This document shows, piece after piece, positions 1 through 64,000 of a stretch of 64,000 nucleotides of DNA; within the stretch, counting starts at the first letter, position 1, and each line of letters opens with the position of its first letter. The position numbers and the translations under genes were made by a program. This DNA is from Opitutales bacterium (GTDB lineage Bacteria; Verrucomicrobiota; Verrucomicrobiia; Opitutales; PNEW01), in assembly GCA_965197745.1 (NCBI GenBank), contig CBDANS010000007.1, positions 1,472,001-1,536,000 on the forward strand, written 5' to 3'. The notes beneath the pieces were generated by a model that worked only from the letters and a program-made list of their open reading frames with translations, was not told the DNA's origin and did no database searches.

Positions 1-106
1 CGGGCTTTGCCCTCGGTACGGATTGTATATTGAAGGGATTATGATGCGGTGTAGATGACGCATGTTGGAGGGCCACGCGTTGTCGTGGCCATGTAATACC
101 TTACAA

Positions 107-134
107 TGTCATTGCGAGGAGCGTAACGATGACA
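107..134. repeat. Collapsed TGTCATTGCG...ATGACA palindromic element
   Basis: tgtcattgcgaggagcgtaacgatgaca has the same ends as the longer copies at 25252, 27988, 48189 and 50968. Confidence 0.6.
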
Positions 135-188
135 AAGGGAGTCAATCGGCAGTTGAAAATTGTATCCATCATGACCTATTATAAAAAA

Positions 189-2987
189 ATGAATGTAATT
201 CGAATAACACTTGGCATTATAATAACGCTGTTCCTGATTGTCAGCCCACTATACTCAATGGGGAAAGCGAAAAAAGATGCCGAGGAAATGGAAGAGCAAG
301 AAGTTTGGGTGCAAAAGGGCTTTGAGGAGTTTTCTAAAGGACAATTCGACAATGCAGGGAGCAATCTCTATGTGAATGCCCACGGTGTCATTGAGATGAT
401 TAATAATCTCGATGTGAATAGTGACGGATACGTAGACCTGGTCCTTGCAAATGATCACGATAGGATTGAACGCGGTCCCACTTGGGCATATTCAACTGAT
501 CAAGGTCCAGGAGAGAACTGGAAACGTCATGAAATGTCCGCGGATAGCGGATGGATGAGCCGAGTTATCGACGTGGACGGAGATGGACATAACGACTTGG
601 TGACCGTGAACTCCCAGAACGGAGTCTCTTCGGAATTAGATTCGTATATTTATTGGGGAGGACCTGAGGGTCCTGAAGCGAGCAGAACCGACCTTCCGAC
701 GATTGGGGCATTTGATGTCACGCCACTTGATATAAACAGTGATGGAAAACTCGACTTACTCTTCCCCTCCGCCTGGATAGACGGTCACAATCCAGCAATA
801 CCACGATTAGTTCACGTCTACATTCAAGGAGAAAACCGCAAGTTTAAAGATGAAGGGGCGAGATATGGGATGATCGCAACGGGTGCCTTAGGCATCGCAA
901 CCGGGAATTTGAACAACGATGAATATGAGGATATTGTTCTGGCCAGTTACAGGGTAGGTCAAAGTGACTTAAATACGGAGTCCAAAATTTTCTGGGGAAC
1001 CGCGGATGGGGTAAATACCGAAGAGCCTTTCACTTTACCTACTTACGGAGCGCGGCAGGTTATACTGGCTGACCTTAACCAGGACGGGAGCAAAGACTTG
1101 ACCTTCTGTGGTAGTGCTCAAGTTCGCATCTATTGGAATGAAGGCGGTAAGATTGATCGTGAGAACCCCGTCATTATTGGAGCGAAAGGTCAATCTGGAG
1201 AATTTAGCAGCTCAGTTATTCGCGCTGAAATCGCGGATGTAGATACTGATGGTATCCCTGACCTGCTTATTGCCACTAGCGATGGGGTGCAGATCCGCTC
1301 GGGAGACAACGTGGAAGAAATGAAAACATTAATTGATGTAAAAAACTCTCGATGGGTAACGGCTGCTGATCTCGATGGAGATAGTTTACCGGAATTAATC
1401 ATCAGTAAGAACTTTGAAGAAAATGAATTCGATATTCAATCACCTATCTACTGGAATGGACCGGACGGGTATTCTGACGATAGGACGAGTTGGGTGCATA
1501 CGAAAGGAGTCGTGGGCAACACCGCTGGGGACCTGGATGGTGACGGGAAGCCGGAAGTGATCTTCAATAACGTCCTCGATGGGCATGTGCATAGTGTACC
1601 CTCTTATGTGTATCTGGGAAATGAAAATGCAGAATACAGTGAAGAGAATCGACTCGAATTTCAAACTGCACATAGTTCGATTGCTCTCGTTGCCGATTTG
1701 AATAGCGATGGTTATCCCGAAGTTATTTTTGCGATTTCCAAGGGATTTCGCATTTACAGCGGTGGAGCGAATGGCCCAATAATGAATGAATATATTGATT
1801 TAAATACCGACTTTGACTGTGGTGACCTGAAGGCGGTCGATTTTAATCGAGATGGTTATCTTGATATTCTTGCGGTTGCCGTCGGTGGCAGTCTTGGCGA
1901 GAAGGACCCGGATAGTACTTCTGCTATATTTTATGGAGGCTCCAGCGGATTTACACCTGATAGAAGCGATTCTGATTCATTATACAATAGAGGTGATAAG
2001 TGTGCCGTGGGAGATGTTAATAACGACGGCTATATTGATATCCTATTTCATGATAAGCGAAACTTCATACGCATCTATCTCGGTAACGCTGACGGTTTTT
2101 CTCCGGACCGGAAATGGGAAGTGCCCTGTCATGGTCTGGAAGATTCAGCAGGTGTAAATGTTGCGGATATCAACAGTGACGGGTGGCTGGATATCATTGT
2201 CGGCATCCTCGGCTCCCGCAGACGTCATAAGGACACATTGCGAATTCATTTTGGAAGTCCTGAAGGTTATCAGGAAGATAACATTCAGGAATTGATGTCT
2301 GGATACAGCTCAGTATTTACAGGTATCGCAGATTACAATAATGACGGAAATCTCGATATCCTGGTAACCGCCTATGCTGACCCAATATCGAGAACACCCC
2401 CGGTACAATTGTTTTATGGGGATGGTAATCAGATTGATTTTGATCATCCGGTCAATCTTCCCGGCTATGCCGCTGGTGCGGTGACCCAAGCTGATTTAAA
2501 TAGCGACGGCTGGATAGATATCGCCCTCGCCTGTCATCGCAACGATATTGGACACCAGGTTGATTCATTGATTTACTGGAATAGTCCCAATGGATTTGAC
2601 AAGAATATAGTATCCCGTTTCCCCGGGCTCGGCCCCCACGGGATGACAAGCTATGATCGGGGAAACGCTTTCACCCGGAAGCCCGAAGAGAATTATACTT
2701 CCCCACCCTTCGAGCTGGGGAATCAAATAGCGCGCCGACTCCATTGGGATAGTGAAGAGACGGATCTTCTGAAAATAAAATTCCAGCTCCGATGGAGCGA
2801 ATCGGAAACAGGTCTTGAAGACGCAGCCTGGACAGGTCCGGAAGGGGAATCTTCATATTATGAATCCTCCGGTGAAACGATTGAGGGAATACCTGATGAT
2901 TCCCAGTGGTTACAATACAAAGCAACCCTCATTTCACCTTATGGGTGTGGCTCCCCTAAACTTAAAGAAATCAGGATCGACCTCTAA
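189..2987 (+). CDS. Secreted FG-GAP/VCBS-repeat (beta-propeller) protein
   Basis: Many DxNxDGxxD(L/I) repeats (DVNSDGYVDL, DVDGDGHNDL, DINSDGKLDL, DLNQDGSKDL, DLDGDGKPEV). A hydrophobic N-terminus follows ATG189; the ORF-track start at 129 lies inside a palindromic repeat. Confidence 0.88.
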   Translation: MNVIRITLGIIITLFLIVSPLYSMGKAKKDAEEMEEQEVWVQKGFEEFSKGQFDNAGSNLYVNAHGVIEMINNLDVNSDGYVDLVLANDHDRIERGPTWAYSTDQGPGENWKRHEMSADSGWMSRVIDVDGDGHNDLVTVNSQNGVSSELDSYIYWGGPEGPEASRTDLPTIGAFDVTPLDINSDGKLDLLFPSAWIDGHNPAIPRLVHVYIQGENRKFKDEGARYGMIATGALGIATGNLNNDEYEDIVLASYRVGQSDLNTESKIFWGTADGVNTEEPFTLPTYGARQVILADLNQDGSKDLTFCGSAQVRIYWNEGGKIDRENPVIIGAKGQSGEFSSSVIRAEIADVDTDGIPDLLIATSDGVQIRSGDNVEEMKTLIDVKNSRWVTAADLDGDSLPELIISKNFEENEFDIQSPIYWNGPDGYSDDRTSWVHTKGVVGNTAGDLDGDGKPEVIFNNVLDGHVHSVPSYVYLGNENAEYSEENRLEFQTAHSSIALVADLNSDGYPEVIFAISKGFRIYSGGANGPIMNEYIDLNTDFDCGDLKAVDFNRDGYLDILAVAVGGSLGEKDPDSTSAIFYGGSSGFTPDRSDSDSLYNRGDKCAVGDVNNDGYIDILFHDKRNFIRIYLGNADGFSPDRKWEVPCHGLEDSAGVNVADINSDGWLDIIVGILGSRRRHKDTLRIHFGSPEGYQEDNIQELMSGYSSVFTGIADYNNDGNLDILVTAYADPISRTPPVQLFYGDGNQIDFDHPVNLPGYAAGAVTQADLNSDGWIDIALACHRNDIGHQVDSLIYWNSPNGFDKNIVSRFPGLGPHGMTSYDRGNAFTRKPEENYTSPPFELGNQIARRLHWDSEETDLLKIKFQLRWSESETGLEDAAWTGPEGESSYYESSGETIEGIPDDSQWLQYKATLISPYGCGSPKLKEIRIDL

Positions 2988-2990
2988 TGA

Positions 2991-3305
2991 ATACGGCTGA
3001 CTGTAGGCGATATCGACGCTGATGGTGATGCAGTACCGCACCTTTTATTTGGATCGGAATCGTTCACCGTACCGGCGAACAATACCGGGTTGCGGATTAC
3101 GGGGGGAGACTTGGTGCAGACAAACGGAACTTCGATCGTAGTTGCGGAGAGTGGATCGACAACGCCCGGATTTGAGATATTGACGACACAGAACAATTTC
3201 AAATCCGACAACACTCCCCAGCCCACGCGGAGCATTGATGCAACGTTCGCCAATGAAGATGGTGATGAAATAATCGTCGACACTGAAGAGCTGACGATCG
3301 AGTAA
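2991..3305 (+). pseudogene. Orphan 3' remnant of the Ig-domain surface protein family (remnant A)
   Basis: Reads IRLTVGDIDADGDAVPHLLFG...RITGGDLVQTNG...QNNFKSDNTPQPT...EELTIE*, the last ~105 aa of the paralogs. The 3' flank TAAtccttcaaggggtatt matches copy 1. Confidence 0.9.
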
Positions 3306-3409
3306 TCCTTCAAGGGGTATTACATTAGCATACCTCACCCAAACAAAACGCCCTCACGACTCTACATCGCTCGAGAATACTACTCTATGTTTGTGTTACT
3401 ATCGAATCC

Positions 3410-3495
3410 CCTCGGGTAAAAAACCCCTCCGCCGCATGTGGTTTTATGAATTGTGAAAATTGCAAGAGGCGTTGCTTCGTGACCCCCGCCCCCCG
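3410..3495 (-). repeat. G-rich motif family (GGGGGCGGGGG...ATGCGGCGGAGG), divergent copy
   Basis: The reverse complement ggggggcgggggtc...catgcggcggaggggttttttacccgagggg resembles the copies at 16692, 19247 and 41418. Confidence 0.55.
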
Positions 3496-3680
3496 TCTTA
3501 TTCATTGCAATAGTTTTTGGATTTTTGACGGTTTAAGAGTAGGGTAACTATAAAATGGATGCTTAGAGGAACATGATCAAAGCACCTAAAATAAGGTTTC
3601 AGGAAACTAAATGTGCACCAAAAACGCACCAGACAAAATAATTAAATTAATTTATAATTCCCTAAGTCTTTGCTTATCAA

Positions 3681-3727
3681 TGGTTGGCCCTGCTGGATTC
3701 GAACCAGCGACCAAGGGATTATGAGTC
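3681..3727 (-). mobile_element. 3' half of a CAT-anticodon tRNA (Ile2/Met type), att-site-like remnant
   Basis: The minus strand reads GACTCATAATCCCTTGGTCGCTGGTTCGAATCCAGCAGGGCCAACCA (anticodon loop, T arm, CCA). The 5' half is absent. GCACCA direct repeats lie nearby at 3615 and 3626. Confidence 0.8.
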
Positions 3728-4209
3728 TCAGCGAGTGATGAGAGTGTTTTTAGGTGTATCGGTGGATTTTTTGAATGGTCTGGTCGCAATAACGCGATTG
3801 CTATTCAGATCTTAAGTTAAAATTTATATCCCAAGCCAAGAATGACTCGCTGTTGCGTTTTATCCACACCGATCGGTAAATTGTTATCAAAATCAATTTT
3901 ATATCTTAGATTGGTAATTAAGCGATTGGATATCTGGGTTTCTAGCCTGGTTAAAAACTTAATGGTCAATGAATCGGTATCCTTAGGATTAATAGAAATA
4001 TCTGACTCCTGATATAAGGTTAATTGTTCGCTGATTGTGTAACGGATACACTGAAAAATATGACCAAGTAATTCCCAATCCTCTGTGATTGTCGGTATAT
4101 TCTGGAATCGGCCACCAAGGCCGGGGGTGGCTTCGACTGGGTGTTGTGGAGGAATAGGAAGGTCGCCGACGTCCGAAGGGCTTCGTTGCGAATCAAAACC
4201 CGATCAGCT

Positions 4210-4325
4210 TCCGAGCCAGCCGCGGGTGTCGAAGATGTATTTTTGCTCGTGGGTCAGTTCGACTGCGGGTAATCAATCCGCGTTGGTGAGTTCGGACGTT
4301 TTGGATTCATCGATTGTGGGATGGT
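4210..4325 (-). pseudogene. Probable N-terminal remnant of a PhyH-like dioxygenase
   Basis: Reads ...SELTNAD*LPAVELTHEQKYIFDTRGWL, resembling PhyH N-termini (compare MLTPEQIAHFETFGFL at 25063). It has an internal stop and is truncated. Confidence 0.4.
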
Positions 4326-4342
4326 CTGATGGTCAGCGATGA

Positions 4343-6913
4343 TTAATGTTCGTGTGAATGCCCGTGATCGTGCAGAGGCGTATGTTCGTGGAAGACGCCG
4401 TGCTTGTGCATGCGCTGGTGCAGGCGGTTGTGGGCAGATTCCAGGGTGGCCCGTAATTGCTTGTAGCGCAGAGCTTCGGGCCGGGGGGCCAGGGTGTCGA
4501 CGTAGGCGATGGCGCCTTCGATCTGTTCCAGCACGGTCATGGCGTCTTGTTTGGAGAACAGCGGTTTATCTTCGACGACGACCTGGACGGCGCTGGTGTG
4601 GGCGGCGATTTCGCCGTGCTCGCCCTTATACGAGCCGCGCACGCGCAGGGCCACCCAGGTGGACGAATCGATCTTGACCTGAGCGCTGCCTTCGGCTTCC
4701 AGCGCCTTGTCAAAATTGGTCTGCTCGACGGCCAAGCCGCCGACGATGATTTCCACCTGGTCGATAGGTAGGCCGACCGATTCGACCTTCCAAGATACGG
4801 CGACGTGGCCGCCGGATCCGGGCAGGTCGATACGGCTGCCCGGCGCTTGACCTTCCACTTCAATAGATGCCAGCGGGCCGACGGTGACAAAGGTGTTGCC
4901 GGCTTTCACCGCGTCCATCCAGTTGTCGTAAGTGAGCTCGTGGCCGTTGAGGTTGGCGTAGGTGCGTACGCCGCCCAATTGAGAGCCCGCCGCCATTTTA
5001 TCGGAACCGCCGCAGACCGGCACGTGGTAGCCCAGGTTCAGATAGCGGTACCAGTCGGCCAGGCCGTAGGGGTTGAGCTGGCCGTAGAGCGGGTTGAAGG
5101 TCATCATTTCGACGGCGTGGACCAGACCCAGGACGATATCAGCGGCGCGTTCGCACTGGGGGTTGGGGGCGTGTGGCATGACCACCAGGCCGTTCTGCCT
5201 GATGCACTGTTCGGCCCATTCGGCCATGGTCAGTTCCTGCGGGTCGCCTACGGCCGATTCGGAGGGGCCGCCGGTGCACAACGGGTGGATCATGGCGCCG
5301 GAATAGCCCAGTAGGGAAATGTGGCCCAGCGTCTGCATGCGATTTTCCGAGCCGACGCGCACCAGGAATTCGCCGTTGCCGCCCAGTTCTTTGGCGCCGA
5401 TGGTGGTCTGGCCGTCAAAGTCGGACACGTTGCTGAACATTTCGCCCCACTGGCTAGCCAGCAGGTTGACTACATTGATGCCTTCGCCCTCGCCTTCCAG
5501 GCGGGCGGTGGTCGGCGACAAAAAGTGGACGTGGGTGTCGGCGGTGACCCAGCCCAAGCTGCGCCAGTCCAGCACATGTTCCAGTTCAAAGGTGAGTTCG
5601 TCGGTGTCGGGGGTGACGGTGAAGCTGCTGCGGGTGGGCTGGATCTCGTAGCCGCGGCTGATATGGATAAAGACTTCGCCCAGCGGCAGGTCGGCGACGC
5701 ATTCGCCAGGGACGTAGCAGTACTGGTTATGGCCGGCGATAAACTCGCCGTAGTTATCTTCAAACCAGTTGGCGTTGACCTTGCGGTGGTAGCCCTTGGG
5801 CGGCAGGTATTCGCCGCTCTGACCGTGCAGGTGGAGGCGTGCGGCAACGGGTTGGCCGCTGGCCTTGTCGACGATTTTCAGGGTGACCGGGCGGTGCGCC
5901 GGAGCCACCTCCATGGCGCCGTTAGAACCGGGTAGATCGTAGACCTGGTAGTCGCCGTCGCCGTCGCCGGTGGCGATATAGAGTTTGGCCTTGGGGTGGG
6001 CCGAGTATTCGATGACCACTTCGCGCTCCAGGCGGGTGGGCTGCACGTCGGCGGCGTTGCTTGCCCACGCTTGGGGGTCGTAGTCGAGGACAGCGCGAGA
6101 GGAGATGACGGTGCCTAGGTCGATATCGATGTCGATGTCGTCGAGTTCGTAAATGCCATTTAGCTCCACCCCTTCGGGCAGGGTCAGGCGCATCTTGCGG
6201 CGCACGCCGGGGCGTAAGGGGTGTTCATCTAGCTGGGTCAGGGTGACGGCGTAGATCAGGGCGCGCTCGGTTTGCGGCGTGCAGGTGATTTGGGCAATGG
6301 GTTGGTCTGGGTGCGGGTTAGGCAGGGCGTAGATCCACAGTTTTTCGCCCATGCTGTCGCGCGGCGAGCCGTGGCGGGTTTCGCCGCTGCCGTAATCATG
6401 GCCAATGTTGCCCAACCTATTGTCTTCGGTGTTGGTCAGGAAAACCACCGGCTTCATGGCGGGCAAGGCGGCAAAGGCGCTGGCGCCCCAGCCGATGTGG
6501 CTTTGCTGTATGGTAAAGCGGCGCAGCACCGGCACGCTGAAGGTTTCGCCGTTTTGGTAGTGGAGGGCGTAGTCGGCCACGTGGTCACCCAACTGGTTGC
6601 CGTCCTGGGCGCCTTCAGCAAAGCCTTCCTGGTACTTGGTAGGACGGTCCTCTACCCGGTGCAGGAAGAGGATGTAGCTGGCCTGGGCGCTGCCCGCGTC
6701 CAAGGTGACCGGATCTTTATCAAGCAGCACAACGTTGTCCGCGCCTTGCTGGCCTAAAATGAAAGGGATGCCGAGGAAGTCCTGGGCGCCGAAGGCCTTG
6801 CCGGTATCCTTAAGGGGTGTCAGTGTCAGGCTGCCGTCGAGTTGGTCGCGGTCGGTGTTGAAAGCCGCGTCGAGCACTAGGGGGGCGAAGAGATCGGATG
6901 GGGGGATTTTCAT
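4343..6913 (-). CDS. CehA/McbA-family (PHP-like) metallohydrolase
   Basis: 856 aa with WVTADTHVH, GSENR, GHISLLG, PHAP, WYRYLNLG..GGSD and GNTFVTVGP motifs and a His-rich C-terminus. The DNA is visibly much more GC-rich than its flanks. Confidence 0.8.
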   Translation of the reverse strand: MKIPPSDLFAPLVLDAAFNTDRDQLDGSLTLTPLKDTGKAFGAQDFLGIPFILGQQGADNVVLLDKDPVTLDAGSAQASYILFLHRVEDRPTKYQEGFAEGAQDGNQLGDHVADYALHYQNGETFSVPVLRRFTIQQSHIGWGASAFAALPAMKPVVFLTNTEDNRLGNIGHDYGSGETRHGSPRDSMGEKLWIYALPNPHPDQPIAQITCTPQTERALIYAVTLTQLDEHPLRPGVRRKMRLTLPEGVELNGIYELDDIDIDIDLGTVISSRAVLDYDPQAWASNAADVQPTRLEREVVIEYSAHPKAKLYIATGDGDGDYQVYDLPGSNGAMEVAPAHRPVTLKIVDKASGQPVAARLHLHGQSGEYLPPKGYHRKVNANWFEDNYGEFIAGHNQYCYVPGECVADLPLGEVFIHISRGYEIQPTRSSFTVTPDTDELTFELEHVLDWRSLGWVTADTHVHFLSPTTARLEGEGEGINVVNLLASQWGEMFSNVSDFDGQTTIGAKELGGNGEFLVRVGSENRMQTLGHISLLGYSGAMIHPLCTGGPSESAVGDPQELTMAEWAEQCIRQNGLVVMPHAPNPQCERAADIVLGLVHAVEMMTFNPLYGQLNPYGLADWYRYLNLGYHVPVCGGSDKMAAGSQLGGVRTYANLNGHELTYDNWMDAVKAGNTFVTVGPLASIEVEGQAPGSRIDLPGSGGHVAVSWKVESVGLPIDQVEIIVGGLAVEQTNFDKALEAEGSAQVKIDSSTWVALRVRGSYKGEHGEIAAHTSAVQVVVEDKPLFSKQDAMTVLEQIEGAIAYVDTLAPRPEALRYKQLRATLESAHNRLHQRMHKHGVFHEHTPLHDHGHSHEH

Positions 6914-7061
6914 GGTAGCACCTCAATGGTATGGGCGTTGTATTGGGCCGCGGCAAGAAGCGGGCCTGGTCTGGAGCGGTTGGAGCGGTTGGGCAAGAAG
7001 CTAAGTTAGCAAATGGAGTCTAGCCGGGGCAAATCTAATTTTGCGTGGGAAAATATCCAGA

Positions 7062-7088
7062 TGGGGTGGCTCACCGGATTTGAACCCG
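7062..7088 (-). mobile_element. Degenerate tRNA-His 3' end, att-like remnant
   Basis: The minus strand reads GGGTTCAAATCCGGTGAGCCACCCCA; 23 of 25 nt match the copy at 47817. Confidence 0.65.
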
Positions 7089-7752
7089 TTTCTTATCGAC
7101 ACGGCAAGCTTAATCCACTTGGACATATACTAGGCAACCCGCTCTTTTCAAAGTAATTAAGCACGCAATCACCCATTTGATTCATTTATACTATAAGGCA
7201 ACAAAGTGCCCTGAAATGGCGAATTGAGGAACGAAAATTGATACTTTGGTGGTACTTGGCTTAAAGGGGGAGGGGATCACTCACGTTCGTCAGCGCTCAA
7301 AGATTAATTTATTTACCTCCCCAATATAATTTTTGCAAAAAAGCCTTTTTGGAAAATAATTTAAGCGGAACGACTATCACCATAACCGATAGAGAAAAAT
7401 TAAAAGTTTATGAAAAAAATGCACTGTTTTTTATACTCATAAAAAAGCTGGGGTCTTGCGGCGCGACAAAAAATAATTTGGAGAAGTAAGGGGAGCAATC
7501 GAAAGCCGATTAAGCGTGATTTAAGGACCGTTAAACTAGGTTTCATGATAATTGCATAACTGTATAGCCAAAGCGGATCAACACGATTAAGGGTATGTAA
7601 AACGGGTTTAAAGGTTGTTGGTAATGTTAGGTAAAGTTAGGTAAAGCGGAGATATTTATCTGGACATCCTCAACTAATTTAAAGCTTATAAAAATGAGCT
7701 CGAAAGAAAAAATAAATTACCATGAAGAGATGTTTTAAAGAAAGGATAAGTC

Positions 7753-8172
7753 ATGATAGGAACAAAAACCCCCGACTATAGCCCAGAACAAATCCACGAT
7801 CAGTTAAATGTAATCAGCACGCTTGATAATGATGATTTACGCCGAGTACTGTCTGAACCAATTTCCTAATTACCTTATGAAATAGCAAATAAGGTTATAG
7901 AGAAAGTGATTTTTATTGCACCTGAACCTGGACAGAAAGGCGGTTTTATTTCTCCGGAAATAGTAAAAGAATTTATTCAGGGTAGAGCAATAATACATTT
8001 TCTGGAGAGTATATATGACTGGAGTAAAGATGAACAAATGAAAGTAATTTTGCATGAAATAGCCCATTTCCACTTAAATCATAAAGACGGACTTACCCAT
8101 GAAAAATCAATTGAAGAATTCCATCGCCAAGAAAAAGAGGCCTGGGAGCAAGTTGATAAGTGGCGTTCGTAA
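7753..8172 (+). pseudogene. HExxH zinc metallopeptidase (ImmA/IrrE-like), interrupted
   Basis: AAGGA RBS, then ATG7753 in frame with ORF 7906-8172, with an in-frame TAA at 7867-7869. Motif VILHEIAHFHLNH...QEKEAW. Confidence 0.55.
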
Positions 8173-8338
8173 TTTTATATTTGAACCGGATCCAATTTCC
8201 ATTCTCATCGTCATTCGGTGACCTTAAAATCCCACACGCTCTGCCTTTATGTTTGGGGCAAGCTATCTATAGTTTAGTATTCTCGAGTGATGAGAGCGTT
8301 TTGATGGGCTGGGATATACTTAGATATCCCATGAAGGA

Positions 8339-8653
8339 TTACTCTATCGTCATCTCTTCCACAGTGACTGTGATATCATTTCTGTCCTCGTTGCTGAAGG
8401 TGACGACAATGCTCTGGGTCGGCTGAGGGGTATTGTCGGATTTAAAATTGTTCTGCGAAATCAATGTATCAAATCCACGTGTAGTCGTTCCACTTTCAGC
8501 TACCACAATCGAGGCACCGTTTGTCTGCGCAATGTCGCCTCCGGTAATCCGCAACCCGGTATTGTTCGCCGGTACGGTGAACGATCCTGATCCAAATAAA
8601 AGGTGCGGTACTGCATCACCATCAGCGTCGATATCGCCTACAGTCAGCCGTAT
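8339..8653 (-). pseudogene. Orphan 3' remnant of the Ig-domain surface protein family (remnant B)
   Basis: IRLTVGDIDADGDAVPHLLFG...RITGGDIAQTNGASIVVAESG...QNNFKSDNTPQPTQ...EEMTIE*; an inverted counterpart of 2991-3305. Confidence 0.9.
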
Positions 8654-8656
8654 TCA

Positions 8657-8974
8657 TTAGAGGTCGATCCTGATTTCTTTAAGTTTAGGGGAGCCACACC
8701 CATAAGTTGAAATGAGCGTTGCTTTATATTGTAACCACTGGGCATCTGTCGGAATTCCTTCAATTGTTTCACCGGAAGTTTCATAAAATGACGCCTCCCC
8801 ATCCGGGCCCATCCAGGCTGCGTCTTCAAGACCTGTTTCCGATTCGCTCCATCGGAGCTGGAATTTTATTTTCAGAAGATCCGTCTCTTCACTATCCCAA
8901 TAGAGACGGCGCGCTATTTGATTACCCAGCTCGAAGGGTGGGGAAGTATAATTCTCTTCGGGCTCCCGGGTGAA
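8657..8974 (-). pseudogene. 3' fragment of a second FG-GAP protein paralog
   Basis: FTREPEENYTSPPFELGNQIARRL...KLKEIRIDL* is nearly identical to the last ~105 aa of 189-2987. Confidence 0.9.
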
Positions 8975-9360
8975 TACTGATAATTGCGTTAGCCTGATCA
9001 TGAGGCCCACTCAAAAAAGATTTTACTTCAAGTTCACCTAAATCATTCGCAAGCTTTTCCGTAATCGGCTCAATTTCATTTAAAAATTCCTGCGCTTCTT
9101 CATCTGATGCTTCCGCTAAGAGTTCCTCCAACTTTTTACGGAATTCGATAATAGGATTAATAACTTGCTTTAGCTGACTTACCTGAGATGCTTTCTTTTG
9201 AGCATTCTCGTGATCGTCCCAAAAAGCGGGTTGCCCCATCTCATTTTCGATCTTCGCTATTTCACCAAGTTTACATTCGGCGTCAAAGATACCTCCATAG
9301 GTATCCCGCCCGTCTATTTATTTCATCAATTTTAGAACGTATCTCGGTATCCAGTATCAT
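8961..9360 (-). pseudogene. prfB: Peptide chain release factor 2, 5' fragment with programmed +1 frameshift
   Basis: MILDTEIRSKIDEINRRAGYLWRYL, then GGAGG-TAT-CTT-TGA-C (9282-9296), then in the +1 frame DAECK...MGQPAFWDD...FLSGPHDQANAIISIHPGA. It breaks off where GGTE should follow. Confidence 0.9.
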
Positions 9361-9464
9361 TTTAGATAAATTATGAGTATTTATAGAATGAATGTAATAA
9401 GCGCTTTTTCAAGTTTTATAATTGCTAGCACTATTCAATTGAGCGCGGAACTACAACAGCCATT

Positions 9465-9570
9465 TAATCATCGTCTACGTCTGCGTCGTCGTCTTTCTCT
9501 AAAATATTAATAAGATATTTACTAAGTATAAAAATGAAGAAGACTACGACGCAGACGTAGACGATGATTA
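9465..9570. repeat. 31-bp inverted repeat built from CGTCT/CGTC units
   Basis: Arms 9465-9495 and 9540-9570 are complementary with one mismatch. A related element lies at 60503-60666. Confidence 0.8.
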
Positions 9571-9696
9571 TCGTGAATTACCCTTAAATAAGATCTGACT
9601 ATTCAACCGCATTTAATTCCGACCGACCATTGAGGGTAAATTTTTTCGGCGCCTTTTCACCACTCAAAATGAGACTGGACCCTAGCCAAGAGATTA

Positions 9697-11277
9697 TCAT
9701 CTTGTATGCGGATAGAAATTCATCGTAGATAGGTAACAAGTACACCAAATCTGCTTTACACATAAACAGAAAAACTCGTAATAAATGAAATGGACTTCCG
9801 TGTTGTGTTGTAACCAGAATGTAGCGGGTATGGCGATGGCAGTACCTATAACCCATCCAGGATAGGTAACAATCATGTTTACACATAAACAGAAAAACTC
9901 GTAATAAATGAAATGGACTTCCGTGTTGTGTTGTAACCAGAATGTAGCGGGTATGGCGATGGCAGTACCTATAACCCATCCCAGAAAATTTGCACGCTGA
10001 GTGAAAATACCAAGTAGAAAAAGGCCAAGAATTGGTCCCCCAAAAAGGCTCATGAGAGTGCCGGCAGCTTTTATAATTTCTCCTATTGTTGTAACATAAC
10101 AGGCAACAATTACCGCTAATGCTCCCAAGACAAAAGTAAGAATACGCGCTAACTGTACGTCTTGATGTTCAGTCCTGGCTTTGCGGCGCAATGGTTTAAC
10201 AAAATCGTTAACGATGACCGTAGAGACTGAATTTATCCCTGAATCCATACTTGACATCGCGGCCGCAAAGATGGCTGTGATGAGGAGTCCGGATACCCCG
10301 TCAGGAAGATTCTGCATAATGTAAAAAGGCAGCACTCTATCTCCTTTCATTTCCAGGGAGGCTTGCTCGGGAAAATGGTGATAAAAAGCGAACATGCCGA
10401 TTCCGATAAATATTAAAAGGCCGACTATGATAAAATCGATGAATGAGTTAACTACCGTAGCCTTTACCATCCCGCTGAATTTCTTTGTCGCTAAAAGCCT
10501 TTGCACCGTAACCTGGTCAATCCCGTAGTTGAGAAAAAACCCAATGAAAGTAGTGAAAGCAACGGCCGTAGCACTCATCTCAAAAATGCTGATTTTCCAG
10601 GTGAATACATTCAAATGGTTTGTTTCGCTGGCGATAGCAATAATACCAGACCACCCATCGGGAACGGAATTAAGTAAACTTACAAACACCCAAAATGCCC
10701 CGACCACAAGGATGATGAATTGAATAGCATCAGTCCACAGAACAGCGGACAGGCCACCGAGAACCGTATAGGTGGTGGCGAGAACGCCCATGAGAAGAAT
10801 TGCGAGATAAAGGTCAACCCCGGTCGCTACCGATAAGGCAAGAGAGGGGGAGTAGATGACAATGCCAAGCCAGGATAAACGCAGCAGCACAAACAATCCC
10901 GATACGGCATAGCGACCGGGTCTCCCGTAGCGAAACCCTATGTATTCGTAAGTAGTGGTTACGCGGAGCCGTCGATAAAAAGGATAAAAAAGATAGATAA
11001 AAAAGGGAGCGGCCAGAACACTAACAATCCCAATAGCAATTTGAGAAATATTTTCTCGATAAACGAGCCCCGGCATTCCGATAAAGATAGAGGCGCTCGT
11101 AAGCGAGGCGAACATACTCATGGCAACGATAATCCATGGCATTTTTCGACCCGCGAGGAAGTAGTCTTCTGTCGTCTTCTGCTTTCCAGCCAGCCATAAC
11201 CCGATACTAAACATTACAGCCAGATAAACAGCACATATAGTGTAATTAAAAACGCTGAATGAGGGTAATTCTTCCAT
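9697..11277 (-). CDS. Sodium:solute symporter (SSS family), C-terminus disturbed by a tandem duplication
   Basis: Motifs EDYFLAGR, YTVLGGLSAVLWTDAIQ, DQVTVQRLL and AIFAAAMSSMDSGINS. The segment GWVIGTAIAIPATFWLQHNTEVHFIYYEFFCLCV occurs twice. Confidence 0.88.
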   Translation of the reverse strand: MEELPSFSVFNYTICAVYLAVMFSIGLWLAGKQKTTEDYFLAGRKMPWIIVAMSMFASLTSASIFIGMPGLVYRENISQIAIGIVSVLAAPFFIYLFYPFYRRLRVTTTYEYIGFRYGRPGRYAVSGLFVLLRLSWLGIVIYSPSLALSVATGVDLYLAILLMGVLATTYTVLGGLSAVLWTDAIQFIILVVGAFWVFVSLLNSVPDGWSGIIAIASETNHLNVFTWKISIFEMSATAVAFTTFIGFFLNYGIDQVTVQRLLATKKFSGMVKATVVNSFIDFIIVGLLIFIGIGMFAFYHHFPEQASLEMKGDRVLPFYIMQNLPDGVSGLLITAIFAAAMSSMDSGINSVSTVIVNDFVKPLRRKARTEHQDVQLARILTFVLGALAVIVACYVTTIGEIIKAAGTLMSLFGGPILGLFLLGIFTQRANFLGWVIGTAIAIPATFWLQHNTEVHFIYYEFFCLCVNMIVTYPGWVIGTAIAIPATFWLQHNTEVHFIYYEFFCLCVKQIWCTCYLSTMNFYPHTR

Positions 11278-11311
11278 CTATTTATTTAGATTAAAATTAC
11301 CCGTTTTCGCG

Positions 11312-11605
11312 TGGAGTGACCCCAAAAAATCGTATCATTTACAGAGAGAGGTTATCGGGATAAACGGATAACCTCAATGAAAAGAAAAATATACACAACA
11401 GAACAGATAATTGCAATACTGCGACAAACCGATAGCGGTAAGACCGTGCAGGAAGTCTGCCGTGGGAACAACCTAAGTGAACAGACTTTTTATCGCTGGC
11501 GTAAAAAGTATGGTAACCTGGAGCTGGCCGATGCAAAGCGATTTAAAGAGCTGGAAAAAGAAAATACCGAGCTAAAGAAACTGCTCGCTGAGCAAATGCT
11601 CAAGA
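11312..11605 (+). mobile_element. Truncated IS3-family element (left end plus OrfA only)
   Basis: TGGAGTGACCCC left end; OrfA MKRKIYTTEQIIAILRQ...SEQTFYRWRKKYG...LEKEN..LKKLLAE. No OrfB follows. Confidence 0.8.
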
Positions 11606-12029
11606 AGCCTTTGTTATGTAATTCAACTCTCCAATATATAACTAACTATTAATTAACACTATATATTAATTATTAAATACTTATGAATCAGTATTTCTCA
11701 TAATCCTCGAGAAATTAAATAGTCGAATATAGCGTGGAATAGCGAATATTGGGGAGCATTGGGGAAGCGGGTATCACCATATCTTATTGTTTATTTTTAA
11801 CTACACCTACCTCTTACACTCATAAGTTTGCTCTTAAAATTAAGAAGATGCAACTACCAGTTCAATTCATAGATGATCGAATCTAAGATTTTACAAACAC
11901 AATTCTGACTCTAAATCCAGAAACCCATAAATTTAGCTCATTGATTGTGACAACGATTGCTGCCCCTATTTTAATCCTATCGTCGAATCACTCATTGCAC
12001 CGTCATTAACCGACTGCCGCACGAATCTC

Positions 12030-12484
12030 AAAGTCTCTCACCTTCGCTGTAAACTATTTTTAGGGCATTACAAAGAAGTTGCTGAGACAATGACGGTCGA
12101 AGAGGCCGTCGGTGAGTATTGCGATCATAAATCTAAGGAAATGGAGCGTGGGATCATCTCATTTTGCCAGGAGCAGGGGATCACTCGTGAGATGAAAAAA
12201 TTAAAGGGTAATTTCGCGGGACGGATTGTTAATGAAATTCAACCGGAAGAGCTTAAGACGTACCTCGACACACGACACCATCGCTCAAAAGCAGTGCTCT
12301 CCCTTAAAACCTGGAATAACCGCCGTGGATACCTAAGCACTTTCTTCATATACTGCGTGTCGAAAAAATATGTGGGAGAAAACCCGAATCTGGAAGTTCC
12401 CCAGTATAAAATAAAGCACCGCAGGGGTACAGCAGAGTTTCTCTCTGCTGATGAAGCAGCCGAGCTGATGGAGTGGCTGGAAAC
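12030..12484 (+). pseudogene. Tyrosine integrase fragment (core-binding region), cut by IS3
   Basis: TVEEAVGEY...EIQPEELKTYL...SLKTWNNRRGYLSTFF.YCV.KKY..ENP...EFLSADEAAELM. It ends at the IS left end, before any catalytic R-H-R-Y residues. Confidence 0.7.
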
Positions 12485-13801
12485 TGGTCGTGACCACGAA
12501 AACTGGTACACTTGAAAAGTTAGTCTGGGTAACCTAGAAAGGACTCAGACAATGAAAGGCAAAAGATACACAACTGAAGAGAAAATACGGATGCTGCGGC
12601 AGGCGGACAAAGGGAAAACGATCCTGGAAGCATGCCGCGAGAACAACATTAGCGAACAGACTTTCCACCGCTGGAAGCGTGAGTTTGGGATGATTGATGT
12701 CGACCAGGCCAAGCGGATGAAGGAACTCGAGAAGGAGAACGCGCGGTTAAAACGGATGCTGGCGGACAAGATGCTGGGGATAGAGATCCTGCAGGAGACC
12801 CTCGAAAAAAAACTGTAAGCCCTGGGCACAAGCGGCAAGTGGCAGAGAGACTTGTGGCTCGGGGCCAGTGTTCGATGCGAGCGGGGTGCCGGTACTTTCG
12901 GCTGCACCGTTCCACCTATGCGTATAAGGCGAAGCATCCGGATGCTTGGTTAATGAAACTGAAGGCGGCAGTAAGGCGGTTATCACGGCAATATGCCAGG
13001 TGGGGCTATCCGAAGATCACGAAGCTGTTGAAAGACGAAGGCTGGGAGGTGGGTAAACGTCTCGTGCAAGGTCTACGACGCGAACTGGGCTTGGCGATCC
13101 CCCAACGCAAGCCAAGACGTCGGGGCAGGGGTGTTTCCACCGGGCTGCCGACCAAGGCCGAACATCCCGGCCATGTTTGGACCTGGGATTTTATCCACGA
13201 TAAGACGGTCCGCGGTGGCAGTTTAAAAATGTTGACCGTGCTCGATGAGTACACCCGCGAGTGTCGAGTGATCCATGTTGATCGCCATATCAATGCGGAA
13301 ACGGTGCGCGGTATCATGCAAAAACTGCTTGCCCGTCATGGGCCGCCAAAATATATTCGCAGTGACAACGGTTCCGTTCCGAGGAGCGAAGCGACGACAT
13401 GCAAAGCCATTCATTGAAAAGGAATTGAGAGCCTGGCTAACTGCGATGAAAATCAAAACCCTCTATATCGAACCAGGAAGCCCTTGGCAGAACGGATACA
13501 TCGAATCGTTGCATGCCCGTTTTCGCGAGGAGTGTTTAAACCGTGAACAGCTATGGACTTTGACCGAAGCCCGCGTGGTGATCGAGGACTGGCGCTGGCT
13601 TTACAATAATGTCCGACCCCACCGCAGCCTCGGCAATATCACCCCACGGTGCTTCGCTGAAGACATTAATACCGAAGGCTTGGGCTCCATTCGGGCTACG
13701 CCCTCATTGCGCCCAAGCCTTGACTTCCTCTACCAACTTAACTTCAACATTAACCTCTCCAGACTAACTCTCTCGGTGGACCAGTTTACGTAACCCGATC
13801 A
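12485..13801 (+). mobile_element. IS3-family insertion sequence, OrfB disrupted
   Basis: IRL tggtcgtgaccacgaaaactggtacac and IRR (reverse complement) tgatcgggttacgtaaactggtccac. OrfA is 12552-12818 with an A-run slippery site at its end. OrfB DDE motifs are WTWDF, RSDNGS and PGSPWQNGYIES. An insertion at ~13377-13408 shifts the frame, and there is no target duplication. Confidence 0.9.
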
Positions 13802-14147
13802 GGGGTCTGGCACACCCCGTTTCCATTACACCCCAAGGTGTCATACCGAAGCTGATCCAATCCTATCCAAAGAATATTCGGTCTCATTTCGTAATGCCGC
13901 ACATCAGCGCGTTTTAAGTGTTGGGTAAGAAGGGTTCAGGGTGGAAGATGTCGGGCTACGCCCTCGGTACAGGGTTCAGGGTTGTAAGAGGTTTTTTCCG
14001 TTAGGATAAATCCGAATTCCGATATCGGCAATCATTATAATCCGCAATTGACAGACTCCATTTGCCATATCACATCGAGGTTGGATAAAGTTGATTACGA
14101 GAAAACATCCCCGCCAAATGTTCTCGAATAAATACGATCTGTGTGCT

Positions 14148-15311
14148 TTACGACAACGCATCTTCGCCATCGGTCAACCACTCAAGGTTAAAACGCGCAA
14201 ACACGGTGTCTCCGCTGTACGCATTTATCCCACCTTCTCCTCCTTTTTCATACAGGCAGCAGATCGTCCCGTCTTGAGCGATGCAGAGGTCGGAGTATGA
14301 AGCGCCTTTTTTGTAGATGACTTTGGAAATGGGCCAGGTGCGGCACTCGTCGTAGCTTAGACGAACAGTGAGGTGATGCCGTTCTCCCTCTTTTTCATTT
14401 CCCGGATTTGAAAAGAGAACGCGATTCCTCCCCCTCCCTTTAGGACTGTCAGACTCGAGCGTATAACGACACACGCTTGCCTGGCAGATTGGTTCCGGCA
14501 GGCCGCCATCCCGGACGAGTGATGAAAACCATTCCCCGTTATCGTGGCTCCACCCGATTCGTCGGTGGTAGCTGAATCCTGGACCGAAAGCCTTCCGAGC
14601 CGGCCCCTCCGCCTCTCTGAAAAACTGATTACGGGAATTGATATAGAGCCATCCGTCGGCAGTCTCCAGAATCATTGACTCGTTGGCGCCCCTGTCGGTG
14701 CTGCCGCCGATTTTCCAATGAGCCCCGTGATCATCGCTGTAGATGACATGTGAATAGTCCCAATCTATCTTTGAATCTTCATGCACCATTTCGGTGTGAT
14801 CGCATGCGACTATCAATCGGCCAGATTTCAGTTGTATGCCGTGACCGGGTCCGGTTGCGTACCACGACCACTTATCGCGTTTCACGTCTCCTGTGATCTC
14901 CTTCGGCTTCGCCCAGATTGCACCGTCATCGTCACTCGACGTCACCCAGATCTGTCGAGGCGCTTTGCCCTGCAAGATAAGATCCTGTCCTCGAGGTGAT
15001 CCAGCTTTATCCTGCAGGTTCCTGCAAAAGAGCAGCCAGACAATCCCAGTATTTCTATCCTGAACCGGAGAGGGATTGCCGCTCACCCACCCATCCAGGG
15101 AAGCGATAACCTGGACATCTTCAAAGCTCTTACCGTCATCGAAACTCCGACGAAGAAAGAGATCAATCTGATCCGAATCTCGTCCCGTAAACTTTCGTGC
15201 TTCGTTGAAGGCGAGGATCGTCCCTTTGTTGGTCGTAATTAAGGCAGGGATTCTACACTCTTGATAGCCTCGGTCGCCGGCAGTATACAGGTTGTTTTCT
15301 TCAAAAAACAC
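14148..15311 (-). CDS. Sialidase-like BNR/Asp-box glycoside hydrolase (GH33-like)
   Basis: RIP motif (ECRIPAL), NPSPV, TGPGHGIQL, and Asp boxes SFDDGKSF, SDDDGAIW, SDDHGAHW and SYDECRTW, plus ASYSDL. Confidence 0.85.
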   Translation of the reverse strand: MFFEENNLYTAGDRGYQECRIPALITTNKGTILAFNEARKFTGRDSDQIDLFLRRSFDDGKSFEDVQVIASLDGWVSGNPSPVQDRNTGIVWLLFCRNLQDKAGSPRGQDLILQGKAPRQIWVTSSDDDGAIWAKPKEITGDVKRDKWSWYATGPGHGIQLKSGRLIVACDHTEMVHEDSKIDWDYSHVIYSDDHGAHWKIGGSTDRGANESMILETADGWLYINSRNQFFREAEGPARKAFGPGFSYHRRIGWSHDNGEWFSSLVRDGGLPEPICQASVCRYTLESDSPKGRGRNRVLFSNPGNEKEGERHHLTVRLSYDECRTWPISKVIYKKGASYSDLCIAQDGTICCLYEKGGEGGINAYSGDTVFARFNLEWLTDGEDALS

Positions 15312-15407
15312 GTCTTCTCCTCAACGGTGTAATTTAGCGTCAATCCCATAATTGACTTTCCGACTTGATTAACAAGTAAATAATCCATTTGAATATTAAG
15401 GTCCTGA

Positions 15408-15549
15408 ATGGCACATCCGAATTTTCTTTGGCTTAATACCCACGATGTAAGCGCTGATAGCCTGGGGTGCTACGGGAATACATACGCGACAACACCTCAC
15501 ATTGATAAGCTTGCGAGGGAAGGGATTCGATACACCAGCGCGTTCGCTT
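15408..15549 (+). pseudogene. Sulfatase N-terminal fragment
   Basis: [44 protein letters not shown] stops just before the expected CxPxR motif. Confidence 0.8.
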
Positions 15550-16543
15550 GTGCGATCTCATCCTGGATTGCGAAGACGTTCTTTAGCTCTCGATCGTATT
15601 TCTTGGACCAAAGATGAATATCATCGGCAACATCGATAAGCTGAGCTGTGATCCTGATGGTATTTCCCAATTTTCGCACACTCCCTTCGAGCACAGTGCC
15701 AACGTTGAGTTGTTCGCCAATCGTGGTTATAGCCGCATCCCTAAAACGGAACGAAGAGGTACGCGAGGCTACACGCAACCCTTCGATTTGGGCGAGAGCG
15801 TTCAGGATTTCTTCAGCTATCCCCTCACAAAAGTATTCCTGATCTTTTTCCGGACTCATGTCGCGGAAGGGGAGCACTGCGATAGAGGGGATTTCTGTAG
15901 GAGGCAAGGATATCGATTCCTGAAAAAACTGACGCCATACGATAAATGCGATTGCTGCGACAACCAACACTACGAAAGATGTCCATACCAATCGCTTGGA
16001 TGGTTTATCTTTTACCGTGGAAGTTTTCTCCTCATCCCAACGCACCGCGTAAACGCGGACGGGTTCGGCAATATTTTTAACGCTGTGTTCACCTTGATTG
16101 TCAAAAGAATATGGGAGCTTGTTAACTACATGGTCATAGACCGTGCCTGAGACACAGATACCTCCACCTTCAGCGAGACTCTCTACTCGTGCCGCCACAT
16201 TGACCCCGTCACCGTATATGCGATCGCCATCAACGATCACATCACCGAGATTAATACCGATGCGGTAGTGCATCCGGCGATCCTCCGGAATTCCCGCATT
16301 GCGAGCCATTAGCTCTCCCTGTATCACAACCGCACATCTGATCGCGCTCACCGCACTGGTAAATTCAGCGAGAAGATTGTCGCCGGGAGAATCAATCACC
16401 CGACCCTGATGCTCTTCAATATGCCGACTCATCGCTTCACGATAAGTGTTGAGAGTCTTCACCGTCGCCTCCTCGTCCTCACCCATGAGACGGCTGTAAC
16501 CCTCGACGTCAGCACTGAGAATGGCCGTTAGCTTGCGTTCCAT
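15497..16543 (-). pseudogene. Class III adenylate/guanylate cyclase + TM + TolB-like domain, C-terminally truncated
   Basis: [42 protein letters not shown], a TM helix, SIAVLPF, LEGSVR and VFAIQDEIA. The usual TPR tail is replaced by antisense sulfatase sequence. Confidence 0.8.
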
Positions 16544-16691
16544 GACTGATTGTTTCCGCTTAGTGTGCTATCTGCACGATTCAGATCAGACTATTACTTC
16601 ATCGTTTTATCTTTCAATCAGCATTAAATGAGGGATGTCAGGCTATGCCCTTGTATGTTACTCCGTGATTTGTTTAAGGGTAAAAGAAGGT

Positions 16692-16752
16692 GGGGGTATA
16701 AAAATACACATCCCATTCAATCGATAATCCATTAATCTGTATGTGGCGGAGG
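16692..16752 (+). repeat. 61-bp direct repeat (G-rich motif family) on the 3' side of Ig copy 1
   Basis: gggggtataaaaatacacatcccattcaatcgataatccattaatctgtatgtggcggagg has 3 mismatches to 19247-19307. Confidence 0.85.
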
Positions 16753-16790
16753 TGATTTTTCCGCGAGGGAACACAATACCCCTTGAAGGA

Positions 16791-19073
16791 TTACTCTATC
16801 GTCATCTCTTCAGTGTCGACAATGATTTCATCACCATCTTCGTTAGCGAAGGTTGCAACAATACTCCGCGTGGGTTGAGGGGTGTTGTCTGACTTGAAGT
16901 TATTCTGCGTGGTCAGCATTTCAAATCCGGGGGTCGTCGATCCACTCTCCGCGACTACAATCGATGCTCCGTTCGTCTGTGCCAGGTCTCCTCCGGTGAT
17001 CCGCAACCCAGGGTTACCGGCTGCTACCGTAAAGGACCCTTCACCAAATAACAGGTGCGGCACTGCATCGCCATCAGCATCAATGTCACCTACAGTTAAG
17101 CGTACCGCTATCGGTACCCCCCGTGCATCAATCCCTATGTTCCCTGTACTCCTACTAAAGACGGCGTTTGATAACTGCATTCCTCCCATCCCCGTGGAGT
17201 TGATCACCTGTACCAGGGTCACATCTGCCTGCGCACCGTACTCTTGTCCCTCAGGGAACAAGGCCTGGTTCACCGCATTGATCTTTCCTACCGTGAAGAT
17301 ACTAAAATAGGTCGTTTCATCGGCTCCCTCGATCACCACGCTCGGTTTGCCTGTAACATACGCTACCCCTGACTGATTATACCGTGGGGGAGCCTTCGCT
17401 GCTAAATATGTACTCGAATCCAAGGTCACCGTAAAGGTCCCAGCTCCAGAGTACTCCACTTGTACGATGTCTTCATCTTCGTCCATAAACGATACCCGGG
17501 TGATGTGCCCAGTCTTCGCCTGTAACTTGATGCTCTCTCCCGTTAATAATACTTGATCAAATATATTTCCATTGGGGTGTTGAATGTCCTCCCCAGCTAT
17601 CGAGCCTGAACCCGTTAGGACTAACGGTACTGTGACCGTGACCGCCGCGGTGTCACTATCTGCTGTACCTCCGTCATTAGTCACTTGTACCCAGAAGTTA
17701 GTAATCGCCCCTAATCCCCCCGTGGTCATCGTACTCTCAGTTGCTCCCTCGACCGGCCAATTGGTGTCGGGATGTATCCCTCCATACCACTGGTAGGTTA
17801 GATCATCTCCACTCGCCTCGACGCTTAATGTTACCGGGTGACCCGTTGCTACTGACTGACTTACCGGTTGCGTCGTGATCTCAGGGGCTGGGACTGCCGG
17901 GGTCGTTGGAGTCGCAGTCGACCCCGTACCAGGTGCTCCAATCGGGGTGAAACCAAAATCATCGATACCGTTACGGGTATAAATATTAGCGTTCACATCT
18001 TCTTCATCACTATAAACAATCTTCCCAATGCCTCCGGGTGCTCCCAATTCATCTGCGTTAAAGGTAAGAAAAGCAGGTTTATATAGTGGATCAACAGTCG
18101 ACTCTAAATTTGTTACGGTCACGAGCAGGTTATCATTAGTATCGAAGACTTCAACTGTGCAATCGATATCTGTCTGATCCCTTATAGGTTGACAATTTGC
18201 ATAAAAATCCACCTCATAAGCCGGAGTTTCAAAGGTGATGGTGAATCCCCCCCCTCCAGCCTCTACAATAAAAGATTGGTTAAAAGAATGGTTTGATGGG
18301 CCGGATGCTTCAGCTATTTGGGCACTAGATGGGCCGCCACCACTAGCCCTAATACCACCTCCAGTACCACCAGTACTGGTAAAAGTAGCGGTATTAGGAG
18401 AAACCCCAATAGAAAAAGGTTCCAGTCTACCATCACCTACCCCAAATCCTTCATCCGACTCAAAGCGGGTATAGACCGTATTATTGACAGGCTTATCGGT
18501 GGGTGTGTAGCCAAGATCATCTATGGACAATTTACCTGTAACATTGAAAATCTTTACTTCTTTTATACCTTCAATGAATTCCAGATCAGTTCCATCAAGA
18601 AAATTGCCACTGTCAGCAATAAAGCTTTGTAAGGCCGAGTTGATGTTAGCCGGTAGTCCGGTAACTTCGCCATGATCTCCTATCACTGTTATAACTTCAC
18701 CAAATCCGCCGGCGGCTTCTCCCCCGATGTTTTTATCTCCTTTGACCTCGATTTTGCCACCCCCTGTTGATTCGGCCGCGTAAAATTCTAAGGTATGAAT
18801 CCCGCGGGGGCTTATTATTTTTCCCTCTTGACCAGGCCCAAGTGTTAACGCTTTCGTTCCGGAGTGTAAGAGCGCAGGATCATCGAGAGTTTCTACCGTG
18901 AATCCGATGAGTGTTACCACGTTTGGCTCTTGACCGATATAGATCGTACCTTCTCCACTAACACTTTCAAAGTCAGTGAATATTTCCAGGTCTTGCGGAA
19001 GAGCCAACAGGTGCACCGGTAAATAGAGAAAAAGAATCAGAATCGAAATTAATTCTATAGGCTGTCTTTTCAC
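16791..19073 (-). CDS. Secreted Ig-domain surface protein, copy 1
   Basis: Signal peptide ending ...LLA-LPQ; two related domains (FTDFE...IDDLGY and YTRFE...IDDFGF); Pro/Thr linker; Ig domain (ITTQP...LSVEASG..LTYQWY); conserved C-terminal domain. GTG19073 is preferred over TTG19112 by alignment with the paralogs. Confidence 0.85.
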   Translation of the reverse strand: MKRQPIELISILILFLYLPVHLLALPQDLEIFTDFESVSGEGTIYIGQEPNVVTLIGFTVETLDDPALLHSGTKALTLGPGQEGKIISPRGIHTLEFYAAESTGGGKIEVKGDKNIGGEAAGGFGEVITVIGDHGEVTGLPANINSALQSFIADSGNFLDGTDLEFIEGIKEVKIFNVTGKLSIDDLGYTPTDKPVNNTVYTRFESDEGFGVGDGRLEPFSIGVSPNTATFTSTGGTGGGIRASGGGPSSAQIAEASGPSNHSFNQSFIVEAGGGGFTITFETPAYEVDFYANCQPIRDQTDIDCTVEVFDTNDNLLVTVTNLESTVDPLYKPAFLTFNADELGAPGGIGKIVYSDEEDVNANIYTRNGIDDFGFTPIGAPGTGSTATPTTPAVPAPEITTQPVSQSVATGHPVTLSVEASGDDLTYQWYGGIHPDTNWPVEGATESTMTTGGLGAITNFWVQVTNDGGTADSDTAAVTVTVPLVLTGSGSIAGEDIQHPNGNIFDQVLLTGESIKLQAKTGHITRVSFMDEDEDIVQVEYSGAGTFTVTLDSSTYLAAKAPPRYNQSGVAYVTGKPSVVIEGADETTYFSIFTVGKINAVNQALFPEGQEYGAQADVTLVQVINSTGMGGMQLSNAVFSRSTGNIGIDARGVPIAVRLTVGDIDADGDAVPHLLFGEGSFTVAAGNPGLRITGGDLAQTNGASIVVAESGSTTPGFEMLTTQNNFKSDNTPQPTRSIVATFANEDGDEIIVDTEEMTIE

Positions 19074-19246
19074 GCTGTTATAACAATTAAAGCAATGCCA
19101 GAGATTTTTCAAAACAACTTATTATTTATAAGAGTTTATAAAGCATAATTGTTTTGAAATATACTAAAAGACAACATATCCATCGATATCCAAGGATAAC
19201 GCTGACTGAAATTAATTACTTTTCCCCTGATAATTTAGGGGGCGGG

Positions 19247-19307
19247 GGGGGTATAAAAATACACATCCCATTCAATCGATATTCCATTAATCTGTATGCA
19301 GCGGAGG
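19247..19307 (+). repeat. 61-bp direct repeat (G-rich motif family) on the 5' side of Ig copy 1
   Basis: Partner of 16692-16752. Confidence 0.85.
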
Positions 19308-19702
19308 GGGGGTTCCCCACACAGATTAATTAGATATTCTAAAGATCAAGCCTTATTAAATCTTCGACGCTTTCGTTTTTGTTTAGTAGTGGGAAGCATC
19401 GGTGTTAATAAATTCTCATAAAGCTGGAAGAGATATTCGATGCGCTGACGTTCGCTTGTGAATGGGTTACGTCGATAACAGGCGGTCGGTTGCACGGTCA
19501 AGATTGTGGTGAGCCCTAAGAAGACCGGAAAACCAGAAAGCCAGACATCCAGAAGGCTGGTAATCTAGAAGGCCAGAGAGCCTGAAAGTCTGCCTGCCCT
19601 GAGCTTAGTCGAAGGGAACCTTCTTCCCCTTTTTACCTTTTGACTTTTTGACTTTTTGACTCTAATCAATCCGCAATCGACAATCTGAAATCTGAAATCG
19701 AT

Positions 19703-20554
19703 ATGTCTCAGCGTTTTGAATCCAACTACCCACTCGATCCCGAACAGATTAAGGAATGGGTGGACACCTTTAACCGCCAGGGGGTTCTTTTCCTGGAAAA
19801 TGTTCTGACCGAGGATCATGTAGCCCAGTTGAAAGCTGATCTCGACTGGTCAATTGACAATATCACTTCAGTCGACGACGACCCCTATGGCAAACTCAGC
19901 AGTCGAAATTCAGTAAAAAATATCTGCCTCTGCCATCGAATGTTTGAACATAGTCCGGCCAACCTTAACCTCTTCGACCTCGAGCCTATTGTCAGCTTTG
20001 CTGAAGCCTTGGTTGCTACCAACAGCCATGTCATTCACAACAACTCATGCCATGTCATTAACAACAACTCATTTGTCACATATCCGGGTGGTGGTATCAC
20101 AAGCTGGCACCAGGATGATCCTCCACATATGATCGTTACCGATGGAGAACCGCCAACGAATATTCAGCTGCCTGTTCTCGCTTTTACCTGCAATTACTAT
20201 TTAACAGATGTCACTGAAGTTGAACAAGGCGGGACTGAAGTCATTCCCGGTTCTCACCTCTTTGGCGCTGATGCGCGCAAGGCTGATTTCAATGGAGAAT
20301 GGAAGGACAAAATTCACTATAACTTGGGTAAAGCCGGAAGCGTGATCATGTTCAACAACCAGGTCTGGCACCGTGGAGGCCCCAATCGCACCAATAGAAA
20401 ACGTTATATTACCCTAATTACATACGCCCGCCGCTTTATCGGACACAAATATTTTCCCTTCATGAATTACACTATGCCCGAGCATGTCTACAAGGACGCG
20501 AATCCTCGGCTCAAACGCCTGCTCGGCTTCCTCGAACACGGCGCTTACGGGTAG
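19703..20554 (+). CDS. Phytanoyl-CoA dioxygenase (PhyH) family 2OG-Fe(II) oxygenase
   Basis: WHQD, GGTEVIPGSHL and GSVIMFNNQVWHRG motifs; contains a 24-bp tandem duplication at 20025-20072. Confidence 0.88.
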   Translation: MSQRFESNYPLDPEQIKEWVDTFNRQGVLFLENVLTEDHVAQLKADLDWSIDNITSVDDDPYGKLSSRNSVKNICLCHRMFEHSPANLNLFDLEPIVSFAEALVATNSHVIHNNSCHVINNNSFVTYPGGGITSWHQDDPPHMIVTDGEPPTNIQLPVLAFTCNYYLTDVTEVEQGGTEVIPGSHLFGADARKADFNGEWKDKIHYNLGKAGSVIMFNNQVWHRGGPNRTNRKRYITLITYARRFIGHKYFPFMNYTMPEHVYKDANPRLKRLLGFLEHGAYG

Positions 20555-20683
20555 GGAGAGAAAGCCGGAAGACCGGAAAGCCAGAGCGTTGGAGTGAAAA
20601 AGGATAACTGAGAGGACAAAGAAAATATTTTATTACGCATAAAAGTAGCATATTCCACCTATACACTAGCATAAAAGAATAGT

Positions 20684-20781
20684 GGTGGAGCGGGCTGACC
20701 CAGCACGCTTTTTCAATGATGACTATCTCAAACGCGCTAGGGACACGATACGATTATGCTCATCGCAGGACGCGTTCCACC
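20684..20781. repeat. REP-like GGTGGA(G/A)CG...CG(T/C)TCCACC palindromic element
   Basis: Related copies at 34312-34394 (inverted) and ~45205-45330 share the agcacgc and cgctagggaca segments. Confidence 0.7.
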
Positions 20782-20866
20782 ATCTATTAAATAGTAATTC
20801 TTATATTCCTCGATCGTGCCTTCAACCTTTTGACATTTTGACCTTTTGACATTTTGACTAAACACC

Positions 20867-23800
20867 GTGAAACGTGCTTTCAAATATTGCGGGTTAATAT
20901 TTCTTACGGGGTGTTGTTTTTTAGCATTTTTGTATTTCTGGAGTGATGTCTTAAAGCCGGAACTGGAAGAGGAACCCATTCGCTATAGCCCGGAAAAAAT
21001 TGATTACATCGAAAAGTCAAGAGACGTTAGTTTCACTGAAGACGACCTTTTCAAAATACAGCAGGATGTCGATTACCGCGGGGGTGAATCCGGCACATGG
21101 TATCCTAAATCCGAATCACCCATCCTCAGCGAACTGGTAGAGGAGGGCAATCTTCCACCGGTGGCCGAACGTGTGGGATCCGAGCCGGTAGTGCTTAAAG
21201 GTGTGGACAGTATTGGTAGATACGGCGGCACCTGGTTTCAAGTGGTAGGATCACCACACCAGGCAGAATACGTCGGTAGCTTCTTTGCCGGATCTTCTCT
21301 TGTTCGCTGGTCGCCGCTCGGTTACCCGATCGTCCCTCATATCGCTAAGCGTTGGGATTCCAGTCCCGATAAGAGGGCATGGACATTTTACCTGCGAAGA
21401 GGCATGAAGTGGTCTGACGGCCACCCTTTTACTGCCGATGATATCCTGTACTGGTGGGAAAAAGAAATACCGCTTAATATCCCTGGGGTTGCTACTGCCG
21501 AATGGATGGATATAGGCGGTAAGACAGGGGAGATAACTAAAATCGATGATCACACCGTAAAGTTCGTTTTCCCTCACCCCTATGGAGCATTTTTAGAAGC
21601 CTTGGCTAAATTTAATGATATTTGCTCGCCTCAACATTACCTGGAAATATACCACCCGGTATTTGGTGATGACGCCCTTATCGAAGCGAACATGGAAGAA
21701 AGGAGGCTACCTTCGCGTAGGAGCCTATATGCTTCATTGAAACTCTGGAACAACCCAGAACACCCGAGGATTTGGCCCTGGCTTTATCGCACTTTTAAAG
21801 CGAATCCACCCCAGGTGTTTGTCCGCAATCCCTTCTACTGGGCAGTTGATACCGAGGGCAATCAGCTCCCCTATGTGGACCAATTATTTACCGAGGCAAA
21901 AACCTATAAGCTTATACCAATAACTGCGGCCAGTGGAGCCGTCACCTTTAAAATTTTTGGCAGTATGGATCTCTATTATACCCTGCTCATGTCACAACGC
22001 GAAATAAACAATTACGAAGTGTATCACTGGTTTCCAGCTTCACGTTCACGCTACCTCATCCATCCAAATCTAAATTTATTGGTGGACCCTGACGATCCGG
22101 TTACCCAAATGAAACATGATCTCCTCAACAGCAAACGGTTCCGCCAGGCACTTTCCCTCGCCATCAATCGACGCCAAATAATCAAAAATGTATACAATGG
22201 AGTGGGAGAACCCGCACAGTTATCACCCGGGAGGGAGTCATATTTCCACCATGAAAAACTTTATAAAAGTTTCACCGAATATTCACCCGACAAGGCTAAC
22301 GCCTTACTCGACGAGCTCGGTCTAACCCGGAGGGATTCCAAGGGATACCGTACATTTGTGGACGGTACGCGTATGGTCTGGTATTATACCATTAAACAGG
22401 GAGAAGACGAAGGACCGACGGAGCTCATCATCGAAGACTGGAGCCGCATTGGCATTCGCGCCGTCCAGCGTCAGCCGCCATCGGCCCTCTTTAGAGTACA
22501 ACTAAATTCGCGCAAAGTCGAATTTTCCATTTATCCTGGGAACGCAGAATACATTCCTGTTATAGGGGGTAAAAAAATTGCTGGAATATCAGCATATCAA
22601 GCCTATGGCTATCAGAATTGGTACAAGCGAGGGGGACTTTACGGAAATCCTGAAGCCACAGAGTTAGGCGGCATTGAACCACCGATAGATCACCCCATGC
22701 GACAGACAATGAAGCTGATCGATGAATCATACAGTGCAATTAATCGTGAAGATCAACGGTTAATTTTCAATAAGCTTTTCGACATCGCCGCAGAGAATGT
22801 CTGGTCAATCAATGTAACCCCTTCACCACCGTTCCCGGTAGTGGTCAAAAACGATTTTAAAAACGTTCCATACAATGCCGCATATAGTGGATTCTTCCTT
22901 ACGCCATCTAACGCGGGAATGGAAACCTACTACTTTGAGAAGCCTTATAATTCGCCTGGAACCCTTGCGCAAATGAAAAAAGAATTGATAGAAATCACCC
23001 CTGCTTCTTACGGATCCAGCCAGGATGATCCAACATCAAGCAGTAATGAACGCATGGCATGGCTTATAAAAAAACTGTTTTTAGGTGTTGCCGTTTGCGG
23101 AATAATATTGATCGGGATACGGCATCCTTATATCGGCAGGCGACTACTCATCATGGGTCCGACTCTTCTCATTATCTCGATGATCTCTTTTGTTATCATT
23201 CAGCTGCCACCGGGAAATTATATCGATACAAAAATTATAGAATTACAGTTAAAAGGTAGTCAGGTAGACATCGATGAGATTGAAAAGCTGCGGGAGATCT
23301 TTCATCTCGATAAGTCTATTGCCGAACGTTATTTACTTTGGCTAGGTCTTAACTGGTTTACTTCCTTTGAAAAAAAAGACCAGGGTTTATTACAGGGTCA
23401 CTTGGGTTTATCCATGGAAAACCAGAGCACGGTCAATGCAGTGGTGGGCGATCGTATCCTTCTAACTTTGCTCATTTCGATGGGCACTATACTTTTTACC
23501 TGGGCAGTAGCCTTACCCATCGGAATATATTCAGCAGTTCGCCAATATACCTTGGGTGATTATGTATTTACATTGATCGGTTTCATTGGAATGAGTATTC
23601 CCAGTTTTCTCCTCGCCTTGATCCTTCTTTATTGGAGCAGTAAGTACCTGGGCATTAATATTTCGGGTCTATTTTCACCTGAATATTCAATCCAACCAGA
23701 ATGGACTAAAGGTAAAATAGTTGACCTCTTGCAGCACATCTGGGTACCCGTTGTCGTCCTCGGCGCCACGGGAACCGCGAGTATGATCCGGGTAATGCGA

Positions 23801-24154
23801 GGTAACCTGCTGGACGAGTTGAAAAAACCTTATGTCATTACCGCGATGGCCAAGGGAGTGCGCCCATTTAAACTGTTGATGAAATATCCCGTGCGATTGG
23901 CACTTAATCCATTTATTTCCAGTATCGGGGCGATCTTTCCCCAACTGGTCTCCGGGGGCGCAATCGTCGCGATGGTCCTCAGCTTACCCACGGTAGGACC
24001 GTTAATGCTGGAAGCACTGATGAAGGAAGATATGTATTTGGCCGGATCGATGCTCATGATTCTCAGCCTTCTCGGCGTTCTGGGCACCCTGGTCAGCGAC
24101 CTGCTCCTAATGTGGCTCGATCCTCGCATACGCATGGAGGGCGGAGTGCGCTAA
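20867..24154 (+). CDS. ABC transporter family-5 solute-binding domain fused to an OppB/DppB-type permease
   Basis: SBP motifs LPPVAERV, LRRGMKWSDGHPFTADD and RNPFYWAVDTEGNQLPY; permease motifs IIQLPPGNY, IGIYSAVRQY and RVMRGNLLDELKKPYVITAMAKG (EAA loop). Confidence 0.9.
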   Translation: MKRAFKYCGLIFLTGCCFLAFLYFWSDVLKPELEEEPIRYSPEKIDYIEKSRDVSFTEDDLFKIQQDVDYRGGESGTWYPKSESPILSELVEEGNLPPVAERVGSEPVVLKGVDSIGRYGGTWFQVVGSPHQAEYVGSFFAGSSLVRWSPLGYPIVPHIAKRWDSSPDKRAWTFYLRRGMKWSDGHPFTADDILYWWEKEIPLNIPGVATAEWMDIGGKTGEITKIDDHTVKFVFPHPYGAFLEALAKFNDICSPQHYLEIYHPVFGDDALIEANMEERRLPSRRSLYASLKLWNNPEHPRIWPWLYRTFKANPPQVFVRNPFYWAVDTEGNQLPYVDQLFTEAKTYKLIPITAASGAVTFKIFGSMDLYYTLLMSQREINNYEVYHWFPASRSRYLIHPNLNLLVDPDDPVTQMKHDLLNSKRFRQALSLAINRRQIIKNVYNGVGEPAQLSPGRESYFHHEKLYKSFTEYSPDKANALLDELGLTRRDSKGYRTFVDGTRMVWYYTIKQGEDEGPTELIIEDWSRIGIRAVQRQPPSALFRVQLNSRKVEFSIYPGNAEYIPVIGGKKIAGISAYQAYGYQNWYKRGGLYGNPEATELGGIEPPIDHPMRQTMKLIDESYSAINREDQRLIFNKLFDIAAENVWSINVTPSPPFPVVVKNDFKNVPYNAAYSGFFLTPSNAGMETYYFEKPYNSPGTLAQMKKELIEITPASYGSSQDDPTSSSNERMAWLIKKLFLGVAVCGIILIGIRHPYIGRRLLIMGPTLLIISMISFVIIQLPPGNYIDTKIIELQLKGSQVDIDEIEKLREIFHLDKSIAERYLLWLGLNWFTSFEKKDQGLLQGHLGLSMENQSTVNAVVGDRILLTLLISMGTILFTWAVALPIGIYSAVRQYTLGDYVFTLIGFIGMSIPSFLLALILLYWSSKYLGINISGLFSPEYSIQPEWTKGKIVDLLQHIWVPVVVLGATGTASMIRVMRGNLLDELKKPYVITAMAKGVRPFKLLMKYPVRLALNPFISSIGAIFPQLVSGGAIVAMVLSLPTVGPLMLEALMKEDMYLAGSMLMILSLLGVLGTLVSDLLLMWLDPRIRMEGGVR

Positions 24155-24274
24155 CGCGCGTGTTAGGTTTTAAGTGTTAAGTTAAGAAGGTTCACCGTTC
24201 AAGGGTTCTTCACTGATTCTCCGACACCTGACACCCAATGCACTCTCCTCACCTGAAATGGCATGGGGAAGTGG

Positions 24275-25063
24275 TTATATTTTCGCACCAAGCTCGACGA
24301 GGCTTTCCACCATTCCCCGGATTCGTGCACTGTCGCTTTTAATAAACGCTTGATGGGGCCGGAATATTCTTCCGTCTGATTTATAACGCAGTAATGCGGC
24401 GATGTCTTCATCATTCTTAATCCTCGCCCCGAATTTCAGTGCAATGTAGCGGCGTTCATTTTCTAAATTGCCAAACACCGAATGCAACAAACACTGATTG
24501 AAGAATATTACATCACCGGGATTGGATTCAAAAGGATAAGCGGGAATTGACGGCTCATCCACTCCGTAGGGTTTTCCCCTGACTTTATTTTCCCCGTAGT
24601 AAAGCGGTTTGAGCATCTCGTGAAAGGGCGCTCGATGAGAACCCGGAATTACACGCAGGGAACAGGTTTCTTTCGTCGTTGGATCGAGATATAAATGAAC
24701 CTTGATCGTCATATAGCTGAGTTCGTTGTGACCTTGTCTGTCTGCATGCCAGGAGGTTTGGCTGCGGCCACAAACTCCCTCGGACCCAGTCCAGATAAAT
24801 TCTTGCCCAAGTAATTGTTCAATTGTCTCGTAGATACGGTCATCCTCAACCAGCTTAGTCAATTCGGGATCTTTCTCGATAAAATAATCGACGACCTTGG
24901 TCACATTTTTCCCATCGCCAGAATCTTCGATTCGACCATTTTCTCTCTCCGACATATACTCATAGCGGCTTATCATCTTCTCCATTTCCTCAGGTGAAAA
25001 TGCGTGCCGCAATACGAGAAAACCAAAGGTTTCGAAGTGCGCTATCTGTTCTGGAGTCAACAT
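24275..25063 (-). CDS. PhyH family dioxygenase
   Basis: LTPEQIAHFETFGFL, WHAD, LRVIPGSH and PGDVIFFNQCLLHS motifs. Confidence 0.88.
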   Translation of the reverse strand: MLTPEQIAHFETFGFLVLRHAFSPEEMEKMISRYEYMSERENGRIEDSGDGKNVTKVVDYFIEKDPELTKLVEDDRIYETIEQLLGQEFIWTGSEGVCGRSQTSWHADRQGHNELSYMTIKVHLYLDPTTKETCSLRVIPGSHRAPFHEMLKPLYYGENKVRGKPYGVDEPSIPAYPFESNPGDVIFFNQCLLHSVFGNLENERRYIALKFGARIKNDEDIAALLRYKSDGRIFRPHQAFIKSDSARIRGMVESLVELGAKI

Positions 25064-25251
25064 GATGAAATATTTATAAATATTTCAGTGTAGGTGTTAA
25101 GTTTTAAGGGCACACATAATCAGGGTCAAACGTATAATTTAAATATACTCTGTAACGGGGCTCGGTAGTCGATTGATTCATGATGCATGCTGCAGTATTC
25201 AGGATGTCATGGGGTAGGGGGTCGGATTGCAGAATGTGAATTTATTTTTAT

Positions 25252-25381
25252 TGTCATTGCGAGGAGCAACGCGACGTGGCTACCGAGGGCAAAGCCCGAC
25301 ATCTTCCATTCCAGGCGAATGAATGTACGCAACCGACATTCCCTTGGATCGCCACGGCTGACAAGCAGCCTCGCGATGACA
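25252..25381. repeat. TGTCATTGCGAGGAGC...CGCGATGACA palindromic MITE-like element
   Basis: Terminal inverted repeats; shares the internal gacatcttccattccagg with the copy at 50968. Confidence 0.75.
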
Positions 25382-25411
25382 AGGTATTTCAATCGAAAAA
25401 CGGCAATCGTA

Positions 25412-27625
25412 TCATTCTATTGTCACTTCTTCAGTTGTCACCGCGATATCATCCCCATCCTCGTTGGAGAACGTAGCGTCAATGCTCAGGGTCGGTTGAG
25501 GCGTTTCGTCAGACTTGAAATTGTTCTGTGTGATCAGAGTCTCAAACCCCGGTGTTGTCGATCCACTCTCCGCCACGACGATCGAAGCGCCATTCGTCTG
25601 CAACAGGTCTCCACCCGTGATGCGCAAACCGGGGTTGCCCGCCGGTACCGTGAAGGACCCGTCTCCGAACAGCAGGTGCGGCACCGCATCGCCGTCGGCG
25701 TCGATGTCGCCCACCGTTAAGCGTACCGCGATCGGCACTCCGCGCGCATCGAAGCCGACCTTGCCCGTGCTTCCACTGAACACGGCATTCGATAACTGTG
25801 CCCCTCCCAGTCCCGTGGAGTTGACTACTTCCACGAGTGCCACGTCGGCCTGGGCGTCATAGACCTGTCCTTCGGGGAACAGCGCCTGGTTAAAGGCGTT
25901 GATCCTGCCCACCGTGAAGATGCTGAAGAAGGTATTGGCGTCGGCTCCGTCGATGACCACGCTCGGCTTTCCCGTTACGTACTCCACGGCCTGGTTGTAG
26001 CGTGGTGGGACAGCCGGGGGCAGGAAGGTGGCCGGGTCCAGGGTTACGGTAAAGGTACCGTTACCTGAGAACTCTACCTGCACAATGTCCTCGTTTTCGT
26101 CCATGAAGGAAACACGGGTGATCTGTCCCGGTTTGGCCTGGAGTTGGACGGACTCTCCGGTGAGTAGTATCTGGTCGAAGACGTTGCCGTTGGCATGCTG
26201 AATGTCTTCACCCGCGATATCCCCCGAGCCGCCTAGGATGAGAAGCACCGGTGGTGCGGCAACGGTAATGACGGCCGTATCGCTGTTGGCGCTCCCTCCG
26301 GCGTTCGTTACCTGCACCCAGAAATTCGTGCTCGCGGTGAGTGCACCCGTGGTCAAGGTATTCGACGTAGCCCCGGCGATGGGATTAGCAGTGTTGCCGC
26401 TATTGCCTTCATACCACTGGTAAGTGAGATCGTCGCCGCTGGCTTCAACTGACAAAACGACAGCGGTCCCCGACTGCACTTCCTGGTTCGTGGGTTGGGT
26501 AGTGATAGGGGGAGCATCCGCGGGTGGCGGTGCTGAGGTATCAGTGCCCGGTGCGCCAATAGGAGTAAAACCGAAATCATCGAAGACTGTTGCGCTTCTC
26601 GCTATATTTACATTGGGATTGTCCTTAACAATAATTCTGTCAATGCCGCCTGGAGCTCCCAACTCTACAGTATTGATTGTAGTTTGACGGGGTTTAAGTA
26701 AAGCATCAAGACCCCCAGCACTTTCCAAGTCCGAAATGGTAGCAAGAAGGTTATCATTAGTATCGTAAACTTCGATTGTTCCGTCCGGGTCAGTAGTGCC
26801 GGTCAAAACAATGGCTGCGGCGAAAACATCGATTTCAAATGCCGGAGTTTCAAAGGTGACCGTGAAGCTTTCTCCGTTAGAAATCCCATAGGATTGAAGT
26901 CCCGATCGCGTTGGATTATTTGCGGCAGATAAAATCGAGCCCCCATCAAAAGTAGCACTAATAGGTGATTCCCCAACAATAATGGGTGCCGTTATTCCTG
27001 CACCCACACTAAAATCCTCAAAAGTAGTGAATACGGTGTTATTGGACGGTCTTTTCGTTATCGTGAAACCCAGATCGTCAAGGGAGAATTTTCCTGAAAC
27101 ATTTTTGATTTTTAATTCTTTAATGCCGTCGAGAAAGTCAAAATCGGTTGAGTCGAGGAACATATCACTGTCTGAAACAAAGCTTTGTAATGGGGGATTG
27201 GCACTGGGGCTGATATTGGTCGGTAAACCTTCGACAATACCATTTTCCGCTATAACTATTATAATGAATAGTTCTGAATCGGCCTTATTTCCTCTGGGCT
27301 CGATTCTGCCGGCTCCCGTATTCTCGGCCGCATAGAATTGGATTTCATCAATTCCTCTTTCCGATACAATTACCCCCTCCTGACCAGGTCCGAGGGTTAT
27401 CGCCTTTGTTCCGGAGTGTAAGAGCGCCGGATCTTCCAGAGTTTCCACCGTGAATCCGACTAACTTGATCCTATTGGGTTCTTCCCCAATGAAAAATTCA
27501 CCTTCCCCACTTATGTCCTCGAAATCCGTGAATACCTCAAGTTCTTGTGGAAGGGCCGACAGGCGTGCCGGTGAATAGAGTAAGAGAATCAGAATCGAAA
27601 TTATTTTTATAGTTTTATTATTCAT
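25412..27625 (-). CDS. Secreted Ig-domain surface protein, copy 2
   Basis: Same architecture as copy 1; the N-terminal framework is nearly identical to copy 5. Confidence 0.88.
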   Translation of the reverse strand: MNNKTIKIISILILLLYSPARLSALPQELEVFTDFEDISGEGEFFIGEEPNRIKLVGFTVETLEDPALLHSGTKAITLGPGQEGVIVSERGIDEIQFYAAENTGAGRIEPRGNKADSELFIIIVIAENGIVEGLPTNISPSANPPLQSFVSDSDMFLDSTDFDFLDGIKELKIKNVSGKFSLDDLGFTITKRPSNNTVFTTFEDFSVGAGITAPIIVGESPISATFDGGSILSAANNPTRSGLQSYGISNGESFTVTFETPAFEIDVFAAAIVLTGTTDPDGTIEVYDTNDNLLATISDLESAGGLDALLKPRQTTINTVELGAPGGIDRIIVKDNPNVNIARSATVFDDFGFTPIGAPGTDTSAPPPADAPPITTQPTNQEVQSGTAVVLSVEASGDDLTYQWYEGNSGNTANPIAGATSNTLTTGALTASTNFWVQVTNAGGSANSDTAVITVAAPPVLLILGGSGDIAGEDIQHANGNVFDQILLTGESVQLQAKPGQITRVSFMDENEDIVQVEFSGNGTFTVTLDPATFLPPAVPPRYNQAVEYVTGKPSVVIDGADANTFFSIFTVGRINAFNQALFPEGQVYDAQADVALVEVVNSTGLGGAQLSNAVFSGSTGKVGFDARGVPIAVRLTVGDIDADGDAVPHLLFGDGSFTVPAGNPGLRITGGDLLQTNGASIVVAESGSTTPGFETLITQNNFKSDETPQPTLSIDATFSNEDGDDIAVTTEEVTIE

Positions 27626-27952
27626 GGTGTCACAATGGTGTATCTTTCTTCTGGTGTAATTTTAATTCTCTAACACCCATTTTATAATATTACGATGTAA
27701 GTTTTTAATTATTTATAGGTTCGATAAAGCCTCACTTCTCCGCCATTTCAATTGTCGATTGCGGATATTCGATTGTGGATTGAGAAAACCGCAAAAGGCA
27801 CAAAAGGGATATTCAAGACGATGGATGTCGGAAACAAGATAAACCATGTATTTCCCGCGAGGGACAATCGAAAATCCGAATTCGAAAATCGAAAATTATC
27901 CCCCCCCTCTCCGCTATTTCAATTGTCGATTGGCGATTTTCGATTGCGGATT

Positions 27953-28278
27953 GAATAAAAAGTCGACGGTTGTAGGTTATTTCCTATTGTCATTGCGAGG
28001 AGCAACGCGACGCGGCAATCCAGTAAAATGTCTGTTGCGTAATGTAATTCCCGTGTTGTTGGGAATTACTCTCAACTAATCGATTTCCTTTAAATGAAGA
28101 GACGAATCCTCATTGGAAAGACCAGAGCAGAGATTTTTATTCGTAAGCACTATGACTATGTGCCTAGATTGCCGCAGTCGGTTGCACCTCCTTCGCAATG
28201 ACAAAAAGGGAAGGCGCTTATGCGCGTGTTATGTGTTAAGTTCCAAGTGTTAAGTAAATTAACCTAAAACCTGACACT
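27953..28278. repeat. ~325-bp duplicated intergenic block containing a TGTCATTGCG element (27988-28203) and a heptamer hairpin
   Basis: Near-identical to 48153-48480. Confidence 0.9.
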
Positions 28279-28288
28279 GATCGATAGC

Positions 28289-30520
28289 TCATTCAATCGT
28301 TACCTCATCAACCTCGACGGTAATCTCATCCCCATCTTCGTTGGCAAAAGTGGCATCAATGCTCTGTGTCGGTTGAGGAGTGTTGTCGGACTTGAAGTTG
28401 TTCTGCGTAATCAGGGTCTCAAACCCGGTCGTTGTTGAACCACTCTCCGCGACCACGACCGCTGCGCCGTTGGTCTGCAAGAGGTCTCCTCCGGTGATCC
28501 GCATCCCCGGGTTGCCCGCCGGTACCGTGAAGGACCCGTCTCCGAACAGCAGGTGCGGCACCGCATCGCCATCGGCGTCGATGTCGCCCACCGTTAACCG
28601 TACCGCGATCGGCACGCCGCGCGCATCGAAACCCACCTTACCCGTGCTTCCACTGAACACGGCATTCGATAACTGCACCCCTCCCAGTCCCGTGGAGTTG
28701 ACTACTTCCACGAGCGTCACGTCGGCCTGGGCGTCATAGACCTGTCCTTCGGGGAACAGTGCCTGGTTAAAGGCGTTGATCCTTCCCACCGTGAAAATGC
28801 TGAAGAAGGTATTGGCGTCAGCTCCATCGATGACCACGCTCGGTTTGCCCGTCACATATTCGACGGCCTGGTTGTAGCGTGGGGGGACGGCCGGAGGCAG
28901 GAAAGTGGCCGGGTCGAGGGATACGGTAAAGGTACCGTTACCTGAGAACTCTACCTGTACAATGTCTTCGTTTTCGTCCATGAACGAGACGCGGGTGATC
29001 TGATTCGGTCTTGCCTGGAGTTGAATGGACTCTCCGGTGAGTAATATCTGATCGAAGACATTGCCGTTGGCGTGCTGAATGTTTTCACCGGCGATGTCAC
29101 CCGAGCCGTCGAGGACCAAGGGCACGGAGGGGGCTGCTACGGTGATGACCGCGGTATTACTGTCAGCGCTTCCACCAGCGTTAGTTATCTGTGCCCAGTA
29201 GTTAGTGCTCGCAGTGAGAGCACCGGTAGTTAAAGTGCCACTGGTCGCACCGGCGATGGGACTGGCGGTGTCGCCGCTGTTGCCGGTATACCACTGGTAA
29301 GTGAGATCATCACCGCTGGCGGCAACAGTGAGGACTACCGCGGTGCCGGATGGGACCTCCTGGCTCGCGGGTTGGGTCGTGATCGCGGGAGCATCAGCGG
29401 GAGGTGGTCCTTCAGTACTTGTTCCCGGAGCGCCGATCGGCGTAAAACCAAAGTCGTCTATCCCCGTATGGCTCAATACATCATTGTTCAGTGTAGGATC
29501 GTCCTTAAAAACAAGCCTGCTGATTCCACCCGGCGCTCCTAATTCCACCGCGTTGACGGTAAAAAAATTGGGTTTAAATTGCGGTTGCACAGCCGACTCA
29601 AAATTAGTGAAGGTCCCGAGCAGGTTATCATTAGTATCGTAGACTTCAAATGAGCCATCGGGATCCTGCAATTGTACTCTAACCGTACTCTGTGCGTAAA
29701 ATTTTACTTCATAAGCCGGAGTTTCAAAGGTGACGGTGAATTCTTCACCATTTCTAATCGCATAACCTTGTGTTTGCGAATGAATTAAATCACATGCGCA
29801 TGAAAATTGTACTACAATCTGGCCCCCATCAAGGATGGCTGTATTGGGTGATGTCCCAACGACAATCGGTTCCAATATACCATCACCCACACCAAATTCA
29901 TCAAATCGGGTATAGACGCTACTATTGGAAGGTTTGTTCGTGAGTGTGTAGCCAAGATCATCGATGGAAAACTTACCTGAAACATTGAGGATCTTCACTT
30001 CTTTTATCCCTTCAAGGAATTCCAGGTCAGTGTCATCAAGAAAATCGCCGCTGTCAGCGATAAAGCTTTGCAATGGGGGGTTGGCGCCAAGGTTGATGTT
30101 GGCCGGCAGTCCTTCAACCTCACCATTATTTCCTATCACGGTTACTGTTGCAAAACTATCAGAGCCACCGAATTCAATTGGATTGACTAAACCTCTGATC
30201 TCGATTTTGCCACCCCCTGTTGATTCAGCCGCGTAAAATTCGATGGTAGCGATCCCACGGCTGCTTACGATTCGCCCCTCCTGGCCGGGTCCAAGGGTTA
30301 AAGCTTTCGATCCCGAGTGCAATAGTGCCGGATCTTCTAATGTCTCTATCGTAAAGCCAATAAACTGAATATCATTCGGTGGATCTCCGAGTCTAAAATC
30401 TCCCGAACCTTCGGCATCTTCAAAATCTAAAAAATTTTCCTGGTCTTGAGGAAGAGCTCGGAGAAGAATCGGTAAAAACAGTGAAATTAGCGATACGATA
30501 ACAATATTTTTTAAACGCAT
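28289..30520 (-). CDS. Secreted Ig-domain surface protein, copy 3
   Basis: Same architecture; the N-terminus MRLKNIV...RALPQDQENFLDFEDAEGS is shared with copy 6. Confidence 0.88.
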   Translation of the reverse strand: MRLKNIVIVSLISLFLPILLRALPQDQENFLDFEDAEGSGDFRLGDPPNDIQFIGFTIETLEDPALLHSGSKALTLGPGQEGRIVSSRGIATIEFYAAESTGGGKIEIRGLVNPIEFGGSDSFATVTVIGNNGEVEGLPANINLGANPPLQSFIADSGDFLDDTDLEFLEGIKEVKILNVSGKFSIDDLGYTLTNKPSNSSVYTRFDEFGVGDGILEPIVVGTSPNTAILDGGQIVVQFSCACDLIHSQTQGYAIRNGEEFTVTFETPAYEVKFYAQSTVRVQLQDPDGSFEVYDTNDNLLGTFTNFESAVQPQFKPNFFTVNAVELGAPGGISRLVFKDDPTLNNDVLSHTGIDDFGFTPIGAPGTSTEGPPPADAPAITTQPASQEVPSGTAVVLTVAASGDDLTYQWYTGNSGDTASPIAGATSGTLTTGALTASTNYWAQITNAGGSADSNTAVITVAAPSVPLVLDGSGDIAGENIQHANGNVFDQILLTGESIQLQARPNQITRVSFMDENEDIVQVEFSGNGTFTVSLDPATFLPPAVPPRYNQAVEYVTGKPSVVIDGADANTFFSIFTVGRINAFNQALFPEGQVYDAQADVTLVEVVNSTGLGGVQLSNAVFSGSTGKVGFDARGVPIAVRLTVGDIDADGDAVPHLLFGDGSFTVPAGNPGMRITGGDLLQTNGAAVVVAESGSTTTGFETLITQNNFKSDNTPQPTQSIDATFANEDGDEITVEVDEVTIE

Positions 30521-30635
30521 TTTGATCCCGCTTAATTTGATTTAAACCCTTGTTGCTGCAGCTGCTAGTTTTAACCAGTAGCGCGGTAAGATGCAGGTTT
30601 CAACAGAAAAAATAAATTTCGTAAATTTTTCAATT

Positions 30636-30798
30636 TGGAACTCAGGAATTAAAGAAAATTAACCACGAATGAACACGAATGCGAACTCAGCGTCTTTGCG
30701 GTGCAATCAATTTCCACTCTGTAATATTCTCTACTCTTTTCCTGAGTTCCATATGCCTAAACCTTCTCTGTATATTTTATTCGTGTTCATTCGTGGTT
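30636..30798. repeat. Two interleaved perfect inverted repeats in a divergent intergenic region
   Basis: A 30636-30648 pairs with A' 30739-30751 (13 bp); B 30661-30680 pairs with B' 30779-30798 (20 bp). Confidence 0.8.
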
Positions 30799-30874
30799 TT
30801 CTTATTCCGCTTATCCGCATCTACGCATAATCGCCTTCGACTTTTGACAGCCCACAATTAGAATTTTCTCATAG

Positions 30875-33800
30875 ATGACTAAAATTTTGAAATATTGTGG
30901 GCTTCTCTTTCTCACGAGTTGTTGTTTTTTCGGATTTTTGTATTTCTGGAGTGATGTCTTAAAGCCGAAATTGGAGGAGGAACCCATTCACTATAGCCGT
31001 GAAGCCATTGAATACACGGAAAATTTAAGGGATGTCAGTTTCACCGAGGATGACCTTTTCAAAATACAACAGGATGTCGATTACGGTGAGGGAAAGTCAG
31101 GCCCGTGGTACCCTAAAGGCGAGTCGTCCATTCTTGCCGAACTGGTGAATGAGGACAAACTGCCACCGGTAGCTGAGCGTGTGGGATTCGAGCCGGTTGT
31201 GCTTAAAGGAGTGGACAGTATCGGAAGCTATGGCGGCACTTTTTTTCAGGTGGTAGGAGCACCATACCAGGCGAGCTTCAACGGAAGCTTCTATGCAGGA
31301 TCCACGCTTGTTCGCTGGTCTCCACTCGGTTACCCGATCGTGCCTCACATAGCCAAGGGTTGGGAGTCAAGCCCCGACAAGAAGGAATGGACATTTTACC
31401 TGCGAAGAGGCATGAAGTGGTCTGACGGTCACCCTTTTACTGCCGACGATATTCTCTACTGGTGGGATAAAGGTATAGCATATGATTTATACATAGAGCT
31501 TCCGGATTGGATGAAAGTAGGGGGAAAGACAGGAAAGATTGTCAAAATCGATGATTACACGATTAAATTTGTTTTTCCTCAACCCCATGGAGCATTTCTT
31601 GAAGGTCTGGCTGGAGCCATAGATTATTGCTCACCTCGACATTACCTGGAAAAATATCACCCGGTGTTTGGTGATGAAGCCCTCATCGAGGCAACCCTGG
31701 AGGCAAGAAGGTTGCCTTCGCGTAAGAGCCTCTACGCCTTATTGCAACTCTGGAATAACCCCGAACACCCTCGTCTATGGCCCTGGGTCTATCGCACTTT
31801 TAAAGCCAACCCCCCCCAGACTTTTGTTCGCAATCCCTACTACTGGGCTGTCGATACTGAAGGTAATCAGCTCCCCTATATTGACCAATTATTTACCGAA
31901 GTAAAAAACTATAAGCTTATGCCTATAGCCGCGGCTAATGGGACCATCACCTTTAAAATTTTTGGCAGTATGGATTTCAATTATACGCTGCTCATGTCAC
32001 TGCGCGAAACAAACGATTACGAAGTGTATCACTGGTTTCCAGCATCGCGCTCGCGTTACCTCATCCACCCGAATCTTAACCTTTGGGTCGACCCCGATAA
32101 TCCGGTAACCCAAATGAAACATGATCTATTAAATGACAATCGCTTCCGCCAGGCGCTCTCCCTCGCGATCAATCGCCAGCAAATCATCGATATAGTATAC
32201 AACAGGATAGGAGAACCGGCGCAGCTATCACCCGGTAGGGAATCGTATTTCCACCATGAAAAACTGCATAAAAGTTATACCGAGTATGCGCCCGACCGAG
32301 CTAATCAACTGCTCGACGCGATAGGTCTTACCGGACGGGATACCGCTGGCTACCGTACGTTTAAGGACGGTACGCGCATGACCTGGCACTATTCTCTGTC
32401 GCAGGGGGAAGATGAGGGACCGACTGAGCTAGTCATCGAAGACTGGAGCCGTATTGGCATTCGCGCCATTCAGCGTCAGCCGCCGTCTGCTCTCTTTAGA
32501 ATACAACAAACATCGCGCAAAGTGGAATTTTCCATGTGGCCTGGAAACGCAGAATACATTCCTATCGTCGGACCCGAACGTTTTGTGGGCTTATCTAGTC
32601 TACAAGCTCACGGCTATTTTAACTGGTATTTGAGAGGGGGACTTTCAGGCAGTACTGAAGCCACTCAACACGACGGCATCGAGCCCCCGATCGATCATCC
32701 CTTAAGGCGATCGATGGAATTACTCGAAGAAGCTTACGGTGCGACCACCCGCGAAGCGCAACGCGAGATATTTAATAATATATTCGACATCGCTGCAGAA
32801 AATGTCTGGTCGATCAGCATAACCACTTCTCCACCGCATCCGGTCGTAGTTAAAAATGATCTTAAAAATGTTCCTCGTAAGGCAGCCTATAGTGGACGCT
32901 TTCACCCTCCGTCCAACGCGGGTTTGGAAACCTACTACTTCAAAGAACCGTATCATTCACCGGGAACCGTTGCACAGATTAAAAAAGAATTAATCGAAAT
33001 TACACCTGCTCCCTATCATCTGGTTGCCGACAAACACGAATCGAAAAGCATTAAACATCTGATAAAACTAGTGAAGTACTTGTTAATCGGCGTTTTCATC
33101 TGCGGCATGATTATGGTCGGGGTGCGGCATCCCTACATCGGCAGACGGCTGCTCATCATGGGCCCGTCGCTTCTCATCATCTCGGTTATCTCTTTTGTTA
33201 TTATCCAGCTGCCTCCGGGGAATTTCATCGAAACTAAAATTCTGGAGCTGCAGTTAAGGGGCGGTCGCATGGATATCAGTGAAGCTGAAAAGCTGCGCGA
33301 GATCTTTCACCTCGATAAGCCTATCGTCGAACGTTACGCACACTGGCTTGGTCTTTACTGGTTTACTTCCTTTGAAAAAAAATACCAGGGCTTATTGCAG
33401 GGTCACATGGGTTTGTCGATGGAGAACCAGAGTCCGGTCAACGAAGTGGTTGGGGATCGCGTCCTCCTCACATTCCTCATATCGTTAGGGACTATACTCT
33501 TTACCTGGGCGTTAGCTTTACCCATTGGCATTTATTCGGCAGTGCGCCAATACACCTTGGGCGATTATGTATTTACCTTGATAGGTTTTATCGGGATGAG
33601 TGTTCCCAGTTTTCTCCTCGCCTTAATCCTGCTCTATTGGAGCGGTAAATATCTGGGCATTAATATCTCGGGGCTATTTTCACCGGAGTATGCGATCCAA
33701 CCGGGATGGCCGAGAGAAAAAATTCTCGACCTCTTACAGCACATCTGGGTACCCGTTGTCGTCCTCGGTGTCACGGGAACCGCGGGGATGATCCGGGTCA

Positions 33801-34159
33801 TGCGCGGTAACTTGCTCGACGAGTTGAAAAAACCTTATGTCATTACCGCCATGGCCAAGGGGCTGCGACCTTTTAAACTGTTGATAAAATATCCCGTGCG
33901 CTTGGCGCTTAATCCGTTTATTTCCAGTATCGGCGCGATCTTCCCGCAACTGGTTTCAGGTGGTGCTATTGTCGCGATGGTGCTCAGTCTCCCCACGGTG
34001 GGTCCGTTAATGCTCGATGCTCTGCTGAAGGAAGACATGTATTTAGCAGGATCGATGCTCATGGTTCTCAGCTTGCTCGGGGTCCTGGGCACCCTGGTCA
34101 GCGACCTCTTGCTCATGTGGCTGGATCCCCGGATACGAATGGAAGGAGGCAGCCGTTAA
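30875..34159 (+). CDS. ABC family-5 SBP-OppB permease fusion, paralog 2
   Basis: Colinear with and highly similar to 20867-24154 over its full length. Confidence 0.9.
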   Translation: MTKILKYCGLLFLTSCCFFGFLYFWSDVLKPKLEEEPIHYSREAIEYTENLRDVSFTEDDLFKIQQDVDYGEGKSGPWYPKGESSILAELVNEDKLPPVAERVGFEPVVLKGVDSIGSYGGTFFQVVGAPYQASFNGSFYAGSTLVRWSPLGYPIVPHIAKGWESSPDKKEWTFYLRRGMKWSDGHPFTADDILYWWDKGIAYDLYIELPDWMKVGGKTGKIVKIDDYTIKFVFPQPHGAFLEGLAGAIDYCSPRHYLEKYHPVFGDEALIEATLEARRLPSRKSLYALLQLWNNPEHPRLWPWVYRTFKANPPQTFVRNPYYWAVDTEGNQLPYIDQLFTEVKNYKLMPIAAANGTITFKIFGSMDFNYTLLMSLRETNDYEVYHWFPASRSRYLIHPNLNLWVDPDNPVTQMKHDLLNDNRFRQALSLAINRQQIIDIVYNRIGEPAQLSPGRESYFHHEKLHKSYTEYAPDRANQLLDAIGLTGRDTAGYRTFKDGTRMTWHYSLSQGEDEGPTELVIEDWSRIGIRAIQRQPPSALFRIQQTSRKVEFSMWPGNAEYIPIVGPERFVGLSSLQAHGYFNWYLRGGLSGSTEATQHDGIEPPIDHPLRRSMELLEEAYGATTREAQREIFNNIFDIAAENVWSISITTSPPHPVVVKNDLKNVPRKAAYSGRFHPPSNAGLETYYFKEPYHSPGTVAQIKKELIEITPAPYHLVADKHESKSIKHLIKLVKYLLIGVFICGMIMVGVRHPYIGRRLLIMGPSLLIISVISFVIIQLPPGNFIETKILELQLRGGRMDISEAEKLREIFHLDKPIVERYAHWLGLYWFTSFEKKYQGLLQGHMGLSMENQSPVNEVVGDRVLLTFLISLGTILFTWALALPIGIYSAVRQYTLGDYVFTLIGFIGMSVPSFLLALILLYWSGKYLGINISGLFSPEYAIQPGWPREKILDLLQHIWVPVVVLGVTGTAGMIRVMRGNLLDELKKPYVITAMAKGLRPFKLLIKYPVRLALNPFISSIGAIFPQLVSGGAIVAMVLSLPTVGPLMLDALLKEDMYLAGSMLMVLSLLGVLGTLVSDLLLMWLDPRIRMEGGSR

Positions 34160-34311
34160 TATTGGCAGAAGCAGGCACCAGACCCTACCATCATTATCAA
34201 AATAAGAAAGGGGCAGGTTACGCTTAAGCCCGTGTTATGTTTTAAGTGGAAAAGTTCAAGGTTCACGGTTCGGAGGTATCAGTATCCAGTCGCTTTTAAT
34301 ATTACAAAAAA

Positions 34312-34394
34312 GGTGGAACGCGGTGTCCCAACCGCGTTTAGAATTATTAATTATTAATCAACTAAGAAGCGTGCTAGGGACAGCCCGCTCCACC
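34312..34394. repeat. REP-like palindromic element
   Basis: ggtggaacgcggtgtccc...gggacagcccgctccacc lies between convergent genes. Confidence 0.7.
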
Positions 34395-34434
34395 TTAAAA
34401 CCTAACACATAAAACTTAACACTTCTCGAAGAGA

Positions 34435-36693
34435 TCACTCGATCGTGATTTCCTCTGTCGTCACCGTGATCTCATCACCGTCCTCGTTAGCAAAGGTAGC
34501 ATTAATGCTCTGAGTCGGCTGAGGGGTATTGTCCGATTTGAAATTGTTCTGAGAGATCAGGGTATCAAAGCCGGTTGTCGTCGATCCGCTCTCTGCTACC
34601 ACGATTGAAGCTCCGTTCGTCTGTGCCAAGTCGCCTCCAGTGATCCGCAATCCTGGGTTGCCCGCGGCCACCGTAAAGGAACCTGTCCCAAATAGTAAAT
34701 GCGGTACCGCATCACCACTGGCGTCGATGCCACCTACAGTTAAGCGCACCGCGATCGGCACCCCGCGCGCATCGAAGCCGACCTTCCCCGTGCTACCACT
34801 GAACACGGCATTCGATAACTGTACTCCTCCCAGTCCCGTGGAGTTGACTACTTCCACGAGGGCCACGTCAGCCTGGGCGTCATAGACCTGTCCCACGGGG
34901 AACAGTGCCTGGTTAAAGGCGTTGATCTTGCCCACGGTGAAGATGCTGAAGAAGGTATTGGAGTCCGCTCCGTCGATGACCACGCTCGGTTTGCCCGTCA
35001 CGTACTCCACGGCCTGGTTGTAGCGCGGGGGGACGGCCGGAGGCAGGAAGGTGGCCGGGTCGAGGGATACGGTAAAGGTACCGTTACCTGAGAACTCTAC
35101 CTGTACAATGTCCTCGTTTTCGTCCATGAAGGAAACGCGGGTGATCTGTCCCGGTTTGGCCTGGAGTTGGACGGACTCTCCGGTGAGTAATATCTGGTCG
35201 AAGACGTTGCCGTTGGCATGCTGAATGTCTTCACCCGCGATATCCCCCGAGCCGTCGAGGACGAGAGGGACGGAAGGTGCCGCTACGGTGATGACCGCGG
35301 TATCGCTGTCAGCGCTTCCACCAGCGTTAGTTATCTGTGACCAGTAGTTAGTGCTCGCAGTGAGGGCACCGGTAGTTAAGGTACTTCCGGTCGCCCCGGC
35401 GACAGGACTGGCTGTGTCACCGCTGTTGCCGGTGTACCACTGGTAGGTGAGATCATCACCGCTGGCGGCGACGGACAAGCTCACCGAAGCCCCGGATGCA
35501 ACTACCTGGCTCGCCGGCTGGGTGATGATGGTGGGGCCTTGCGCAGGGGGCGGTCCGTCCGTGCCGCTCCCCGGGGCACCGATCGGGGTAAATCCGAAAT
35601 CGTCGATACCGTTACGTGTAAATACACCTTGGTTCACATCTTCATCATCACTATAAACAATCTTCCCAATGCCTCCGGGTGCTCCCAATTCATCTGCATT
35701 AAAGGTAAGAAAAAAGGGTTTAAAAACCGGATCAACAGACGTCTCCAATTCTGTTACAGTCACGAGCAGGTTATCATTAGTATCGAAGACTTCAATTGAG
35801 CAATCGATTTCTCCTGTCTGCCCCAATACACTTTCACAATTTGCATAAAAATCCACCTCATAAGCGGGAGTTTCAAAGGTGATTGTGAATTCTCCCCCTC
35901 CAGCCTCTACAATAAAAGATTGGTTAACAGAATGATTTGATGCGCCGCCGCCACTCGCTCTAATCCCCCCTCCACTACCACCAGTACTGGTAAAAGTAGC
36001 GGTGTAGGGAGAAGTCCCAATAGAAATAGGTTCCAGTCTACCATCACCTACTCCAAATCCTTCATTCGACTCAAACCGGGTATAGACCGTATTATTGACA
36101 GGCTTATCCGTGGGCGTGTAGCCAAGATCATCAATGGAAAATATACCTGTAACATTGAAAATTCTTACTTCTTTTATACCTTCAAGGAATTCCAGATCCG
36201 TGGCATCAAGAAAAATGCCGCTGTCAGCGACAAAGCTTTGCAAGGCAGGGTTGGCTTCTGGGCTGATGTTAGCCGGCAGTCCTACAACTTCGCCATTATC
36301 TCCTATCACGATTATAACTTCACGATTAAAGCTACCAGGTATATCCGGCGAGTTTATATCTCCTCTGACCTCGATTTTGCCACTCCCTGTTGATTCGGTT
36401 GCGTAAAATTCTAAGGTATTAAACCCCGCGCGGCTACTTATAATTTTCCCTTCCTGACCGGGTCCAAGGGTTAAAGCTTTCGTTCCTGAGTGTAATAGCG
36501 CCGGATCTTCTAAAGTCTCTATGGTGAAGCCAATGAACTGGATATCATTCGGCGGTTCACCGAGTCTAAAATCTCCCGATCCTTCGGCATCTTCAAAATC
36601 GAGAAATACTTCCTGGTCTTGAGGAAGAGCTCGAAGAAGAAGAGAAAAAAACAGTGAGATCAGCAATACAGATATAATTTTCTTTAAACTCAT
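34435..36693 (-). CDS. Secreted Ig-domain surface protein, copy 4
   Basis: Same architecture; the start of domain 1 resembles copy 3 and domain 2 resembles copy 1. Confidence 0.88.
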   Translation of the reverse strand: MSLKKIISVLLISLFFSLLLRALPQDQEVFLDFEDAEGSGDFRLGEPPNDIQFIGFTIETLEDPALLHSGTKALTLGPGQEGKIISSRAGFNTLEFYATESTGSGKIEVRGDINSPDIPGSFNREVIIVIGDNGEVVGLPANISPEANPALQSFVADSGIFLDATDLEFLEGIKEVRIFNVTGIFSIDDLGYTPTDKPVNNTVYTRFESNEGFGVGDGRLEPISIGTSPYTATFTSTGGSGGGIRASGGGASNHSVNQSFIVEAGGGEFTITFETPAYEVDFYANCESVLGQTGEIDCSIEVFDTNDNLLVTVTELETSVDPVFKPFFLTFNADELGAPGGIGKIVYSDDEDVNQGVFTRNGIDDFGFTPIGAPGSGTDGPPPAQGPTIITQPASQVVASGASVSLSVAASGDDLTYQWYTGNSGDTASPVAGATGSTLTTGALTASTNYWSQITNAGGSADSDTAVITVAAPSVPLVLDGSGDIAGEDIQHANGNVFDQILLTGESVQLQAKPGQITRVSFMDENEDIVQVEFSGNGTFTVSLDPATFLPPAVPPRYNQAVEYVTGKPSVVIDGADSNTFFSIFTVGKINAFNQALFPVGQVYDAQADVALVEVVNSTGLGGVQLSNAVFSGSTGKVGFDARGVPIAVRLTVGGIDASGDAVPHLLFGTGSFTVAAGNPGLRITGGDLAQTNGASIVVAESGSTTTGFDTLISQNNFKSDNTPQPTQSINATFANEDGDEITVTTEEITIE

Positions 36694-36832
36694 ATTAACC
36701 CTTTTTATATAGATTGTACCCTAAACCTGGGCTATTACGACTGCTCTTATTTGACTCGTACCGGTAAATGATGCAAATAATATATTATATCCTGTCGAGT
36801 CAGGTCTATACAGCCTAAGCCTAAATAGCATT

Positions 36833-38857
36833 ATGAAGGTAAGCGATTTCAGGATGCCGATCATAATATTATTGACGGCAATCATATATGCAGCATGGGG
36901 CTGCAGTAGGAACGATGACCCCCAATCAAAAGGGGAATTGGATGCCCCGGAACGAGCCGCGGTCAACACGGAAGGATTCAGTTTTATTTACAAGGGGCCG
37001 ATCCCAACCACATTCAGTGAAGCCCCGGAACTGGTGAAACGCGTTACCGCGGGGGAGTTGCCTCCGGTTGAAGATCGTTTACCGGAGGAGCCATTGATTA
37101 TTCCGCCCATCGAACGTATCGGCCGATACGGTGGTACCTGGCGCCGCGGGTTTAAGGGGCTTGATACTAACAATGTCGACCGGTTAATACATGATCATGT
37201 AATTTACTATGATATCGACGGATACACGCTGGTCCCTCACATCGCGAAATCATGGGAAATCAGCGAAGATGGGACAACATTCACATTCCATCTGCGTCCG
37301 GGCATGAAGTGGTCGGATGGTGCCCGGTTCACCGCCGATGACTTTGTCTTTGCCTTCGAAGAAGTAATATTGAATGATGATATCAACATAGTTAAATCCA
37401 ATTACTATAAAGCGGATGGGCAACTGTGCAAAGTAGAACAGTTAGATGAGACCTCTGTTCGCTATACCTTTCATAAACCCAATTATGTGTTCATCGAGAA
37501 TGTTGGAGGTTTAGCCGTTGGTGGCCAGTTCGTTAACGGGGGAGCGAACCCTCCCTACGCACCCCGGCATTATTTAAAGCAGTTTCTCCCGAAGTATGCT
37601 CACTTAAGTGACCTGAAAAGTAAAATGAAAGCAAAAGGGTTAAGTAGTTGGGTGCAACTCTTCAAACACATGGCTTCGCCCCACCGGAACCCGGAGTTAC
37701 CGGTGGTCGGTGCCTGGAAATTGGTGACTCCGATAACCAGTGAAATATACTCCTTGGAACGCAATCCCTATTACTTTGCTGTCGATCCCGAGGGGAACCA
37801 GCTTCCCTATATCGACAAGATTCTACTGCGCCGGTTCGAGGACGCGGAAGTGTTTAATGCACGCGTCATAGCAGGTGAAGTGGATATGCAACATCGTCAT
37901 ATCCTTTTAGACAAAGTCCCTGTTCTCAAGCGGGAAGCAGACAAGGGTAACTACCGTATTCTTATCTGGCCTAATTCAGGGGGATCAGACGCCGTGATCA
38001 TTAACAATCAGACCTGGCAGGGAGACCCGGAAATAGAAAAGTGGCTGAGAAGCCGCAATTTTCGGATCGCCCTATCGCTGGCCATCGACCGGGAGGAGAT
38101 CAACGAATTAATTTTTCTGGGCATGGGCAAGCCAAGAGCTTACGTGGCTTTGTCCGATAATCCATATTATCCCGGACCTGAATATGAAAAAAAATACGCG
38201 GTGCGTGATCTCGATAAAGCCAATGAGATCCTCGATATATCAGGCCTCGATAGAAGGGACCGCGAAGGGTACCGATTGCGGACTGACAATAATGAACGGC
38301 TTATTATTACGCTCTCCATAAAGAGGCAGGCGATGGTAAATTTTGAAGGTATCGCTGAGCTTCTCGTCAATCACTGGAATGATGTCGGCCTGAAAATACA
38401 TTTAAGCGTTGAAGGAGAAAGTTACTATGCGATACGCAATAGAAACAACGAACACCAAATTAATATGTGGGTTACCAGCGGTTCTGAAAATCCGTGGATA
38501 TCCGGTACCTTGACCTGTCCCATTGCTACCAGTGGTTTCGCGCCCCTTATCGGCACCTGGTATTTAACTAACGGTCAAAAGGGTGTAGCCCCTGCCGGTG
38601 ATCTCAAACGGTTGCTGGAAATTTATGAGAAAGGAAATAAGCTCCCCCGGAATTTGCGGACGGAACTGGGAAAAGAATTATGGAGAATTCATAGTGATAA
38701 TCTGTATATGATTGGCACTGTTGGACAATCACCCGCCGTGTACGGCGTTGTCGTGGTGAAAAATAATTTTCGTAATGTTCCCGCCGTTGCGCCCAACAGC
38801 TCAGCACTGCAAACCCCGGGCATAGCCCGAACGGAACAATTCTTTTTTGAAAACTAG
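36833..38857 (+). CDS. ABC transporter family-5 solute-binding lipoprotein
   Basis: Lipobox-like AAWGC, LPPVEDRLP, LRPGMKWSDGARFTADD and ERNPYYFAVDPEGNQLPYID. Confidence 0.9.
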   Translation: MKVSDFRMPIIILLTAIIYAAWGCSRNDDPQSKGELDAPERAAVNTEGFSFIYKGPIPTTFSEAPELVKRVTAGELPPVEDRLPEEPLIIPPIERIGRYGGTWRRGFKGLDTNNVDRLIHDHVIYYDIDGYTLVPHIAKSWEISEDGTTFTFHLRPGMKWSDGARFTADDFVFAFEEVILNDDINIVKSNYYKADGQLCKVEQLDETSVRYTFHKPNYVFIENVGGLAVGGQFVNGGANPPYAPRHYLKQFLPKYAHLSDLKSKMKAKGLSSWVQLFKHMASPHRNPELPVVGAWKLVTPITSEIYSLERNPYYFAVDPEGNQLPYIDKILLRRFEDAEVFNARVIAGEVDMQHRHILLDKVPVLKREADKGNYRILIWPNSGGSDAVIINNQTWQGDPEIEKWLRSRNFRIALSLAIDREEINELIFLGMGKPRAYVALSDNPYYPGPEYEKKYAVRDLDKANEILDISGLDRRDREGYRLRTDNNERLIITLSIKRQAMVNFEGIAELLVNHWNDVGLKIHLSVEGESYYAIRNRNNEHQINMWVTSGSENPWISGTLTCPIATSGFAPLIGTWYLTNGQKGVAPAGDLKRLLEIYEKGNKLPRNLRTELGKELWRIHSDNLYMIGTVGQSPAVYGVVVVKNNFRNVPAVAPNSSALQTPGIARTEQFFFEN

Positions 38858-38867
38858 CAATGGAGTA

Positions 38868-38927
38868 ATCGAACAGAGCGCACCAGCGGACGCGGACAAG
38901 CCGCACCACTGAGCCTTGACGTTCTGC
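38868..38927 (+). mobile_element. Solitary integron attC-like site
   Basis: atcGAAC-agagc-GCACCAGC-ggacgcggacaagccgcacc-ACTGAGC-cttgac-GTTCtgc shows the R''-L''-stem-L'-R' layout, 10 nt after a stop codon. Confidence 0.5.
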
Positions 38928-38956
38928 GGAAATAAAATCACAAGAGAATAGAAAAA

Positions 38957-40000
38957 ATGCGATTCATTCAAATTGGTGTAGGTGGATTTGGCAAAGGGTG
39001 GGTACAACGGCTGACAAATAATTCATCTGTCGAAGTCGTTGCGCTGGTAGATGTGAATCAGACTGCCCTGACGGCTGCCCGCAAAGTTGGGAATTACGGA
39101 AAAGATATTTGCTTCTCAAAACTGAACGAAGCGTTGAAGAAGGTCAAAGCGGATGCCCTCGTATGCGTTACTCCACCTGAGTATCACAAGCAGTGTGTGG
39201 TCCAGGCCATGAAGGCGGGTCTTGACGTGATTACCGAGAAACCGATGGCCGATAATCTTGCCAGTTGCATGTCAATCCTGAGAGCATCACGAAATACCGG
39301 ACAGACATGTGTTGTCAGCCAGAATTATCGCTATAGACCGGAAACATGGACACTCGCTCGTCTGGTCGAAAGTGGACGTATTGGCGATATCGGCCAGGTT
39401 AAGATAGATTTCTATATGGGCCATGATTTTGGCGGTGGATTCCGTCATGAAATGAGAGATCCTCTCCTAATTGATATGGCGATACATCATTTTGACCTCG
39501 TTCGCTTTGTTACCGGTCTCAATGCCATGTCTGTCCGAGGTGAAACCTGGAATCCTGCATGGTCAAACTACAAAGGTGACAGTTCGTCTTCGCTGGTGTT
39601 TGAGATGGAGAATAATGTACGTGTCGTCTACAACGCGAGCTGGTCTTCTAAGGGTCAATTCTGTAGCGCGGATGGCAACTGGCTGATTGAGGGTAGTAAG
39701 GGGTCCATTTCATATGAGAATGGAAAGATTTCTCTCAGGAAGGTGCCCAAGCTTTACAAGGTTAATAGGACAGATACGTTTCGGGCAAAAGGACCGGAAA
39801 ACACCATGCAGGATTTTGTTCTTAACGACTTTATTTTTTCAGTAAAAAGCGGTAAACGACCGCAAACAGATGTATATGACAACATACACAGCGTTGCCAT
39901 GGTTTTCGCGGCAGTCAAAGCGGTCAGAACCGGTAAACGAGTTCCTGTTCTGGACAAACGTGTGCAGCAGTTGAATGTAGATGTATGGGAAGAAGCTTAA
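38957..40000 (+). CDS. Gfo/Idh/MocA family oxidoreductase
   Basis: IQIGVGGFG Rossmann motif, VTPPEYH, VITEKPMA and DMAIHHFD. Confidence 0.9.
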   Translation: MRFIQIGVGGFGKGWVQRLTNNSSVEVVALVDVNQTALTAARKVGNYGKDICFSKLNEALKKVKADALVCVTPPEYHKQCVVQAMKAGLDVITEKPMADNLASCMSILRASRNTGQTCVVSQNYRYRPETWTLARLVESGRIGDIGQVKIDFYMGHDFGGGFRHEMRDPLLIDMAIHHFDLVRFVTGLNAMSVRGETWNPAWSNYKGDSSSSLVFEMENNVRVVYNASWSSKGQFCSADGNWLIEGSKGSISYENGKISLRKVPKLYKVNRTDTFRAKGPENTMQDFVLNDFIFSVKSGKRPQTDVYDNIHSVAMVFAAVKAVRTGKRVPVLDKRVQQLNVDVWEEA

Positions 40001-40150
40001 GATCCCCGGGAGTTAAGAAAGGGAAAGGTATAAACCTGAACGGGTTGGGTATTCTCAATAAGTCATATGGAATTACCCACCACTTTTATTTACCCCAAGG
40101 CTAGAAGCTTGACAGATATTTAGGAAGCTCGTCAACTTCATGATACCAAG

Positions 40151-41026
40151 ATGATCACCCATTCCCCGAACAGGGAACCTTTGTCCATGAAGACATCTGA
40201 CAGAGAAAAATACCAGGTGAGTCTTGACGAGCGACATTTTTTCGGCCGCAACGGCTATCTCAAGGTCGAAGGTCTGCTTTCCAACTCGGAGTTGCGGGAA
40301 CTTGATGCACACTCCATGAACCTGCTTCACAACAAAGTGGATCTGAGCCAAATCAAAGGACTGGATCCGAGAAACGACGGCACCACACCGGCCGATATGG
40401 AAGAAAAATATTTCCGCTTCTTTCAGTTCCACCGTCACCTCGAAATCCATGAGCGCTTCATGCTCCACCCCCGTGTCCTCGATGTCCTGGAAGCCCTCAT
40501 CGGCCCCGACTTGATGGCCATGCAGTCGATGCTGTTCTTCAAGCCGCCGGGCCACCCCGGGCAGGCCTTTCACCAGGATTCATGCTTTATTACCTCTGCG
40601 CCCGATACCCTCTGCGGCACCTGGATCGCGATCGATGATTGCGACGAGGAAAACGGCTGCATGTCATTTATCCCCGGCTCTAATTTCGACCCTATCTATG
40701 AAAATACAACCCTGCCTGAAAACACCGAAGATTTTCATGCCCAACTTTTCGAACTCGCGGGTGTGGACCAAAGCAAGGAAATTCTGGCCGAAGCCAAGGG
40801 TGGGGATGTGATTTTCTTCCACGGCCACCTCATCCACCGTTCACACCGAAACCGCAGTAAGAATCGTTACCGGCGCGCTTTTGTGAGTCACTACGCCAAC
40901 GCCCGCTCATATACCGAATGGAGCGGCGGTAATGCCAACCAAATCCTCGTCCGAGGCGCCACCCACCTGCCCTTTGCCCGAGCCCGTTTCATCGCGCACG
41001 AACCCGAATCCATCGAAAAGGAGTAA
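40151..41026 (+). CDS. PhyH family dioxygenase
   Basis: FFKPPG..GQAFHQD, WIAIDD....NGC..FIPGS and GDVIFFHGHLIHRS. The start may be a downstream ATG. Confidence 0.88.
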   Translation: MITHSPNREPLSMKTSDREKYQVSLDERHFFGRNGYLKVEGLLSNSELRELDAHSMNLLHNKVDLSQIKGLDPRNDGTTPADMEEKYFRFFQFHRHLEIHERFMLHPRVLDVLEALIGPDLMAMQSMLFFKPPGHPGQAFHQDSCFITSAPDTLCGTWIAIDDCDEENGCMSFIPGSNFDPIYENTTLPENTEDFHAQLFELAGVDQSKEILAEAKGGDVIFFHGHLIHRSHRNRSKNRYRRAFVSHYANARSYTEWSGGNANQILVRGATHLPFARARFIAHEPESIEKE

Positions 41027-41029
41027 TTC

Positions 41030-41263
41030 ATGTCACACATCAAAGTTCCGGCTATTTTCCTGGCCCAGTTTATGCGGGACGATGAACCCTACAACACCAT
41101 CGACAATATCGACTGGTGGGTCGCAGGTCTGGGATACAAGGGGGTGCAGATCCCGGCCTGGGACGAGCGCGCCATCGACCTGGACAAAGCCGCGGAATCC
41201 AAAACCTACTGTAATGAATACAGGGGCAAGCTCCAGGAGATGGGTCTCGAACCCGCCTTGTAA
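41030..41263 (+). pseudogene. Sugar-phosphate isomerase/epimerase (xylose-isomerase-like TIM barrel) N-terminal fragment
   Basis: PAIFLAQF...LGYKGVQIPAWD...IDLDKAAES..YC is only 77 aa, far too short for a TIM barrel. Confidence 0.7.
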
Positions 41264-41417
41264 CCTTATTAACTGTTTGATTTTTAAGCGGTAATAAAAG
41301 GCATCTGGCTGTAAAAGAAGGACTTGGACGCGCAATCGTCCATTGCTTTAAATATTAGAAAAAGCGATCAAGCAGTAACTAGAGGTAAGTAATGGCAATA
41401 AATCTGATACAATTAAT

Positions 41418-41500
41418 GGGGGCGGGGGCGGTAAAAAAACATACCCTTAATCAATCGATAATCCATTAACCCGTATGCGGCGGAGGTGTTTTTTCCCAGA
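41418..41500 (+). repeat. G-rich motif family copy
   Basis: gggggcgggggcggtaaaaaaacataccc...caatcgataatccattaacccgtatgcggcggagg. Confidence 0.75.
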
Positions 41501-41602
41501 GAGGATTTAATAGTTAACCAATCACAGGATAGTAATCTCAAGCGCTGAGGAGCGCTGACGACGTTTTTATGAATGAGGGGATAACTGGCATACCCCTTGA
41601 AG

Positions 41603-41765
41603 GATCATTCGATCGTTTCCTCATTCACGGTTACCGCAATCTCATCACCATCTTCGTTTGCGAAGATTGCTTCGACAGTCTGCGTCGGTTGTGGAGTGTT
41701 GTCGGACTTGAAGTTGTTCTGGGAGATCAAGGTTTCAATTCCTTTCGTTGTCAGTCCACTCTCTA
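41603..41765 (-). pseudogene. Orphan 3' remnant of the Ig-domain surface protein family (remnant C)
   Basis: ESGLTTKGIETLISQNNFKSDNTPQPTQTVEAIFANEDGDEIAVTVNEETIE* followed by tccttcaaggggtat. Confidence 0.85.
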
Positions 41766-43805
41766 CCAACCCCGATCAAAAAAGAATTGTTCGGGGCGGG
41801 CGATGCCGGGGGTTTGTAAGGTTCCGCTGTTTGGCGCGACATCGGGAACATTACGAAAATTATTTTTTACCACGACAATGCCGTTCATGCCCGGTGATTG
41901 CCCGACAGTGCCAACAACATAGAGATTGTCTGAATGGATTCTCCATATTTCTTTTCCCAGTTCCGTTCGCATCGCTTTGGGCAGGCCATTACCTTCCTCA
42001 AATATTTCTATCAAACGTTTAAGATCTCCACAAGGGGCCACGCCCTTTCGACCGTTAGATTCATACCATAAGCCGATTTGCGACGCAAAGGTACCGCGAC
42101 TGAGTGGTATGGTCATGCCGGGTAAAGTCCACGGGTTTTCAGAACCGCCCGAAACCCACATGCTAAGTTGGTGATCGTTGATTGATTGACGTCTGCTATA
42201 ATAACTTCGCTCTTCAACGCTTAAATGTATATTTATGCCGATATCCTTCCAATGATTCACGAGAAGTTCAGCTATACCTTCAAAATTAACCATCGCCTGA
42301 CTCAGCACTGATTGCGTAATAATCAGACGTTCCTTATTGTCAGTGCGCAGTCGGTATCCTTCGTTGTCCTTTTTATCCAAACCGATAGCGTCGAGGATCG
42401 CGTTGGATTGTTCCAGGTCGCGCACCGCATTCTTTTTTTCGTACTCCGGTCCGGGATAATACGGGTTATTCGGGAATGGGACGAAGGCCCTTGGCTGACC
42501 CATGCCCAGAAAGATCGATTCGTGTATCTCCTCTCGATCGATAGCAAGAGACAGAGCAATGCGAAATTTACGGTTTCTAAGCCACTTTTCTATTTCCGGA
42601 TCTCCCTGCCAGGTTTGGTTAATAAATATTATGGCATCGGAACCTCCTAAATTAGGCCAGAAGAGTACGCGGTAATTACCTCTTTTTGCTTCCCGCTTGA
42701 GAACAGGGACCTTGTCCAAGAGGACATGACGGTGCTGCATGTCTACTTCTCCAGCCATAACGCGAGCATTGAACACCTCTAAGTCCTCAACCAGATGCAT
42801 TACAATCTTGTCGATATAGGGAAGCTGATTCCCTTCGGGATCGACGGCAAAGTAATAGGGGTTGCGTTCCAAAGAGTAAATTTCACTCGTTATCGGAGTA
42901 ACCATCTTCCAGGGACCGACCACCGGTATTTCGGGGTTCTCGTGGGGCGAAGCCATGCGTTTGAAGAGTTGCACCCAACTTCTATCACCCGTAGACTTCA
43001 TCTTAATTTTCAGATCACTTAAGGGGGTATACTTCGAGTGAAACTGCATTAAATAATGCCGGGGAGCATAGAGAGGGCTTTCCCATCTGCGGGCGAATTG
43101 GCCTCCCACCGCTAATCCACCAGCATTTTCGATGAATACATAGTTTGGTTTATGAAAGGTATAACGAACCGTGGTCTCATCTAACTTTTCCACTTTAAAC
43201 CGTTGCCCATCCGCTTTTGTGTAGTTGGGTATTACCGGGTTGATATTATCATTCAAGGTCACGTCTTCGAAGGCGAAAACAAAGTCATCAGCCGTGAACG
43301 GCGCTCCGTCAGACCACTTCATGCCCTGGCGCAGATGGAAAGTAAACATTGTCCCGTCTACGCTGATTTCCCATCCTTTCGCGATGTGGGGCATCAGGGT
43401 ATAACCGTCGATATCGAAGTAAATTATATGATCGTGTATTATCCGGTCGATGTTGTTACGATCGCCACGCCCCGTAAAACCGCGGCGCCAGGTACCACCG
43501 TATTGGCCGATGCGTTCAATGGGTGGAATAATCAACGGATCTTCGGGCAGACGGTCTTCTACCGAGGGCAACTCTCCCGCAGCAACGCGCTTTGCCAGTT
43601 CCGGCGCTTCGTTGAAAGTTGTGGGAATCGAGCCCTTATAAATAAAACTAAATCCTTCAGTACTGACAGCGTCTCGTTTAAGTGTGTCCAGTTTTCCTTT
43701 TGATTGAGTGTCATTGCTCCTGCTGCAGCCAAATGCTGCAATAATGATTGCCATCATGCATAGTGTGATCGGTATCCGATACCTGCTGAAATAGAATACC
43801 TTCAT
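41763..43805 (-). CDS. ABC transporter family-5 solute-binding lipoprotein, paralog of 36833-38857
   Basis: Lipobox-like AAFGC; colinear with 36833-38857; ends FFFDRGW instead of FFFEN. Confidence 0.9.
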   Translation of the reverse strand: MKVFYFSRYRIPITLCMMAIIIAAFGCSRSNDTQSKGKLDTLKRDAVSTEGFSFIYKGSIPTTFNEAPELAKRVAAGELPSVEDRLPEDPLIIPPIERIGQYGGTWRRGFTGRGDRNNIDRIIHDHIIYFDIDGYTLMPHIAKGWEISVDGTMFTFHLRQGMKWSDGAPFTADDFVFAFEDVTLNDNINPVIPNYTKADGQRFKVEKLDETTVRYTFHKPNYVFIENAGGLAVGGQFARRWESPLYAPRHYLMQFHSKYTPLSDLKIKMKSTGDRSWVQLFKRMASPHENPEIPVVGPWKMVTPITSEIYSLERNPYYFAVDPEGNQLPYIDKIVMHLVEDLEVFNARVMAGEVDMQHRHVLLDKVPVLKREAKRGNYRVLFWPNLGGSDAIIFINQTWQGDPEIEKWLRNRKFRIALSLAIDREEIHESIFLGMGQPRAFVPFPNNPYYPGPEYEKKNAVRDLEQSNAILDAIGLDKKDNEGYRLRTDNKERLIITQSVLSQAMVNFEGIAELLVNHWKDIGINIHLSVEERSYYSRRQSINDHQLSMWVSGGSENPWTLPGMTIPLSRGTFASQIGLWYESNGRKGVAPCGDLKRLIEIFEEGNGLPKAMRTELGKEIWRIHSDNLYVVGTVGQSPGMNGIVVVKNNFRNVPDVAPNSGTLQTPGIARPEQFFFDRGW

Positions 43806-44295
43806 AACGCTAATTAAGCTAAGACAGTGTAGTATCGATTAGGGTAGGTGATAATGTAAATGTTTCGTCATTGTTAGTTATCAGTATAATCGAGATAATC
43901 AATAATCTTTGCCTGCCTCTTCGTCACAGCTAATTTTTGGTAACTTTGATTCTTAACCCATATTTACCATATCATCATAAGAATATTTGCTTGCAATTAT
44001 CGCTATCTTGTTGATAATAAGTCATTTAATGCGACGTTAAGCAAGCAAACTCTCAAAATCCAATGGATGACGCAAGATTCTCTAACCGCACAGAATCACT
44101 CACGCCAGTATTCCTCGGGTAACGGTCAAATTCTCAATGAACAGTAATTACCGCCTATGCAACTTTCAGATACCACGGAGAAAGGATTGCCAAAGTGTCT
44201 TGAGAGGAGCAAAATGCTTTCGAAAGCTTCAGAGGTCGACAATTTTAACGATTCATTCCCGTCATATGGGAAATCCCGGATAACAAATCAAAGAT

Positions 44296-45054
44296 ATGAG
44301 TAAACTACGTGTTCTTATTTGGAATGAATTCGTCGATGAGAGAAAAATGGAAGAAGTGAAATCTATCTATCCTCAAGGTATTCATGAAACATTAATGAGG
44401 GAATTAATGGAAATTGGTAAAGATCTGGAAATTGAAACTGCTACACTCGAAGATCAAGAACATGGCTTAACTGGCTCACGTTTAGCTAAAACAGATGTGC
44501 TGGTTTGGTGGGGACACTGTGCCCACGATAAAGTTGACGAAACTATTAGCGAAAGAGTACAAATACGCGTGCTTGAAGGTATGGGATTTATCCCCTTACA
44601 TTCCGCTCATTTATCAAAAGTTTTTCTTCGCCTCATGGGTACGACATGTACGTTGAATTGGCGTGAAGTCGGTGAGAAAGAGCGGTTGTGGGTATGCAAC
44701 CCGGGGCACCCCATCGCCGAGGGAATCGATGAATGCTTTGAAATAGAAAACACCGAGATGTATGGTGAACCTTTCGATATTCCACCACCTGAAGAACAGA
44801 TTTTTATTTCATGGTTTGAGGGTGGAGAGGTTTTTCGCAGTGGGAACTGCTGGCGTCGCGGCAATGGAAAAATTTTCTACTTTCGACCTGGGCATGAAAC
44901 TTTTCCGATTTATCAAAATAAGACGGTTATCAAGATAATCTACAATGCGATAAAATGGGCCGCTCCGCAGGGGATCTGGCGAGAGTCTTTAAGAAATGTT
45001 CCGATCGAGCTTGCCCGTGAAAAAATTATCGGAAATCGTAGAAAAGAATCCTAA
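44296..45054 (+). CDS. thuA: Trehalose-utilisation ThuA-like protein
   Basis: VLIWNE...IYPQGIH, DVLVWWGH.AH, LHSAH.SK.F, EMYGEPFDIP.P, SWFEGGEVFRSG and FYFRPGHETFPIY. Confidence 0.88.
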   Translation: MSKLRVLIWNEFVDERKMEEVKSIYPQGIHETLMRELMEIGKDLEIETATLEDQEHGLTGSRLAKTDVLVWWGHCAHDKVDETISERVQIRVLEGMGFIPLHSAHLSKVFLRLMGTTCTLNWREVGEKERLWVCNPGHPIAEGIDECFEIENTEMYGEPFDIPPPEEQIFISWFEGGEVFRSGNCWRRGNGKIFYFRPGHETFPIYQNKTVIKIIYNAIKWAAPQGIWRESLRNVPIELAREKIIGNRRKES

Positions 45055-45349
45055 AAAGGGAGTTTGTTAAATTTAAGTTTTGCTCATCTATATGGTGCTT
45101 AATAGGAGAGGTACTAAGATAGTTAATAAAGCTTCGTCTTCGTCCGCAGAGGCGAGTTACCTGACCGCCGCTGTAACTTTAAATTGAATAGCGAAAGCTG
45201 ATCTCTAGCACGCTTCTTCAATGACGACATAATCAAACGCGCTAGGGACAGCCTTCGCTGTGTCGTGATAGGCTACGGCGGTCAGGCAGCGCATTCCACC
45301 TTAATTCTTTCAAGCCAAGGTGGAGCGGGATGCGGGCGCTTATGCACGT

Positions 45350-45407
45350 TTTAGGTTTTAAGTTTTAGGTGTTAAGTAATTTAACCTAAAACCTAACACT
45401 TAACACC
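45350..45407. terminator. Heptamer-repeat hairpin downstream of Ig copy 5 (possible terminator)
   Basis: ttaggttttaagttttaggtgttaag...ttaacctaaaacctaacacttaacac. Related hairpins lie downstream of copies 3, 4 and 6. Confidence 0.45.
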
Positions 45408-45454
45408 CGTGGCACGCCACAGCATAGCGACGGCGGCTAACACTTATCGATAGT

Positions 45455-47680
45455 TCATTCAATGGTTATCTCATCCACCTCGACGGATATCTCTTCGTCG
45501 TCCTCATTGACAAACGTTGCATTAATGGTCTGTGTCGGCTGAGGCGTGTTGTCTGATTTGAAGTTGTTCTGCGTGATCAAGGTATCGAATCCCGTCGTCG
45601 TCGATCCACTCTCCGCTACCACGACTGCCGCACCGTTCGTCTGTAACAAGTCGCCACCCGTGATCCGTAACCCGGGGTTGCCGGCTGGAACGGTGAAGGA
45701 GCCTGAGCCAAATAATATGTGCGGTACCGCATCGCCACTGGCATCGATGTCGCCAATCGTTAAGCGTACCCCGATCGGTACCCCACGCGCGTCGATACCG
45801 GTCTTGCCCGTACTTCCACTGAACACGGTGTTCGACAGTTGTATGCCGCCCATGCCCGTGGAATTTACAATTTCCACGAGGGTCACGTCCGCTTGCGCGT
45901 CATAGACCTGTCCTTCGGGGAAGAGGGCCTGGTTAAACGCGTTGATCCTACCCACGGTGAAGATACTGAAGAAGGTATTGGCGTCCGCTCCGTCGATCAC
46001 TACGCTCGGTTTGCCCGTCACGTACTCAACGGCTTGGTTGTAGCGTGGGGGGATGGCCGGGGGGAGGAAGGTGGCCGGATCCAGGGTTACGGTAAAGGTC
46101 CCTGCGCCCGAGAACTCTACCTGCACGATATCCTCGTTTTCATCCATGAAAGAGACGCGGGTGATCTGTCCCGATTTGGCCTGGAGTTGGACGGACTCTC
46201 CGGTGAGTAAAATCTGGTCGAAGACATTACCGTTGGCATGCTGAATGTTTTCACCGGCGATATCACCCGAACCGTCGAGGACGAGAGGAACGGCCGGGGC
46301 TGCGATGGTGATAACAGCGGTATCGCTATCGGCTGTACCTCCAGCGTTAGTTATCTGCACCCAGAAGCTTGTGCTCGCGGTGAGCGCGCCGGTGTCCAGC
46401 GTACTACCGGTTGCTCCAGCGACGGGAGCGGCGGTGTCACCGCTGTTTCCGGTGTACCACTGGTAAGTGAGATCATCACCACTGGCGGCGACAGACAAGC
46501 TCGCCGTGGTGCCGGATGCAACTTCCTGGCTCGCGGGCTGTGTGGTGATAGAGGGAGCATCAGCGGGTGGGGGACCCTCGGAGCCTGTGCCCGGTGCGCC
46601 AATGGGGGTAAAACCGAAATCATCGAAGACTGTCCGGCTGAAAGCTACATTTATATTGGGATTGTCCGTAACAAGCAGTCTGCCAATGCCGCCTGGAGCT
46701 CCCAACTCCACCGCATTGATCGTAGTTTGACGGGGTTTATTTAAAGAATTAAGACCCCCAGCACCCCCACCACTTCCAGCACTTTCCAAGTCCGAAATAT
46801 TAGCAAGAAGGTTATCATTAGTATCGTAAACTTCAATTGAGCCGTCGGGGTCAGTACCGCCAGCCAAAATAATGGCTGCGGCGAAAACATCGATCTCAAA
46901 TGCCGGAGTTTCAAAAGTGACCGTGAAGCTTTCTCCGTTAAAAATACCATAGGATACTTGTCCCGAGCGAACTGGACTGTCTGCAGCAGCAGCTAGAATC
47001 GAGCCACCATCAAAAGTAGCACTATTGGGTGATTCTCCAACAATAATGGGTGCCGTTAATCCTGCACCCACACTGAATTCCTCAAATGTAGTGAATACGG
47101 TGTTATTGGACGGTCTTTCCGTTATCGTGAAACCCAGATCGTCAAGGGAGAATTTTCCTGAAACATTTTTGATTTTTAATTCTTTAATGCCGTCGAGAAA
47201 GTCAAAATCGGTTGAGTCGAGGAACATATCACTGTCTGAAACGAAGCTTTGTAATGGGGGATTGGCACCGGGACTGATATTGGTCGGTAGACCTTCGACA
47301 ATACCATTATCCGCTAGAATTAATACAAATATATTGCCTTCAAAAGAGATATTTCCTCTGGGCTCGATTCTACCGGCTCCCGTATTCTCGGCCGCATAGA
47401 ATTGGATTTCATCAATTCCTCTTTCCGATACAATTACCCCCTCCTGACCAGGTCCTAGGGTTATCGCTTTTGTTCCGGAGTGTAAAAGCGCAGGATCCTC
47501 TAAAGTTTCAACGGTGAATCCGACTAACTTGATCCTATTGGGCTCTTCCCCGATAAAAAATTCACCTTCACCGCTGATGTCCTCGAAATCAGTGAACACC
47601 TCCAGATCTTGAGGAAGAGCTATTAGAAGAAGAGGGGATAAAACTGAGAAAATAATGATCGCTAACGAATTATTTTTCAT
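45455..47680 (-). CDS. Secreted Ig-domain surface protein, copy 5
   Basis: Same architecture; closest to copy 2 in the N-terminal domains. Confidence 0.88.
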   Translation of the reverse strand: MKNNSLAIIIFSVLSPLLLIALPQDLEVFTDFEDISGEGEFFIGEEPNRIKLVGFTVETLEDPALLHSGTKAITLGPGQEGVIVSERGIDEIQFYAAENTGAGRIEPRGNISFEGNIFVLILADNGIVEGLPTNISPGANPPLQSFVSDSDMFLDSTDFDFLDGIKELKIKNVSGKFSLDDLGFTITERPSNNTVFTTFEEFSVGAGLTAPIIVGESPNSATFDGGSILAAAADSPVRSGQVSYGIFNGESFTVTFETPAFEIDVFAAAIILAGGTDPDGSIEVYDTNDNLLANISDLESAGSGGGAGGLNSLNKPRQTTINAVELGAPGGIGRLLVTDNPNINVAFSRTVFDDFGFTPIGAPGTGSEGPPPADAPSITTQPASQEVASGTTASLSVAASGDDLTYQWYTGNSGDTAAPVAGATGSTLDTGALTASTSFWVQITNAGGTADSDTAVITIAAPAVPLVLDGSGDIAGENIQHANGNVFDQILLTGESVQLQAKSGQITRVSFMDENEDIVQVEFSGAGTFTVTLDPATFLPPAIPPRYNQAVEYVTGKPSVVIDGADANTFFSIFTVGRINAFNQALFPEGQVYDAQADVTLVEIVNSTGMGGIQLSNTVFSGSTGKTGIDARGVPIGVRLTIGDIDASGDAVPHILFGSGSFTVPAGNPGLRITGGDLLQTNGAAVVVAESGSTTTGFDTLITQNNFKSDNTPQPTQTINATFVNEDDEEISVEVDEITIE

Positions 47681-47816
47681 GGTTATTTCATATTAAGTGT
47701 TAAAATTCAAAAGATTCAATCTCCATTTAGTCTCGTTATTATCAATATATTAGGTTATTTAGTATACTTAGTTAAATCATAAGTTGTTAATATCAGATCT
47801 TAAATGATTAAATCGC

Positions 47817-47860
47817 TGGGGTGGCTAACCGGATTCGAACCGGCGACCCCGGAACCACAA
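47817..47860 (-). mobile_element. 3' half of tRNA-His(GTG), att-like remnant
   Basis: The minus strand reads TTGTGGTTCCGGGGTCGCCGGTTCGAATCCGGTTAGCCACCCCA. The 5' half is absent. Confidence 0.8.
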
Positions 47861-47981
47861 ATCGATACTGTAGATCTATAAGGGTTTTACCTAATTACTC
47901 CGTGGATTTGACGAAGCGAGCATAAGCGAGCGTAGATGGGTCAACCAGAGGTTGAGGGCAGAGCCCCGAACGTAGTGAGCC

Positions 47982-48000
47982 AATCCCACCCTCTCCGCCA
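47982..48000 (+). repeat. tRNA-Ser-like 3' end remnant
   Basis: AATCCCACCCTCTCCGCCA, with shorter copies at 48112, 27736 and 27905. Confidence 0.6.
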
Positions 48001-48152
48001 GTTCGATTGTCGATTGCACCTGACGGATAAAAAATTGTTTATCTTGTGAACCATTCTAGAGACTTTCTTAATCAATCGAAAATCGTCAATCGAAAATCGG
48101 AAATTATCTATCCCTCTCCGCCACTTCGATTGTGGATATCAGATTACGGATC

Positions 48153-48480
48153 GAATAAAAAGTCGACGGTTGTAGGTTATTTCCTTTTTGTCATTGCGAG
48201 GAGCAACGCGACGCGGCAATCCAGTAAAATGTCTGTTGCGTAATGTAATTCCCGTGATGTTAGGAATTACTCTCAACTAATCGATTTCCTTTAAATGAAG
48301 AGACGAATCCTCATTGGAAAGACCAGAGCAGAGATTTTTATTCGTAAGCACTATGACTATGTGCCTAGATTGCCGCAGTCGGTTGCACCTCCTTCGCAAT
48401 GACAAAAAGGGAAGAGCGCTAATGCGCGTGTTATGTGTTAAGTTCCAAGTGTTAAGTAAATTAACCTAAAACCTAACACT
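48153..48480. repeat. Second copy of the ~325-bp intergenic block
   Basis: Near-identical to 27953-28278; contains a TGTCATTGCG element at 48189-48404. Confidence 0.9.
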
Positions 48481-48525
48481 TAACACATAATAAGCGTTGG
48501 TCTCCTACATTTTGACGTTTTGACC

Positions 48526-50733
48526 CTACTCAATCGTGATCTCTTCGAGAACAACCGCGATCGCATCGCCGTCTTCATTGGCGAAGGTGGCGTCGATACT
48601 CTGAGTCGGCTGAGGCGTGTTATCGGATTTAAAATTGTTTTGCGTGATCAGGGTCTCAAACCCGGTGGTGGTTGATCCACTCTCCGCCACGACGACCGCA
48701 GCGCCGTTGGTCTGCAAGAGGTCTCCTCCGGTGATCCGCATCCCGGGGTTGCCCGCCGGTACCGTGAAGGACCCATCTCCAAACAGGAGGTGGGGTACCG
48801 CATCGCCACTGGCATCGATGTCACCTACCGTTAAGCGTACCGCGATCGGCACCCCGCGCGCATCGAAGCCGACCTTGCCCGTGCTTCCACTGAACACGGT
48901 ATTCGATAACTGTACCCCTCCCAGTCCCGTGGAGTTGACTACTTCCACGAGGGCCACGTCGGCCTGGGCATCATAGACCTGTCCTTCGGGGAACAGTGCC
49001 TGGTTAAAGGCGTTGATCCTTCCCACCGTGAAAATGCTGAAGAAGGTACTGGAGTCCGCTCCATCGATGACCACGCTCGGCTTGCCCGTCACATATTCGA
49101 CGGCCTGGTTGTAGCGTGGGGGGACGGCCGGAGGCAGAAAAGTGGCTGGATCGAGGGTTACGGTAAAGGTCCCATTACCTGAAAATTCTACCTGTACGAT
49201 GTTCTCGTTTTCGTCCATGAAGGAGACGCGGGTAATCTGTCCCGGCTTAGCCTGGAGTTGGACGGACTCTCCGGTGAGTAATATCTGGTCGAAGACGTTG
49301 CCGTTGGCATGCTGAATGTTTTCCCCGGCGATATCGCCTGAGCCGTCGAGAACGAGGGGGATGGAAGGTGCTGCCACGGTTATCACCGCAGTTTCACTGT
49401 CATCACTGCCGCCGGCGTTGGTAACCTGCGCCCAGTAGTTCGTGCTCGTGGTGAGTGCACCGGTAGTTAAGGTGCTGCCGGTGGCGCCGGAGACGGGTGC
49501 TGCGGTGTCACCGCTGTTGCCGGTATACCATTGGTAAGTAAGATCATCACCGCTGGCCGCTACGGTCAGCACTACCGCCGTGCCAGACTGCACCTCCTGG
49601 CTCGCGGGTTGGGTAGTGATGGAGGGGCCTTGTGCTGGAGGGGGTCCGCCTCCATCTTCGAAACCCGGGGTTCCAATAGGAGTAAAACCGAAGTCGTCGA
49701 TGCCTGTTGAGCTGAATAATGGATTTACATTTTCATTATCGAGTAAAAGAATTTTAGCAATGCCGCCCACGGCTCCCAATTCACTGGCAATAAATGTATA
49801 ATGTGGAACGAGTGATCCCTTCAGGATATTGGTCGCCAGATCTACTTCCCTGGCAATTAAATTATCTTCAGTATCAAATACCTCAATAGTACCATCGGAT
49901 TCGCCTAATGCTTGGGCGACGATGGTTGCGGCAAAAAATTGTACTCGGGCTGCCGGTGTTTCGAAGGTGATCGTTCCCGTATCGCCATTCTGAACTCTCC
50001 AGTGACTACGTTGTGTGCGGAATTAAAAGCCGAGCAAATCTTCCGCTTCCTGGGATATATCTGCGCCTGAAAAGGTGGCGGTAAAAGGCGATGTTCCAAT
50101 AGTAATATCATCACTGGTAGGTTGGAATTCTGAAAAGAAAGTAAATACCGTGTTGTTCCTCGGCCCATCGATGAGGGTATAACCCACATCGTCGATGGCT
50201 AATTTACCCGTTACATTCAGGAATTTAATTTCATTCATCCCGTCAATGTAATTGAGGTCCGATTCGTCAAGAAAATTGCCACTAAAGGCAACGATTCTTT
50301 GCAGCGGAGGATTGTACTCCGGGTTGATGCTGTTTGGAAAGCCCGTAAAAACACCCTGCTGAGTTAATTCAAATACTTCTTGTCCTGTTGCATCTGTATC
50401 ACGTTCTCGAACCTCGATCTTTCCCGCGCCCGTGTTTTCAACCACGTAGAATTCGATTTCAGCAATCCCTTTTCTCGTGAAAATCTTTCCTTCCTGGCCG
50501 GGGCCCAGGGTTATTGCTTTCGTTCCCGAGTGCAGCAGACTTGGATCCTCCAGCGTTTCTACCGTAAACCCAATAAATTGGATTTGATTAGGTGGATCAC
50601 CGAGTAAAAAATCAACTGAACCTTCGGCATCTTCAAAATCTAAAAAATTTTCCTGGTCTTGTGGAAGAGCTCGGAGAAGAAGCGGGAAAAAGAGTGAGAT
50701 TAGTGATACGGATACAATATTTTTTAAGCGCAT
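48526..50733 (-). pseudogene. Secreted Ig-domain surface protein, copy 6, with one in-frame nonsense codon
   Basis: ORFs 50023-50733 and 48526-49779 are in the same frame (2208 nt in total). After TAA 50023-50025 the frame stays open as FRTQRSHWRVQNGDTGTITFETPAARVQFFA...DGTIEVFDTEDNL. Confidence 0.85.
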
Positions 50734-50967
50734 TTTGACCCCTTTAATTTGATTTGAACCCTATAACCTGGTTTATTTGGCTACTGTTTTTCATAAGTAA
50801 CGGTAAAAGATCTCGGTTTCAACAGATAATTAAGATTTCAGTAATTTTTTTTAAATTTATCTTCGATTGGTCATTTATGTACTAGGATACTAAGGAGATT
50901 GAATAGTATTCGCAGAGGCTATTAGATGATTCTTTCTCCTCTCTACGGTGACTACTGATATCCCTAC

Positions 50968-51134
50968 TGTCATTGGGAGAAGCGTAGCGACGACGCTACC
51001 CAACGCAGCGACATCTTCCATTCCAGGGGTTTGCCGGTCACGTATTGACATCCCCCTGGAATGGAAGATATCGTCCCACATTTGCGGGACTCGGTAGCTT
51101 CGTCTCCCGCAGACGCGAGATCCTCGCAATGACA
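50968..51134. repeat. TGTCATTG...CGCAATGACA palindromic MITE-like element
   Basis: Terminal inverted repeats like those at 25252, 27988 and 48189. Confidence 0.7.
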
Positions 51135-51341
51135 ATAAAATTAATCTTTGTGTCTCTTGTGACACTGGAATATTTCAGTATGTTCGGCAGTGGCTATCTC
51201 AAATCCGCAGTCCGTACCGAGGACAAAGTCCGACATCATTCAAATCGAAAATAAAAAAAATGCTTCTCTCTATCTACCTATTCAATTGGCGATTGCGGAT
51301 TGGTTATTAACCATCTATGAAATTATAAGGTAAAGGATGTC

Positions 51342-52139
51342 ATGTTGTCGGACGGGCAGAAAATTTTTTTTAAGACATTTGGGTACCTTATCATGCGCCA
51401 GGTATTTACCGTGCAGGAAATGGATGAAATCTGTCGTGAGTCTGAACGACTTTTTCATGAGAATAGACAAGGTAAACCTTTTTCAGGCAAAAGGCGCCAG
51501 GCGGTGATGCCTTTTTTCGAAAAAAGCCCCATACTTATACGTTTTTTGGAAGATGATCGTATTAATCAGCTGGGCGTTGACCTTTTGGGGCCCGGGTTTG
51601 TCATGGTCTGCACCGAGGGTAACCTGCACGTGGGTGACACTCAATGGCACGGTGGTGGCATGGAAACTGCAGTTGTTCCACATATCAAGATTGCCCTCTA
51701 TCTGGAGCCGACAAGAAAAGACACCGGAGCCCTGCGCGTAATTCCCGGGACCAACCATCCGGAATTCAGGCAGCAACTGCAACCCCTGAAAGCCCAGTAC
51801 GATGATCCGAGCGTGCAGCCTTTCGGTATCCCCGGTGAGTTAATGCCTTGTCATTACTTCGAATCAGAACCGGGTGATATTTTCGTCTTCTCGGAAGACA
51901 CCTGGCACGCGGCATTCGGCGGCGCCCCGGGACGTTCCCAGCACGCCTTCAACTTTATGGCCAACCCGGTAACAGAAGAGGAAGTCGCCCATCTCAAGAA
52001 ACTTTATGAAGGTTGGGTTTATGCTCTACATCCCCCCGAGGAGCTAATCAACAGTGACCGACCCCGGCTCAGAGGCATGGTGGAAAAGCTATTAGAGTTT
52101 GAATTTGAACCAGCTCCACCAGCTGAAATATTCGCATGA
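51342..52139 (+). CDS. PhyH family dioxygenase-like protein
   Basis: FFKTFGYL, IKIALYL, GALRVIPGTNH and PGDIFVFSEDTWHA. The iron motif reads WHGG rather than HxD. Confidence 0.8.
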   Translation: MLSDGQKIFFKTFGYLIMRQVFTVQEMDEICRESERLFHENRQGKPFSGKRRQAVMPFFEKSPILIRFLEDDRINQLGVDLLGPGFVMVCTEGNLHVGDTQWHGGGMETAVVPHIKIALYLEPTRKDTGALRVIPGTNHPEFRQQLQPLKAQYDDPSVQPFGIPGELMPCHYFESEPGDIFVFSEDTWHAAFGGAPGRSQHAFNFMANPVTEEEVAHLKKLYEGWVYALHPPEELINSDRPRLRGMVEKLLEFEFEPAPPAEIFA

Positions 52140-52171
52140 TCGGCAGCAGCAATGAAGGTTGCTCAAAGCAT

Positions 52172-53008
52172 TTAATGGCCGTTCGGGATTTGAGCCACCA
52201 GATTATAATAAATACTTTCGCCGCATTTAAGTTTTAAATAGGGGTAACTTCCCGTAGTCCCCGCAAAGAACGCTGCGGCTTTTCTAAAGGGGGTAGGGAC
52301 GGTCTCCTTAATCTTGCGTATTTTACGTTCATCGTCCTGGTGCATTGCGGCCATAACTCGATCCGTTATCATTTCTTCATCTTTAACAATGAGACCAGCC
52401 TCTTTCAAAAATATCAGTATCATATCGTAGACTACTTTTTCGATAACATCTGAACAAATAAAATAGCCTCCAGGTTTCAGGACCCGCAGCACTTCACGAG
52501 TGAAAGCTTTTTTATCAGATAATGCGTGAAAAGATTCAATACTCATAACAGCGTCAAAACTTTGTTCTTCAAATGGCATCTCCAGGGCGTTACCGTTAAT
52601 AAATTTTAGGCCAGGGGCCTGGTAATTACGATTGCAGAAATTCACCCCGTTTCGCGTCAATTCAAGACCGGTCATTGATTGAGGGTTGTGATTGCGATGG
52701 ACAAACGAAGTTCCACCTCCACGGCCCGATCCTACTTCCAGCACATCCAAGCCTTTCAGTGGGACTTTTGATGCTGAATAATGATACAGTGATAAGGGCA
52801 GTCGTTCTTTCTCCACTCCGGGTTTCAGTTCGGGTAAATCAGATTCTTTCAAAGGAAGGTACCCGTAATTTATACATCGCCAGTCCGAATGATTCCGATA
52901 GAGGAAATTAAGCATTTCATAATAGACACGTGTATAGTATCGCCATTTTCTTATCCTGCGATAACTGCGGACAAAAAAGTTATTTCTTTTTATTTCGAGT
53001 TCCGTCAC
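52172..53008 (-). CDS. Class I SAM-dependent methyltransferase
   Basis: VLEVGSGRGGG, GNALEMPFEEQSFDAV and RVLKPGG. Confidence 0.9.
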   Translation of the reverse strand: MTELEIKRNNFFVRSYRRIRKWRYYTRVYYEMLNFLYRNHSDWRCINYGYLPLKESDLPELKPGVEKERLPLSLYHYSASKVPLKGLDVLEVGSGRGGGTSFVHRNHNPQSMTGLELTRNGVNFCNRNYQAPGLKFINGNALEMPFEEQSFDAVMSIESFHALSDKKAFTREVLRVLKPGGYFICSDVIEKVVYDMILIFLKEAGLIVKDEEMITDRVMAAMHQDDERKIRKIKETVPTPFRKAAAFFAGTTGSYPYLKLKCGESIYYNLVAQIPNGH

Positions 53009-53060
53009 GGGTATTATTTATCAATGATGTTAACTTAGAGAGATAAGCGTGTTACGGTGT

Positions 53061-53249
53061 TCAGACTTGATCGAGTTTCTGGCAACCTGGATTATCAACC
53101 TGCTTTTCTTCACCATCAGATCCACAGATGGCGCAACCACCGAGTCCGCCGCAACTGCCTTTGAGGCGACGTTTGCCAAAGATCACCCCAATAGCCATAG
53201 CGAAAATAAATGTAGCGAAAAATAATAATGTAATAAAGAACAATTTCAT
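53061..53249 (-). CDS. nqrM: Na+-NQR maturation protein NqrM
   Basis: TM helix followed by MAIGVIFG.RRLKGSCGGL..C..C; lies downstream of apbE and nqrF. Confidence 0.85.
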   Translation of the reverse strand: MKLFFITLLFFATFIFAMAIGVIFGKRRLKGSCGGLGGCAICGSDGEEKQVDNPGCQKLDQV

Positions 53250-53255
53250 GGTCTT

Positions 53256-54311
53256 TTACTCCTTATCCTGATGTTCACTTTTGAAATGTGATGTTTCCTT
53301 TTCCAAAAATCCATTTTCTTCTTTAATGATAAATAATGCCGCTATGTTTTCTTTTTCAGCTAATTGGAACCCTTCCTCGGGCCCGAGAACAATAAGCGCG
53401 GTGGCCAATGCATCGGCTTGCATACAGGAAGTGTCAAGCACCGTAACGGAGGCGAGGCGATGCTGGATAGGCTGGCCTGTTCTTGGGTTAATCTCATGGG
53501 AATACCTTTTACCGTCTTTAACAAAATAGTTTCTATAATCTCCGGATGTGGCAATAGACTGATCTTTAAGGGTAATGAATTTATGTATCGCTTTATTGTC
53601 TATTATAGGGCTTTCGATGGCAATATTCCAGAGTGTTTCATTATTTTTTCTTCCACTGGTCTTTATTTCCCCTCCTATATCCACAATGTAGTTTGTTATT
53701 CCGAGAGTTTCCAGAAAATTTGCGATGGAGTCTACGCCAAATCCTTTAGCTATCCCGGATAAATCAACATAAAGGTCTATGAGGTCTTTTTTTAAGGCAG
53801 GAGGGGAGAGACGCGACTCCAGGTGACGGGAGCCTACTTTCATTAAGGCATTATTTATATTATCCGGGCTGGGGATCTCATTCTTACCCCCAGGGGGACC
53901 AAAACCCCATAGGTTTACCAATGGCCCAACTGTTATATCAAATGCGCCTTCAGTTAACCGGTGAATTTTAAGCCCTTCTGATACCACCATTGCCGTTTCG
54001 ACGGAAACGGGAAACCAGTCTGTATTTTTATAGTTATTAAAACGTGAAAGTTCTGAGTCGGATATATAGGTGGACATCTGAGAGTTGATCTTATCCAGGA
54101 GTATCTCAATGTCGGCCTTTAATTCCCCTTCCTCAAGAGAGGAGCGCAACGACGCCACGGTGACTCTGTAATAGGTCCCCATGGTAAGCCCCGACAGGGT
54201 AGTGGAATGATCTACAGGCGCAGACGGAGAGGGTTTACTACAGTGAAAGAGAGCTAAGCTGTAGAAAATAAATAACCAAACTACGAATAAAGATTTTAAA
54301 TAAGATAACAT
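53256..54311 (-). CDS. apbE: FAD:protein FMN transferase ApbE
   Basis: GLTMGT, FDITVGPLVNLWGFG, DLSGIAKGFGVD, ATSGDYRNY and ADALATAL. Confidence 0.95.
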   Translation of the reverse strand: MLSYLKSLFVVWLFIFYSLALFHCSKPSPSAPVDHSTTLSGLTMGTYYRVTVASLRSSLEEGELKADIEILLDKINSQMSTYISDSELSRFNNYKNTDWFPVSVETAMVVSEGLKIHRLTEGAFDITVGPLVNLWGFGPPGGKNEIPSPDNINNALMKVGSRHLESRLSPPALKKDLIDLYVDLSGIAKGFGVDSIANFLETLGITNYIVDIGGEIKTSGRKNNETLWNIAIESPIIDNKAIHKFITLKDQSIATSGDYRNYFVKDGKRYSHEINPRTGQPIQHRLASVTVLDTSCMQADALATALIVLGPEEGFQLAEKENIAALFIIKEENGFLEKETSHFKSEHQDKE

Positions 54312-54415
54312 AATTCCAATTCAACTCCTGGGGGAATTTACGACCCTTTCAATATATTATGATCATTGAATGGAATTTATACTTGAGCAAGGGACGGGAT
54401 AAGTTCCGAAAAATA

Positions 54416-55654
54416 TTATCCACCAAAATCATCGAAGAGGATATTTTCTTCTTCAACGCCGAGGTCGGTGAGCATATTAATGACCGCTGAGTTCATCATG
54501 GGGGGCCCACAAATATAATATTCGCAATCTTCCGGTGCCGGGTGACCTTTAAGATAATTATCGTAGAGGACCTGATGGATAAATCCCGTATAGCCTTCCC
54601 AGTTGTCTTCCGGCAATGGTTCAGACAAGGCGACATGCCAGGTGAAATTATCATGTTTTTCCTGGAGCATATCATAGTCCTCGACATAAAACATTTCCCG
54701 CAAACTCCGGGCCCCATACCAGAAGGTAATTTTCCTTTTTGAATGTAAGCGACTGAGTTGATCAAAGATATGAGATCGCATCGGGGCCATACCCGCGCCA
54801 CCCCCGACAAAAATCATTTCGGCATCCGTTTCTTTGGCAAAGAATTCCCCAAAAGGTCCGGAAATGGTGACTTCATCTCCCGGTTTCAGATTGTAAATAT
54901 AGGAGGACATTTTGCCCGGGGGCAGCCCCTCTGGCGCTCGTGGGGGAGGAGTCGCAATTCGAACATTGAGCATGATAATTCCTTTTTCTTCCGGAAAATT
55001 AGCCATGGAATAAGCTCTGAATACCTCTTCATCGACAACCGATGTATAACGCCAGATATTAAATTTATCCCAGTCCGGTTTGTACTCATCATCAATATCG
55101 AAGTCTTTAAAATTGACAGCATGGGGCGGGCATTCGATCTGGATAAACCCACCCGCGCGAAAATCGACATTATCACCTGGTGGAAGCTCAAGTATCAGTT
55201 CTTTTATAAAGGTGGCGACGTCATCGTTGGAGCGGACTTTGCATTTCCATTTTTTGACTTCAAATACTTCAGCCGGAACTTCAATTTTCATGTCCTGCTT
55301 GACGGATACCGCGCAGGATAGCCGCGTGCCCTCGCGCGCTTCTCGCTTTGTAATGTGAGAAAGCTCTGTGGAAAGTATATCACCGCCTCCTTCATTAATT
55401 TTCACCCTGCACTGACCACAGGTACCCCCCCCACCACACGCGGATGAAACGAATATTTTCTCCGAGGCAAGGACGTTCAACAATTTGCCACCAGCGGGGA
55501 CAATTATTGATTTGTCCGGGTCATCGTTGATCATAATGTTCACGTTGCCGCTTTGGACCAGTTTAGCTTTGGCAATGAGTATGAATACCACGAGGAACAG
55601 CACGACGGTGGTAAACATGGTAACACCCAAAAGAATTTGTAAAATGTCAGACAC
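54416..55654 (-). CDS. nqrF: Na+-translocating NADH:quinone reductase subunit F
   Basis: [39 protein letters not shown] and a DDFGG end. Confidence 0.97.
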
Positions 55655-55681
55655 TTCTGTTTCTTCCTTTTTCCCTGATTA

Positions 55682-56293
55682 CTAAAGCTGAATTCCGGAA
55701 AAAGCCATAAAGGCCAATGACATTAATCCAACCGTAATAAAAGTGATACCCAGTCCCTTGAGACCATCAGGAATATCACTGTATTTCAGTTTCTCGCGTA
55801 TACCCGCCAGACCGGCAATAGCGATGGCCCAGCCGAAACCGGTGCCAAAACCAAAAACCACACTTTCGGAAAAATTATAATCGCGTTGCACCATAAATAG
55901 GGACCCACCAAGAATAGCACAATTCACGGTAATGAGGGGCAGAAATATTCCCAAAGCGTTATAGAGAGCAGGGACAAATTTATCTAATATCATTTCCAGA
56001 ATCTGTATCATGGCGGCGATGACACCGATATAGGAGATAAAACCAAGAAATGAAAGATCGGCGCCATGAATCCCTGCCCAGGTAAGCGCATCCTCCTTAA
56101 GAAGATATTGATAGATCAGATTATTCGCGGGGATAGTGACGGTCTGGACCACGATTACCGCTATTCCTAAACCGATGGCGGTGTCGACTTTTTTGGAAAC
56201 TGCGAGAAAAGTGCACATCCCGAGGAAGAAGGCCAAGGCCATATTTTCAACAAAGACAGAGGTAAAAAATATACTGAGATAGTTTTCAATCAT
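55682..56293 (-). CDS. nqrE: Na+-NQR subunit E
   Basis: [21 protein letters not shown] and [17 protein letters not shown]56293 is the preferred start. Confidence 0.96.
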
Positions 56294-56298
56294 GGGTA

Positions 56299-56922
56299 TT
56301 AATCTTCCTCCACTTGTTCCTCTTTCCAACTCCTTAAGATCCAGATAAAGAATCCTATGATAAAGAATGCACTGGGGGGCAGCAGCATCATGCCATTAGA
56401 TACATACCATCCCCCTTCAGTGGAGAGCGGGAGAATAACAAAGCCGTATAATCGGCCGGACCCAAACAGTTCTCGGAGAACACCGACGACAATAAGAATC
56501 AGGCTATATCCTAACCCGTTACCAATTCCATCAAGGAAACTCCGAAAGACCGACTCTTTCATGGCGAAGGCTTCGGCTCTTCCCATAACGATACAATTGG
56601 TGATTATCAATCCGACAAAAATGGAGAGCTGCTTGCTGATGTCATAAGCAAAAGCTTTAAGGATCTGATCAACGATGATGACGAGTGAAGCGATGATTGT
56701 CATCTGAACGATTATCCTGATGCTAGTAGGGATATGATTCCGAATAAAGCTGACGCTGGCATTAGACAGTCCCAGGACAAAAATTACGGCGACAGCCATG
56801 ACGAATACCGTTTCCAGCTTGGTGGTAATGGCTAACGCAGAGCAAATGCCAAGCACTTGAAGCGCAATTGGATTATTGTTAAAGAGTGGGTCCAGTAGAA
56901 CTTTGGATGATTTACTAGCCAT
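56299..56922 (-). CDS. nqrD: Na+-NQR subunit D
   Basis: [16 protein letters not shown] and [17 protein letters not shown]. Confidence 0.96.
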
Positions 56923-57700
56923 GGTTTACTGATTCACTGTTTCTTAATTTATTTAAAAAAGGTTCAAATCCATTATCCCCCAGCCAGTATTGGAGAAGGC
57001 CTGATATTCCACGACTCGTGATCGTGGCTCCCGATAAACCATCCACCTGGTATTGAATAATGGGACTGCTGGGATTCACTTTTCCTTTAAGGACTTCTAT
57101 GCGGGTGTTCCATTTATCGTCAAATGCTTTTTTCCCAACCCATTGAGCTTTCCAGAGAGGATTATCAACTTCGCCTCCCAATCCCGGGGTTTCCCCGTGT
57201 TCATAAAAGGCAAAACCATTAATGGTACTCAAGTCCGCATCCAAAGCAAGAAACCCGTATAAGGTGGACCAAAGCCCTCTTCCATGAACGGGAAGAATCA
57301 ATTGTTGCAAATTTCCTGCTTCATCTTTGGCGATGTAGACGAGCGCAAATTTCGATCGGCGTTTGTTACCCCCGAAATCCACTTCTTTCGGAATACCTAT
57401 TCCGAATTCCTGGCTTTTCGCGGCTTTTCGTTGATCAAAAATCTGGGCGTCAATCTCGTCATTAAATTCCCCGGTGGTGAGTTCAACCACCTTGATTTCA
57501 AATTCTCCAAAGAGCTCATCAATGGACTTACCCTCTTCCAGAAGACCCGCCGCCATGAGGATGTTTTTCTTTCTGTCCAAATCCTTATTTTTTATCTGGT
57601 TGGATTTCAGGAAAACCGCGGCGCCGGAGACAAATATAGAACAGACGATGGAAACCAGTCCCGCTACAATAAAGGTCTTTGATATCGTATCTTTAGCCAT
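56915..57700 (-). CDS. nqrC: Na+-NQR subunit C
   Basis: [16 protein letters not shown] and the FMN site [11 protein letters not shown]. Confidence 0.96.
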
Positions 57701-58904
57701 ATCGAAGCTTCCTTTTTTTAATGTGCGCGTTCACTACCAGGTAGTCAATGACGGGCGCGAATACATTGCCGAAGAGGATCGAGAGCATCATCCCTTCGGG
57801 GAAAGCGGGATTAATGACACGGACGAGGATGACAAGAAAGCCAATAAGGAAACCATAGATCCATTTTCCCGTATCAGTCATAGCGGCAGATACGGGATCG
57901 GTTGCCATAAAGACAAGGCCGAAAGCAAATCCGCCAAGGACCAAATGCCATGCCGGGCTCATCGCAAACATGGAGTTCGTTTCACTTCCAATCGTAAAGA
58001 GAAAACCGGAAGTAACGAGAGCGCCTATTAACAACGAGAGCATAATGCGCCATGAGCCGACACCGGTAAGGACAAGCAATGCGGCTCCGATGAGGCAAGC
58101 CAGCGTGGACGTCTCACCCATCGAACCTTGAATCTGTCCGAAAAAGGCCTGCTTCCAACTGATTGCCGCAGTGAGATCTTCCATGCTTTCAGCAGCGACA
58201 AGACCAAGGGGAGTGGCTCCACTGAAACCGTCAACAGCGGTCCAGACGAAATCTCCAGACATCTGCGCGGGGTAAGCGAAAAAGACAAAGGCGCGGGCCG
58301 TAAGCGCGGGATTGAGAAAATTTTTCCCTGTTCCTCCGAATATCTCTTTGCCCACAACCACGCCAAAGGTAATACCAACGGCTACTTGCCAGAGGGGAAT
58401 GGTGGGCGGAAGGGTTAGGGGGAAAAGCAAACCGGTTACAAGAAAACCTTCGTTAACTTCGTGTTTTCTAATGGCCGCAAATATCACTTCCCAAATACCA
58501 CCCACGATATTACAAACGAGGAAGACGGGTATAAAATAAAGCGCTCCATGGAGAATGTTCGAAATTATACTCTGCGCATCATAACCCACACCCAATGTTT
58601 GCATGACAATACCCCGCCATCCGGGCACTGATAACACTCCCATTTCTACGATAGCGGTATTGGCTTGATAACCGGTATTGTAGATGGCCATGAAGATGCA
58701 CGGAACAAGGGAAATGGCGACCGTGATCATCATGCGTTTCAAGTCCATTCCGTCCCGCACGTGAGTAGCCCCTTGGGTGACCTGTCCCGGTGAATAAAGA
58801 AAGGTATCAATCGCTTCATAAAGCGGGTAAAGTTTTTCCAACTTTCCGCCTTTAGCGAAGTGGGGGTGTAAACTATCCAGTGATTTTCTTAAAATTTTCA
58901 TCAA
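57693..58904 (-). CDS. nqrB: Na+-NQR subunit B
   Basis: [31 protein letters not shown] site DGFSGATPL and FMATDPVS. Confidence 0.96.
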
Positions 58905-60247
58905 CCCTCTATTTCGATACGCGTAAGATTTTGCCTTAATATTGGACCATAATCAGATTTACCGGGGCAGACGAATGTAGATAGAGCCAGGTCTTCTTCA
59001 TCAAGTTCCAGGCACCCTAATGCTTGAGCTTGATCGGTGTCTTCGACGATGAGTGCCCGCAGAAGAAATGTAATAAATATATCCATGGGCATGATTTTCT
59101 CATACATACCAATGGGAACCATGGCACGCGGACTTCCTTCCGTCGATGAGGTGAAACCAAATTTTTTCCCCGGTATAAATTTTGAAATAAAAGTAGGTTT
59201 GACCGAAAATTTATCAAAGCCGGGACGGTGCCAATCCATGAACACGCGCTCCCGATTTTCAGCGATGACGCTGATTTGAAGATGATAGCGGCCAAGAAAA
59301 GCAAATGGACCATCAGCATGATGCCCATATAATACAGAACCCGAGATGACGCGTGTTTCACCATCTATCAATTCATTGGCGACAATGTCTTCAATATTCG
59401 CCCCTATGCGCGTGCGCAGCAGGCGCGGGCGATTTACCATGGGGCCGGCGAGAGAAATAATTCTCTCCACATCAATATTCCCGGTCGTGAAGAGGGAGCC
59501 TATGGCCATGACGTCCTGGTAATTTAAATGCCAAACCGTTTTCCTGGTGCTGACAGGATCAAGAAAATGAATGTGCGTTCCCACCAGACCCGCGGGATGG
59601 GGCCCATTAAAATCAGCCGTTGTGACAAAATCCAAATCGGCACCGGGCAGAGAAATACCGGTCTCATGACAGAGATAAAGTTTTCCATCAGTAAGTTTTG
59701 AGATAAGTGTTAATCCATTGATAAAATCTTTATCTCTCCCTTGAATAATAAGATGGGGTTGCAGGGCCAGGGGATTGGTATCCATGGCATTGACGAATAT
59801 AGATTGAGGGATGGTTTCGGGTGCCGGCACCTTGCTGTAAGGTCGAGTTCGAAATACAGGCCATAGACCGGAAGCGAGCAGATTTTCTTTAACCTCCTCT
59901 CGAGTAAGATTCGAAATCCTCTCACTCGAATAGGAAGTGAAAGTTTCCTCATCATTGCCACTTACTTCAATGACCACGGATAGCAAGGCTCTTTTATCAC
60001 CGCGATTAATGGCAATAACCTTACCGCAGGCTGGGGAGGTGTAGCGTACTCCCGGGGTTTTTTTGTCAGTAAAAAGGAGCTGTCCCAGCTTCACCGGATC
60101 ATCGACTTTTACCGCCATCGTGGGTTTCATTGCCACATATTCAGTGCCGATCACCGCAACGGTCTTAACCGTAGCAGCTTCTTCAACTGTTAACTCGGGC
60201 TCTCCCTTAAAAGGTAAATTTAACCCTCTTTTAATATTATAAGACAA
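58901..60247 (-). CDS. nqrA: Na+-NQR subunit A
   Basis: [27 protein letters not shown] and [19 protein letters not shown] start. Confidence 0.96.
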
Positions 60248-60502
60248 ACCTGCTCCTAGTTCTTATTTTAATATGTATTTTCAAGATATTGCCGAATTGG
60301 TTATACAATTTCCAGCCCACGAAGGTAGCCGATTTTTAGGGAGTTCAATATAAGAGGAAATTAAAAACGTGAATTTATATTTTCTAATACTAAATGCAAG
60401 TAAGTTGCCCAATATTTTCAACTAATGAAAGCATCTATTAGTAGATACAAAAACTTCAATCAGATCAGCTTCATCCATACGAACAATTTATAGGCATAAG
60501 TA

Positions 60503-60666
60503 TCTTCGTCTTCGTCTGCCTCGTCGTCTTCGTCCCTGCATTATTTTTCTGGAGGGACGCACTCCGTTGCGTCCGCTGGGAAGTTTGAGATATTACCTCA
60601 GAGTTATTTCAATTATTTAATTTATCAGGGGGCAATGACGCAGACGAAGACGCGGACGAAGAGGAA
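60503..60666. repeat. CTTCGT-unit inverted repeat enclosing a GGAGGGACGC...GCGTCC REP-like hairpin
   Basis: tcttcgtcttcgtctgcctcgtcgtcttcgtcc pairs with gacgcagacgaagacgcggacgaagagg; a hairpin starts at 60551. Confidence 0.65.
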
Positions 60667-60668
60667 TA

Positions 60669-61955
60669 TCAATAAACACCTTTAGCTTTTTGAATAGCGT
60701 CAGTGGTCAAATCCGGCTCCCAAAGCCACAAACAATAGCCGTCAAAACCATTTTCCCTTAAGCATAGGATCTTTTCCTTCAAGCTATCGAGGTCATGATT
60801 GTAAAGCCATACGTAGGGATACATGGGAATCTTCCCTTGCAGGGATTGAAGATGTTTCATCTGTCGTCCAATCGTTGAAAGATCAAAGGTGTCTGAGTAA
60901 TACATGTCTTCTTCCTTGGGATAACTGGGCTGATAAACTTCAGGTCCCGGTCCGAGATCACACAGCTCGTGTATCCCCTTTCGTAATACCGTGGCATCCC
61001 CTCGCTTGGATTCATTTGTAATTTGGTCAACAGCAAGGGGAATGATGGAACCCGTAAAATATTCAGGAAACTTGGGAGCGACCCAGTCGTAGAGGGTATA
61101 GATCTCATCATAAGCGGTGCCAAAAAGCCTGGAAACTGAAGGGAGAAAAAACTCCAGTCCAATCTTAAGGTCCGGTTGGTGATCTTTTGCCGCAGCGCGG
61201 CAACCTTCAGTTATTTTTTTTATGAATGCAGTTAAAGCATTCATGCGAAATTTTATCCATATCGCCAATTGAGGTCTTTCCATTAAAAAGTTCAGGATAC
61301 CATCAGGAGTATTAGCAAAATGGTGTTTCAGTTTTTCCGTGGAGGAAGCCAGAAAAAGATAAAATGCTTCTACTTCCTGTTTCATTTTCTCAAAGTCGAT
61401 TCCTTGAGCCTCTGCTTTATCCCGACAGTGATTACAAAAACAGAGGAACATACCCTTGAGCCCATGGCGCGGCCAGACCGGATATTCGACATGATTCAGG
61501 TGTACGCTATCAAGGGTTGACCATGTGGCGACTGTTTCACGTATCATCGTCTCTCCCCATTGCAAGACTTCGGGATTATTGGGACAGCCGTGTAAGATCG
61601 AGGCATCCTCTTTCGCATTGCGATCGGTAATATCAACCATTCTCAGCTTATCGAGATCAGTGAAAGAGGGATGCAGTGGACAAATATTAGAAGTGACCTT
61701 GAACCCTTTATCTTTTGCCAGGCTAAGAAATGACATCATGGAAGCGTATTCGTCGTCGGTGACCTTTGGAGGGCCCGGACCCTGAAAAGCATTAATTGAT
61801 GGAAGGATTAACGGTGCGCCTTCACGTCTCCATCCCCAGCAGGTGTTACTTACGGTGATGACATTAATATCGGTCCAATTTGCGAGATCGTCGAGGACAC
61901 GCTCCGGCTCCTTTAGTGCAACCGGCCAGTGCATAAACAATGATTTTATCGACAT
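60669..61955 (-). CDS. Hypothetical protein, possibly a TIM-barrel glycoside-hydrolase-like fold
   Basis: 428-aa ORF with GCPNNPEV, HVEYP and CFCNHC motifs; in the same direction as the upstream genes. Confidence 0.6.
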   Translation of the reverse strand: MSIKSLFMHWPVALKEPERVLDDLANWTDINVITVSNTCWGWRREGAPLILPSINAFQGPGPPKVTDDEYASMMSFLSLAKDKGFKVTSNICPLHPSFTDLDKLRMVDITDRNAKEDASILHGCPNNPEVLQWGETMIRETVATWSTLDSVHLNHVEYPVWPRHGLKGMFLCFCNHCRDKAEAQGIDFEKMKQEVEAFYLFLASSTEKLKHHFANTPDGILNFLMERPQLAIWIKFRMNALTAFIKKITEGCRAAAKDHQPDLKIGLEFFLPSVSRLFGTAYDEIYTLYDWVAPKFPEYFTGSIIPLAVDQITNESKRGDATVLRKGIHELCDLGPGPEVYQPSYPKEEDMYYSDTFDLSTIGRQMKHLQSLQGKIPMYPYVWLYNHDLDSLKEKILCLRENGFDGYCLWLWEPDLTTDAIQKAKGVY

Positions 61956-61993
61956 GGCCGAACAGTAATCATGCGCAATTTTAAATGAGCAGA

Positions 61994-63187
61994 TTAAATA
62001 TCTTCACTGATTTTCTCTTTAGGTACTTCCGTGAAACTAAAGCGCTCATCCGCGGCCCGGCACGAGGCTTCGGGCAAACTAAGTTCGCGTTTTACCGTAT
62101 TTGCTCCCATTACCGTGGATACGCATTTATAGAAAGCTATTCTTCGTGAAATTCCTTCCCGACCGAAGCCGCAATCCGAGGAGAGAACCAGTCGTTCGGG
62201 AGGAATGTAATTTAAAGCTTTTCGGATGAGATCAGCGACGAGGTCTGGGGGTTCTACCACGGTATTTGTATGGTTGACGACACCGACGCCAATTTTTTTG
62301 GAAGATTCATGCTTACCAATCTGTTCAAGGTCTTTCCCGAAAGTACTGGCACATTCAAAAGTAATAACATCTGCATTCATATTAAAAAAATGGGGAATCG
62401 CATTTTCGTAAGATGGTGGGATCCATGATCCACGCTGCTGATTGGGGTTTCCCCAACAGGTATGAACCCATATCTCGGCATCGAGCCCCTCAACTTCGCG
62501 ATTGAAAGCTTCAGTAAAGAATTCCAGGTCTTTATCTTTAATATTATCCCTGAGAGCGAGGAAATGATGCATCGGTTCTTCTACTTGAATTAGGGTGCAA
62601 CCTGAGGCCACCATTGCTTTATACTCTTCATTCATAATAGCACTCAGATCCATGATCAGTTCCCTGTCTGACGGGTAGAATTTATTCCAGATCATGGCAT
62701 TCAGACTCTGGGCACAAACGGCGCCAAATTTAACCGGTTTATGCGTCAATTTCTGAGCAGTTTTCCAAATCGCATCATATTGGAGAGGGCCGCGGGTTAC
62801 TTTGTCTACGAGGTAGGGGGCCTGATAAGCTTCCTGTACCTCCCACATGATGCGGCCGGGCGCGATTCCATGACTCGACATAAAACCCTTAGCCAAATCC
62901 GAGAAACCGCTAAAACCTCCCAGTCGTTCGAGGACGTAGAAGAACCAGGATTTGCCCCCCACCTGGAGATCAAAGCGGGTGTCCCCATCGGTTAGAATAT
63001 CGAGGCCAGCGGTATCCTGGTCGGTTAATATCGTAGCGACTGCATCGAGGTACTGTTCGCGATAGAGACTGTCTCCCATCGCCTCTTTGAATGTGCGTCC
63101 GTGTAAAGACTGGTTAAACCAGTTTGGTTTGGGATAAGAACCGGTTGTAGTGGTAGGAAGGACCAGGTCCTGAGTCACTTTAAACAT
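61994..63187 (-). CDS. Cobalamin-independent methionine synthase II-like (single-barrel MetE family) protein
   Basis: LPTTTTGSYPKP, AGLDILTDG, IQVEEP, and zinc ligands HTCWGN, FECA and SSDCGFG. Confidence 0.88.
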   Translation of the reverse strand: MFKVTQDLVLPTTTTGSYPKPNWFNQSLHGRTFKEAMGDSLYREQYLDAVATILTDQDTAGLDILTDGDTRFDLQVGGKSWFFYVLERLGGFSGFSDLAKGFMSSHGIAPGRIMWEVQEAYQAPYLVDKVTRGPLQYDAIWKTAQKLTHKPVKFGAVCAQSLNAMIWNKFYPSDRELIMDLSAIMNEEYKAMVASGCTLIQVEEPMHHFLALRDNIKDKDLEFFTEAFNREVEGLDAEIWVHTCWGNPNQQRGSWIPPSYENAIPHFFNMNADVITFECASTFGKDLEQIGKHESSKKIGVGVVNHTNTVVEPPDLVADLIRKALNYIPPERLVLSSDCGFGREGISRRIAFYKCVSTVMGANTVKRELSLPEASCRAADERFSFTEVPKEKISEDI

Positions 63188-63258
63188 TGTTTTTCCTCTT
63201 TATCTTACCACTACGAAATCGATTTAAATATTCATTGTCCTGAATCAATGCCTGGGCA

Positions 63259-64000
63259 TTACTCATCAAGGAAAAAAGGTTGAGTCCAGGCGTTTCTCTC
63301 ACCTTCTCCCCAACACTCAAAACGCACATAACGGTACAGTTCGGATACATCCACTTTAATCGAACCGCTATCACTCCAGGCAATGCGTTGCCCATTCAGG
63401 GTTATTCCTACGATTCTGCTCGCATTTTCACATTCTATGACGATTTCGGGTCCTTCCACATGAATGGTTTTAATGACAACTCCGGTAGAACAATAAAAGC
63501 GTCCATTTCTTAAAGACTCTACAATATCTTCAAGGTTGGACGAATCAGCATAGACGACATTCCATCCAACTCCGACATCAACATTATCCGGCATGAAATG
63601 AGCATCATCATGGGCATAGCCCCATAGACGCCGTCCTTCAGAGAGAAGCATATCCCATTTGTTTGTTGAGTAAGGGCTGCCCGTGCACCTCCCCACCGTC
63701 GCATTGAAAATTTCCAAGCCCACGTAATCTGTCCATTGCTGCAATAGTTCGATTGGACAAAAATTAAAATTGTAATCCAGGTTTGGATGGGCAACGACGA
63801 CGAAACCCTGGGTCGCTTTTGCTTCATCGAAGACCAGCTGTCGGTTGACGTGGGGTTTGATTAGACGGTCACCATTAACGTGCACCAAATGCGGTCCATC
63901 CTTTGAGATTTCATTTCCTGGTATGAGCACGAGACCCTTACTGTCGATCTGTTCATAGACGCTTTGGCCGGTGAATATGTCATGGTCGGATATTGAGAGA
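63259..64000 (-). CDS. PHP-domain (CehA/McbA-like) metallohydrolase, 5' end outside the window
   Basis: The frame is open to the window edge with LSISDHD, then LIPGNE, AHPN, GLEIFN, HDDAH and LRNGRFYCSTG. Confidence 0.82.
   Translation of the reverse strand, partial: LSISDHDIFTGQSVYEQIDSKGLVLIPGNEISKDGPHLVHVNGDRLIKPHVNRQLVFDEAKATQGFVVVAHPNLDYNFNFCPIELLQQWTDYVGLEIFNATVGRCTGSPYSTNKWDMLLSEGRRLWGYAHDDAHFMPDNVDVGVGWNVVYADSSNLEDIVESLRNGRFYCSTGVVIKTIHVEGPEIVIECENASRIVGITLNGQRIAWSDSGSIKVDVSELYRYVRFECWGEGERNAWTQPFFLDE

Follow-up and report, generated by a model that had tools for sequence, protein, structure and literature searches.

The six genes analysed here, which lie within a 64,000-nucleotide stretch of contig C7 (hereafter the window), are a local cluster of a lineage-specific family of about 90 exported proteins in a marine Opitutales bacterium. 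The explanation that best joins the evidence, at a probability of about 0.6, is that of a genome-wide family of Sec-exported proteins in which CBM-like head domains would constitute a fixed repertoire, the conserved terminal domain (the tail) would act as surface anchor and as the site of recombination, and the window would be an additive island whose partial gene copies are deletion scars.

Family genes of the window

The first-pass annotation had described six full-length paralogues on the minus strand. All six are present at the positions given (Table 1), but only five are intact. Each gene encodes a hydrophobic leader that ends ahead of (A)LPQ, two homologous domains (D1 and D2; profile–profile probability 98.6%, E 7.9e-16), a Pro/Gly linker, one Ig domain of the Ig_7 type (PF19081, E 6e-8 to 4e-11), and a conserved C-terminal tail of ~275 (~276) residues, so that the proposed layout of a variable tip on a constant stalk and base is upheld. 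At the level of sequence, the leader is shown to be a Sec-type signal peptide. The most likely start of gene 1 is the GTG at 19073 rather than the TTG at 19112, since its paralogues have an ATG at that position. In gene 6, an in-frame stop codon splits the frame into 236 and 417 aa; this fits a real pseudogene, because two database proteins 99.5–99.8% identical to the downstream part also have 414 aa. Among the five intact genes and the copy directly left of the window, amino acid identity is 62–93% in D1, 49–84% in D2, 59–87% in the Ig domain, and 78–92% in the tail. Nucleotide identity among these six copies does not exceed 91% in any region, and they are therefore paralogues rather than alleles. 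Nor is the array self-contained: just 37 bp separate the left edge of the window from the end of a seventh intact family gene, and tail-domain loci occur throughout the genome.

Table 1. Features of the window (positions count from its first nucleotide)
Feature	Position	Strand	Remarks
Flexible island, right-hand part	1..52172		~64 kb in all; shared backbone again from 52173
FG-GAP repeat protein gene (cargo)	129..2987	+	directly upstream of remnant A, directly downstream of the seventh family gene
Remnant A	2991..3305	+	tail residues 173-276; joined 4 bp past the FG-GAP gene stop via 5-nt microhomology
Remnant B	8339..8653	-	second copy of the FG-GAP::tail junction
FG-GAP gene 3' fragment	8657..8974	-	upstream of remnant B; joined to prfB-like fragment 8922-9239 (PCRF domain)
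Non-coding element copy	16689..16800		further copies at 19186-19307 and 41404-41496
Family gene 1, intact	16791..19073	-	leader; D1 19001-18489, D2 18485-17934, Ig 17885-17628, tail 17624-16794
Family gene 2, intact	25412..27625	-	tail 26242-25415
Family gene 3, intact	28289..30520	-	folded copy and query; D1 30454-29930, D2 29926-29429, Ig 29389-29132, tail 29119-28292
Family gene 4, intact	34435..36693	-	tail 35265-34438
Remnant C	41605..41766	-	tail residues ~224-276 joined to 3' end of the solute-binding-protein gene
SBP_bac_5 solute-binding protein gene	41763..43805	-	end overlaps remnant C
Family gene 5, intact	45455..47680	-	stands at the head of cassette 38905-47635
22-nt direct repeat of tRNA-Ser 3' end	47982..48003	+	inside island; 95% identity, E 0.002
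Family gene 6, broken	48526..50733	-	in-frame TAA 50023-50025 within a variable loop of D2

Distribution of the family

The genome contains 95 tail-domain loci (87 near-complete, eight 3'-only) and 59 frames with a strong D1, and the family makes up 4.3% of it. About a tenth of the copies are broken; the intact ones each come with a leader of their own and a distinct upstream region. Tail searches gave 88, 90, and 68 matches in this genome (G000) and two relatives (G001 and G002), figures that are matches and not exact copy numbers. Further afield, carriers of the tail are patchy (4 of 401 genomes in one survey, 5 of 41 in another) and belong to lineages differing in genome size and family; tail-related proteins form 814 clusters at 50% identity.

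A family of this size might be produced artificially if the alleles of several strains had been stitched into one contig. The assembly is of the metagenome type, the end of contig C5 duplicates positions 12485–23500 of the window at 99.8%, and several genes, comEC among them, are split. However, beyond the divergence of the window copies already described, two other near-complete genomes show similar numbers, and independent short-read metagenome contigs carry the family, with at least two tail matches at 10 of 54 loci. Unique island genes are found at >99% in runs of three studies, and the summed depth over the tails is ~10–45 times that of unique genes. The probability of such an artefact is thus negligible, and the collapse of strain alleles, which the first-pass annotation had named as a finding that would overturn its interpretation, is not the case.

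The tail domain and its possible functions

The predicted fold of the tail is confident (pLDDT 97.5) and all-beta. Its top structural neighbours are beta-helices that act on or bind polysaccharides (alginate lyase, tailspikes, pectate lyases), a weak resemblance whose best score (Z 6.7) is within the range for unrelated folds; in the absence of a close structure, the fold therefore tells no function. Neither the tail nor the whole protein beyond the Ig domain has a Pfam or NCBIfam match, in agreement with the initial impression of an unnamed system. The tail occupies a protein end in 139 of the 150 best-matching library representatives, being C-terminal in 85, N-terminal in 45, and on its own in nine; in the other 11 it is internal. 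It is found on unrelated passengers, including FG-GAP, RCC1, CARDB/trypsin-like, CAP, polysaccharide lyase, cyclophilin, and PQQ propeller proteins, as typed by a Pfam scan with matches in 22 of 34 proteins. N-terminal tails follow an LExRxLLA leader in proteins of 1000–1300 aa, with RTX repeats in 5 of the 45 scanned, and are encoded near genes for TolC, HlyD-type adaptors, an M50-type protease, glycosyltransferases, and SapC. One and the same domain is served by two export leaders. Its dN/dS is 0.06.

Because it caps unrelated passengers and begins S-layer-like proteins, the tail is most likely a surface-attachment module, a role that is argued from its position and distribution. It would tether the family, along with some 25–30 passengers of other kinds, to a single shared site on the cell surface. 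SLH-domain and CWB2-repeat proteins offer a precedent, being non-covalent anchors common to S-layer proteins and many passengers. In both cases, a conserved module at either terminus is shared by dozens of unrelated exported proteins and S-layer-like ones; the tail differs in having no sequence match to these modules, in being a single all-beta domain of ~275 aa rather than short helical triplet repeats, and in its diderm PVC host. Searches for the S-layer-like LExRxLLA gene were positive in G001, G003, and G223 but negative in G000 (92% complete) and G002, so that simple docking of the tail on its product is not an option in G000. If the tail is an anchor, it would represent a new route of protein display for PVC bacteria, and the hundreds of unnamed protein clusters counted above could be annotated.

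Two other functions of the tail have to be considered. It is rather unlikely, in our estimate, that the tail, instead of being an anchor, serves a so far undescribed secretion machine as a signal for sorting or for translocation across the outer membrane, in the manner of the T9SS CTD or the TPS domain. Its terminal position, its very strong conservation, and its weak likeness to beta-helices, among them the secretion domain of FHA (1rwr, Z 5.7, rmsd 4.5; Foldseek E >1 for the FHA/HpmA-type beta-helix), are as such a signal would have them, and a dedicated machine would give the patchy spread of carriers. However, no T9SS-CTD or TPS family match was obtained, and no partner gene is tied to the window copies. 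The tail moreover occurs at either protein end, behind two leaders, in one case beside its own TolC/HlyD exporter. SprA was matched in none of five genomes, and TpsB/ShlB in none of G000–G002 with one sub-threshold match in G223, although in both searches the control was silent as well (0 of 14 each). T9SS cargo proteins of Bacteroidota, in the cited portions of PMC4804311, are alike in combining a Sec leader, a variable passenger, Ig domains, and a conserved terminal domain in many paralogues, and the Ig domain described here matches the CHU_C-associated family PF19081. By comparison with that description, the tail is ~275 aa long and beta-helix-like rather than a small beta-sandwich, is N-terminal in 45 of 150 representatives, and has no family match. 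The TPS domain is N-terminal, directly following the signal peptide, whereas the tail is C-terminal in the six window genes and in 85 of 150 representatives. It is likewise unlikely that the tail targets its passengers to a substrate by binding one external polymer, such as a food particle or a host matrix, and so concentrates them there. In support of this possibility, every top structural neighbour acts on or binds polysaccharides, and the tail is appended to hydrolase- and lyase-like passengers in the fashion of a CBM. Yet Z scores of at most 6.7 are not diagnostic, the diversity of carrier lineages speaks against it, and N-terminal tails on S-layer-like proteins are better explained by binding to the cell's own surface.

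The head domains as a fixed repertoire

Comparison of the folded gene 3 product with known structures assigned both heads to the jelly-roll beta-sandwiches (Z 9–10), the best matches being to carbohydrate-binding modules: 8x8h (Z 10.1, rmsd 2.8, 124 residues aligned), the DUF4465 protein 9hmu (Z 9.5), and CBM61 (2xom, Z 9.2); the matches include non-glycan binders, namely DUF4465 with vitamin B12, MAM, and reelin. The heads belong to no named CBM family: Pfam and NCBIfam gave no match, and the Atlas neighbours are unnamed. The proposal of ligand-binding heads therefore holds as regards the type of domain, a CBM-like fold, while binding itself is predicted from that fold. Tandem CBMs of the galactose-binding-like fold (the CBM22 tandem 4xup, CBM61, CBM4, DUF4465) likewise have two homologous jelly-rolls in a row; unlike these, the heads described here (6–17% identical to them) have no Pfam match, occur in proteins with no catalytic module, and have a predicted ligand. 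The ligand of the heads would differ from one paralogue to the next and would most probably be a glycan.

About five variable loops in the heads differ in length by up to 25 residues. Loop residues are 12% identical among paralogues and 89% identical in 26 reciprocal-best pairs from different genomes, with a dN/dS of 0.19, the loop columns having been picked from the same alignment. The median dN/dS is 0.13 for D1 (56 of 57 close pairs) and 0.22 for D2 (55 of 57), and values >1 occur in 0 of 56 D1 pairs and 1 of 55 D2 pairs, the pairs not being independent of one another. By these measures, the heads are an old, fixed repertoire under purifying selection. They would comprise ~34 or more types, and because these types are old and retained by purifying selection, each cell would have a hard-wired repertoire. 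The earlier suggestion that recombination keeps diversifying the tips is unsupported. With 34 or more head types per genome, marine polysaccharide degraders of this kind would offer a ready library of probable glycan-binding domains.

The pattern of a constant framework with variable loops could also be thought to reflect active surface variation, in which orphan cassettes or a retroelement diversify the tips so that recognition by phages or hosts is evaded. Such systems include Rhs, CDI, and MafB, polymorphic-tip systems with orphan cassettes, and the vls/pilS systems of antigenic variation. They resemble the present family in having a constant body, a variable end, nearby partial copies, and recombination in the constant part, and recombination is frequent here, extends to some of the D1/D2 splits, and is accompanied by broken copies. 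In the present family, however, the variable part is N-terminal, the partial copies hold the constant end only, no intact copy lacks a leader of its own, and the heads and their loops are conserved as described. No reverse transcriptase (RVT_1) was found in three genomes of 92–94% completeness (the control matched in 3 of 14), and adenine-specific variation was not seen in the heads of 57 close pairs (2004 C/T versus 1921 A/G changes). Active switching is largely refuted by the conserved loops, the purifying selection, and the constant-only remnants, and is very improbable; the family would not be a new mechanism of immune evasion or hypermutation. A parallel in overall design is provided by fibrillar adhesins, in which, according to the cited portions of PMC10952558, a variable ligand-binding beta-sandwich tip, an Ig-like stalk, and a terminal anchor-type module are combined, and which arise by shuffling of a mutable tip onto stalks and anchors. 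Relative to that account, the present proteins have a tip of another fold family, a one-domain stalk, an unnamed terminal domain, and some 50–60 paralogues in one genome.

Recombination within the tail

Recombination among copies, as assumed at the outset, is borne out by conflicting head and tail trees and by breaks of identity within the tail. Of the 52 head splits with support, 3–4 recur in the tail tree and 46–47 conflict with a supported tail split, the tail tree being the weaker one with 25 supported splits. D1 and D2 travel together (36–38 of 52 supported splits in common; discordant close pairs, 0 of 29 and 0 of 26), and the 6–8 of 52 splits in conflict indicate some head mosaicism. 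Within one set of close-head pairs, dS is 0.89–0.96 in Ig and tail as against 0.35–0.47 in the heads. Gene 1 and its counterpart in the same island of G001 are 98–100% identical until mid-tail and ~75% thereafter, and a similarly sharp break inside the tail separates the copies at C4:21794 and C5:218741. Near-identical tracts lie wholly within Ig and tail in 151 of 186 cases, where high conservation eases the chance finding of short shared tracts; the longest extend over 640–820 nt between genes just 70–85% alike. Both flanks are kept in 11 of 29 pairs as compared with 24 of 26 control anchors. A stable orthology of the copies among relatives, another finding that had been named as contrary to the original interpretation, is thus seen for the heads but not for the tails or for gene position.

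These data show that homologous recombination exchanges tails and evens out their sequences, both inside a genome and from one genome to another, because ~90 copies of the Ig-plus-tail DNA are 70–90% alike. Heads travel together with their promoters and become joined to resident tails. A more far-reaching proposal, which is tentative, holds that PVC bacteria possess in the tail a surface-display module not yet described, of a new beta-solenoid-like fold, which up to ~90 Sec-exported passengers have in common with S-layer-like proteins, and that its DNA is a genome-wide recombination anchor through which binding heads and adjacent metabolic cassettes are exchanged between genera while the tail stays at its locus. 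The recombination data make a clear case of a conserved protein domain that serves, in flexible islands, as the point of exchange for gene flow across genera.

Remnants and the tRNA-Ser island

Three 3'-only remnants are indeed found near 2991, 8339, and 41603, the first of them on the plus strand. Remnants A and B are near-identical across their junction, which bears the 5-nt microhomology, and ~75% identical in the distal tail. The junction of remnant C also occurs in G002 and is bridged by one contig of run X9. A fourth remnant lies at C7:1117224; at this site, G002 keeps the undeleted state, in which the same cargo gene is followed by a complete family gene. All partial copies are constant 3' ends (8 of 8 in G000, 3 of 3 seen in G001) and can therefore donate no new tips, so that their interpretation as orphan donor modules finds no support. 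As their junctions suggest, the three remnants would be scars in which short microhomologies mark a deletion or a homology-facilitated illegitimate joining event. Having no promoter, leader, or head, they may at most be landing sites for recombination.

The island begins at tRNA-Ser(GGA) (C7:1460569), 11.4 kb left of the window, with another tRNA 3' repeat at C7:1464701. In all three genomes, tRNA-Ser is closely followed by the non-coding element. Int_N matches in two frames are both sub-threshold (E 6e-4 and 0.013), integrase-like relics only. Genome-wide, 5 of 45 tRNAs have a family gene within 5 kb, compared with 19.7% of random positions; there is no enrichment, and the link to tRNAs is therefore local. 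By its context, the window is part of an additive island at tRNA-Ser loaded with family genes and metabolic cassettes, of which relatives keep different subsets at the same site. The additive islands of Alteromonas, in the cited portions of PMC4898812, are likewise inserted at a tRNA and contain tRNA 3' repeats; their cassette sets differ between relatives, and near-identical cassettes stand in divergent backbones; relative to that account, the present island differs in that a repeated protein-coding tail is also a recombination point and in its integrase-like relics. At this locus, the islands of the three genomes measure ~64, ~21.5, and ~22.7 kb and differ in their cassette sets, and shared cassettes are 92–100% identical across genomes as against 71–81% for the backbone. 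For example, gene 2 shares 96.5% identity with an IS-interrupted counterpart in the island that G002 has at this site, and the gene 5 cassette is found at another locus of G002 with 92–98% identity.

The protein family and its size

The protein family encoded in the window is real, large and unnamed: its heads, which probably bind glycans, form a fixed repertoire and are joined to a constant tail that recombines, and the family is concentrated here in a tRNA-anchored island. The six genes and three remnants reported by the first-pass annotation were all found in the window sequence (see the table), and every gene has the layout proposed for it, namely a hydrophobic leader, two head domains called D1 and D2 that are homologous to each other (profile-profile probability 98.6%), then a Pro/Gly linker, one Ig_7 domain and a tail of ~276 aa. 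The description of all six as full-length paralogs holds for five intact genes and fails for gene 6, which is interrupted by an in-frame TAA at 50023-50025. Because two database proteins, 99.5-99.8% identical to the downstream part of gene 6, are likewise 414 aa long, this break is probably real. Compared region by region, the copies share 49-93% protein identity and at most 91% DNA identity.

The source genome, G000, in which the window corresponds to C7:1472001-1536000, holds 95 tail loci (87 near-complete, 8 partial); among the near-complete ones, 5 are split over more than one frame and one is an assembly duplicate of gene 1. A strong D1 is present in 59 frames, D1, D2 and tail are all intact in 48, and 4.3% of the genome consists of family frames. 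The tail also ends other passengers (FG-GAP, RCC1, CARDB/trypsin-like, CAP, polysaccharide-lyase, cyclophilin and propeller proteins). "Many passengers, one terminal surface module" is a known design, and the present family would be a previously unnamed variant of it. A single query gave 88 matches in G000 and 90, 68, 12 and 40 in the compared genomes G001, G002, G003 (fragmented) and G223. The distribution is patchy: all three same-family genomes and one of 37 further genomes from the order had a match, as did 3 of 400 genomes phylum-wide, all of one genus. Matches in the protein library fall into 814 clusters at 50% identity. No paper on the family was found among the listed, largely open-access papers on Opitutales/Opitutaceae genomes, secreted or surface proteins and LExRxLLA-type leaders. 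A GC step is seen within all family genes (e.g., 28289-30520), with heads at 42-47%, Ig domain plus tail at 51-64% and the genome at 45%. A further family of ~630 aa shares the Ig domain and has neither tail nor heads nor any other Pfam match.

Features of the window and of related loci (window positions unless a contig is named)
Feature	Location	Remark
Family genes 1-6	16791, 25412, 28289, 34435, 45455, 48526 (lower coordinates)	minus strand
Remnant A	2991-3305	plus strand
Remnant B	8339-8653	
Remnant C	41605-41766	
prfB-like fragment	8922-9239	PCRF domain
Duplicated stretch	12485-23500; G000:C5:498537-509561	second copy at end of C5
tRNA-Ser 3' repeats	G000:C7:1464701; 47982	C7 copy beside integrase-like frame
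Integrase-like relics	12090-12515; G000:C7:1464784-1466010	Int_N, sub-threshold; C7 relic adjoins tRNA-Ser 3' repeat
tRNA-Met 3'-end-like piece (42 nt)	3681-3722; G000:C7:1696457	second copy also near family gene
PhyH-family dioxygenase genes	19703-20554, 24275-25063, 40151-41026, 51342-52139	
SBP_bac_5-BPD_transp_1 fusions	20867-24154, 30875-34159	
CehA/McbA-type metallohydrolase gene	4213-7086	
Sodium:solute symporter gene	9697-11277	repeat 9755-9858 = 9878-9981
Class III nucleotide cyclase gene	15497-16543	
Repeat-rich 3' flanks	45250-45450, 48073-48480	examples
Similar 3' flanks	27865-28278, 48073-48480	92.5% alike
comEC	G000:C6:806604-807466	split over two frames
S-layer-like LExRxLLA + tail proteins	loci L144, L145, L146, L147; G001:C1:582763-606627	several clustered copies in G001 and G003
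~630-aa Ig family members	G000:C4:142040, C6:104079, C6:750427, C7:2082587	

Concern that the copies are collapsed strain alleles was not borne out, as island genes recur across studies and metagenome contigs carry the family. Unique island genes were found at >99% identity in runs of three studies, where the depth summed over the tails was far greater, and independent metagenome contigs had at least two tail matches at 10 of 54 loci. None of the 54 metagenome loci matched the window at ≥90% over 400 bp, and the array was not spanned by any assembled contig of the four runs covered out of 22, one of them an RNA run. The 11-kb duplicate on contig C5 (99.8% identical), which starts at an IS3-type element present in some 30 copies, probably reflects either an alternative assembly path or a strain rearrangement.

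Old heads and recombining tails

The proposal that the heads are diversifying tips is contradicted by the conservation of their loops between genomes, by low dN/dS, by the lack of a reverse transcriptase (found in none of three genomes searched) and by the concordance of D1 with D2. Trees were built from these two genomes alone, with 48 intact genes of G000 and the 48 intact genes found at 54 loci of G001. The D1 and D2 trees have 36-38 of 52 supported splits in common, show no discordance among close pairs, and unite one gene from each genome in 18 of 20 and 21 of 24 supported pairs, respectively. Five loop regions with 12% identity among paralogues reach 89% identity across 26 reciprocal-best cross-genome pairs, for whose selection only framework columns were used, and their pooled dN/dS is 0.19; the median dN/dS of 57 close-head pairs is 0.13 for D1 and 0.22 for D2. 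Clustering at 80% gave 34 head clusters among 42 genes. This head repertoire is older than the split of G000 and G001. A fully static picture would nevertheless be contradicted by conflict between D1 and D2 at 6-8 of 52 head splits and by the presence of some heads that are recent duplicates.

Recombination among copies, the mechanism originally suggested for tip diversification, is evident in the constant Ig and tail part. Of the 52 head splits, just 3-4 are found again in the tail tree, and the Spearman correlation of pairwise identity is 0.09-0.13 for heads versus tails and 0.76 for D1 versus D2. For the close-head pairs, Ig domain plus tail show about twice the synonymous divergence of the heads, as expected if distant paralogues replaced tails. 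Gene 1 and a G001 gene are 98-100% identical from ~200 bp upstream to mid-tail and ~75% beyond, and the same mid-tail break separates C4:21794 from C5:218741. Near-identical tracts number 186 in 146 of 3828 pairs, and 151 of the 186 lie wholly inside Ig domain or tail. The family genes themselves also move, since both flanks are conserved in 11 of 29 orthologous family pairs versus 24 of 26 single-copy control anchors (median DNA identity of the anchors 74%). DNA at least 95% identical between G000 and G001 amounts to 4.8% of family-locus DNA, insertion sequences included, versus none of 400 kb of control.

A family-specific upstream or downstream element was sought by eye and rejected, no common motif emerging from flanks in which REP-like and heptamer repeats form mosaics. 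The sole repeated flank element gave 11 matches, of which 7 lie no more than 600 bp from a family gene, and it goes with tRNA ends instead of with the whole family. The 3' flanks are dense in tandem heptamers and REP-like palindromes. comEC provides no evidence of natural transformation: all five genomes searched carry it, but so do 10 of 14 controls, and the gene is broken into two frames in G000 while it is whole in the other four.

Origin of the remnants

Remnants A and B have one common junction, which leads from 4 bp past the FG-GAP stop codon to tail codon 173-174, through five bases that the tail shares with the native FG-GAP flank as seen in G001 (G002 differs at one position). Since A and B are near-identical across the junction and ~75% identical further into the tail, recombination must have carried a copy of the FG-GAP-tail chimera onto another tail. 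The remnant C junction, in which tail codon ~224 is joined to the end of a solute-binding-protein gene, is also present in G002, and a contig of a separate study runs across it. For a fourth remnant, outside the window, G002 keeps the undeleted state, in which the same cargo gene is followed by a complete family gene. These junction features and the undeleted G002 state suggest that the remnants are scars of deletion or of homology-facilitated illegitimate recombination, a process summarised in PMC6382021; A-C may be either. Two further remnants adjoin insertion sequences, and another arose as an internal deletion. The 3' end is kept in all 8 partial copies of G000, either because tails stay at the locus while heads exchange or because head-only stumps are purged. 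The remnants are without variable sequence and cannot donate tips. The prfB-like fragment is joined to remnant B's FG-GAP 3' fragment at a short shared word.

Predicted structure and role of the tail

The mature protein is predicted to form four beta domains (pLDDT 88.9). In comparisons of predicted models, D1 and D2 resemble carbohydrate-binding jelly-rolls (Z 9-10, rmsd 2.8-3.5); because DUF4465 and MAM domains are matched too, glycan binding by the heads is graded no higher than likely. Folded alone, the tail reached pLDDT 97.5 and pTM 0.94. Against 48,161 chains it resembled right-handed beta-helices weakly (best Z 6.7, rmsd 4.3, no chain at Z ≥8), a result that neither names the fold nor establishes it as new; Foldseek with the predicted tail returned no match at E ≤0.001. 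That the family is not a recognised named system was upheld by Pfam and NCBIfam, neither of which matched heads or tail. A profile search of the PDB gave a single chance match (E 0.39), the ESM Atlas neighbours were unnamed clusters only (tail 0.85, heads 0.91-0.92), and Rfam and ARAGORN found no features inside the window. Two tail copies folded together from an alignment scored 0.00, which bears neither for nor against self-association.

Among the best 150 representatives, the tail is C-terminal in 85, N-terminal in 45, internal in 11 and alone in 9. Many N-terminal copies are preceded by an LExRxLLA leader, proposed in PMC8567305 as an export signal of planctomycete surface proteins; a Pfam scan of LExRxLLA proteins gave sub-threshold matches to PF07595 only. 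LExRxLLA + tail proteins have 1000-1300 aa, some with RTX repeats, and their genes neighbour those for TolC, HlyD-type adaptors, an M50-type protease, TPR glycosyltransferases and SapC; we infer that they are S-layer-like. No such gene was found in G000 or G002, which argues against docking of the tail on an S-layer-like protein. Given its use at either terminus, the two kinds of leader and a dN/dS of 0.06, the tail is best read as a putative shared attachment domain. It seems improbable that it acts instead as a sorting signal, and slightly more so that it is a substrate-targeting module.

The tRNA-Ser island and its cargo

Backbone synteny with G001 and G002 (71-81% identity) ends at a tRNA-Ser(GGA) 11.4 kb left of the window and restarts at 52173, enclosing an island of ~64 kb in G000 and of 21.5 and 22.7 kb in G001 and G002, where it opens in each case with a family gene. 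Cassettes are shared with the relatives at 92-100%: gene 1 is shared with the island of G001, gene 2 and two PhyH genes with that of G002, and the block gene 5-ThuA-SBP-remnant C-PhyH-oxidoreductase is present at a different locus of G002. The island agrees with the additive flexible islands described for Alteromonas in PMC4898812. A genome-wide link of family genes to tRNAs was rejected, and no relatives were found in viral contigs or plasmids.

Both SBP_bac_5-BPD_transp_1 permease fusions (~1095-aa paralogues, 79% DNA identity) sit between family genes, and G002 is without the first of them between the same two PhyH genes. Further cargo comprises the four PhyH-family genes, two stand-alone SBP_bac_5 genes, and ThuA-like and GFO oxidoreductase genes. 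The metallohydrolase gene is 94-95% identical to copies adjoining family genes elsewhere in G001 and G002. A perfect 104-bp internal repeat doubles the last segment of the symporter gene, and the cyclase gene encodes a membrane segment and has an apparently shortened 3' end.

Follow-up and report, generated by a model that had tools for sequence, protein, structure and literature searches.

Six genes of an uncharacterised Opitutales secreted-protein family are patchworks built by repeated recombination between copies

The window (the whole 64,000-nt stretch of DNA that was analysed) contains an array of six collinear paralogs, all on the minus strand and named c1 to c6, and three orphan 3' fragments of the same genes:

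16791-19112, minus strand: c1, a 773-aa ORF with a TTG start; the true start may lie later
25412-27625, minus strand: c2, 737 aa
28289-30520, minus strand: c3, 743 aa
34435-36693, minus strand: c4, 752 aa
45455-47680, minus strand: c5, 741 aa
48526-50733, minus strand: c6, full length, with one in-frame stop
50023-50025, minus strand: the in-frame TAA of c6, a codon that reads CAA in c6's three closest relatives
2992-3305, plus strand: orphan fragment 1, the last 104 codons, open, beginning where the two stop codons of an FG-GAP gene end
8339-8652, minus strand: orphan fragment 2, 104 codons, open, behind a truncated copy of that FG-GAP gene's end
41590-41763, minus strand: orphan fragment 3, the final ~57 codons, adjoining the stop of an SBP_bac_5 gene (41763-43805)

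All copies but c6 are complete, each with a start codon, a signal peptide and an upstream region of its own; c6 carries one point nonsense change, its reading frame being open apart from the TAA. The second orphan fragment belongs to an inverted repeat (2670-3388 / 8269-8974), and the region holds further old duplications, namely an SBP-permease pair (79% identity) and an inverted SBP pair (78%). All three fragments abut unrelated genes, which shows that the DNA has been broken and rejoined within the part coding for the C terminus. The six genes are members of a very large multigene family, so far seen only in Opitutales (Verrucomicrobiota), of which a related Opitutales chromosome (OY829953.1) carries at least 35 full-length copies.

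The encoded proteins comprise a signal peptide, two variable jelly-roll beta-sandwiches, one Ig-like domain and a conserved all-beta C-terminal module of ~280 aa. A Pfam scan returned PF19081 (Ig-like) as the only match, and none to a Pfam CBM. In the full-length model, the two sandwiches and the Ig domain reached a pLDDT of about 85-95, with Foldseek matches to MAM, ephrin-LBD, reelin, CBM22 and CBM51. The C-terminal module, modelled alone at a pLDDT of 94.5, had no match in Pfam or the PDB and no structural relative by Foldseek (best E = 1.3). It was found in 714 representative clusters, and its fusion partners are peptidases (S8 and trypsin-like), RCC1, a polysaccharide lyase, CARDB, Big_7 and He_PIG. 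Because many other secreted proteins end in the same module, it probably serves export or surface attachment.

An earlier note on this DNA had claimed that the closest partners among the copies switch along the gene, and pairwise nucleotide identity, scanned in 150-nt windows across c1-c6, bears this out. All the motifs it quoted are present in the alignment, with the groupings it gave: the leaders of c1 and c2 match, as do those of c3 and c6; where domain 1 begins, c3, c4 and c6 stand against c2 and c5; in domain 2 the pairs are c1/c4 and c2/c5; and the linker reads PPPAQGP in c4 and c6 and PPPADAP in c2, c3 and c5. In the 150-nt windows, c1-c4 identity runs from 52-57% (aa 1-50) to 75-92% (aa 76-400) and back to 59-65% (aa 400-600); c3-c6 identity goes from 87-90% through 35-65% to 73-97% at the end; and c2-c4 identity, at 49-68%, rises to 95-98% over aa 526-575. 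Shared tracts include:

17993-18902 (alignment aa 71-391), minus strand: c1 block shared with c4 (35634-36528), 83-98% identity, dS 0.38
26933-27553, minus strand: c2 block aa 38-259, shared with c5 (46997-47617), 92-96% identity except for a 21-codon loop at 53%
25718-26230, minus strand: c2 tract aa 522-693, shared with c4 (34741-35253), 95% identity; the c2 and c4 N halves are only 61% identical
28412-28900, minus strand: c3 tract aa 591-754, shared with c6 (48649-49137), 94% identity

Synonymous divergence of one and the same pair differed 5- to 10-fold between segments. Over aa 61-400, dS was 0.38 for c1-c4 (saturated elsewhere), 0.22 for c2-c5 (0.67-1.59 downstream), 1.76 for c2-c4 (0.24-0.29 over aa 501-680) and saturated for c3-c6 (0.13 over aa 601-680). 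Such several-fold differences within a pair rule out constraint as the cause. The C half, at a background identity of 75-85%, contains several short tracts, 50-170 codons long, that reach 94-98%; its last ~100 codons are the least homogenised part (72-86%). The c3/c6 likeness continues for ~430 nt downstream of the genes (27865-28288 vs 48073-48525) and ~110 nt upstream of their starts.

Each copy is a composite, here described with the related genome's copies included. The N-terminal block of c1 is c4-like; the Ig and C-terminal half of this gene stands far apart from the rest, at 60-78% identity to every other copy. In turn, c2 joins a c5/L024-like N block to a C-terminal module like those of c4, c3 and c6. 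In c3, a c6-like leader and C half enclose a central block (aa 48-388) resembling L020, a copy from the related genome, and in c4 a leader and C half resembling L007.4773 enclose a block (aa 52-425) resembling L001, both from that genome. In c5, an internal patch at aa 77-343 is c2/L024-like (161/196 informative sites), and the backbone on either flank is L028-like (41/53 and 188/231). The N block of c6 is the most divergent in the window; the closest relatives are L007.4773 and L012.11611 of the related genome.

Formal tests agreed. PHI, computed over 624 informative sites, came to 0.296, where permuted data averaged 0.409 (sd 0.0034; z = -33), and none of 2000 permutations fell as low. Neighbour-joining bootscanning gave mutually exclusive splits in different windows, each at 96-100% support (digits denote copies): 125/346 at aa 1-100, 25/14/134 at aa 61-460, 24 at aa 500-600, and 23 with 145 at aa 640-760. 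An exhaustive AU test of all 105 six-taxon topologies on six segments, with branch lengths re-fitted per segment, accepted 9, 1, 66, 49, 63 and 57 topologies, respectively, short segments being poorly resolved (UFBoot 37-75% at several nodes); no tree was common to all six. The single topology accepted by aa 61-400 was rejected by aa 1-60, 501-600 and 601-680, and forcing any one topology on all segments cost at least 54.9 lnL units at an unchanged number of branch parameters. In a 3SEQ-type test, 67 of 120 triplets reached the permutation floor (p = 0.001), as did 11 of 11 chosen cross-genome triplets (floor p = 1e-4).

In a 41-sequence family set, the tree of one region was tried on the data of another in 20 combinations and rejected each time (dlnL 194-5950). 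Noise inflates these AU rejections, the trees having been built from 240-300 nt; the exhaustive six-taxon test is unaffected. Domains 1 and 2 were nearly congruent with each other family-wide (dlnL 46-67). The tree of aa 561-660 clustered c2, c3, c4 and c6, with only 75% support, and the N blocks of these four each have their nearest relative in the other genome. In c5, c3 and c4, internal patches give way to the backbone again on either side (p <= 1e-4), a pattern expected of conversion or double crossover more than of simple fusion.

The incongruent per-segment trees and the positive PHI and triplet results, together with the dS contrasts and internal patches, support the earlier note's proposal of segmental gene conversion or module shuffling. 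Its further expectation, that breakpoints fall at conserved anchors, held in part: some change-points cluster close to two of the anchors it named (at aa 68-71, 95-100 and 391-404), with none of the inferred ones at the third, DDLG, and the 41 inferred change-points showed no general preference for conserved sequence (invariant fraction 0.443 vs 0.433 at random positions, p = 0.36).

One event can be dated by comparison of c1 with its ortholog L002 in OY829953.1, to which it is otherwise ~99.5% identical. The two differ at 16 positions in the first 1871 nt and at 99 in the last 397 nt:

16791-17190, minus strand: c1 3' tract, 74-80% identity to L002

For the c1 tract, no match above 80% was found, whereas the L002 tract has a 94% match, a candidate donor, in another copy within its own genome; the replacement therefore most likely took place in the genome of L002, where it occurred without loss of the gene. 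Exchange between copies is an ongoing process.

We weighed several other explanations. Partner switching mimicked by constraint, rate variation or convergent selection could appeal to the far stronger constraint on the C half (dN 0.01-0.06, vs 0.09-0.49 in the N half), but the 5- to 10-fold shifts in same-pair synonymous divergence (or from saturation to 0.13), the significant PHI and triplet tests, and an AU conflict that lies in topology beyond re-fitted branch lengths make it next to impossible. Misassembly, too, is an unlikely source of the mosaics. An assembler might switch between near-identical repeats in a family of such copy number; however, identity between window copies is unbroken for 123 nt at most (and mostly for under 80 nt), the genes lie on one contig reported as 2.29 Mb, and the c1 mosaic with both of its junctions recurs at ~99.5% in the separately assembled OY829953.1, whose own copies also show N/C discordance. 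Partner segments moreover differ by 5-25% with graded synonymous divergence, which points to old, repeated events rather than assembler switches, and the chance of such switching is very small.

Scarcely more probable is programmed variation, either as one expressed locus fed by silent cassettes or through a diversity-generating retroelement acting on a variable 3' end. The three promoter-less fragments, open for 57-104 codons, would suit it, as would the poor homogenisation of the last ~100 codons, the very stretch replaced between c1 and L002. Against this stand the completeness of five copies and the lone nonsense change in the sixth; the fragments, at most 81% identical to any copy, show mismatches at A, C, G and T alike (15/88, 19/72, 14/88 and 14/66, respectively, in one example) rather than at adenine alone, and a scan of 26 large ORFs turned up no reverse transcriptase. 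The birth of hybrids by unequal crossing-over or duplication-fusion of tandem copies, without conversion, deserves more attention yet is still improbable. It draws on the patchwork of old duplications, the c3/c6 likeness reaching into the flanks, the junctions of the orphan fragments, and end-tracts such as the whole Ig and C half of c1, which are indistinguishable from crossover products. The internal patches of c5, c3 and c4, the short tracts embedded in the C half, and the L002 replacement in an otherwise 99.5% identical ortholog nevertheless require double exchange, that is, conversion. For the end-tracts themselves (the c1 Ig and C half and the L002 3' tract), crossover or duplication-fusion could equally be the origin.

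We thus consider it very probable that the mosaics of this secreted modular family arose by repeated homologous recombination between paralogs of one genome, mostly by presumably non-reciprocal gene conversion. The central block (~aa 50-390), highly diverged between types, is in this reading a swappable cassette that is occasionally replaced whole, the homology arms being supplied by the leader/ETLEDPALLHSG stretch, which is conserved, and by DDFGFTPIG/Ig. The leader and the Ig/C-terminal half are homogenised over and over in short tracts, mainly between physically close copies, in a form of concerted evolution. C-half identity was 0.89 in 14 pairs less than 10 kb apart vs 0.82 in 581 distant pairs (p = 3e-6, computed on non-independent pairs), and N identity 0.63 vs 0.58. 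Two neighbouring copies reach 99% identity in the C part against 52% in the N part. Distance alone does not govern conversion: the C halves of the adjacent c5 and c6 are 82% identical and not homogenised.

The N-terminal halves are more AT-rich, as the earlier note had remarked, and this extends to synonymous sites: GC is 0.37-0.45 vs 0.49-0.64 in the Ig/C-terminal halves, and GC3 0.24-0.42 vs 0.51-0.77, with a GC3 step from 0.42 to 0.64 at the junction, in parallel with homogenisation. Work on GC-biased gene conversion in bacteria reportedly concerns recombination between strains, whereas a signal here would stem from exchange between same-genome paralogs and is correlative, the one polarised event being unbiased (44 W-to-S vs 36 S-to-W differences between c1 and L002, p = 0.43). 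In bacteria, more recombining sequence is reported to have higher synonymous GC (PMC4450053), and C-module GC3 likewise rises with how similar the module is, on average, to those of the other copies (rho = 0.88, 35 copies). This is suggestive of raised synonymous GC in the homogenised half as a by-product of GC-biased conversion. Given the unbiased datable event, the lowest GC3 (0.35-0.37) retained by recently exchanged N blocks, and C modules on unrelated architectures whose GC3 exceeds that of their own upstream parts (12/12 rows, one a duplicate), the case for such a bias is weak.

Segmental, non-reciprocal transfer yields mosaic surface-protein genes in Neisseria pilE/pilS, Borrelia vlsE, Anaplasma msp2 and Treponema tprK, where one expression site is served by truncated silent donors. 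The Opitutales genes resemble these in that transfer between related same-genome sequences produces mosaics, but their partners are complete genes and the three truncated fragments have no close match among the copies (81% at best). Homologous recombination also homogenises same-genome repeats, nearby ones more strongly, and concerted evolution of duplicated bacterial genes (tuf, rRNA operons) is said to be reviewed by Santoyo and Romero (2005). Closer repeats are likewise the more homogenised here; in contrast to those genes, homogenisation ends at a sharp internal boundary, and the other gene half is strongly diversified and exchanged wholesale.

A close parallel is with paralogous surface proteins of Helicobacter pylori (babA/babB/babC, sabA/sabB/hopQ, homA/homB), which combine a variable binding part with a conserved 3' part; the 3' segment is alike within a strain through concerted evolution, the 5' and middle parts follow orthology, and RecA-dependent gene conversion within the genome gives rise to chimeric genes (PMC3960876). 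Variable (here putative) binding parts, a conserved 3' part, concerted evolution and chimeras are common to both systems. The H. pylori paralogs, however, occupy two or three loci of a host-restricted pathogen, whereas the Opitutales family has dozens of copies per genome; its conserved part is a soluble-looking all-beta module that has no structural match and is no recognised outer-membrane barrel, and its central block is flanked on both sides by homogenised sequence.

Two sandwiches plus an Ig domain also recall tandem CBM and MAM/ephrin-receptor jelly-rolls with Ig (PDB 2v5y, 4xup, 2ygm, 5g56; Foldseek E 1e-9 to 1e-6), a resemblance in fold, with low TM-scores (0.1-0.4), 8-16% sequence identity and no Pfam CBM match. 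The family genes lie amid sulfatases, glycoside hydrolases and sugar transporters. At 14 loci, 100 ORFs beside them included 10 PhyH, 5 sulfatases, 5 SSF symporters, 3 SBP_bac_5 and 3 glycoside hydrolases, and the window shows the same gene mix. From fold and neighbourhood, the proteins may bind glycans for the adjacent uptake and catabolic genes. The mechanism of mosaic formation is already known; the novelty is the gene family and its scale. The outcome of the recombination would be a common scaffold with reassorted putative binding domains.

Six collinear genes of one secreted-protein family, here called c1 to c6, lie on the minus strand at 16791-50733 of the window (amino acid numbers are alignment positions):

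16791-19112, minus strand: c1
25412-27625, minus strand: c2
28289-30520, minus strand: c3
34435-36693, minus strand: c4
45455-47680, minus strand: c5
48526-50733, minus strand: c6

A lone TAA at 50023-50025 (-) breaks the otherwise single reading frame of c6. The same position reads CAA in the three nearest relatives, and c6 has either become a pseudogene very recently or contains a base error here.

An earlier note had grouped the copies by short peptide motifs and proposed that closest partners switch along the gene. In an alignment of the six copies, all the quoted motifs are present and group exactly as claimed, and the switching itself is borne out by sliding identity, PHI, bootscan and the AU test. 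Measured in 150-nt windows, identity between c1 and c4 runs from 52-57% (aa 1-50) to 75-92% (aa 76-400) and then to 59-65% (aa 400-600), that between c3 and c6 from 87-90% through 35-65% to values of up to 97%, and that between c2 and c4 from 49-68% to 95-98%. The shifts are abrupt, with piecewise segmentation yielding 1-4 change-points per pair in 15/15 pairs. Over 624 informative sites, the observed PHI value of 0.296 lay far below the permuted mean of 0.409 (z = -33; 0/2000 permutations as low). Bootscanning (neighbor-joining trees, 240-nt windows, 200 replicates) returned mutually exclusive splits, each at 96-100%: {1,2,5} at aa 1-100; {2,5}, {1,4} and {1,3,4} at aa 61-460; {2,4} at aa 500-600; and {2,3} with {1,4,5} at aa 640-760.

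The AU test was exhaustive, covering all 105 unrooted topologies on each of six segments; branch lengths were fitted anew for every segment. The segments accepted 9, 1, 66, 49, 63 and 57 of the 105 trees, none of which was common to all six; the sole tree accepted by aa 61-400 was rejected by aa 1-60, 501-600 and 601-680, and the best compromise tree cost 54.9 lnL units. Support in per-segment maximum-likelihood trees (UFBoot) was low on short segments. In a 3SEQ-type maximum-descent test, 67 of the 120 ordered triplets fell to the permutation floor, which at p = 0.001 (1000 permutations) puts Bonferroni significance out of reach in a run of 120 triplets. With segment trees incongruent and recombination tests positive, the proposal of segmental gene conversion or module shuffling between copies is supported. 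One expectation attached to it did not hold: breakpoints are not enriched at conserved anchor peptides (p = 0.36), and no change-point falls at the DDLG anchor. Domains 1 and 2 follow nearly one tree (dlnL 46-67), so the main discontinuities lie at ~aa 50-100 and ~aa 390-430 rather than at DDLG.

Synonymous divergence (Nei-Gojobori dS) shows the same switching. For c1 and c4, dS is 0.38 over aa 61-400 and saturated elsewhere; for c2 and c5, it is 0.22 over aa 61-400 vs 0.67-1.59 downstream. Conversely, dS between c2 and c4 is 1.76 over aa 61-400 vs 0.24-0.29 over aa 501-680, and that between c3 and c6 is saturated over aa 61-400 vs 0.13 over aa 601-680. Several-fold differences between segments of a single pair mean that the segments differ in the age of their common ancestry, and they rule out constraint as the cause of the switching. 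The six genes combine two hallmarks of a multigene family that evolves by intragenomic conversion and concerted evolution, namely significant phylogenetic incongruence along the gene and discrete tracts of sharply different dS within one pair (c2-c4, c1-c4).

The family extends well beyond the window. Scanning one genome per species by pattern gave 35 loci, 31 of them on the related Opitutales chromosome OY829953.1 (4.49 Mb) and four on contigs of another Verrucomicrobia assembly. Of the candidates scored in a protein search, 609 were relatives, with PF19081 as their sole annotation. From the loci, a family HMM recovered 63 ORFs, of which 36 were full-length, giving 35 unique copies, all on OY829953.1; the other 27 were omitted as partial, broken or of other architectures, and include L027, which among full-length relatives is closest to c2 (88%) but is interrupted by a stop or frameshift. 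OY829953.1 therefore carries 35 or more full-length copies, along with other architectures bearing the C-terminal module (C module) of the family. Identity to the related genome is 88-97% for non-family window genes; most family copies are only 80-88% identical to their best counterpart there. Across 41 sequences, the maximum-likelihood tree of each region was rejected on every other region's data (20/20; dlnL 194-5950), rejections that are inflated by the noise of trees from short regions.

Against this background, three copies contain internal patches of foreign affinity. In c5, flanks resembling the related-genome copy L028 (41/53 and 188/231 informative sites) enclose a c2/L024-like patch at aa 77-343 (161/196 sites); c3 is c6-like on both sides of an L020-like block at aa 48-388; and c4 is L007.4773-like on both sides of an L001-like block at aa 52-425. 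All 11 cross-genome triplets tested reached the floor of 10,000 permutations (p ≤ 1e-4).

A further case is c1 with its ortholog L002. They differ at 16 positions in the first 1871 nt and at 99 in the last 397 nt; identity per 100 nt is 98-100% over most of 19158-17271 and then 74-80%, a stretch that reaches to the end of homology ~100 nt beyond the stop. The 3' tract of L002 has a 94% match to another copy in its own genome, and a donor search for that of c1 returned nothing above 80% in the window or the 35 loci. Judging from these matches, the replacement most likely happened in the other genome after the lineages split. The older mosaic of c1, a c4-like N block (the central N-terminal block, ~aa 50-390) joined to a deeply divergent Ig/C half, recurs in the independently assembled L002. 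Direct copies (94%) of a ~64-110-nt repeat flank c1, and homology to the ortholog stops at these repeats. Copies of the repeat lie downstream of family 3' ends and upstream of c1:

16689-16752: ~64-110-nt repeat
19244-19307: ~64-110-nt repeat
41404-41516: ~64-110-nt repeat
~3380-3450: ~64-110-nt repeat

The repeat beside c1 folds no better than shuffled sequences (z = -1.2), and an Rfam scan of the window gave 0 matches.

The window also holds three orphan fragments, each comprising the last 57-104 codons of the family gene:

2992-3305, plus strand: orphan family 3' fragment
8339-8652, minus strand: orphan family 3' fragment
41590-41763, minus strand: orphan family 3' fragment

Each begins right behind the stop of a gene unrelated to the family, these being an FG-GAP gene, a truncated copy of it and an SBP gene. 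That the fragments remain open and conserved as protein, at a nucleotide identity of only 73-81%, suggests that they lost their function only recently or that conversion maintains them.

Could the mosaics have arisen in another way? Misassembly is unlikely, as identical runs between copies do not exceed 123 nt, the structure of c1 is reproduced in an independent assembly, and the same discordance between N and C parts occurs within the other chromosome. Nor is there support for a silent-cassette variation system or a diversity-generating retroelement: instead of a single expression locus, the window has five complete copies plus a sixth with a point nonsense codon; no copy matches the three truncated 3' fragments at above 81%, and mismatches are spread over A, C, G and T with no adenine bias; and no RT domain was found in the 26 window ORFs of at least 150 aa that were scanned. 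Crossover or fusion at duplication may have made the end-tracts, but leaves the internal patches unexplained. Those in c5, c3 and c4 are consistent with non-reciprocal transfer, which would leave the donor unchanged.

The two parts of the gene differ in how they relate to neighboring copies. On OY829953.1, C-half identity (Ig domain plus C module) is 0.89 for 14 pairs less than 10 kb apart vs 0.82 for 581 distant pairs (Mann-Whitney p = 3e-6, with pairs being non-independent), and N-block identity hardly differs (0.63 vs 0.58, p = 0.04); in one neighboring pair, identity is 52% over the N block and 99% over the C half. Homogenization toward paralogs of the same genome is thus clear for neighboring copies of the related genome. 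In the window, the adjacent pair c2-c3 is homogenized (88%) and c5-c6 is not (82%). Copies c2, c3, c4 and c6 cluster in the aa 561-660 tree with a support of only 75%, yet by N block each of the four is most closely related to a copy of the other genome. When the entire C half is compared, the top identities within the window (0.83-0.89) and in the other genome (0.88-0.90) are about equal.

Base composition changes at the same junction. GC3 is 0.418 in the N block, 0.62 in the Ig domain and 0.64 in the C module, as compared to 0.486 +/- 0.057 in 24 non-family window genes (excluding a high-GC ORF at 4343-6913); at fourfold-degenerate sites, GC is 0.495 in the N block vs 0.664 in the C module. 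The lowest C-module values (0.54-0.58) belong to c1 and L002, whose C half exchanges with no other copy. C-module GC3 correlates with identity to other copies (n = 35; Spearman 0.88 for the mean, 0.70 for the maximum), which fits GC-biased gene conversion (gBGC), although shared ancestry could yield the same correlation. Three observations argue against a simple gBGC reading: the sole datable event shows no significant GC bias (44 W-to-S vs 36 S-to-W differences), recently exchanged N blocks remain AT-rich, and C modules on other architectures have a higher GC3 than their own upstream parts (12/12 rows, one a duplicate).

As for the protein itself, the sole Pfam family found is PF19081 (Ig-like domain, CHU_C associated), which scores 33.2-43.6 bits in 6/6 copies (gathering cut-off 27.3) and spans only ~85 of ~740 residues; an NCBIfam search of the family proteins gave no match. 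An AlphaFold2 model of c4 (73-sequence alignment) predicts a signal helix, two beta-sandwiches (~aa 30-195 and 200-370) and the Ig domain at a pLDDT of ~85-95. With this shallow family alignment, the C half falls below 50. Foldseek related the model to MAM, ephrin-receptor, reelin, CBM22 and CBM51 modules (E 1e-9 to 1e-6, TM-scores low), and the ESM Atlas offered no usable look-alike. The N-terminal 370 residues match nothing in Pfam or NCBIfam, and so have no CBM membership by sequence.

The C module, modeled alone from a diverse 30-sequence alignment, is all beta (pLDDT 94.5, pTM 0.92), and a Foldseek search of the PDB found no relative (best E = 1.3, to beta-helix proteins). The last 282 residues match 714 representative clusters (384 with E ≤ 1e-30), usually at the C-terminus of proteins of 250-3517 aa. 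In 24 such proteins scanned, no Pfam model covered the module, and its partners included S8 and trypsin-like peptidases, RCC1 propellers, a polysaccharide lyase, and CARDB, Big_7, He_PIG and DUF5122 arrays. The T9SS CTD and PEP-CTERM are known C-terminal sorting domains. We looked for a known domain of this kind and rejected it: the last 280 residues have no Pfam or NCBIfam match at E ≤ 0.1, family sequences have no hydrophobic C-terminal helix, and no PDB fold matches. Given that many unrelated secreted proteins end in this module, it may be a cargo-independent export or anchor module. With no Pfam family, a wide spread over secreted architectures, a confident model and no PDB fold match, the module (e.g., window 34438-35283 (-)) is a candidate new domain family.

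Between the family copies lie genes of PhyH, SBP_bac_5, GFO/IDH/MocA oxidoreductase and ThuA-like types, among them four PhyH-type dioxygenase genes interleaved with the copies, and two genes of ~1095 aa in which SBP_bac_5 and a BPD_transp_1 permease are fused in one polypeptide:

19703-20554: PhyH-type dioxygenase gene
24275-25063: PhyH-type dioxygenase gene
40151-41026: PhyH-type dioxygenase gene
51342-52139: PhyH-type dioxygenase gene
20867-24154, plus strand: SBP_bac_5-permease fusion gene
30875-34159, plus strand: SBP_bac_5-permease fusion gene

In a self-comparison of the window, the fusion genes share 79% identity, and two further, inverted SBP_bac_5 genes share 78%. The fusion also adjoins family copies in the related genome (L013, L008). 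A Pfam scan of 100 of 147 neighboring ORFs, at 14 of 21 chosen loci, found 10 PhyH proteins, 7 transposases, 5 sulfatases, 5 SSF symporters, 4 FG-GAP proteins, 3 SBP_bac_5 proteins and 3 glycoside hydrolases. PhyH was also the commonest neighbor there (10/100 ORFs), a recurrent, unexplained association. The neighborhood as a whole suggests a role in glycan capture.

Several further features occupy the left part of the window. An inverted repeat (2670-3388 / 8269-8974, 85%), consisting of an FG-GAP gene end and a family fragment, flanks a high-GC island at ~4000-7000 (58-63% GC). The island holds an 856-aa ORF (4343-6913, GC3 0.80) without a Pfam match, 93-96% identical to related-genome sequence (L028/L008). 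A 104-nt direct repeat (9755-9858 / 9878-9981, 100% identity) in the 3' end of a sodium:solute symporter gene (9697-11277) duplicates ~34 residues, the result of a tandem duplication that is very recent or else of an assembly artefact. Putative IS3-type transposase ORFs at 11377-11652 and 12552-13793 (helix-turn-helix orfA-like, then integrase-like in another frame) are accompanied by a second orfA-like fragment, as judged from translations; parts of 12484-13801 are 84-96% identical to the related-genome loci L002, L007 and L032.

Mosaic multigene families shaped by conversion are described mainly in pathogens, with immune pressure as the usual explanation. A literature search on the single pairing of ‘Opitutales’ with ‘gene conversion’ returned no paper, and none describing this family. 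The closest behavior described is that of the Helicobacter pylori outer-membrane paralogs bab, sab and hom: their 3' segments evolve in concert within a strain, their 5' and middle segments do not, and chimeras among them arise by gene conversion (PMC3960876). The same kind of process operates in c1-c6. Unlike the H. pylori paralogs, the Opitutales family is much larger, resides outside a pathogen, and has a swappable block with homogenized scaffold on both sides.

A joint reading that we put forward only as speculation, and consider improbable, is that a marine, non-pathogenic Verrucomicrobium has here a combinatorial system of surface receptors, with a paralog-level footprint of GC-biased conversion. 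Dozens of loci would share an export/anchor scaffold that local gene conversion keeps uniform, binding cassettes from a library would be reassorted among them, the orphan 3' fragments would belong to the donor pool, and the synonymous-GC step at the cassette/scaffold junction would be a within-genome footprint of gBGC between paralogs. If true, it would offer a direct, gene-internal test of gBGC in bacteria.

Given more genomes, the sharp GC3 discontinuity within single genes could serve to test GC-biased conversion between bacterial paralogs. For this family, per-gene orthology and single trees will mislead. The analysis also brings to light a 280-aa C-terminal module that is widespread and confidently modeled and has no relative of solved structure. 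The family genes sit among sulfated-glycan and sugar-uptake genes, and the findings suggest that reassortment of binding domains on a homogenized scaffold is a route to substrate or surface diversity beyond host-pathogen conflict.

Follow-up and report, generated by a model that had tools for sequence, protein, structure and literature searches.

Known Systems with Variable Stretches in a Conserved Framework

Short hypervariable stretches set in a near-identical ligand-binding scaffold are known from the targets of diversity-generating retroelements (DGRs), such as those of the Mtd and TvpA types. Discrete variable regions within a conserved framework are also found in gene-conversion-prone families that undergo cassette-fed antigenic variation (tprK, pilE/pilS, vlsE, msp2). 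Carbohydrate-binding modules (CBMs) represent a further type: the tandem CBM22-1/CBM22-2 of Paenibacillus barcinonensis Xyn10C (4xup), CBM6 and CBM35 are beta-sandwich modules with a variable loop site, and one published account describes loops of CBM6 that join the sheets as forming a "variable loop site" for the ligand beside the site on the concave face (PMC10956234).

A Family of Secreted Multi-Domain Proteins

The window analysed here, a 64,000-nucleotide stretch of the genome of a marine Opitutales bacterium, contains six copies of a gene whose products combine near-identical and highly variable segments, as a sequence-only reading had recognized. All are on the reverse strand: copy 1 (16791..19112; 773 aa, with a TTG start as listed), copy 2 (c2; 25412..27625; 737 aa), copy 3 (28289..30520; 743 aa), copy 4 (34435..36693; 752 aa), copy 5 (c5; 45455..47680; 741 aa), which has a c2-like architecture, and copy 6 (48526..50733), which carries an interrupting TAA at 50023-50025 within the second of the five variable loops described below. 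A third gene closely related to c2 and c5, designated c0, lies just outside the window, its end being about 40 bases short of the window start.

The layout of c2 was established from its open reading frame, Pfam, a fold model and fold searches. A signal peptide is followed by two CBM-like beta-sandwich modules, an Ig_7 domain (residues 372-457; 26255..26512, reverse strand) and a conserved C-terminal domain (residues 460-737; 25415..26248, reverse strand). Pfam matched only the Ig_7 region of c2 (residues 375-456, with a sub-threshold Ig_3 match over the same stretch) and gave no family for its other domains. Structural searches with the C-terminal domain returned nearly exclusively beta-helix or beta-solenoid proteins, with a best Z of 6.6 or less. 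The same plan holds for the family, the C-terminal domain of ~278 residues being nearly invariant behind the signal peptide, the two modules and Ig_7. By eye, the N-terminus of the c2/c5 family looks like an ordinary signal peptide, and a lipobox cysteine was not seen.

A search of its own genome with the c2 protein gave 124 matches, 43 of which cover more than 650 of the 737 residues, i.e., the 4.45-Mb genome carries 43 full-length genes, and the 39 that are intact were used for the paralogue alignment. All copies are full-length genes, and each has an upstream region and a signal peptide distinct from those of the others. At an E-value of 1e-20, the N-domain is present in all three other genomes of the same taxonomic family and in none of the genomes that represent 17 further families of the order, one per family. 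An SBP_bac_5-like gene lies within 3 kb of 6 of the 43 family genes (random placement: mean 1.8, maximum 8 in 1000 trials), and the association with adjacent ABC-transporter genes is local only.

Five Variable Blocks Coincide with Loops of a CBM-Like Fold

The N-domain was modelled as two tandem CBM-like beta-sandwich modules (pLDDT 90.0, pTM 0.85). The best structural match of module 2 is 8x8h, a carbohydrate-binding domain (Z 11.0; 129 residues at an rmsd of 2.8), followed by the porphyran-binding CBM 8xmz (Z 10.2), the DUF4465 protein 4jqr (Z 10.1) and CBM22 4xuo (Z 9.2); for module 1, the matches are 9mui (Z 9.6) and CBM61 2xom (Z 8.8). The top Foldseek match is the tandem CBM22 4xup (E 1e-9). 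The same fold also matches binders of ligands other than glycans, among them toxin receptor-binding domains and a DUF4465 protein in a structure with vitamin B12 (9hmu).

Within the near-identical part of c2 and c5, variation is concentrated in five blocks, all read on the reverse strand. Block B1 (residues 114-125 of c2, 27251..27286; c5, 47315-47350) corresponds to a hairpin loop and strand of module 1, and the other four are loops of module 2: B2 (residues 233-249, 26879..26929; c5, 46940-46993), B3 (residues 271-277, 26795..26815; c5, 46856-46876), B4 (residues 296-310, 26696..26740; c5, 46739-46801, with a 6-codon Gly/Ser insertion relative to c2) and B5 (residues 331-345, 26591..26635; c5, 46634-46678). 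In the model they are residues 91-102, 210-226, 248-254, 273-287 and 308-322, respectively. DSSP places them between strands, with a pLDDT of 69-81 (69 for B1) against 91-98 elsewhere. The proposal that the variable blocks are loops was therefore borne out: in the confidently predicted all-beta fold, the centre of each block lies between strands.

In this part of c2 and c5, the five loops account for every in-frame indel and for almost every amino-acid replacement, with non-synonymous differences at 47.9 of 148.2 block sites versus 9.0 of 483.0 framework sites (Fisher p 1e-24). The 33-nucleotide block that had been described as largely replaced is B1, in which 16 of 36 bases are identical between flanks identical at 89/90 and 85/90 positions; the variant peptides quoted for B2-B5 are present as quoted. 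The same positions also vary with indels in other copies, as had been claimed, the blocks being hot spots of both entropy and indels in the 39-paralogue alignment. Changes within the blocks of c2, c5 and c0 include indels and every base type. B1 is AT-rich and shows several small indels between c2 and c0, and the resulting alignment uncertainty inflates codon-wise counts there.

A Near-Identical Internal Tract in Mosaic Genes

The near-identity of c2 and c5 over long stretches is real (the example of 27300-27390 against 47364-47454 shows 90 of 91 bases identical), but these stretches are not N-terminal as had been stated: the tract is internal. It covers residues 75-350 of c2 (26576..27403, reverse strand) and 72-354 of c5 (46619..47467, reverse strand) and ends at two stretches conserved family-wide, DPALLHSGTKA and DDFGFTPIGAPG. 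Third-position identity is 13-15/15 in windows inside the tract, 3-11/15 before residue ~61-76 and 5-9/15 in the Ig region after ~361. The framework of the tract has a dS of 0.142 and a dN of 0.019; outside the tract, dS reaches 1.05 over residues 26-74, 1.9 in the Ig domain and 0.91 in the C-terminal domain, which, as had been noticed, differs mainly synonymously (dN 0.080, ratio 0.09). Thus, the tract of ~0.85 kb is of recent common ancestry, and the histories of the 5' ends, Ig domains and C-terminal domains are different and older.

Such mosaicism extends through the family. The N-tract and the C-domain share their nearest paralogue in 3 of the 39 genes, the N-tract and the Ig domain in 2, and the Ig and C-domains in 8; the Ig domain of c2 has its nearest relative in a different paralogue and its C-terminal domain in yet another (0.91 nucleotide identity). 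A segment of the window (38905..47621) is also common to a distant genome, G002: 38905-43921 and 44071-45252 are 98.4-98.5% identical and c5 (45537-47621) is 93.8% identical, and the dS of the housekeeping genes nqrA and nqrB between the two genomes is 1.5-1.8. The gene modules therefore have separate histories and have been exchanged among paralogues and also among distantly related genomes.

Could the near-identical tracts be false, produced by an assembly that collapsed reads of related strains or paralogues into chimeras? The genes form a highly repetitive family, contigs assembled from short reads of public runs fragment inside them, and the genome is metagenome-derived, with relatives recorded as MAGs. 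We nevertheless hold an artefact to be very improbable, given that the contig carrying the window is 2.14 Mb long, that the exact c2 protein is recorded from three contigs, the longest of 2.29 Mb, that contig pieces from three studies match the c2 tract with 0-1 other letters, and that the pattern of tract and blocks recurs in the orthologues of two further near-closed genomes.

Rates of Evolution in the Blocks

Rates were obtained from Nei-Gojobori counts and parsimony, both of which are crude. The blocks of c2 and c5 have a dN of 0.423, and their pN of 0.323 exceeds the framework pS of 0.129 (p 4.7e-5, and 1.3e-4 in a second test; ratio 2.4 to 2.5). For the other pairs of the trio, the corresponding p is 2e-4 (c5-c0) and 0.08 (c2-c0). 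Outside the trio, an excess was found between c2 and gene G1a of genome G001 (p 0.013; the c2-c5 and c2-G1a ratios are 2.4 to 2.6) and between G1a and G2b of genome G002 (ratio 1.84, p 0.0026). The latter two are positional orthologues with collinear flanks of 87-96% identity, and they carry c2-type and c5-type loops at a framework dS of 0.19. The expectation that dN/dS itself would exceed 1 in the loops found no general support: within the blocks it is 1.19, 0.94 and 0.87 in the three trio pairs, none significantly above 1. On a tree of the 8-sequence subfamily, block dN/dS is 1.17 and the rate of block non-synonymous to framework synonymous change is 1.21; B1 has 52.2 non-synonymous events against 21.6 expected (2.4 times the framework synonymous rate; Poisson 2e-8), a figure inflated by the alignment uncertainty. 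Among 20 close paralogue pairs, block pN is significantly above framework pS in three, and 17 are within neutral expectation (for example, 0.244 vs 0.190 and 0.240 vs 0.222). The ratio is 1.13 for c5-G2b, 1.22 for G1d-G2d and 0.25 for the orthologue pair G1b-G2a, whose blocks are under purifying selection.

The blocks are the fastest-evolving part of the protein at all divergence levels examined. Since the c2-c5 excess is 2.4-fold, while most close pairs are near 1 and the tree gives 1.17, the loops appear to be largely unconstrained, with lineage-specific acceleration. Positive selection on the blocks as a general rule is not supported, the excess being confined to some pairs. Of the original proposal, that the loops are under diversifying selection or block replacement, what survives is the excess in the trio and one patch, B2 of c5, discussed below; as a rule for the family it is not supported by the tree or by the 17 pairs.

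The simplest account of such values would be pure relaxed constraint, in which surface loops tolerate any sequence and change by neutral drift and indel slippage, without any bearing on adaptation or on a ligand. The subfamily rates, the close pairs with block pN near framework pS, the trio dN/dS, the AT-richness and small indels of B1 and the low model confidence at the blocks are all in line with it. Neutrality cannot, however, yield the excesses in c2-c5, c2-G1a and G1a-G2b, nor the B1 rate on the tree, inflated though that is. Nor does it agree with stability: G1b-G2a retains its blocks, and in contigs of runs from three studies, c2 B1 differs at 0, 0 and 1 letters and c2 B2 at 0, 0 and 3. 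We regard pure relaxed constraint as possible but rather doubtful.

Blocks are stably inherited in orthologues, and from the retention in G1b-G2a and the near-constancy of c2 B1 and B2 across studies it follows that the loops are constrained once set. Compared with their closest database relatives, c2 differs at 9/66 block and 1/210 framework residues (P0002) and c5 at 28/73 and 3/210 (P0006).

A Search for Donors and Diversifying Machinery

At codons for identical amino acids, synonymous change between c2 and c5 is not raised overall in the blocks (6/52, versus 17/181 in the framework), and most block change must therefore be replacement in place. B1 (0/3), B3 (0/8), B4 (0/15) and B5 (1/11) show no excess. 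B2 of c5 reaches the background level of synonymous change, with 5/15 against 17/181 relative to c2 (p 0.016) and 4/13 relative to c0 (p 0.05), which fits a replaced or older patch.

This patch, the sharp edges of B1 between its well-conserved flanks and the pervasive recombination among family modules could all be expected if short gene-conversion patches from other family members had overwritten the blocks as units, much as donor cassettes or a diversity-generating retroelement would, or if the blocks had escaped conversion that homogenised the framework. The absence of excess synonymous change in the other four blocks and the stability of c2 B1 and B2 across samples argue against such templated replacement, as do the searches for its components. 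None of the 15 block sequences (five each in c2, c5 and c0) has a second copy in the genome outside the trio, the best matches there being 12-21 bases long, for the most part exact words of 12-15, at E 0.1 or more. The other 36 aligned full-length paralogues were considered as block donors and rejected, their best identity to B1 and B2 (0.48-0.61) being too low. A search of the genome (92% complete) for an RVT_1 reverse transcriptase gave no match; control genomes did score. Templated replacement is thus an unlikely origin of the blocks, and the family does not look like a programmed hypervariation system, since neither a reverse transcriptase nor donor cassettes were found and c2 B1 and B2 are stable in three studies. 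The description of the loops as "CDR-like" stands as an analogy; the diversifying machinery that it might imply was not found, and the two c2 blocks changed by at most three letters across the studies.

We consider it probable that this is a family-specific expansion in which putative binding loops specialise fast, forming a germline repertoire with no programmed hypervariation; the c2/c5 loop pattern looks like ordinary, though fast, binding-loop specialisation. The five loops may be the ligand-contacting, specificity-determining loops of both modules, in which case they would correspond to the variable loop site of beta-sandwich CBMs. They would change in place, by point substitutions and small indels under weak constraint, with bursts of positive selection when a copy or allele gains a new ligand, after which the loops would remain stable. 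The outcome would be a germline repertoire in which different binding heads share a constant base.

Comparison with Known Systems

The c2 family resembles the CBM22 tandem in its two beta-jelly-roll modules (structural Z of 9.1-9.2 with CBM22 entries; other CBM-type domains reach 11.0) and CBMs in the concentration of variation in inter-strand loops. Unlike CBMs, its modules come without a recognisable glycoside hydrolase and sit on Ig_7 and an unnamed constant domain, none of the five intact copies in the window matched a Pfam CBM family (E 1e-3), and there are at least 43 copies per genome. Surface glycan- and cofactor-binding proteins of Bacteroidota (SGBP-B 7kwb; DUF4465 4jqr, 9hmu and 9i2l, the last in an entry titled BtuJ2) are likewise secreted multi-module beta-sandwich binders. 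Foldseek matches the N-domain to 7kwb (E 2e-7), DUF4465 structures, including one determined with vitamin B12, match its modules with Z 9.1-10.1, and DUF4465 is the nearest named cluster in a protein-atlas search (score 0.83, a lead only); Pfam DUF4465 was not matched in the five intact window copies and, unlike the genes of the Bacteroidota binders, those of the c2 family lie outside SusC/SusD loci.

The differences from dedicated variation systems are of another kind. In DGRs, a reverse transcriptase and a template repeat would be expected, whereas neither was found in the c2 genome, and the changes in the family include indels and all base types in loops that are stable between samples. Unlike cassette-fed systems, in which donor fragments (not found here) supply the variable regions, the c2 family consists of full-length copies with their own upstream regions and stably inherited blocks.

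Architecture and distribution of the family

The six copies of the secreted-protein family in the window are all on the minus strand, at 16791-19112 (c1), 25412-27625 (c2), 28289-30520 (c3), 34435-36693 (c4), 45455-47680 (c5) and 48526-50733 (c6). A third close relative of c2 and c5, named c0 (G000:C7:1469828, plus strand), stands immediately before the window, which corresponds to G000:C7:1472001-1536000 in this genome (G000; 4.45 Mb in 7 contigs). Copy c6 is interrupted by a TAA at 50023-50025, inside the hypervariable loop B2 (c2 residue ~239), and may be a pseudogene or contain a sequencing error at this position.

Alignment of the window copies reveals, behind a signal peptide (called by eye only), an N-domain of ~340 residues built from two beta-sandwich modules; Ig_7 follows, and a conserved domain of ~278 residues forms the C-terminus. 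Pfam recognizes Ig_7 in 5/5 intact window copies near residues 375-457, a stretch on which Ig_3 or PKD also score more weakly, in most cases below threshold, and has no family for the first ~370 or the last ~278 residues of the window copies. The head and the tail of these proteins are thus without a Pfam family, and a full-text literature search found no paper on the family, which is weak evidence for proteins that lack a name under which they could be looked up.

When the c2 protein was searched against its own genome, 124 matches were obtained, 43 of which span more than 650 of the 737 residues; at 2.2 kb each, these 43 genes make up about 2% of the genome by our own arithmetic, and 39 of them are intact and constitute the paralogue alignment used throughout. 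The C-terminal domain is also present alone, behind other heads, in many further genes of this genome. All three further genomes from its taxonomic family carry the N-domain, with 65, 56 and 12 matches, and it is absent, at E 1e-20, from 17 other families of the order represented by one genome each. The database records of relatives read "MAG: Opitutales bacterium" and "Verrucomicrobia bacterium Opi.OSU.00C".

Pieces of the constant C-terminal domain occur elsewhere in the window. Its last 104 residues follow in frame after an FG-GAP repeat ORF (129-2987, ending in TAA TGA; the whole spans 129-3305), an arrangement which, judged from the sequence, looks like a remnant of an old fusion or recombination event. 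Two more remnants are on the minus strand, the longer at 8342-8653 and the shorter at 41608-41769.

Sharply bounded variable blocks in a near-identical tract

Copies c2 and c5 are 83% identical at the DNA level overall, 87% in the N-terminal and 79% in the C-terminal half. The sequence-only reading had described long N-terminal stretches of near-identity interrupted by short blocks of difference. The near-identity itself is correct, with 90 of 91 positions identical in the example chosen, but third-position identity shows that the tract is internal, extending from residue ~70 to residue ~360; its ends fall on two stretches with good family-wide conservation (residues 65-75 and 349-360). The five blocks given as examples in that reading (B1-B5) all recur when c2, c5 and c0 are aligned by codon, with indels in B1, B2 and B4, and their columns have the highest entropy and the most gaps among the 39 aligned paralogues. 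In B1, 16 of 36 nucleotides are identical between c2 and c5, while the flanks are identical at 89/90 and 85/90 positions. The pattern is therefore real and sharply bounded. Any two of the 39 paralogues share on average 0.38-0.47 of their nucleotides within the blocks, 0.6-0.7 within the framework of the N-domain and 0.8-0.9 within the C-terminal domain.

B1 is AT-rich, and compensated frameshifts were considered as its source. A free nucleotide alignment of c2 and c5 fails to restore identity, and c2 and c0, which differ in B1 by several small indels, align better when these are allowed, which implies that B1 changes by indels together with substitutions and not by a single pair of frameshifts.

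Substitution rates and selection

The substitution rates between c2 and c5 differ from one part of the gene to another. In the framework (residues 75-350 minus the blocks) dS is 0.142 and dN 0.019 (dN/dS 0.13), and in the five blocks dS is 0.355 and dN 0.423 (dN/dS 1.19). Residues 26-74 give dS 1.05 and dN 0.009 (0.01), the Ig domain dS 1.92 and dN 0.160 (0.08), and the C-terminal domain dS 0.91 and dN 0.080 (0.09); the C-terminal domains thus differ mainly at synonymous sites, as the sequence-only reading had noticed. The raised dS of the blocks, obtained by the Nei-Gojobori method, is mostly an artefact of codons with multiple hits and disappears, B2 of c5 excepted, at codons for identical amino acids, where synonymous differences between c2 and c5 amount to 6/52 in the blocks and 17/181 in the framework. 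In B2 of c5 such differences number 5/15 against c2 (p 0.016) and 4/13 against c0 (p 0.05), a level that matches what the remaining domains show as background (0.36-0.43), which suggests that B2 of c5 is an older or replaced patch; in this one case a whole block may have been exchanged.

Within the blocks, dN/dS for the three pairs among c2, c5 and c0 is 0.87-1.19, and none is significantly above 1. Measured against the synonymous level of the framework, block pN is 0.323 vs 0.129 for c2-c5 (p 4.7e-5), 0.335 vs 0.146 for c5-c0 (p 1.9e-4) and 0.211 vs 0.141 for c2-c0 (p 0.077). Framework pS is <0.45 in 20 paralogue pairs. Block pN is significantly higher than framework pS in three of these (c2-c5, c5-c0 and C7_2037216/C6_1103887) and about equal to it in most, and the two youngest pairs contain no block replacements. 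Parsimony counts on a subfamily tree of eight sequences (c2, c5, c0 and five from two other genomes, G001 and G002) place dN/dS at 0.20 in the framework and at 1.17 in the blocks; per site, B1 has 1.91 non-synonymous events, compared with 0.79 for synonymous events in the framework (Poisson 2e-8), an excess inflated by alignment uncertainty.

Two origins of the variable loops had been proposed from the sequence alone. Diversifying selection is supported for particular lineages, such as c2-c5 (block change 2.4 times framework dS, p 1e-4), and for B1, but not in general, the tree value being 1.17. Block replacement may account for B2 of c5, but no donor was found for any block in the 92% of the genome available. 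The pattern is best explained by c2, c5 and c0 being mosaic genes that share a head cassette of recent common origin, and by five loops evolving at or above the neutral rate on two carbohydrate-binding-module (CBM)-like modules, with the scaffold under purifying selection (ratio 0.13-0.24) and the constant tail under strong purifying selection (ratio ~0.09).

Orthologues and the age of the loop sets

Database relatives keep loops specific to each type, and nearly all of the differences fall in the blocks: c2 and P0002 differ at 9/66 block and 1/210 framework positions, c5 and P0006 at 28/73 and 3/210, and c0 and P0007 at 11/65 and 15/210. The counterpart of c2 in G001, G1a, has a framework dS of 0.06 and a block pN/framework pS ratio of 2.57 (p 0.013), and the counterpart of c5 in G002, G2b, has a framework dS of 0.03 and a ratio of 1.13. 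G1a (L041, G001:C1:3427998-3432014) has one in-frame stop, and the open frame left is 443 aa long. G1a and G2b are syntenic, with collinear flanks of 87-96% identity, yet G1a has the c2-type and G2b the c5-type loop set (ratio 1.84, p 0.0026); housekeeping dS between G001 and G002 is 0.14-0.18. The two loop sets thus diverged between orthologues of sister species. Another orthologous pair of these genomes, G1b and G2a, has a framework dS of 0.17 and a ratio of 0.25, so the loops of this pair are conserved. Concerted evolution of the framework within a single genome is not needed to account for the near-identity, since framework dS among c2, c5 and c0 (0.14-0.16) is higher than dS to the counterparts in G001 and G002 (0.03-0.06) and since the tree groups sequences by type and not by genome.

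Search for a programmed diversifying mechanism

A near-identical framework carrying short hypervariable loops invites comparison with dedicated diversifying systems, and several were considered. A diversity-generating retroelement (DGR) was rejected: the reverse transcriptase profile RVT_1 (PF00078) gave no match in this 92%-complete genome, and the same search gave matches in 3/14 known genomes used as a control. No template repeat was detected either, as the 15 block sequences matched only themselves and c2, c5 and c0 in a blastn-short search of the genome. Donor cassettes were rejected because the alignment offers no plausible donor among the other 36 full-length paralogues and the genome-wide blastn-short search gave none; silent cassettes matching the variable regions were likewise not found in the 92% of the genome available, although the missing part may contain a donor. 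The regions upstream of the 39 genes have no common motif, the commonest 8-mer being present in only 7/39, which argues against a shared promoter or invertible element, and the upstream regions of c2, c5 and c0 differ from one another.

In contigs of runs from three studies, the letters that differ from c2 number 0, 0 and 1 in B1 and 0, 0 and 3 in B2, with the qualification that contigs hide rare variants and that the source sample may itself be among these runs. One metatranscriptome run yielded 11 small contig pieces, of which one, 289 bases long, crosses B1 with 4 other letters; DNA carry-over is possible there. Over the C-terminal domain, to which many paralogues and organisms map, the depth is 30- to 100-fold greater.

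Mosaic genes, probable transfer between lineages and the neighbourhood

Different parts of the family genes have different nearest relatives. The nearest paralogue is the same for the N-tract and the C-terminal domain in 3/39 genes, for the N-tract and the Ig domain in 2/39, and for the Ig and C-terminal domains in 8/39; C-terminal domain pS is 0.40-0.51 even in pairs with identical N-tracts. In G000:C4:21794 and G000:C5:218741 the N-tracts and Ig domains are identical (pS 0.00) and pS of the C-terminal domains is 0.40; on this alignment the pair is the clearest case of apparent tail swapping.

Exchange appears to have crossed lineages as well. A segment of ~8.7 kb is shared between window positions 38905-47621 and G002:C1:1632276-1641024 (extent as matched within the window), in the order GFO/IDH/MocA oxidoreductase, PhyH, SBP_bac_5, ThuA and c5. 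Its first four genes and their spacers (38905-45252) are 98.4-98.5% identical to G002, and the adjoining c5 is 93.8% identical. Set against a dS of 1.5-1.8 for nqrA and nqrB of this genome vs G001 and G002, the 98.4% identity indicates a probable recent transfer between distant Opitutales lineages, after which parts of the c5 gene would have been overwritten from resident paralogues; dS between the Ig domains of c5 and G2b is 1.74.

The family copies are interspersed with SBP_bac_5 genes, SBP_bac_5-permease fusions, PhyH dioxygenases, ThuA and GFO/IDH/MocA oxidoreductase genes. The region is bordered by an IS remnant, a BNR protein and a cyclase on one side and by the NQR operon on the other. 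Four PhyH-type dioxygenase genes (19703-20554, 24275-25063, 40151-41026 and 51342-52139) lie between family copies and SBP_bac_5 genes, and this interleaving suggests a unit of three gene types that has been duplicated repeatedly. An obligatory capture-and-import pairing with an ABC transporter was dropped because only 6/43 copies genome-wide are within 3 kb of an SBP_bac_5-like gene. In two paralogous genes of ~1095 aa (20867-24154 and 30875-34159) SBP_bac_5 and the BPD_transp_1 permease are fused in one polypeptide, an arrangement apparently uncommon for this transporter family. Two overlapping ORFs (12839-13793) encode rve and rve_3 integrase core domains and represent a split or frameshifted IS transposase where the accessory region ends. 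An 856-aa ORF at 4343-6913 (minus strand) has no Pfam match and a local G+C of ~60% vs ~46% around it.

Predicted fold of head and tail

The head of c2 (residues 24-362), modelled from an alignment with 38 paralogues, is predicted to form two all-beta modules (pLDDT 90.0, pTM 0.85). Foldseek ranks the tandem CBM22 pair 4xup first (E 1e-9), ahead of reelin repeats, SGBP-B and tandem CBM51. In a VIA-align search of 48,161 chains, module 2 matched the carbohydrate-binding domain 8x8h (Z 11.0), the porphyran-binding CBM 8xmz (10.2), the DUF4465 protein 4jqr (10.1) and CBM22 (4xuo, 9.2), and module 1 matched 9mui (Z 9.6) and CBM61 (2xom, Z 8.8). According to secondary structure and pLDDT, every block is centred on a stretch between strands, where pLDDT drops to 69-81. 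The C-terminal domain is modelled with pLDDT 94.8 and has no structural match at Z 8 or above; the best matches, at Z 6.6 or below and nearly all to beta-helix or beta-solenoid proteins, leave it with no clear structural relative.

The heads share the beta-jelly-roll fold of CAZy CBMs such as CBM22 and related beta-sandwich CBMs, but they are not members of described CBM families by sequence, with no Pfam CBM at E 1e-3 in the five intact window copies. The likeness to DUF4465 (PF14717; 4jqr, 9hmu, 9i2l) is one of fold only (Z 9.1-10.1, plus a protein-atlas lead at 0.83), the PF14717 profile being unmatched at E 1e-3 in the window copies. In CBM6 the loops between the two sheets make up a recognized ligand site, the variable loop site (PMC10956234), which may serve by analogy as a comparison for the head loops.

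Implications and comparison with known systems

These observations can be drawn together in a single scenario, in which each genome would encode ~45-65 loop-diversified receptors that all use the same constant, beta-helix-like base. Short episodes of selection acting on five loops in the two modules of the head would generate new specificities, and heads would be traded as ~0.85-kb cassettes through recombination at conserved linkers, both among paralogues and among distant co-living Opitutales lineages. That such a germline repertoire, with its selection bursts and head trading, amounts to a shared, horizontally exchanged toolkit for recognition of host or prey glycans is a speculative and rather unlikely proposal. 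If the loops do set ligand specificity, the family would be the main way in which these marine Opitutales recognize their surroundings.

In that case c2, c5 and c0 would constitute a natural experiment, with different loop sets on a near-identical scaffold and timing fixed by orthologues. The data exemplify module-wise gene evolution, where head, Ig domain and tail have separate histories, as well as recent gene exchange between genomes whose housekeeping synonymous sites are saturated. A near-identical framework with CDR-like loops and no dedicated diversifying machinery is also a useful negative control for scans for such systems. In the scenario outlined here the family would be functionally analogous to variable-receptor repertoires, from which it differs in being without somatic diversification.
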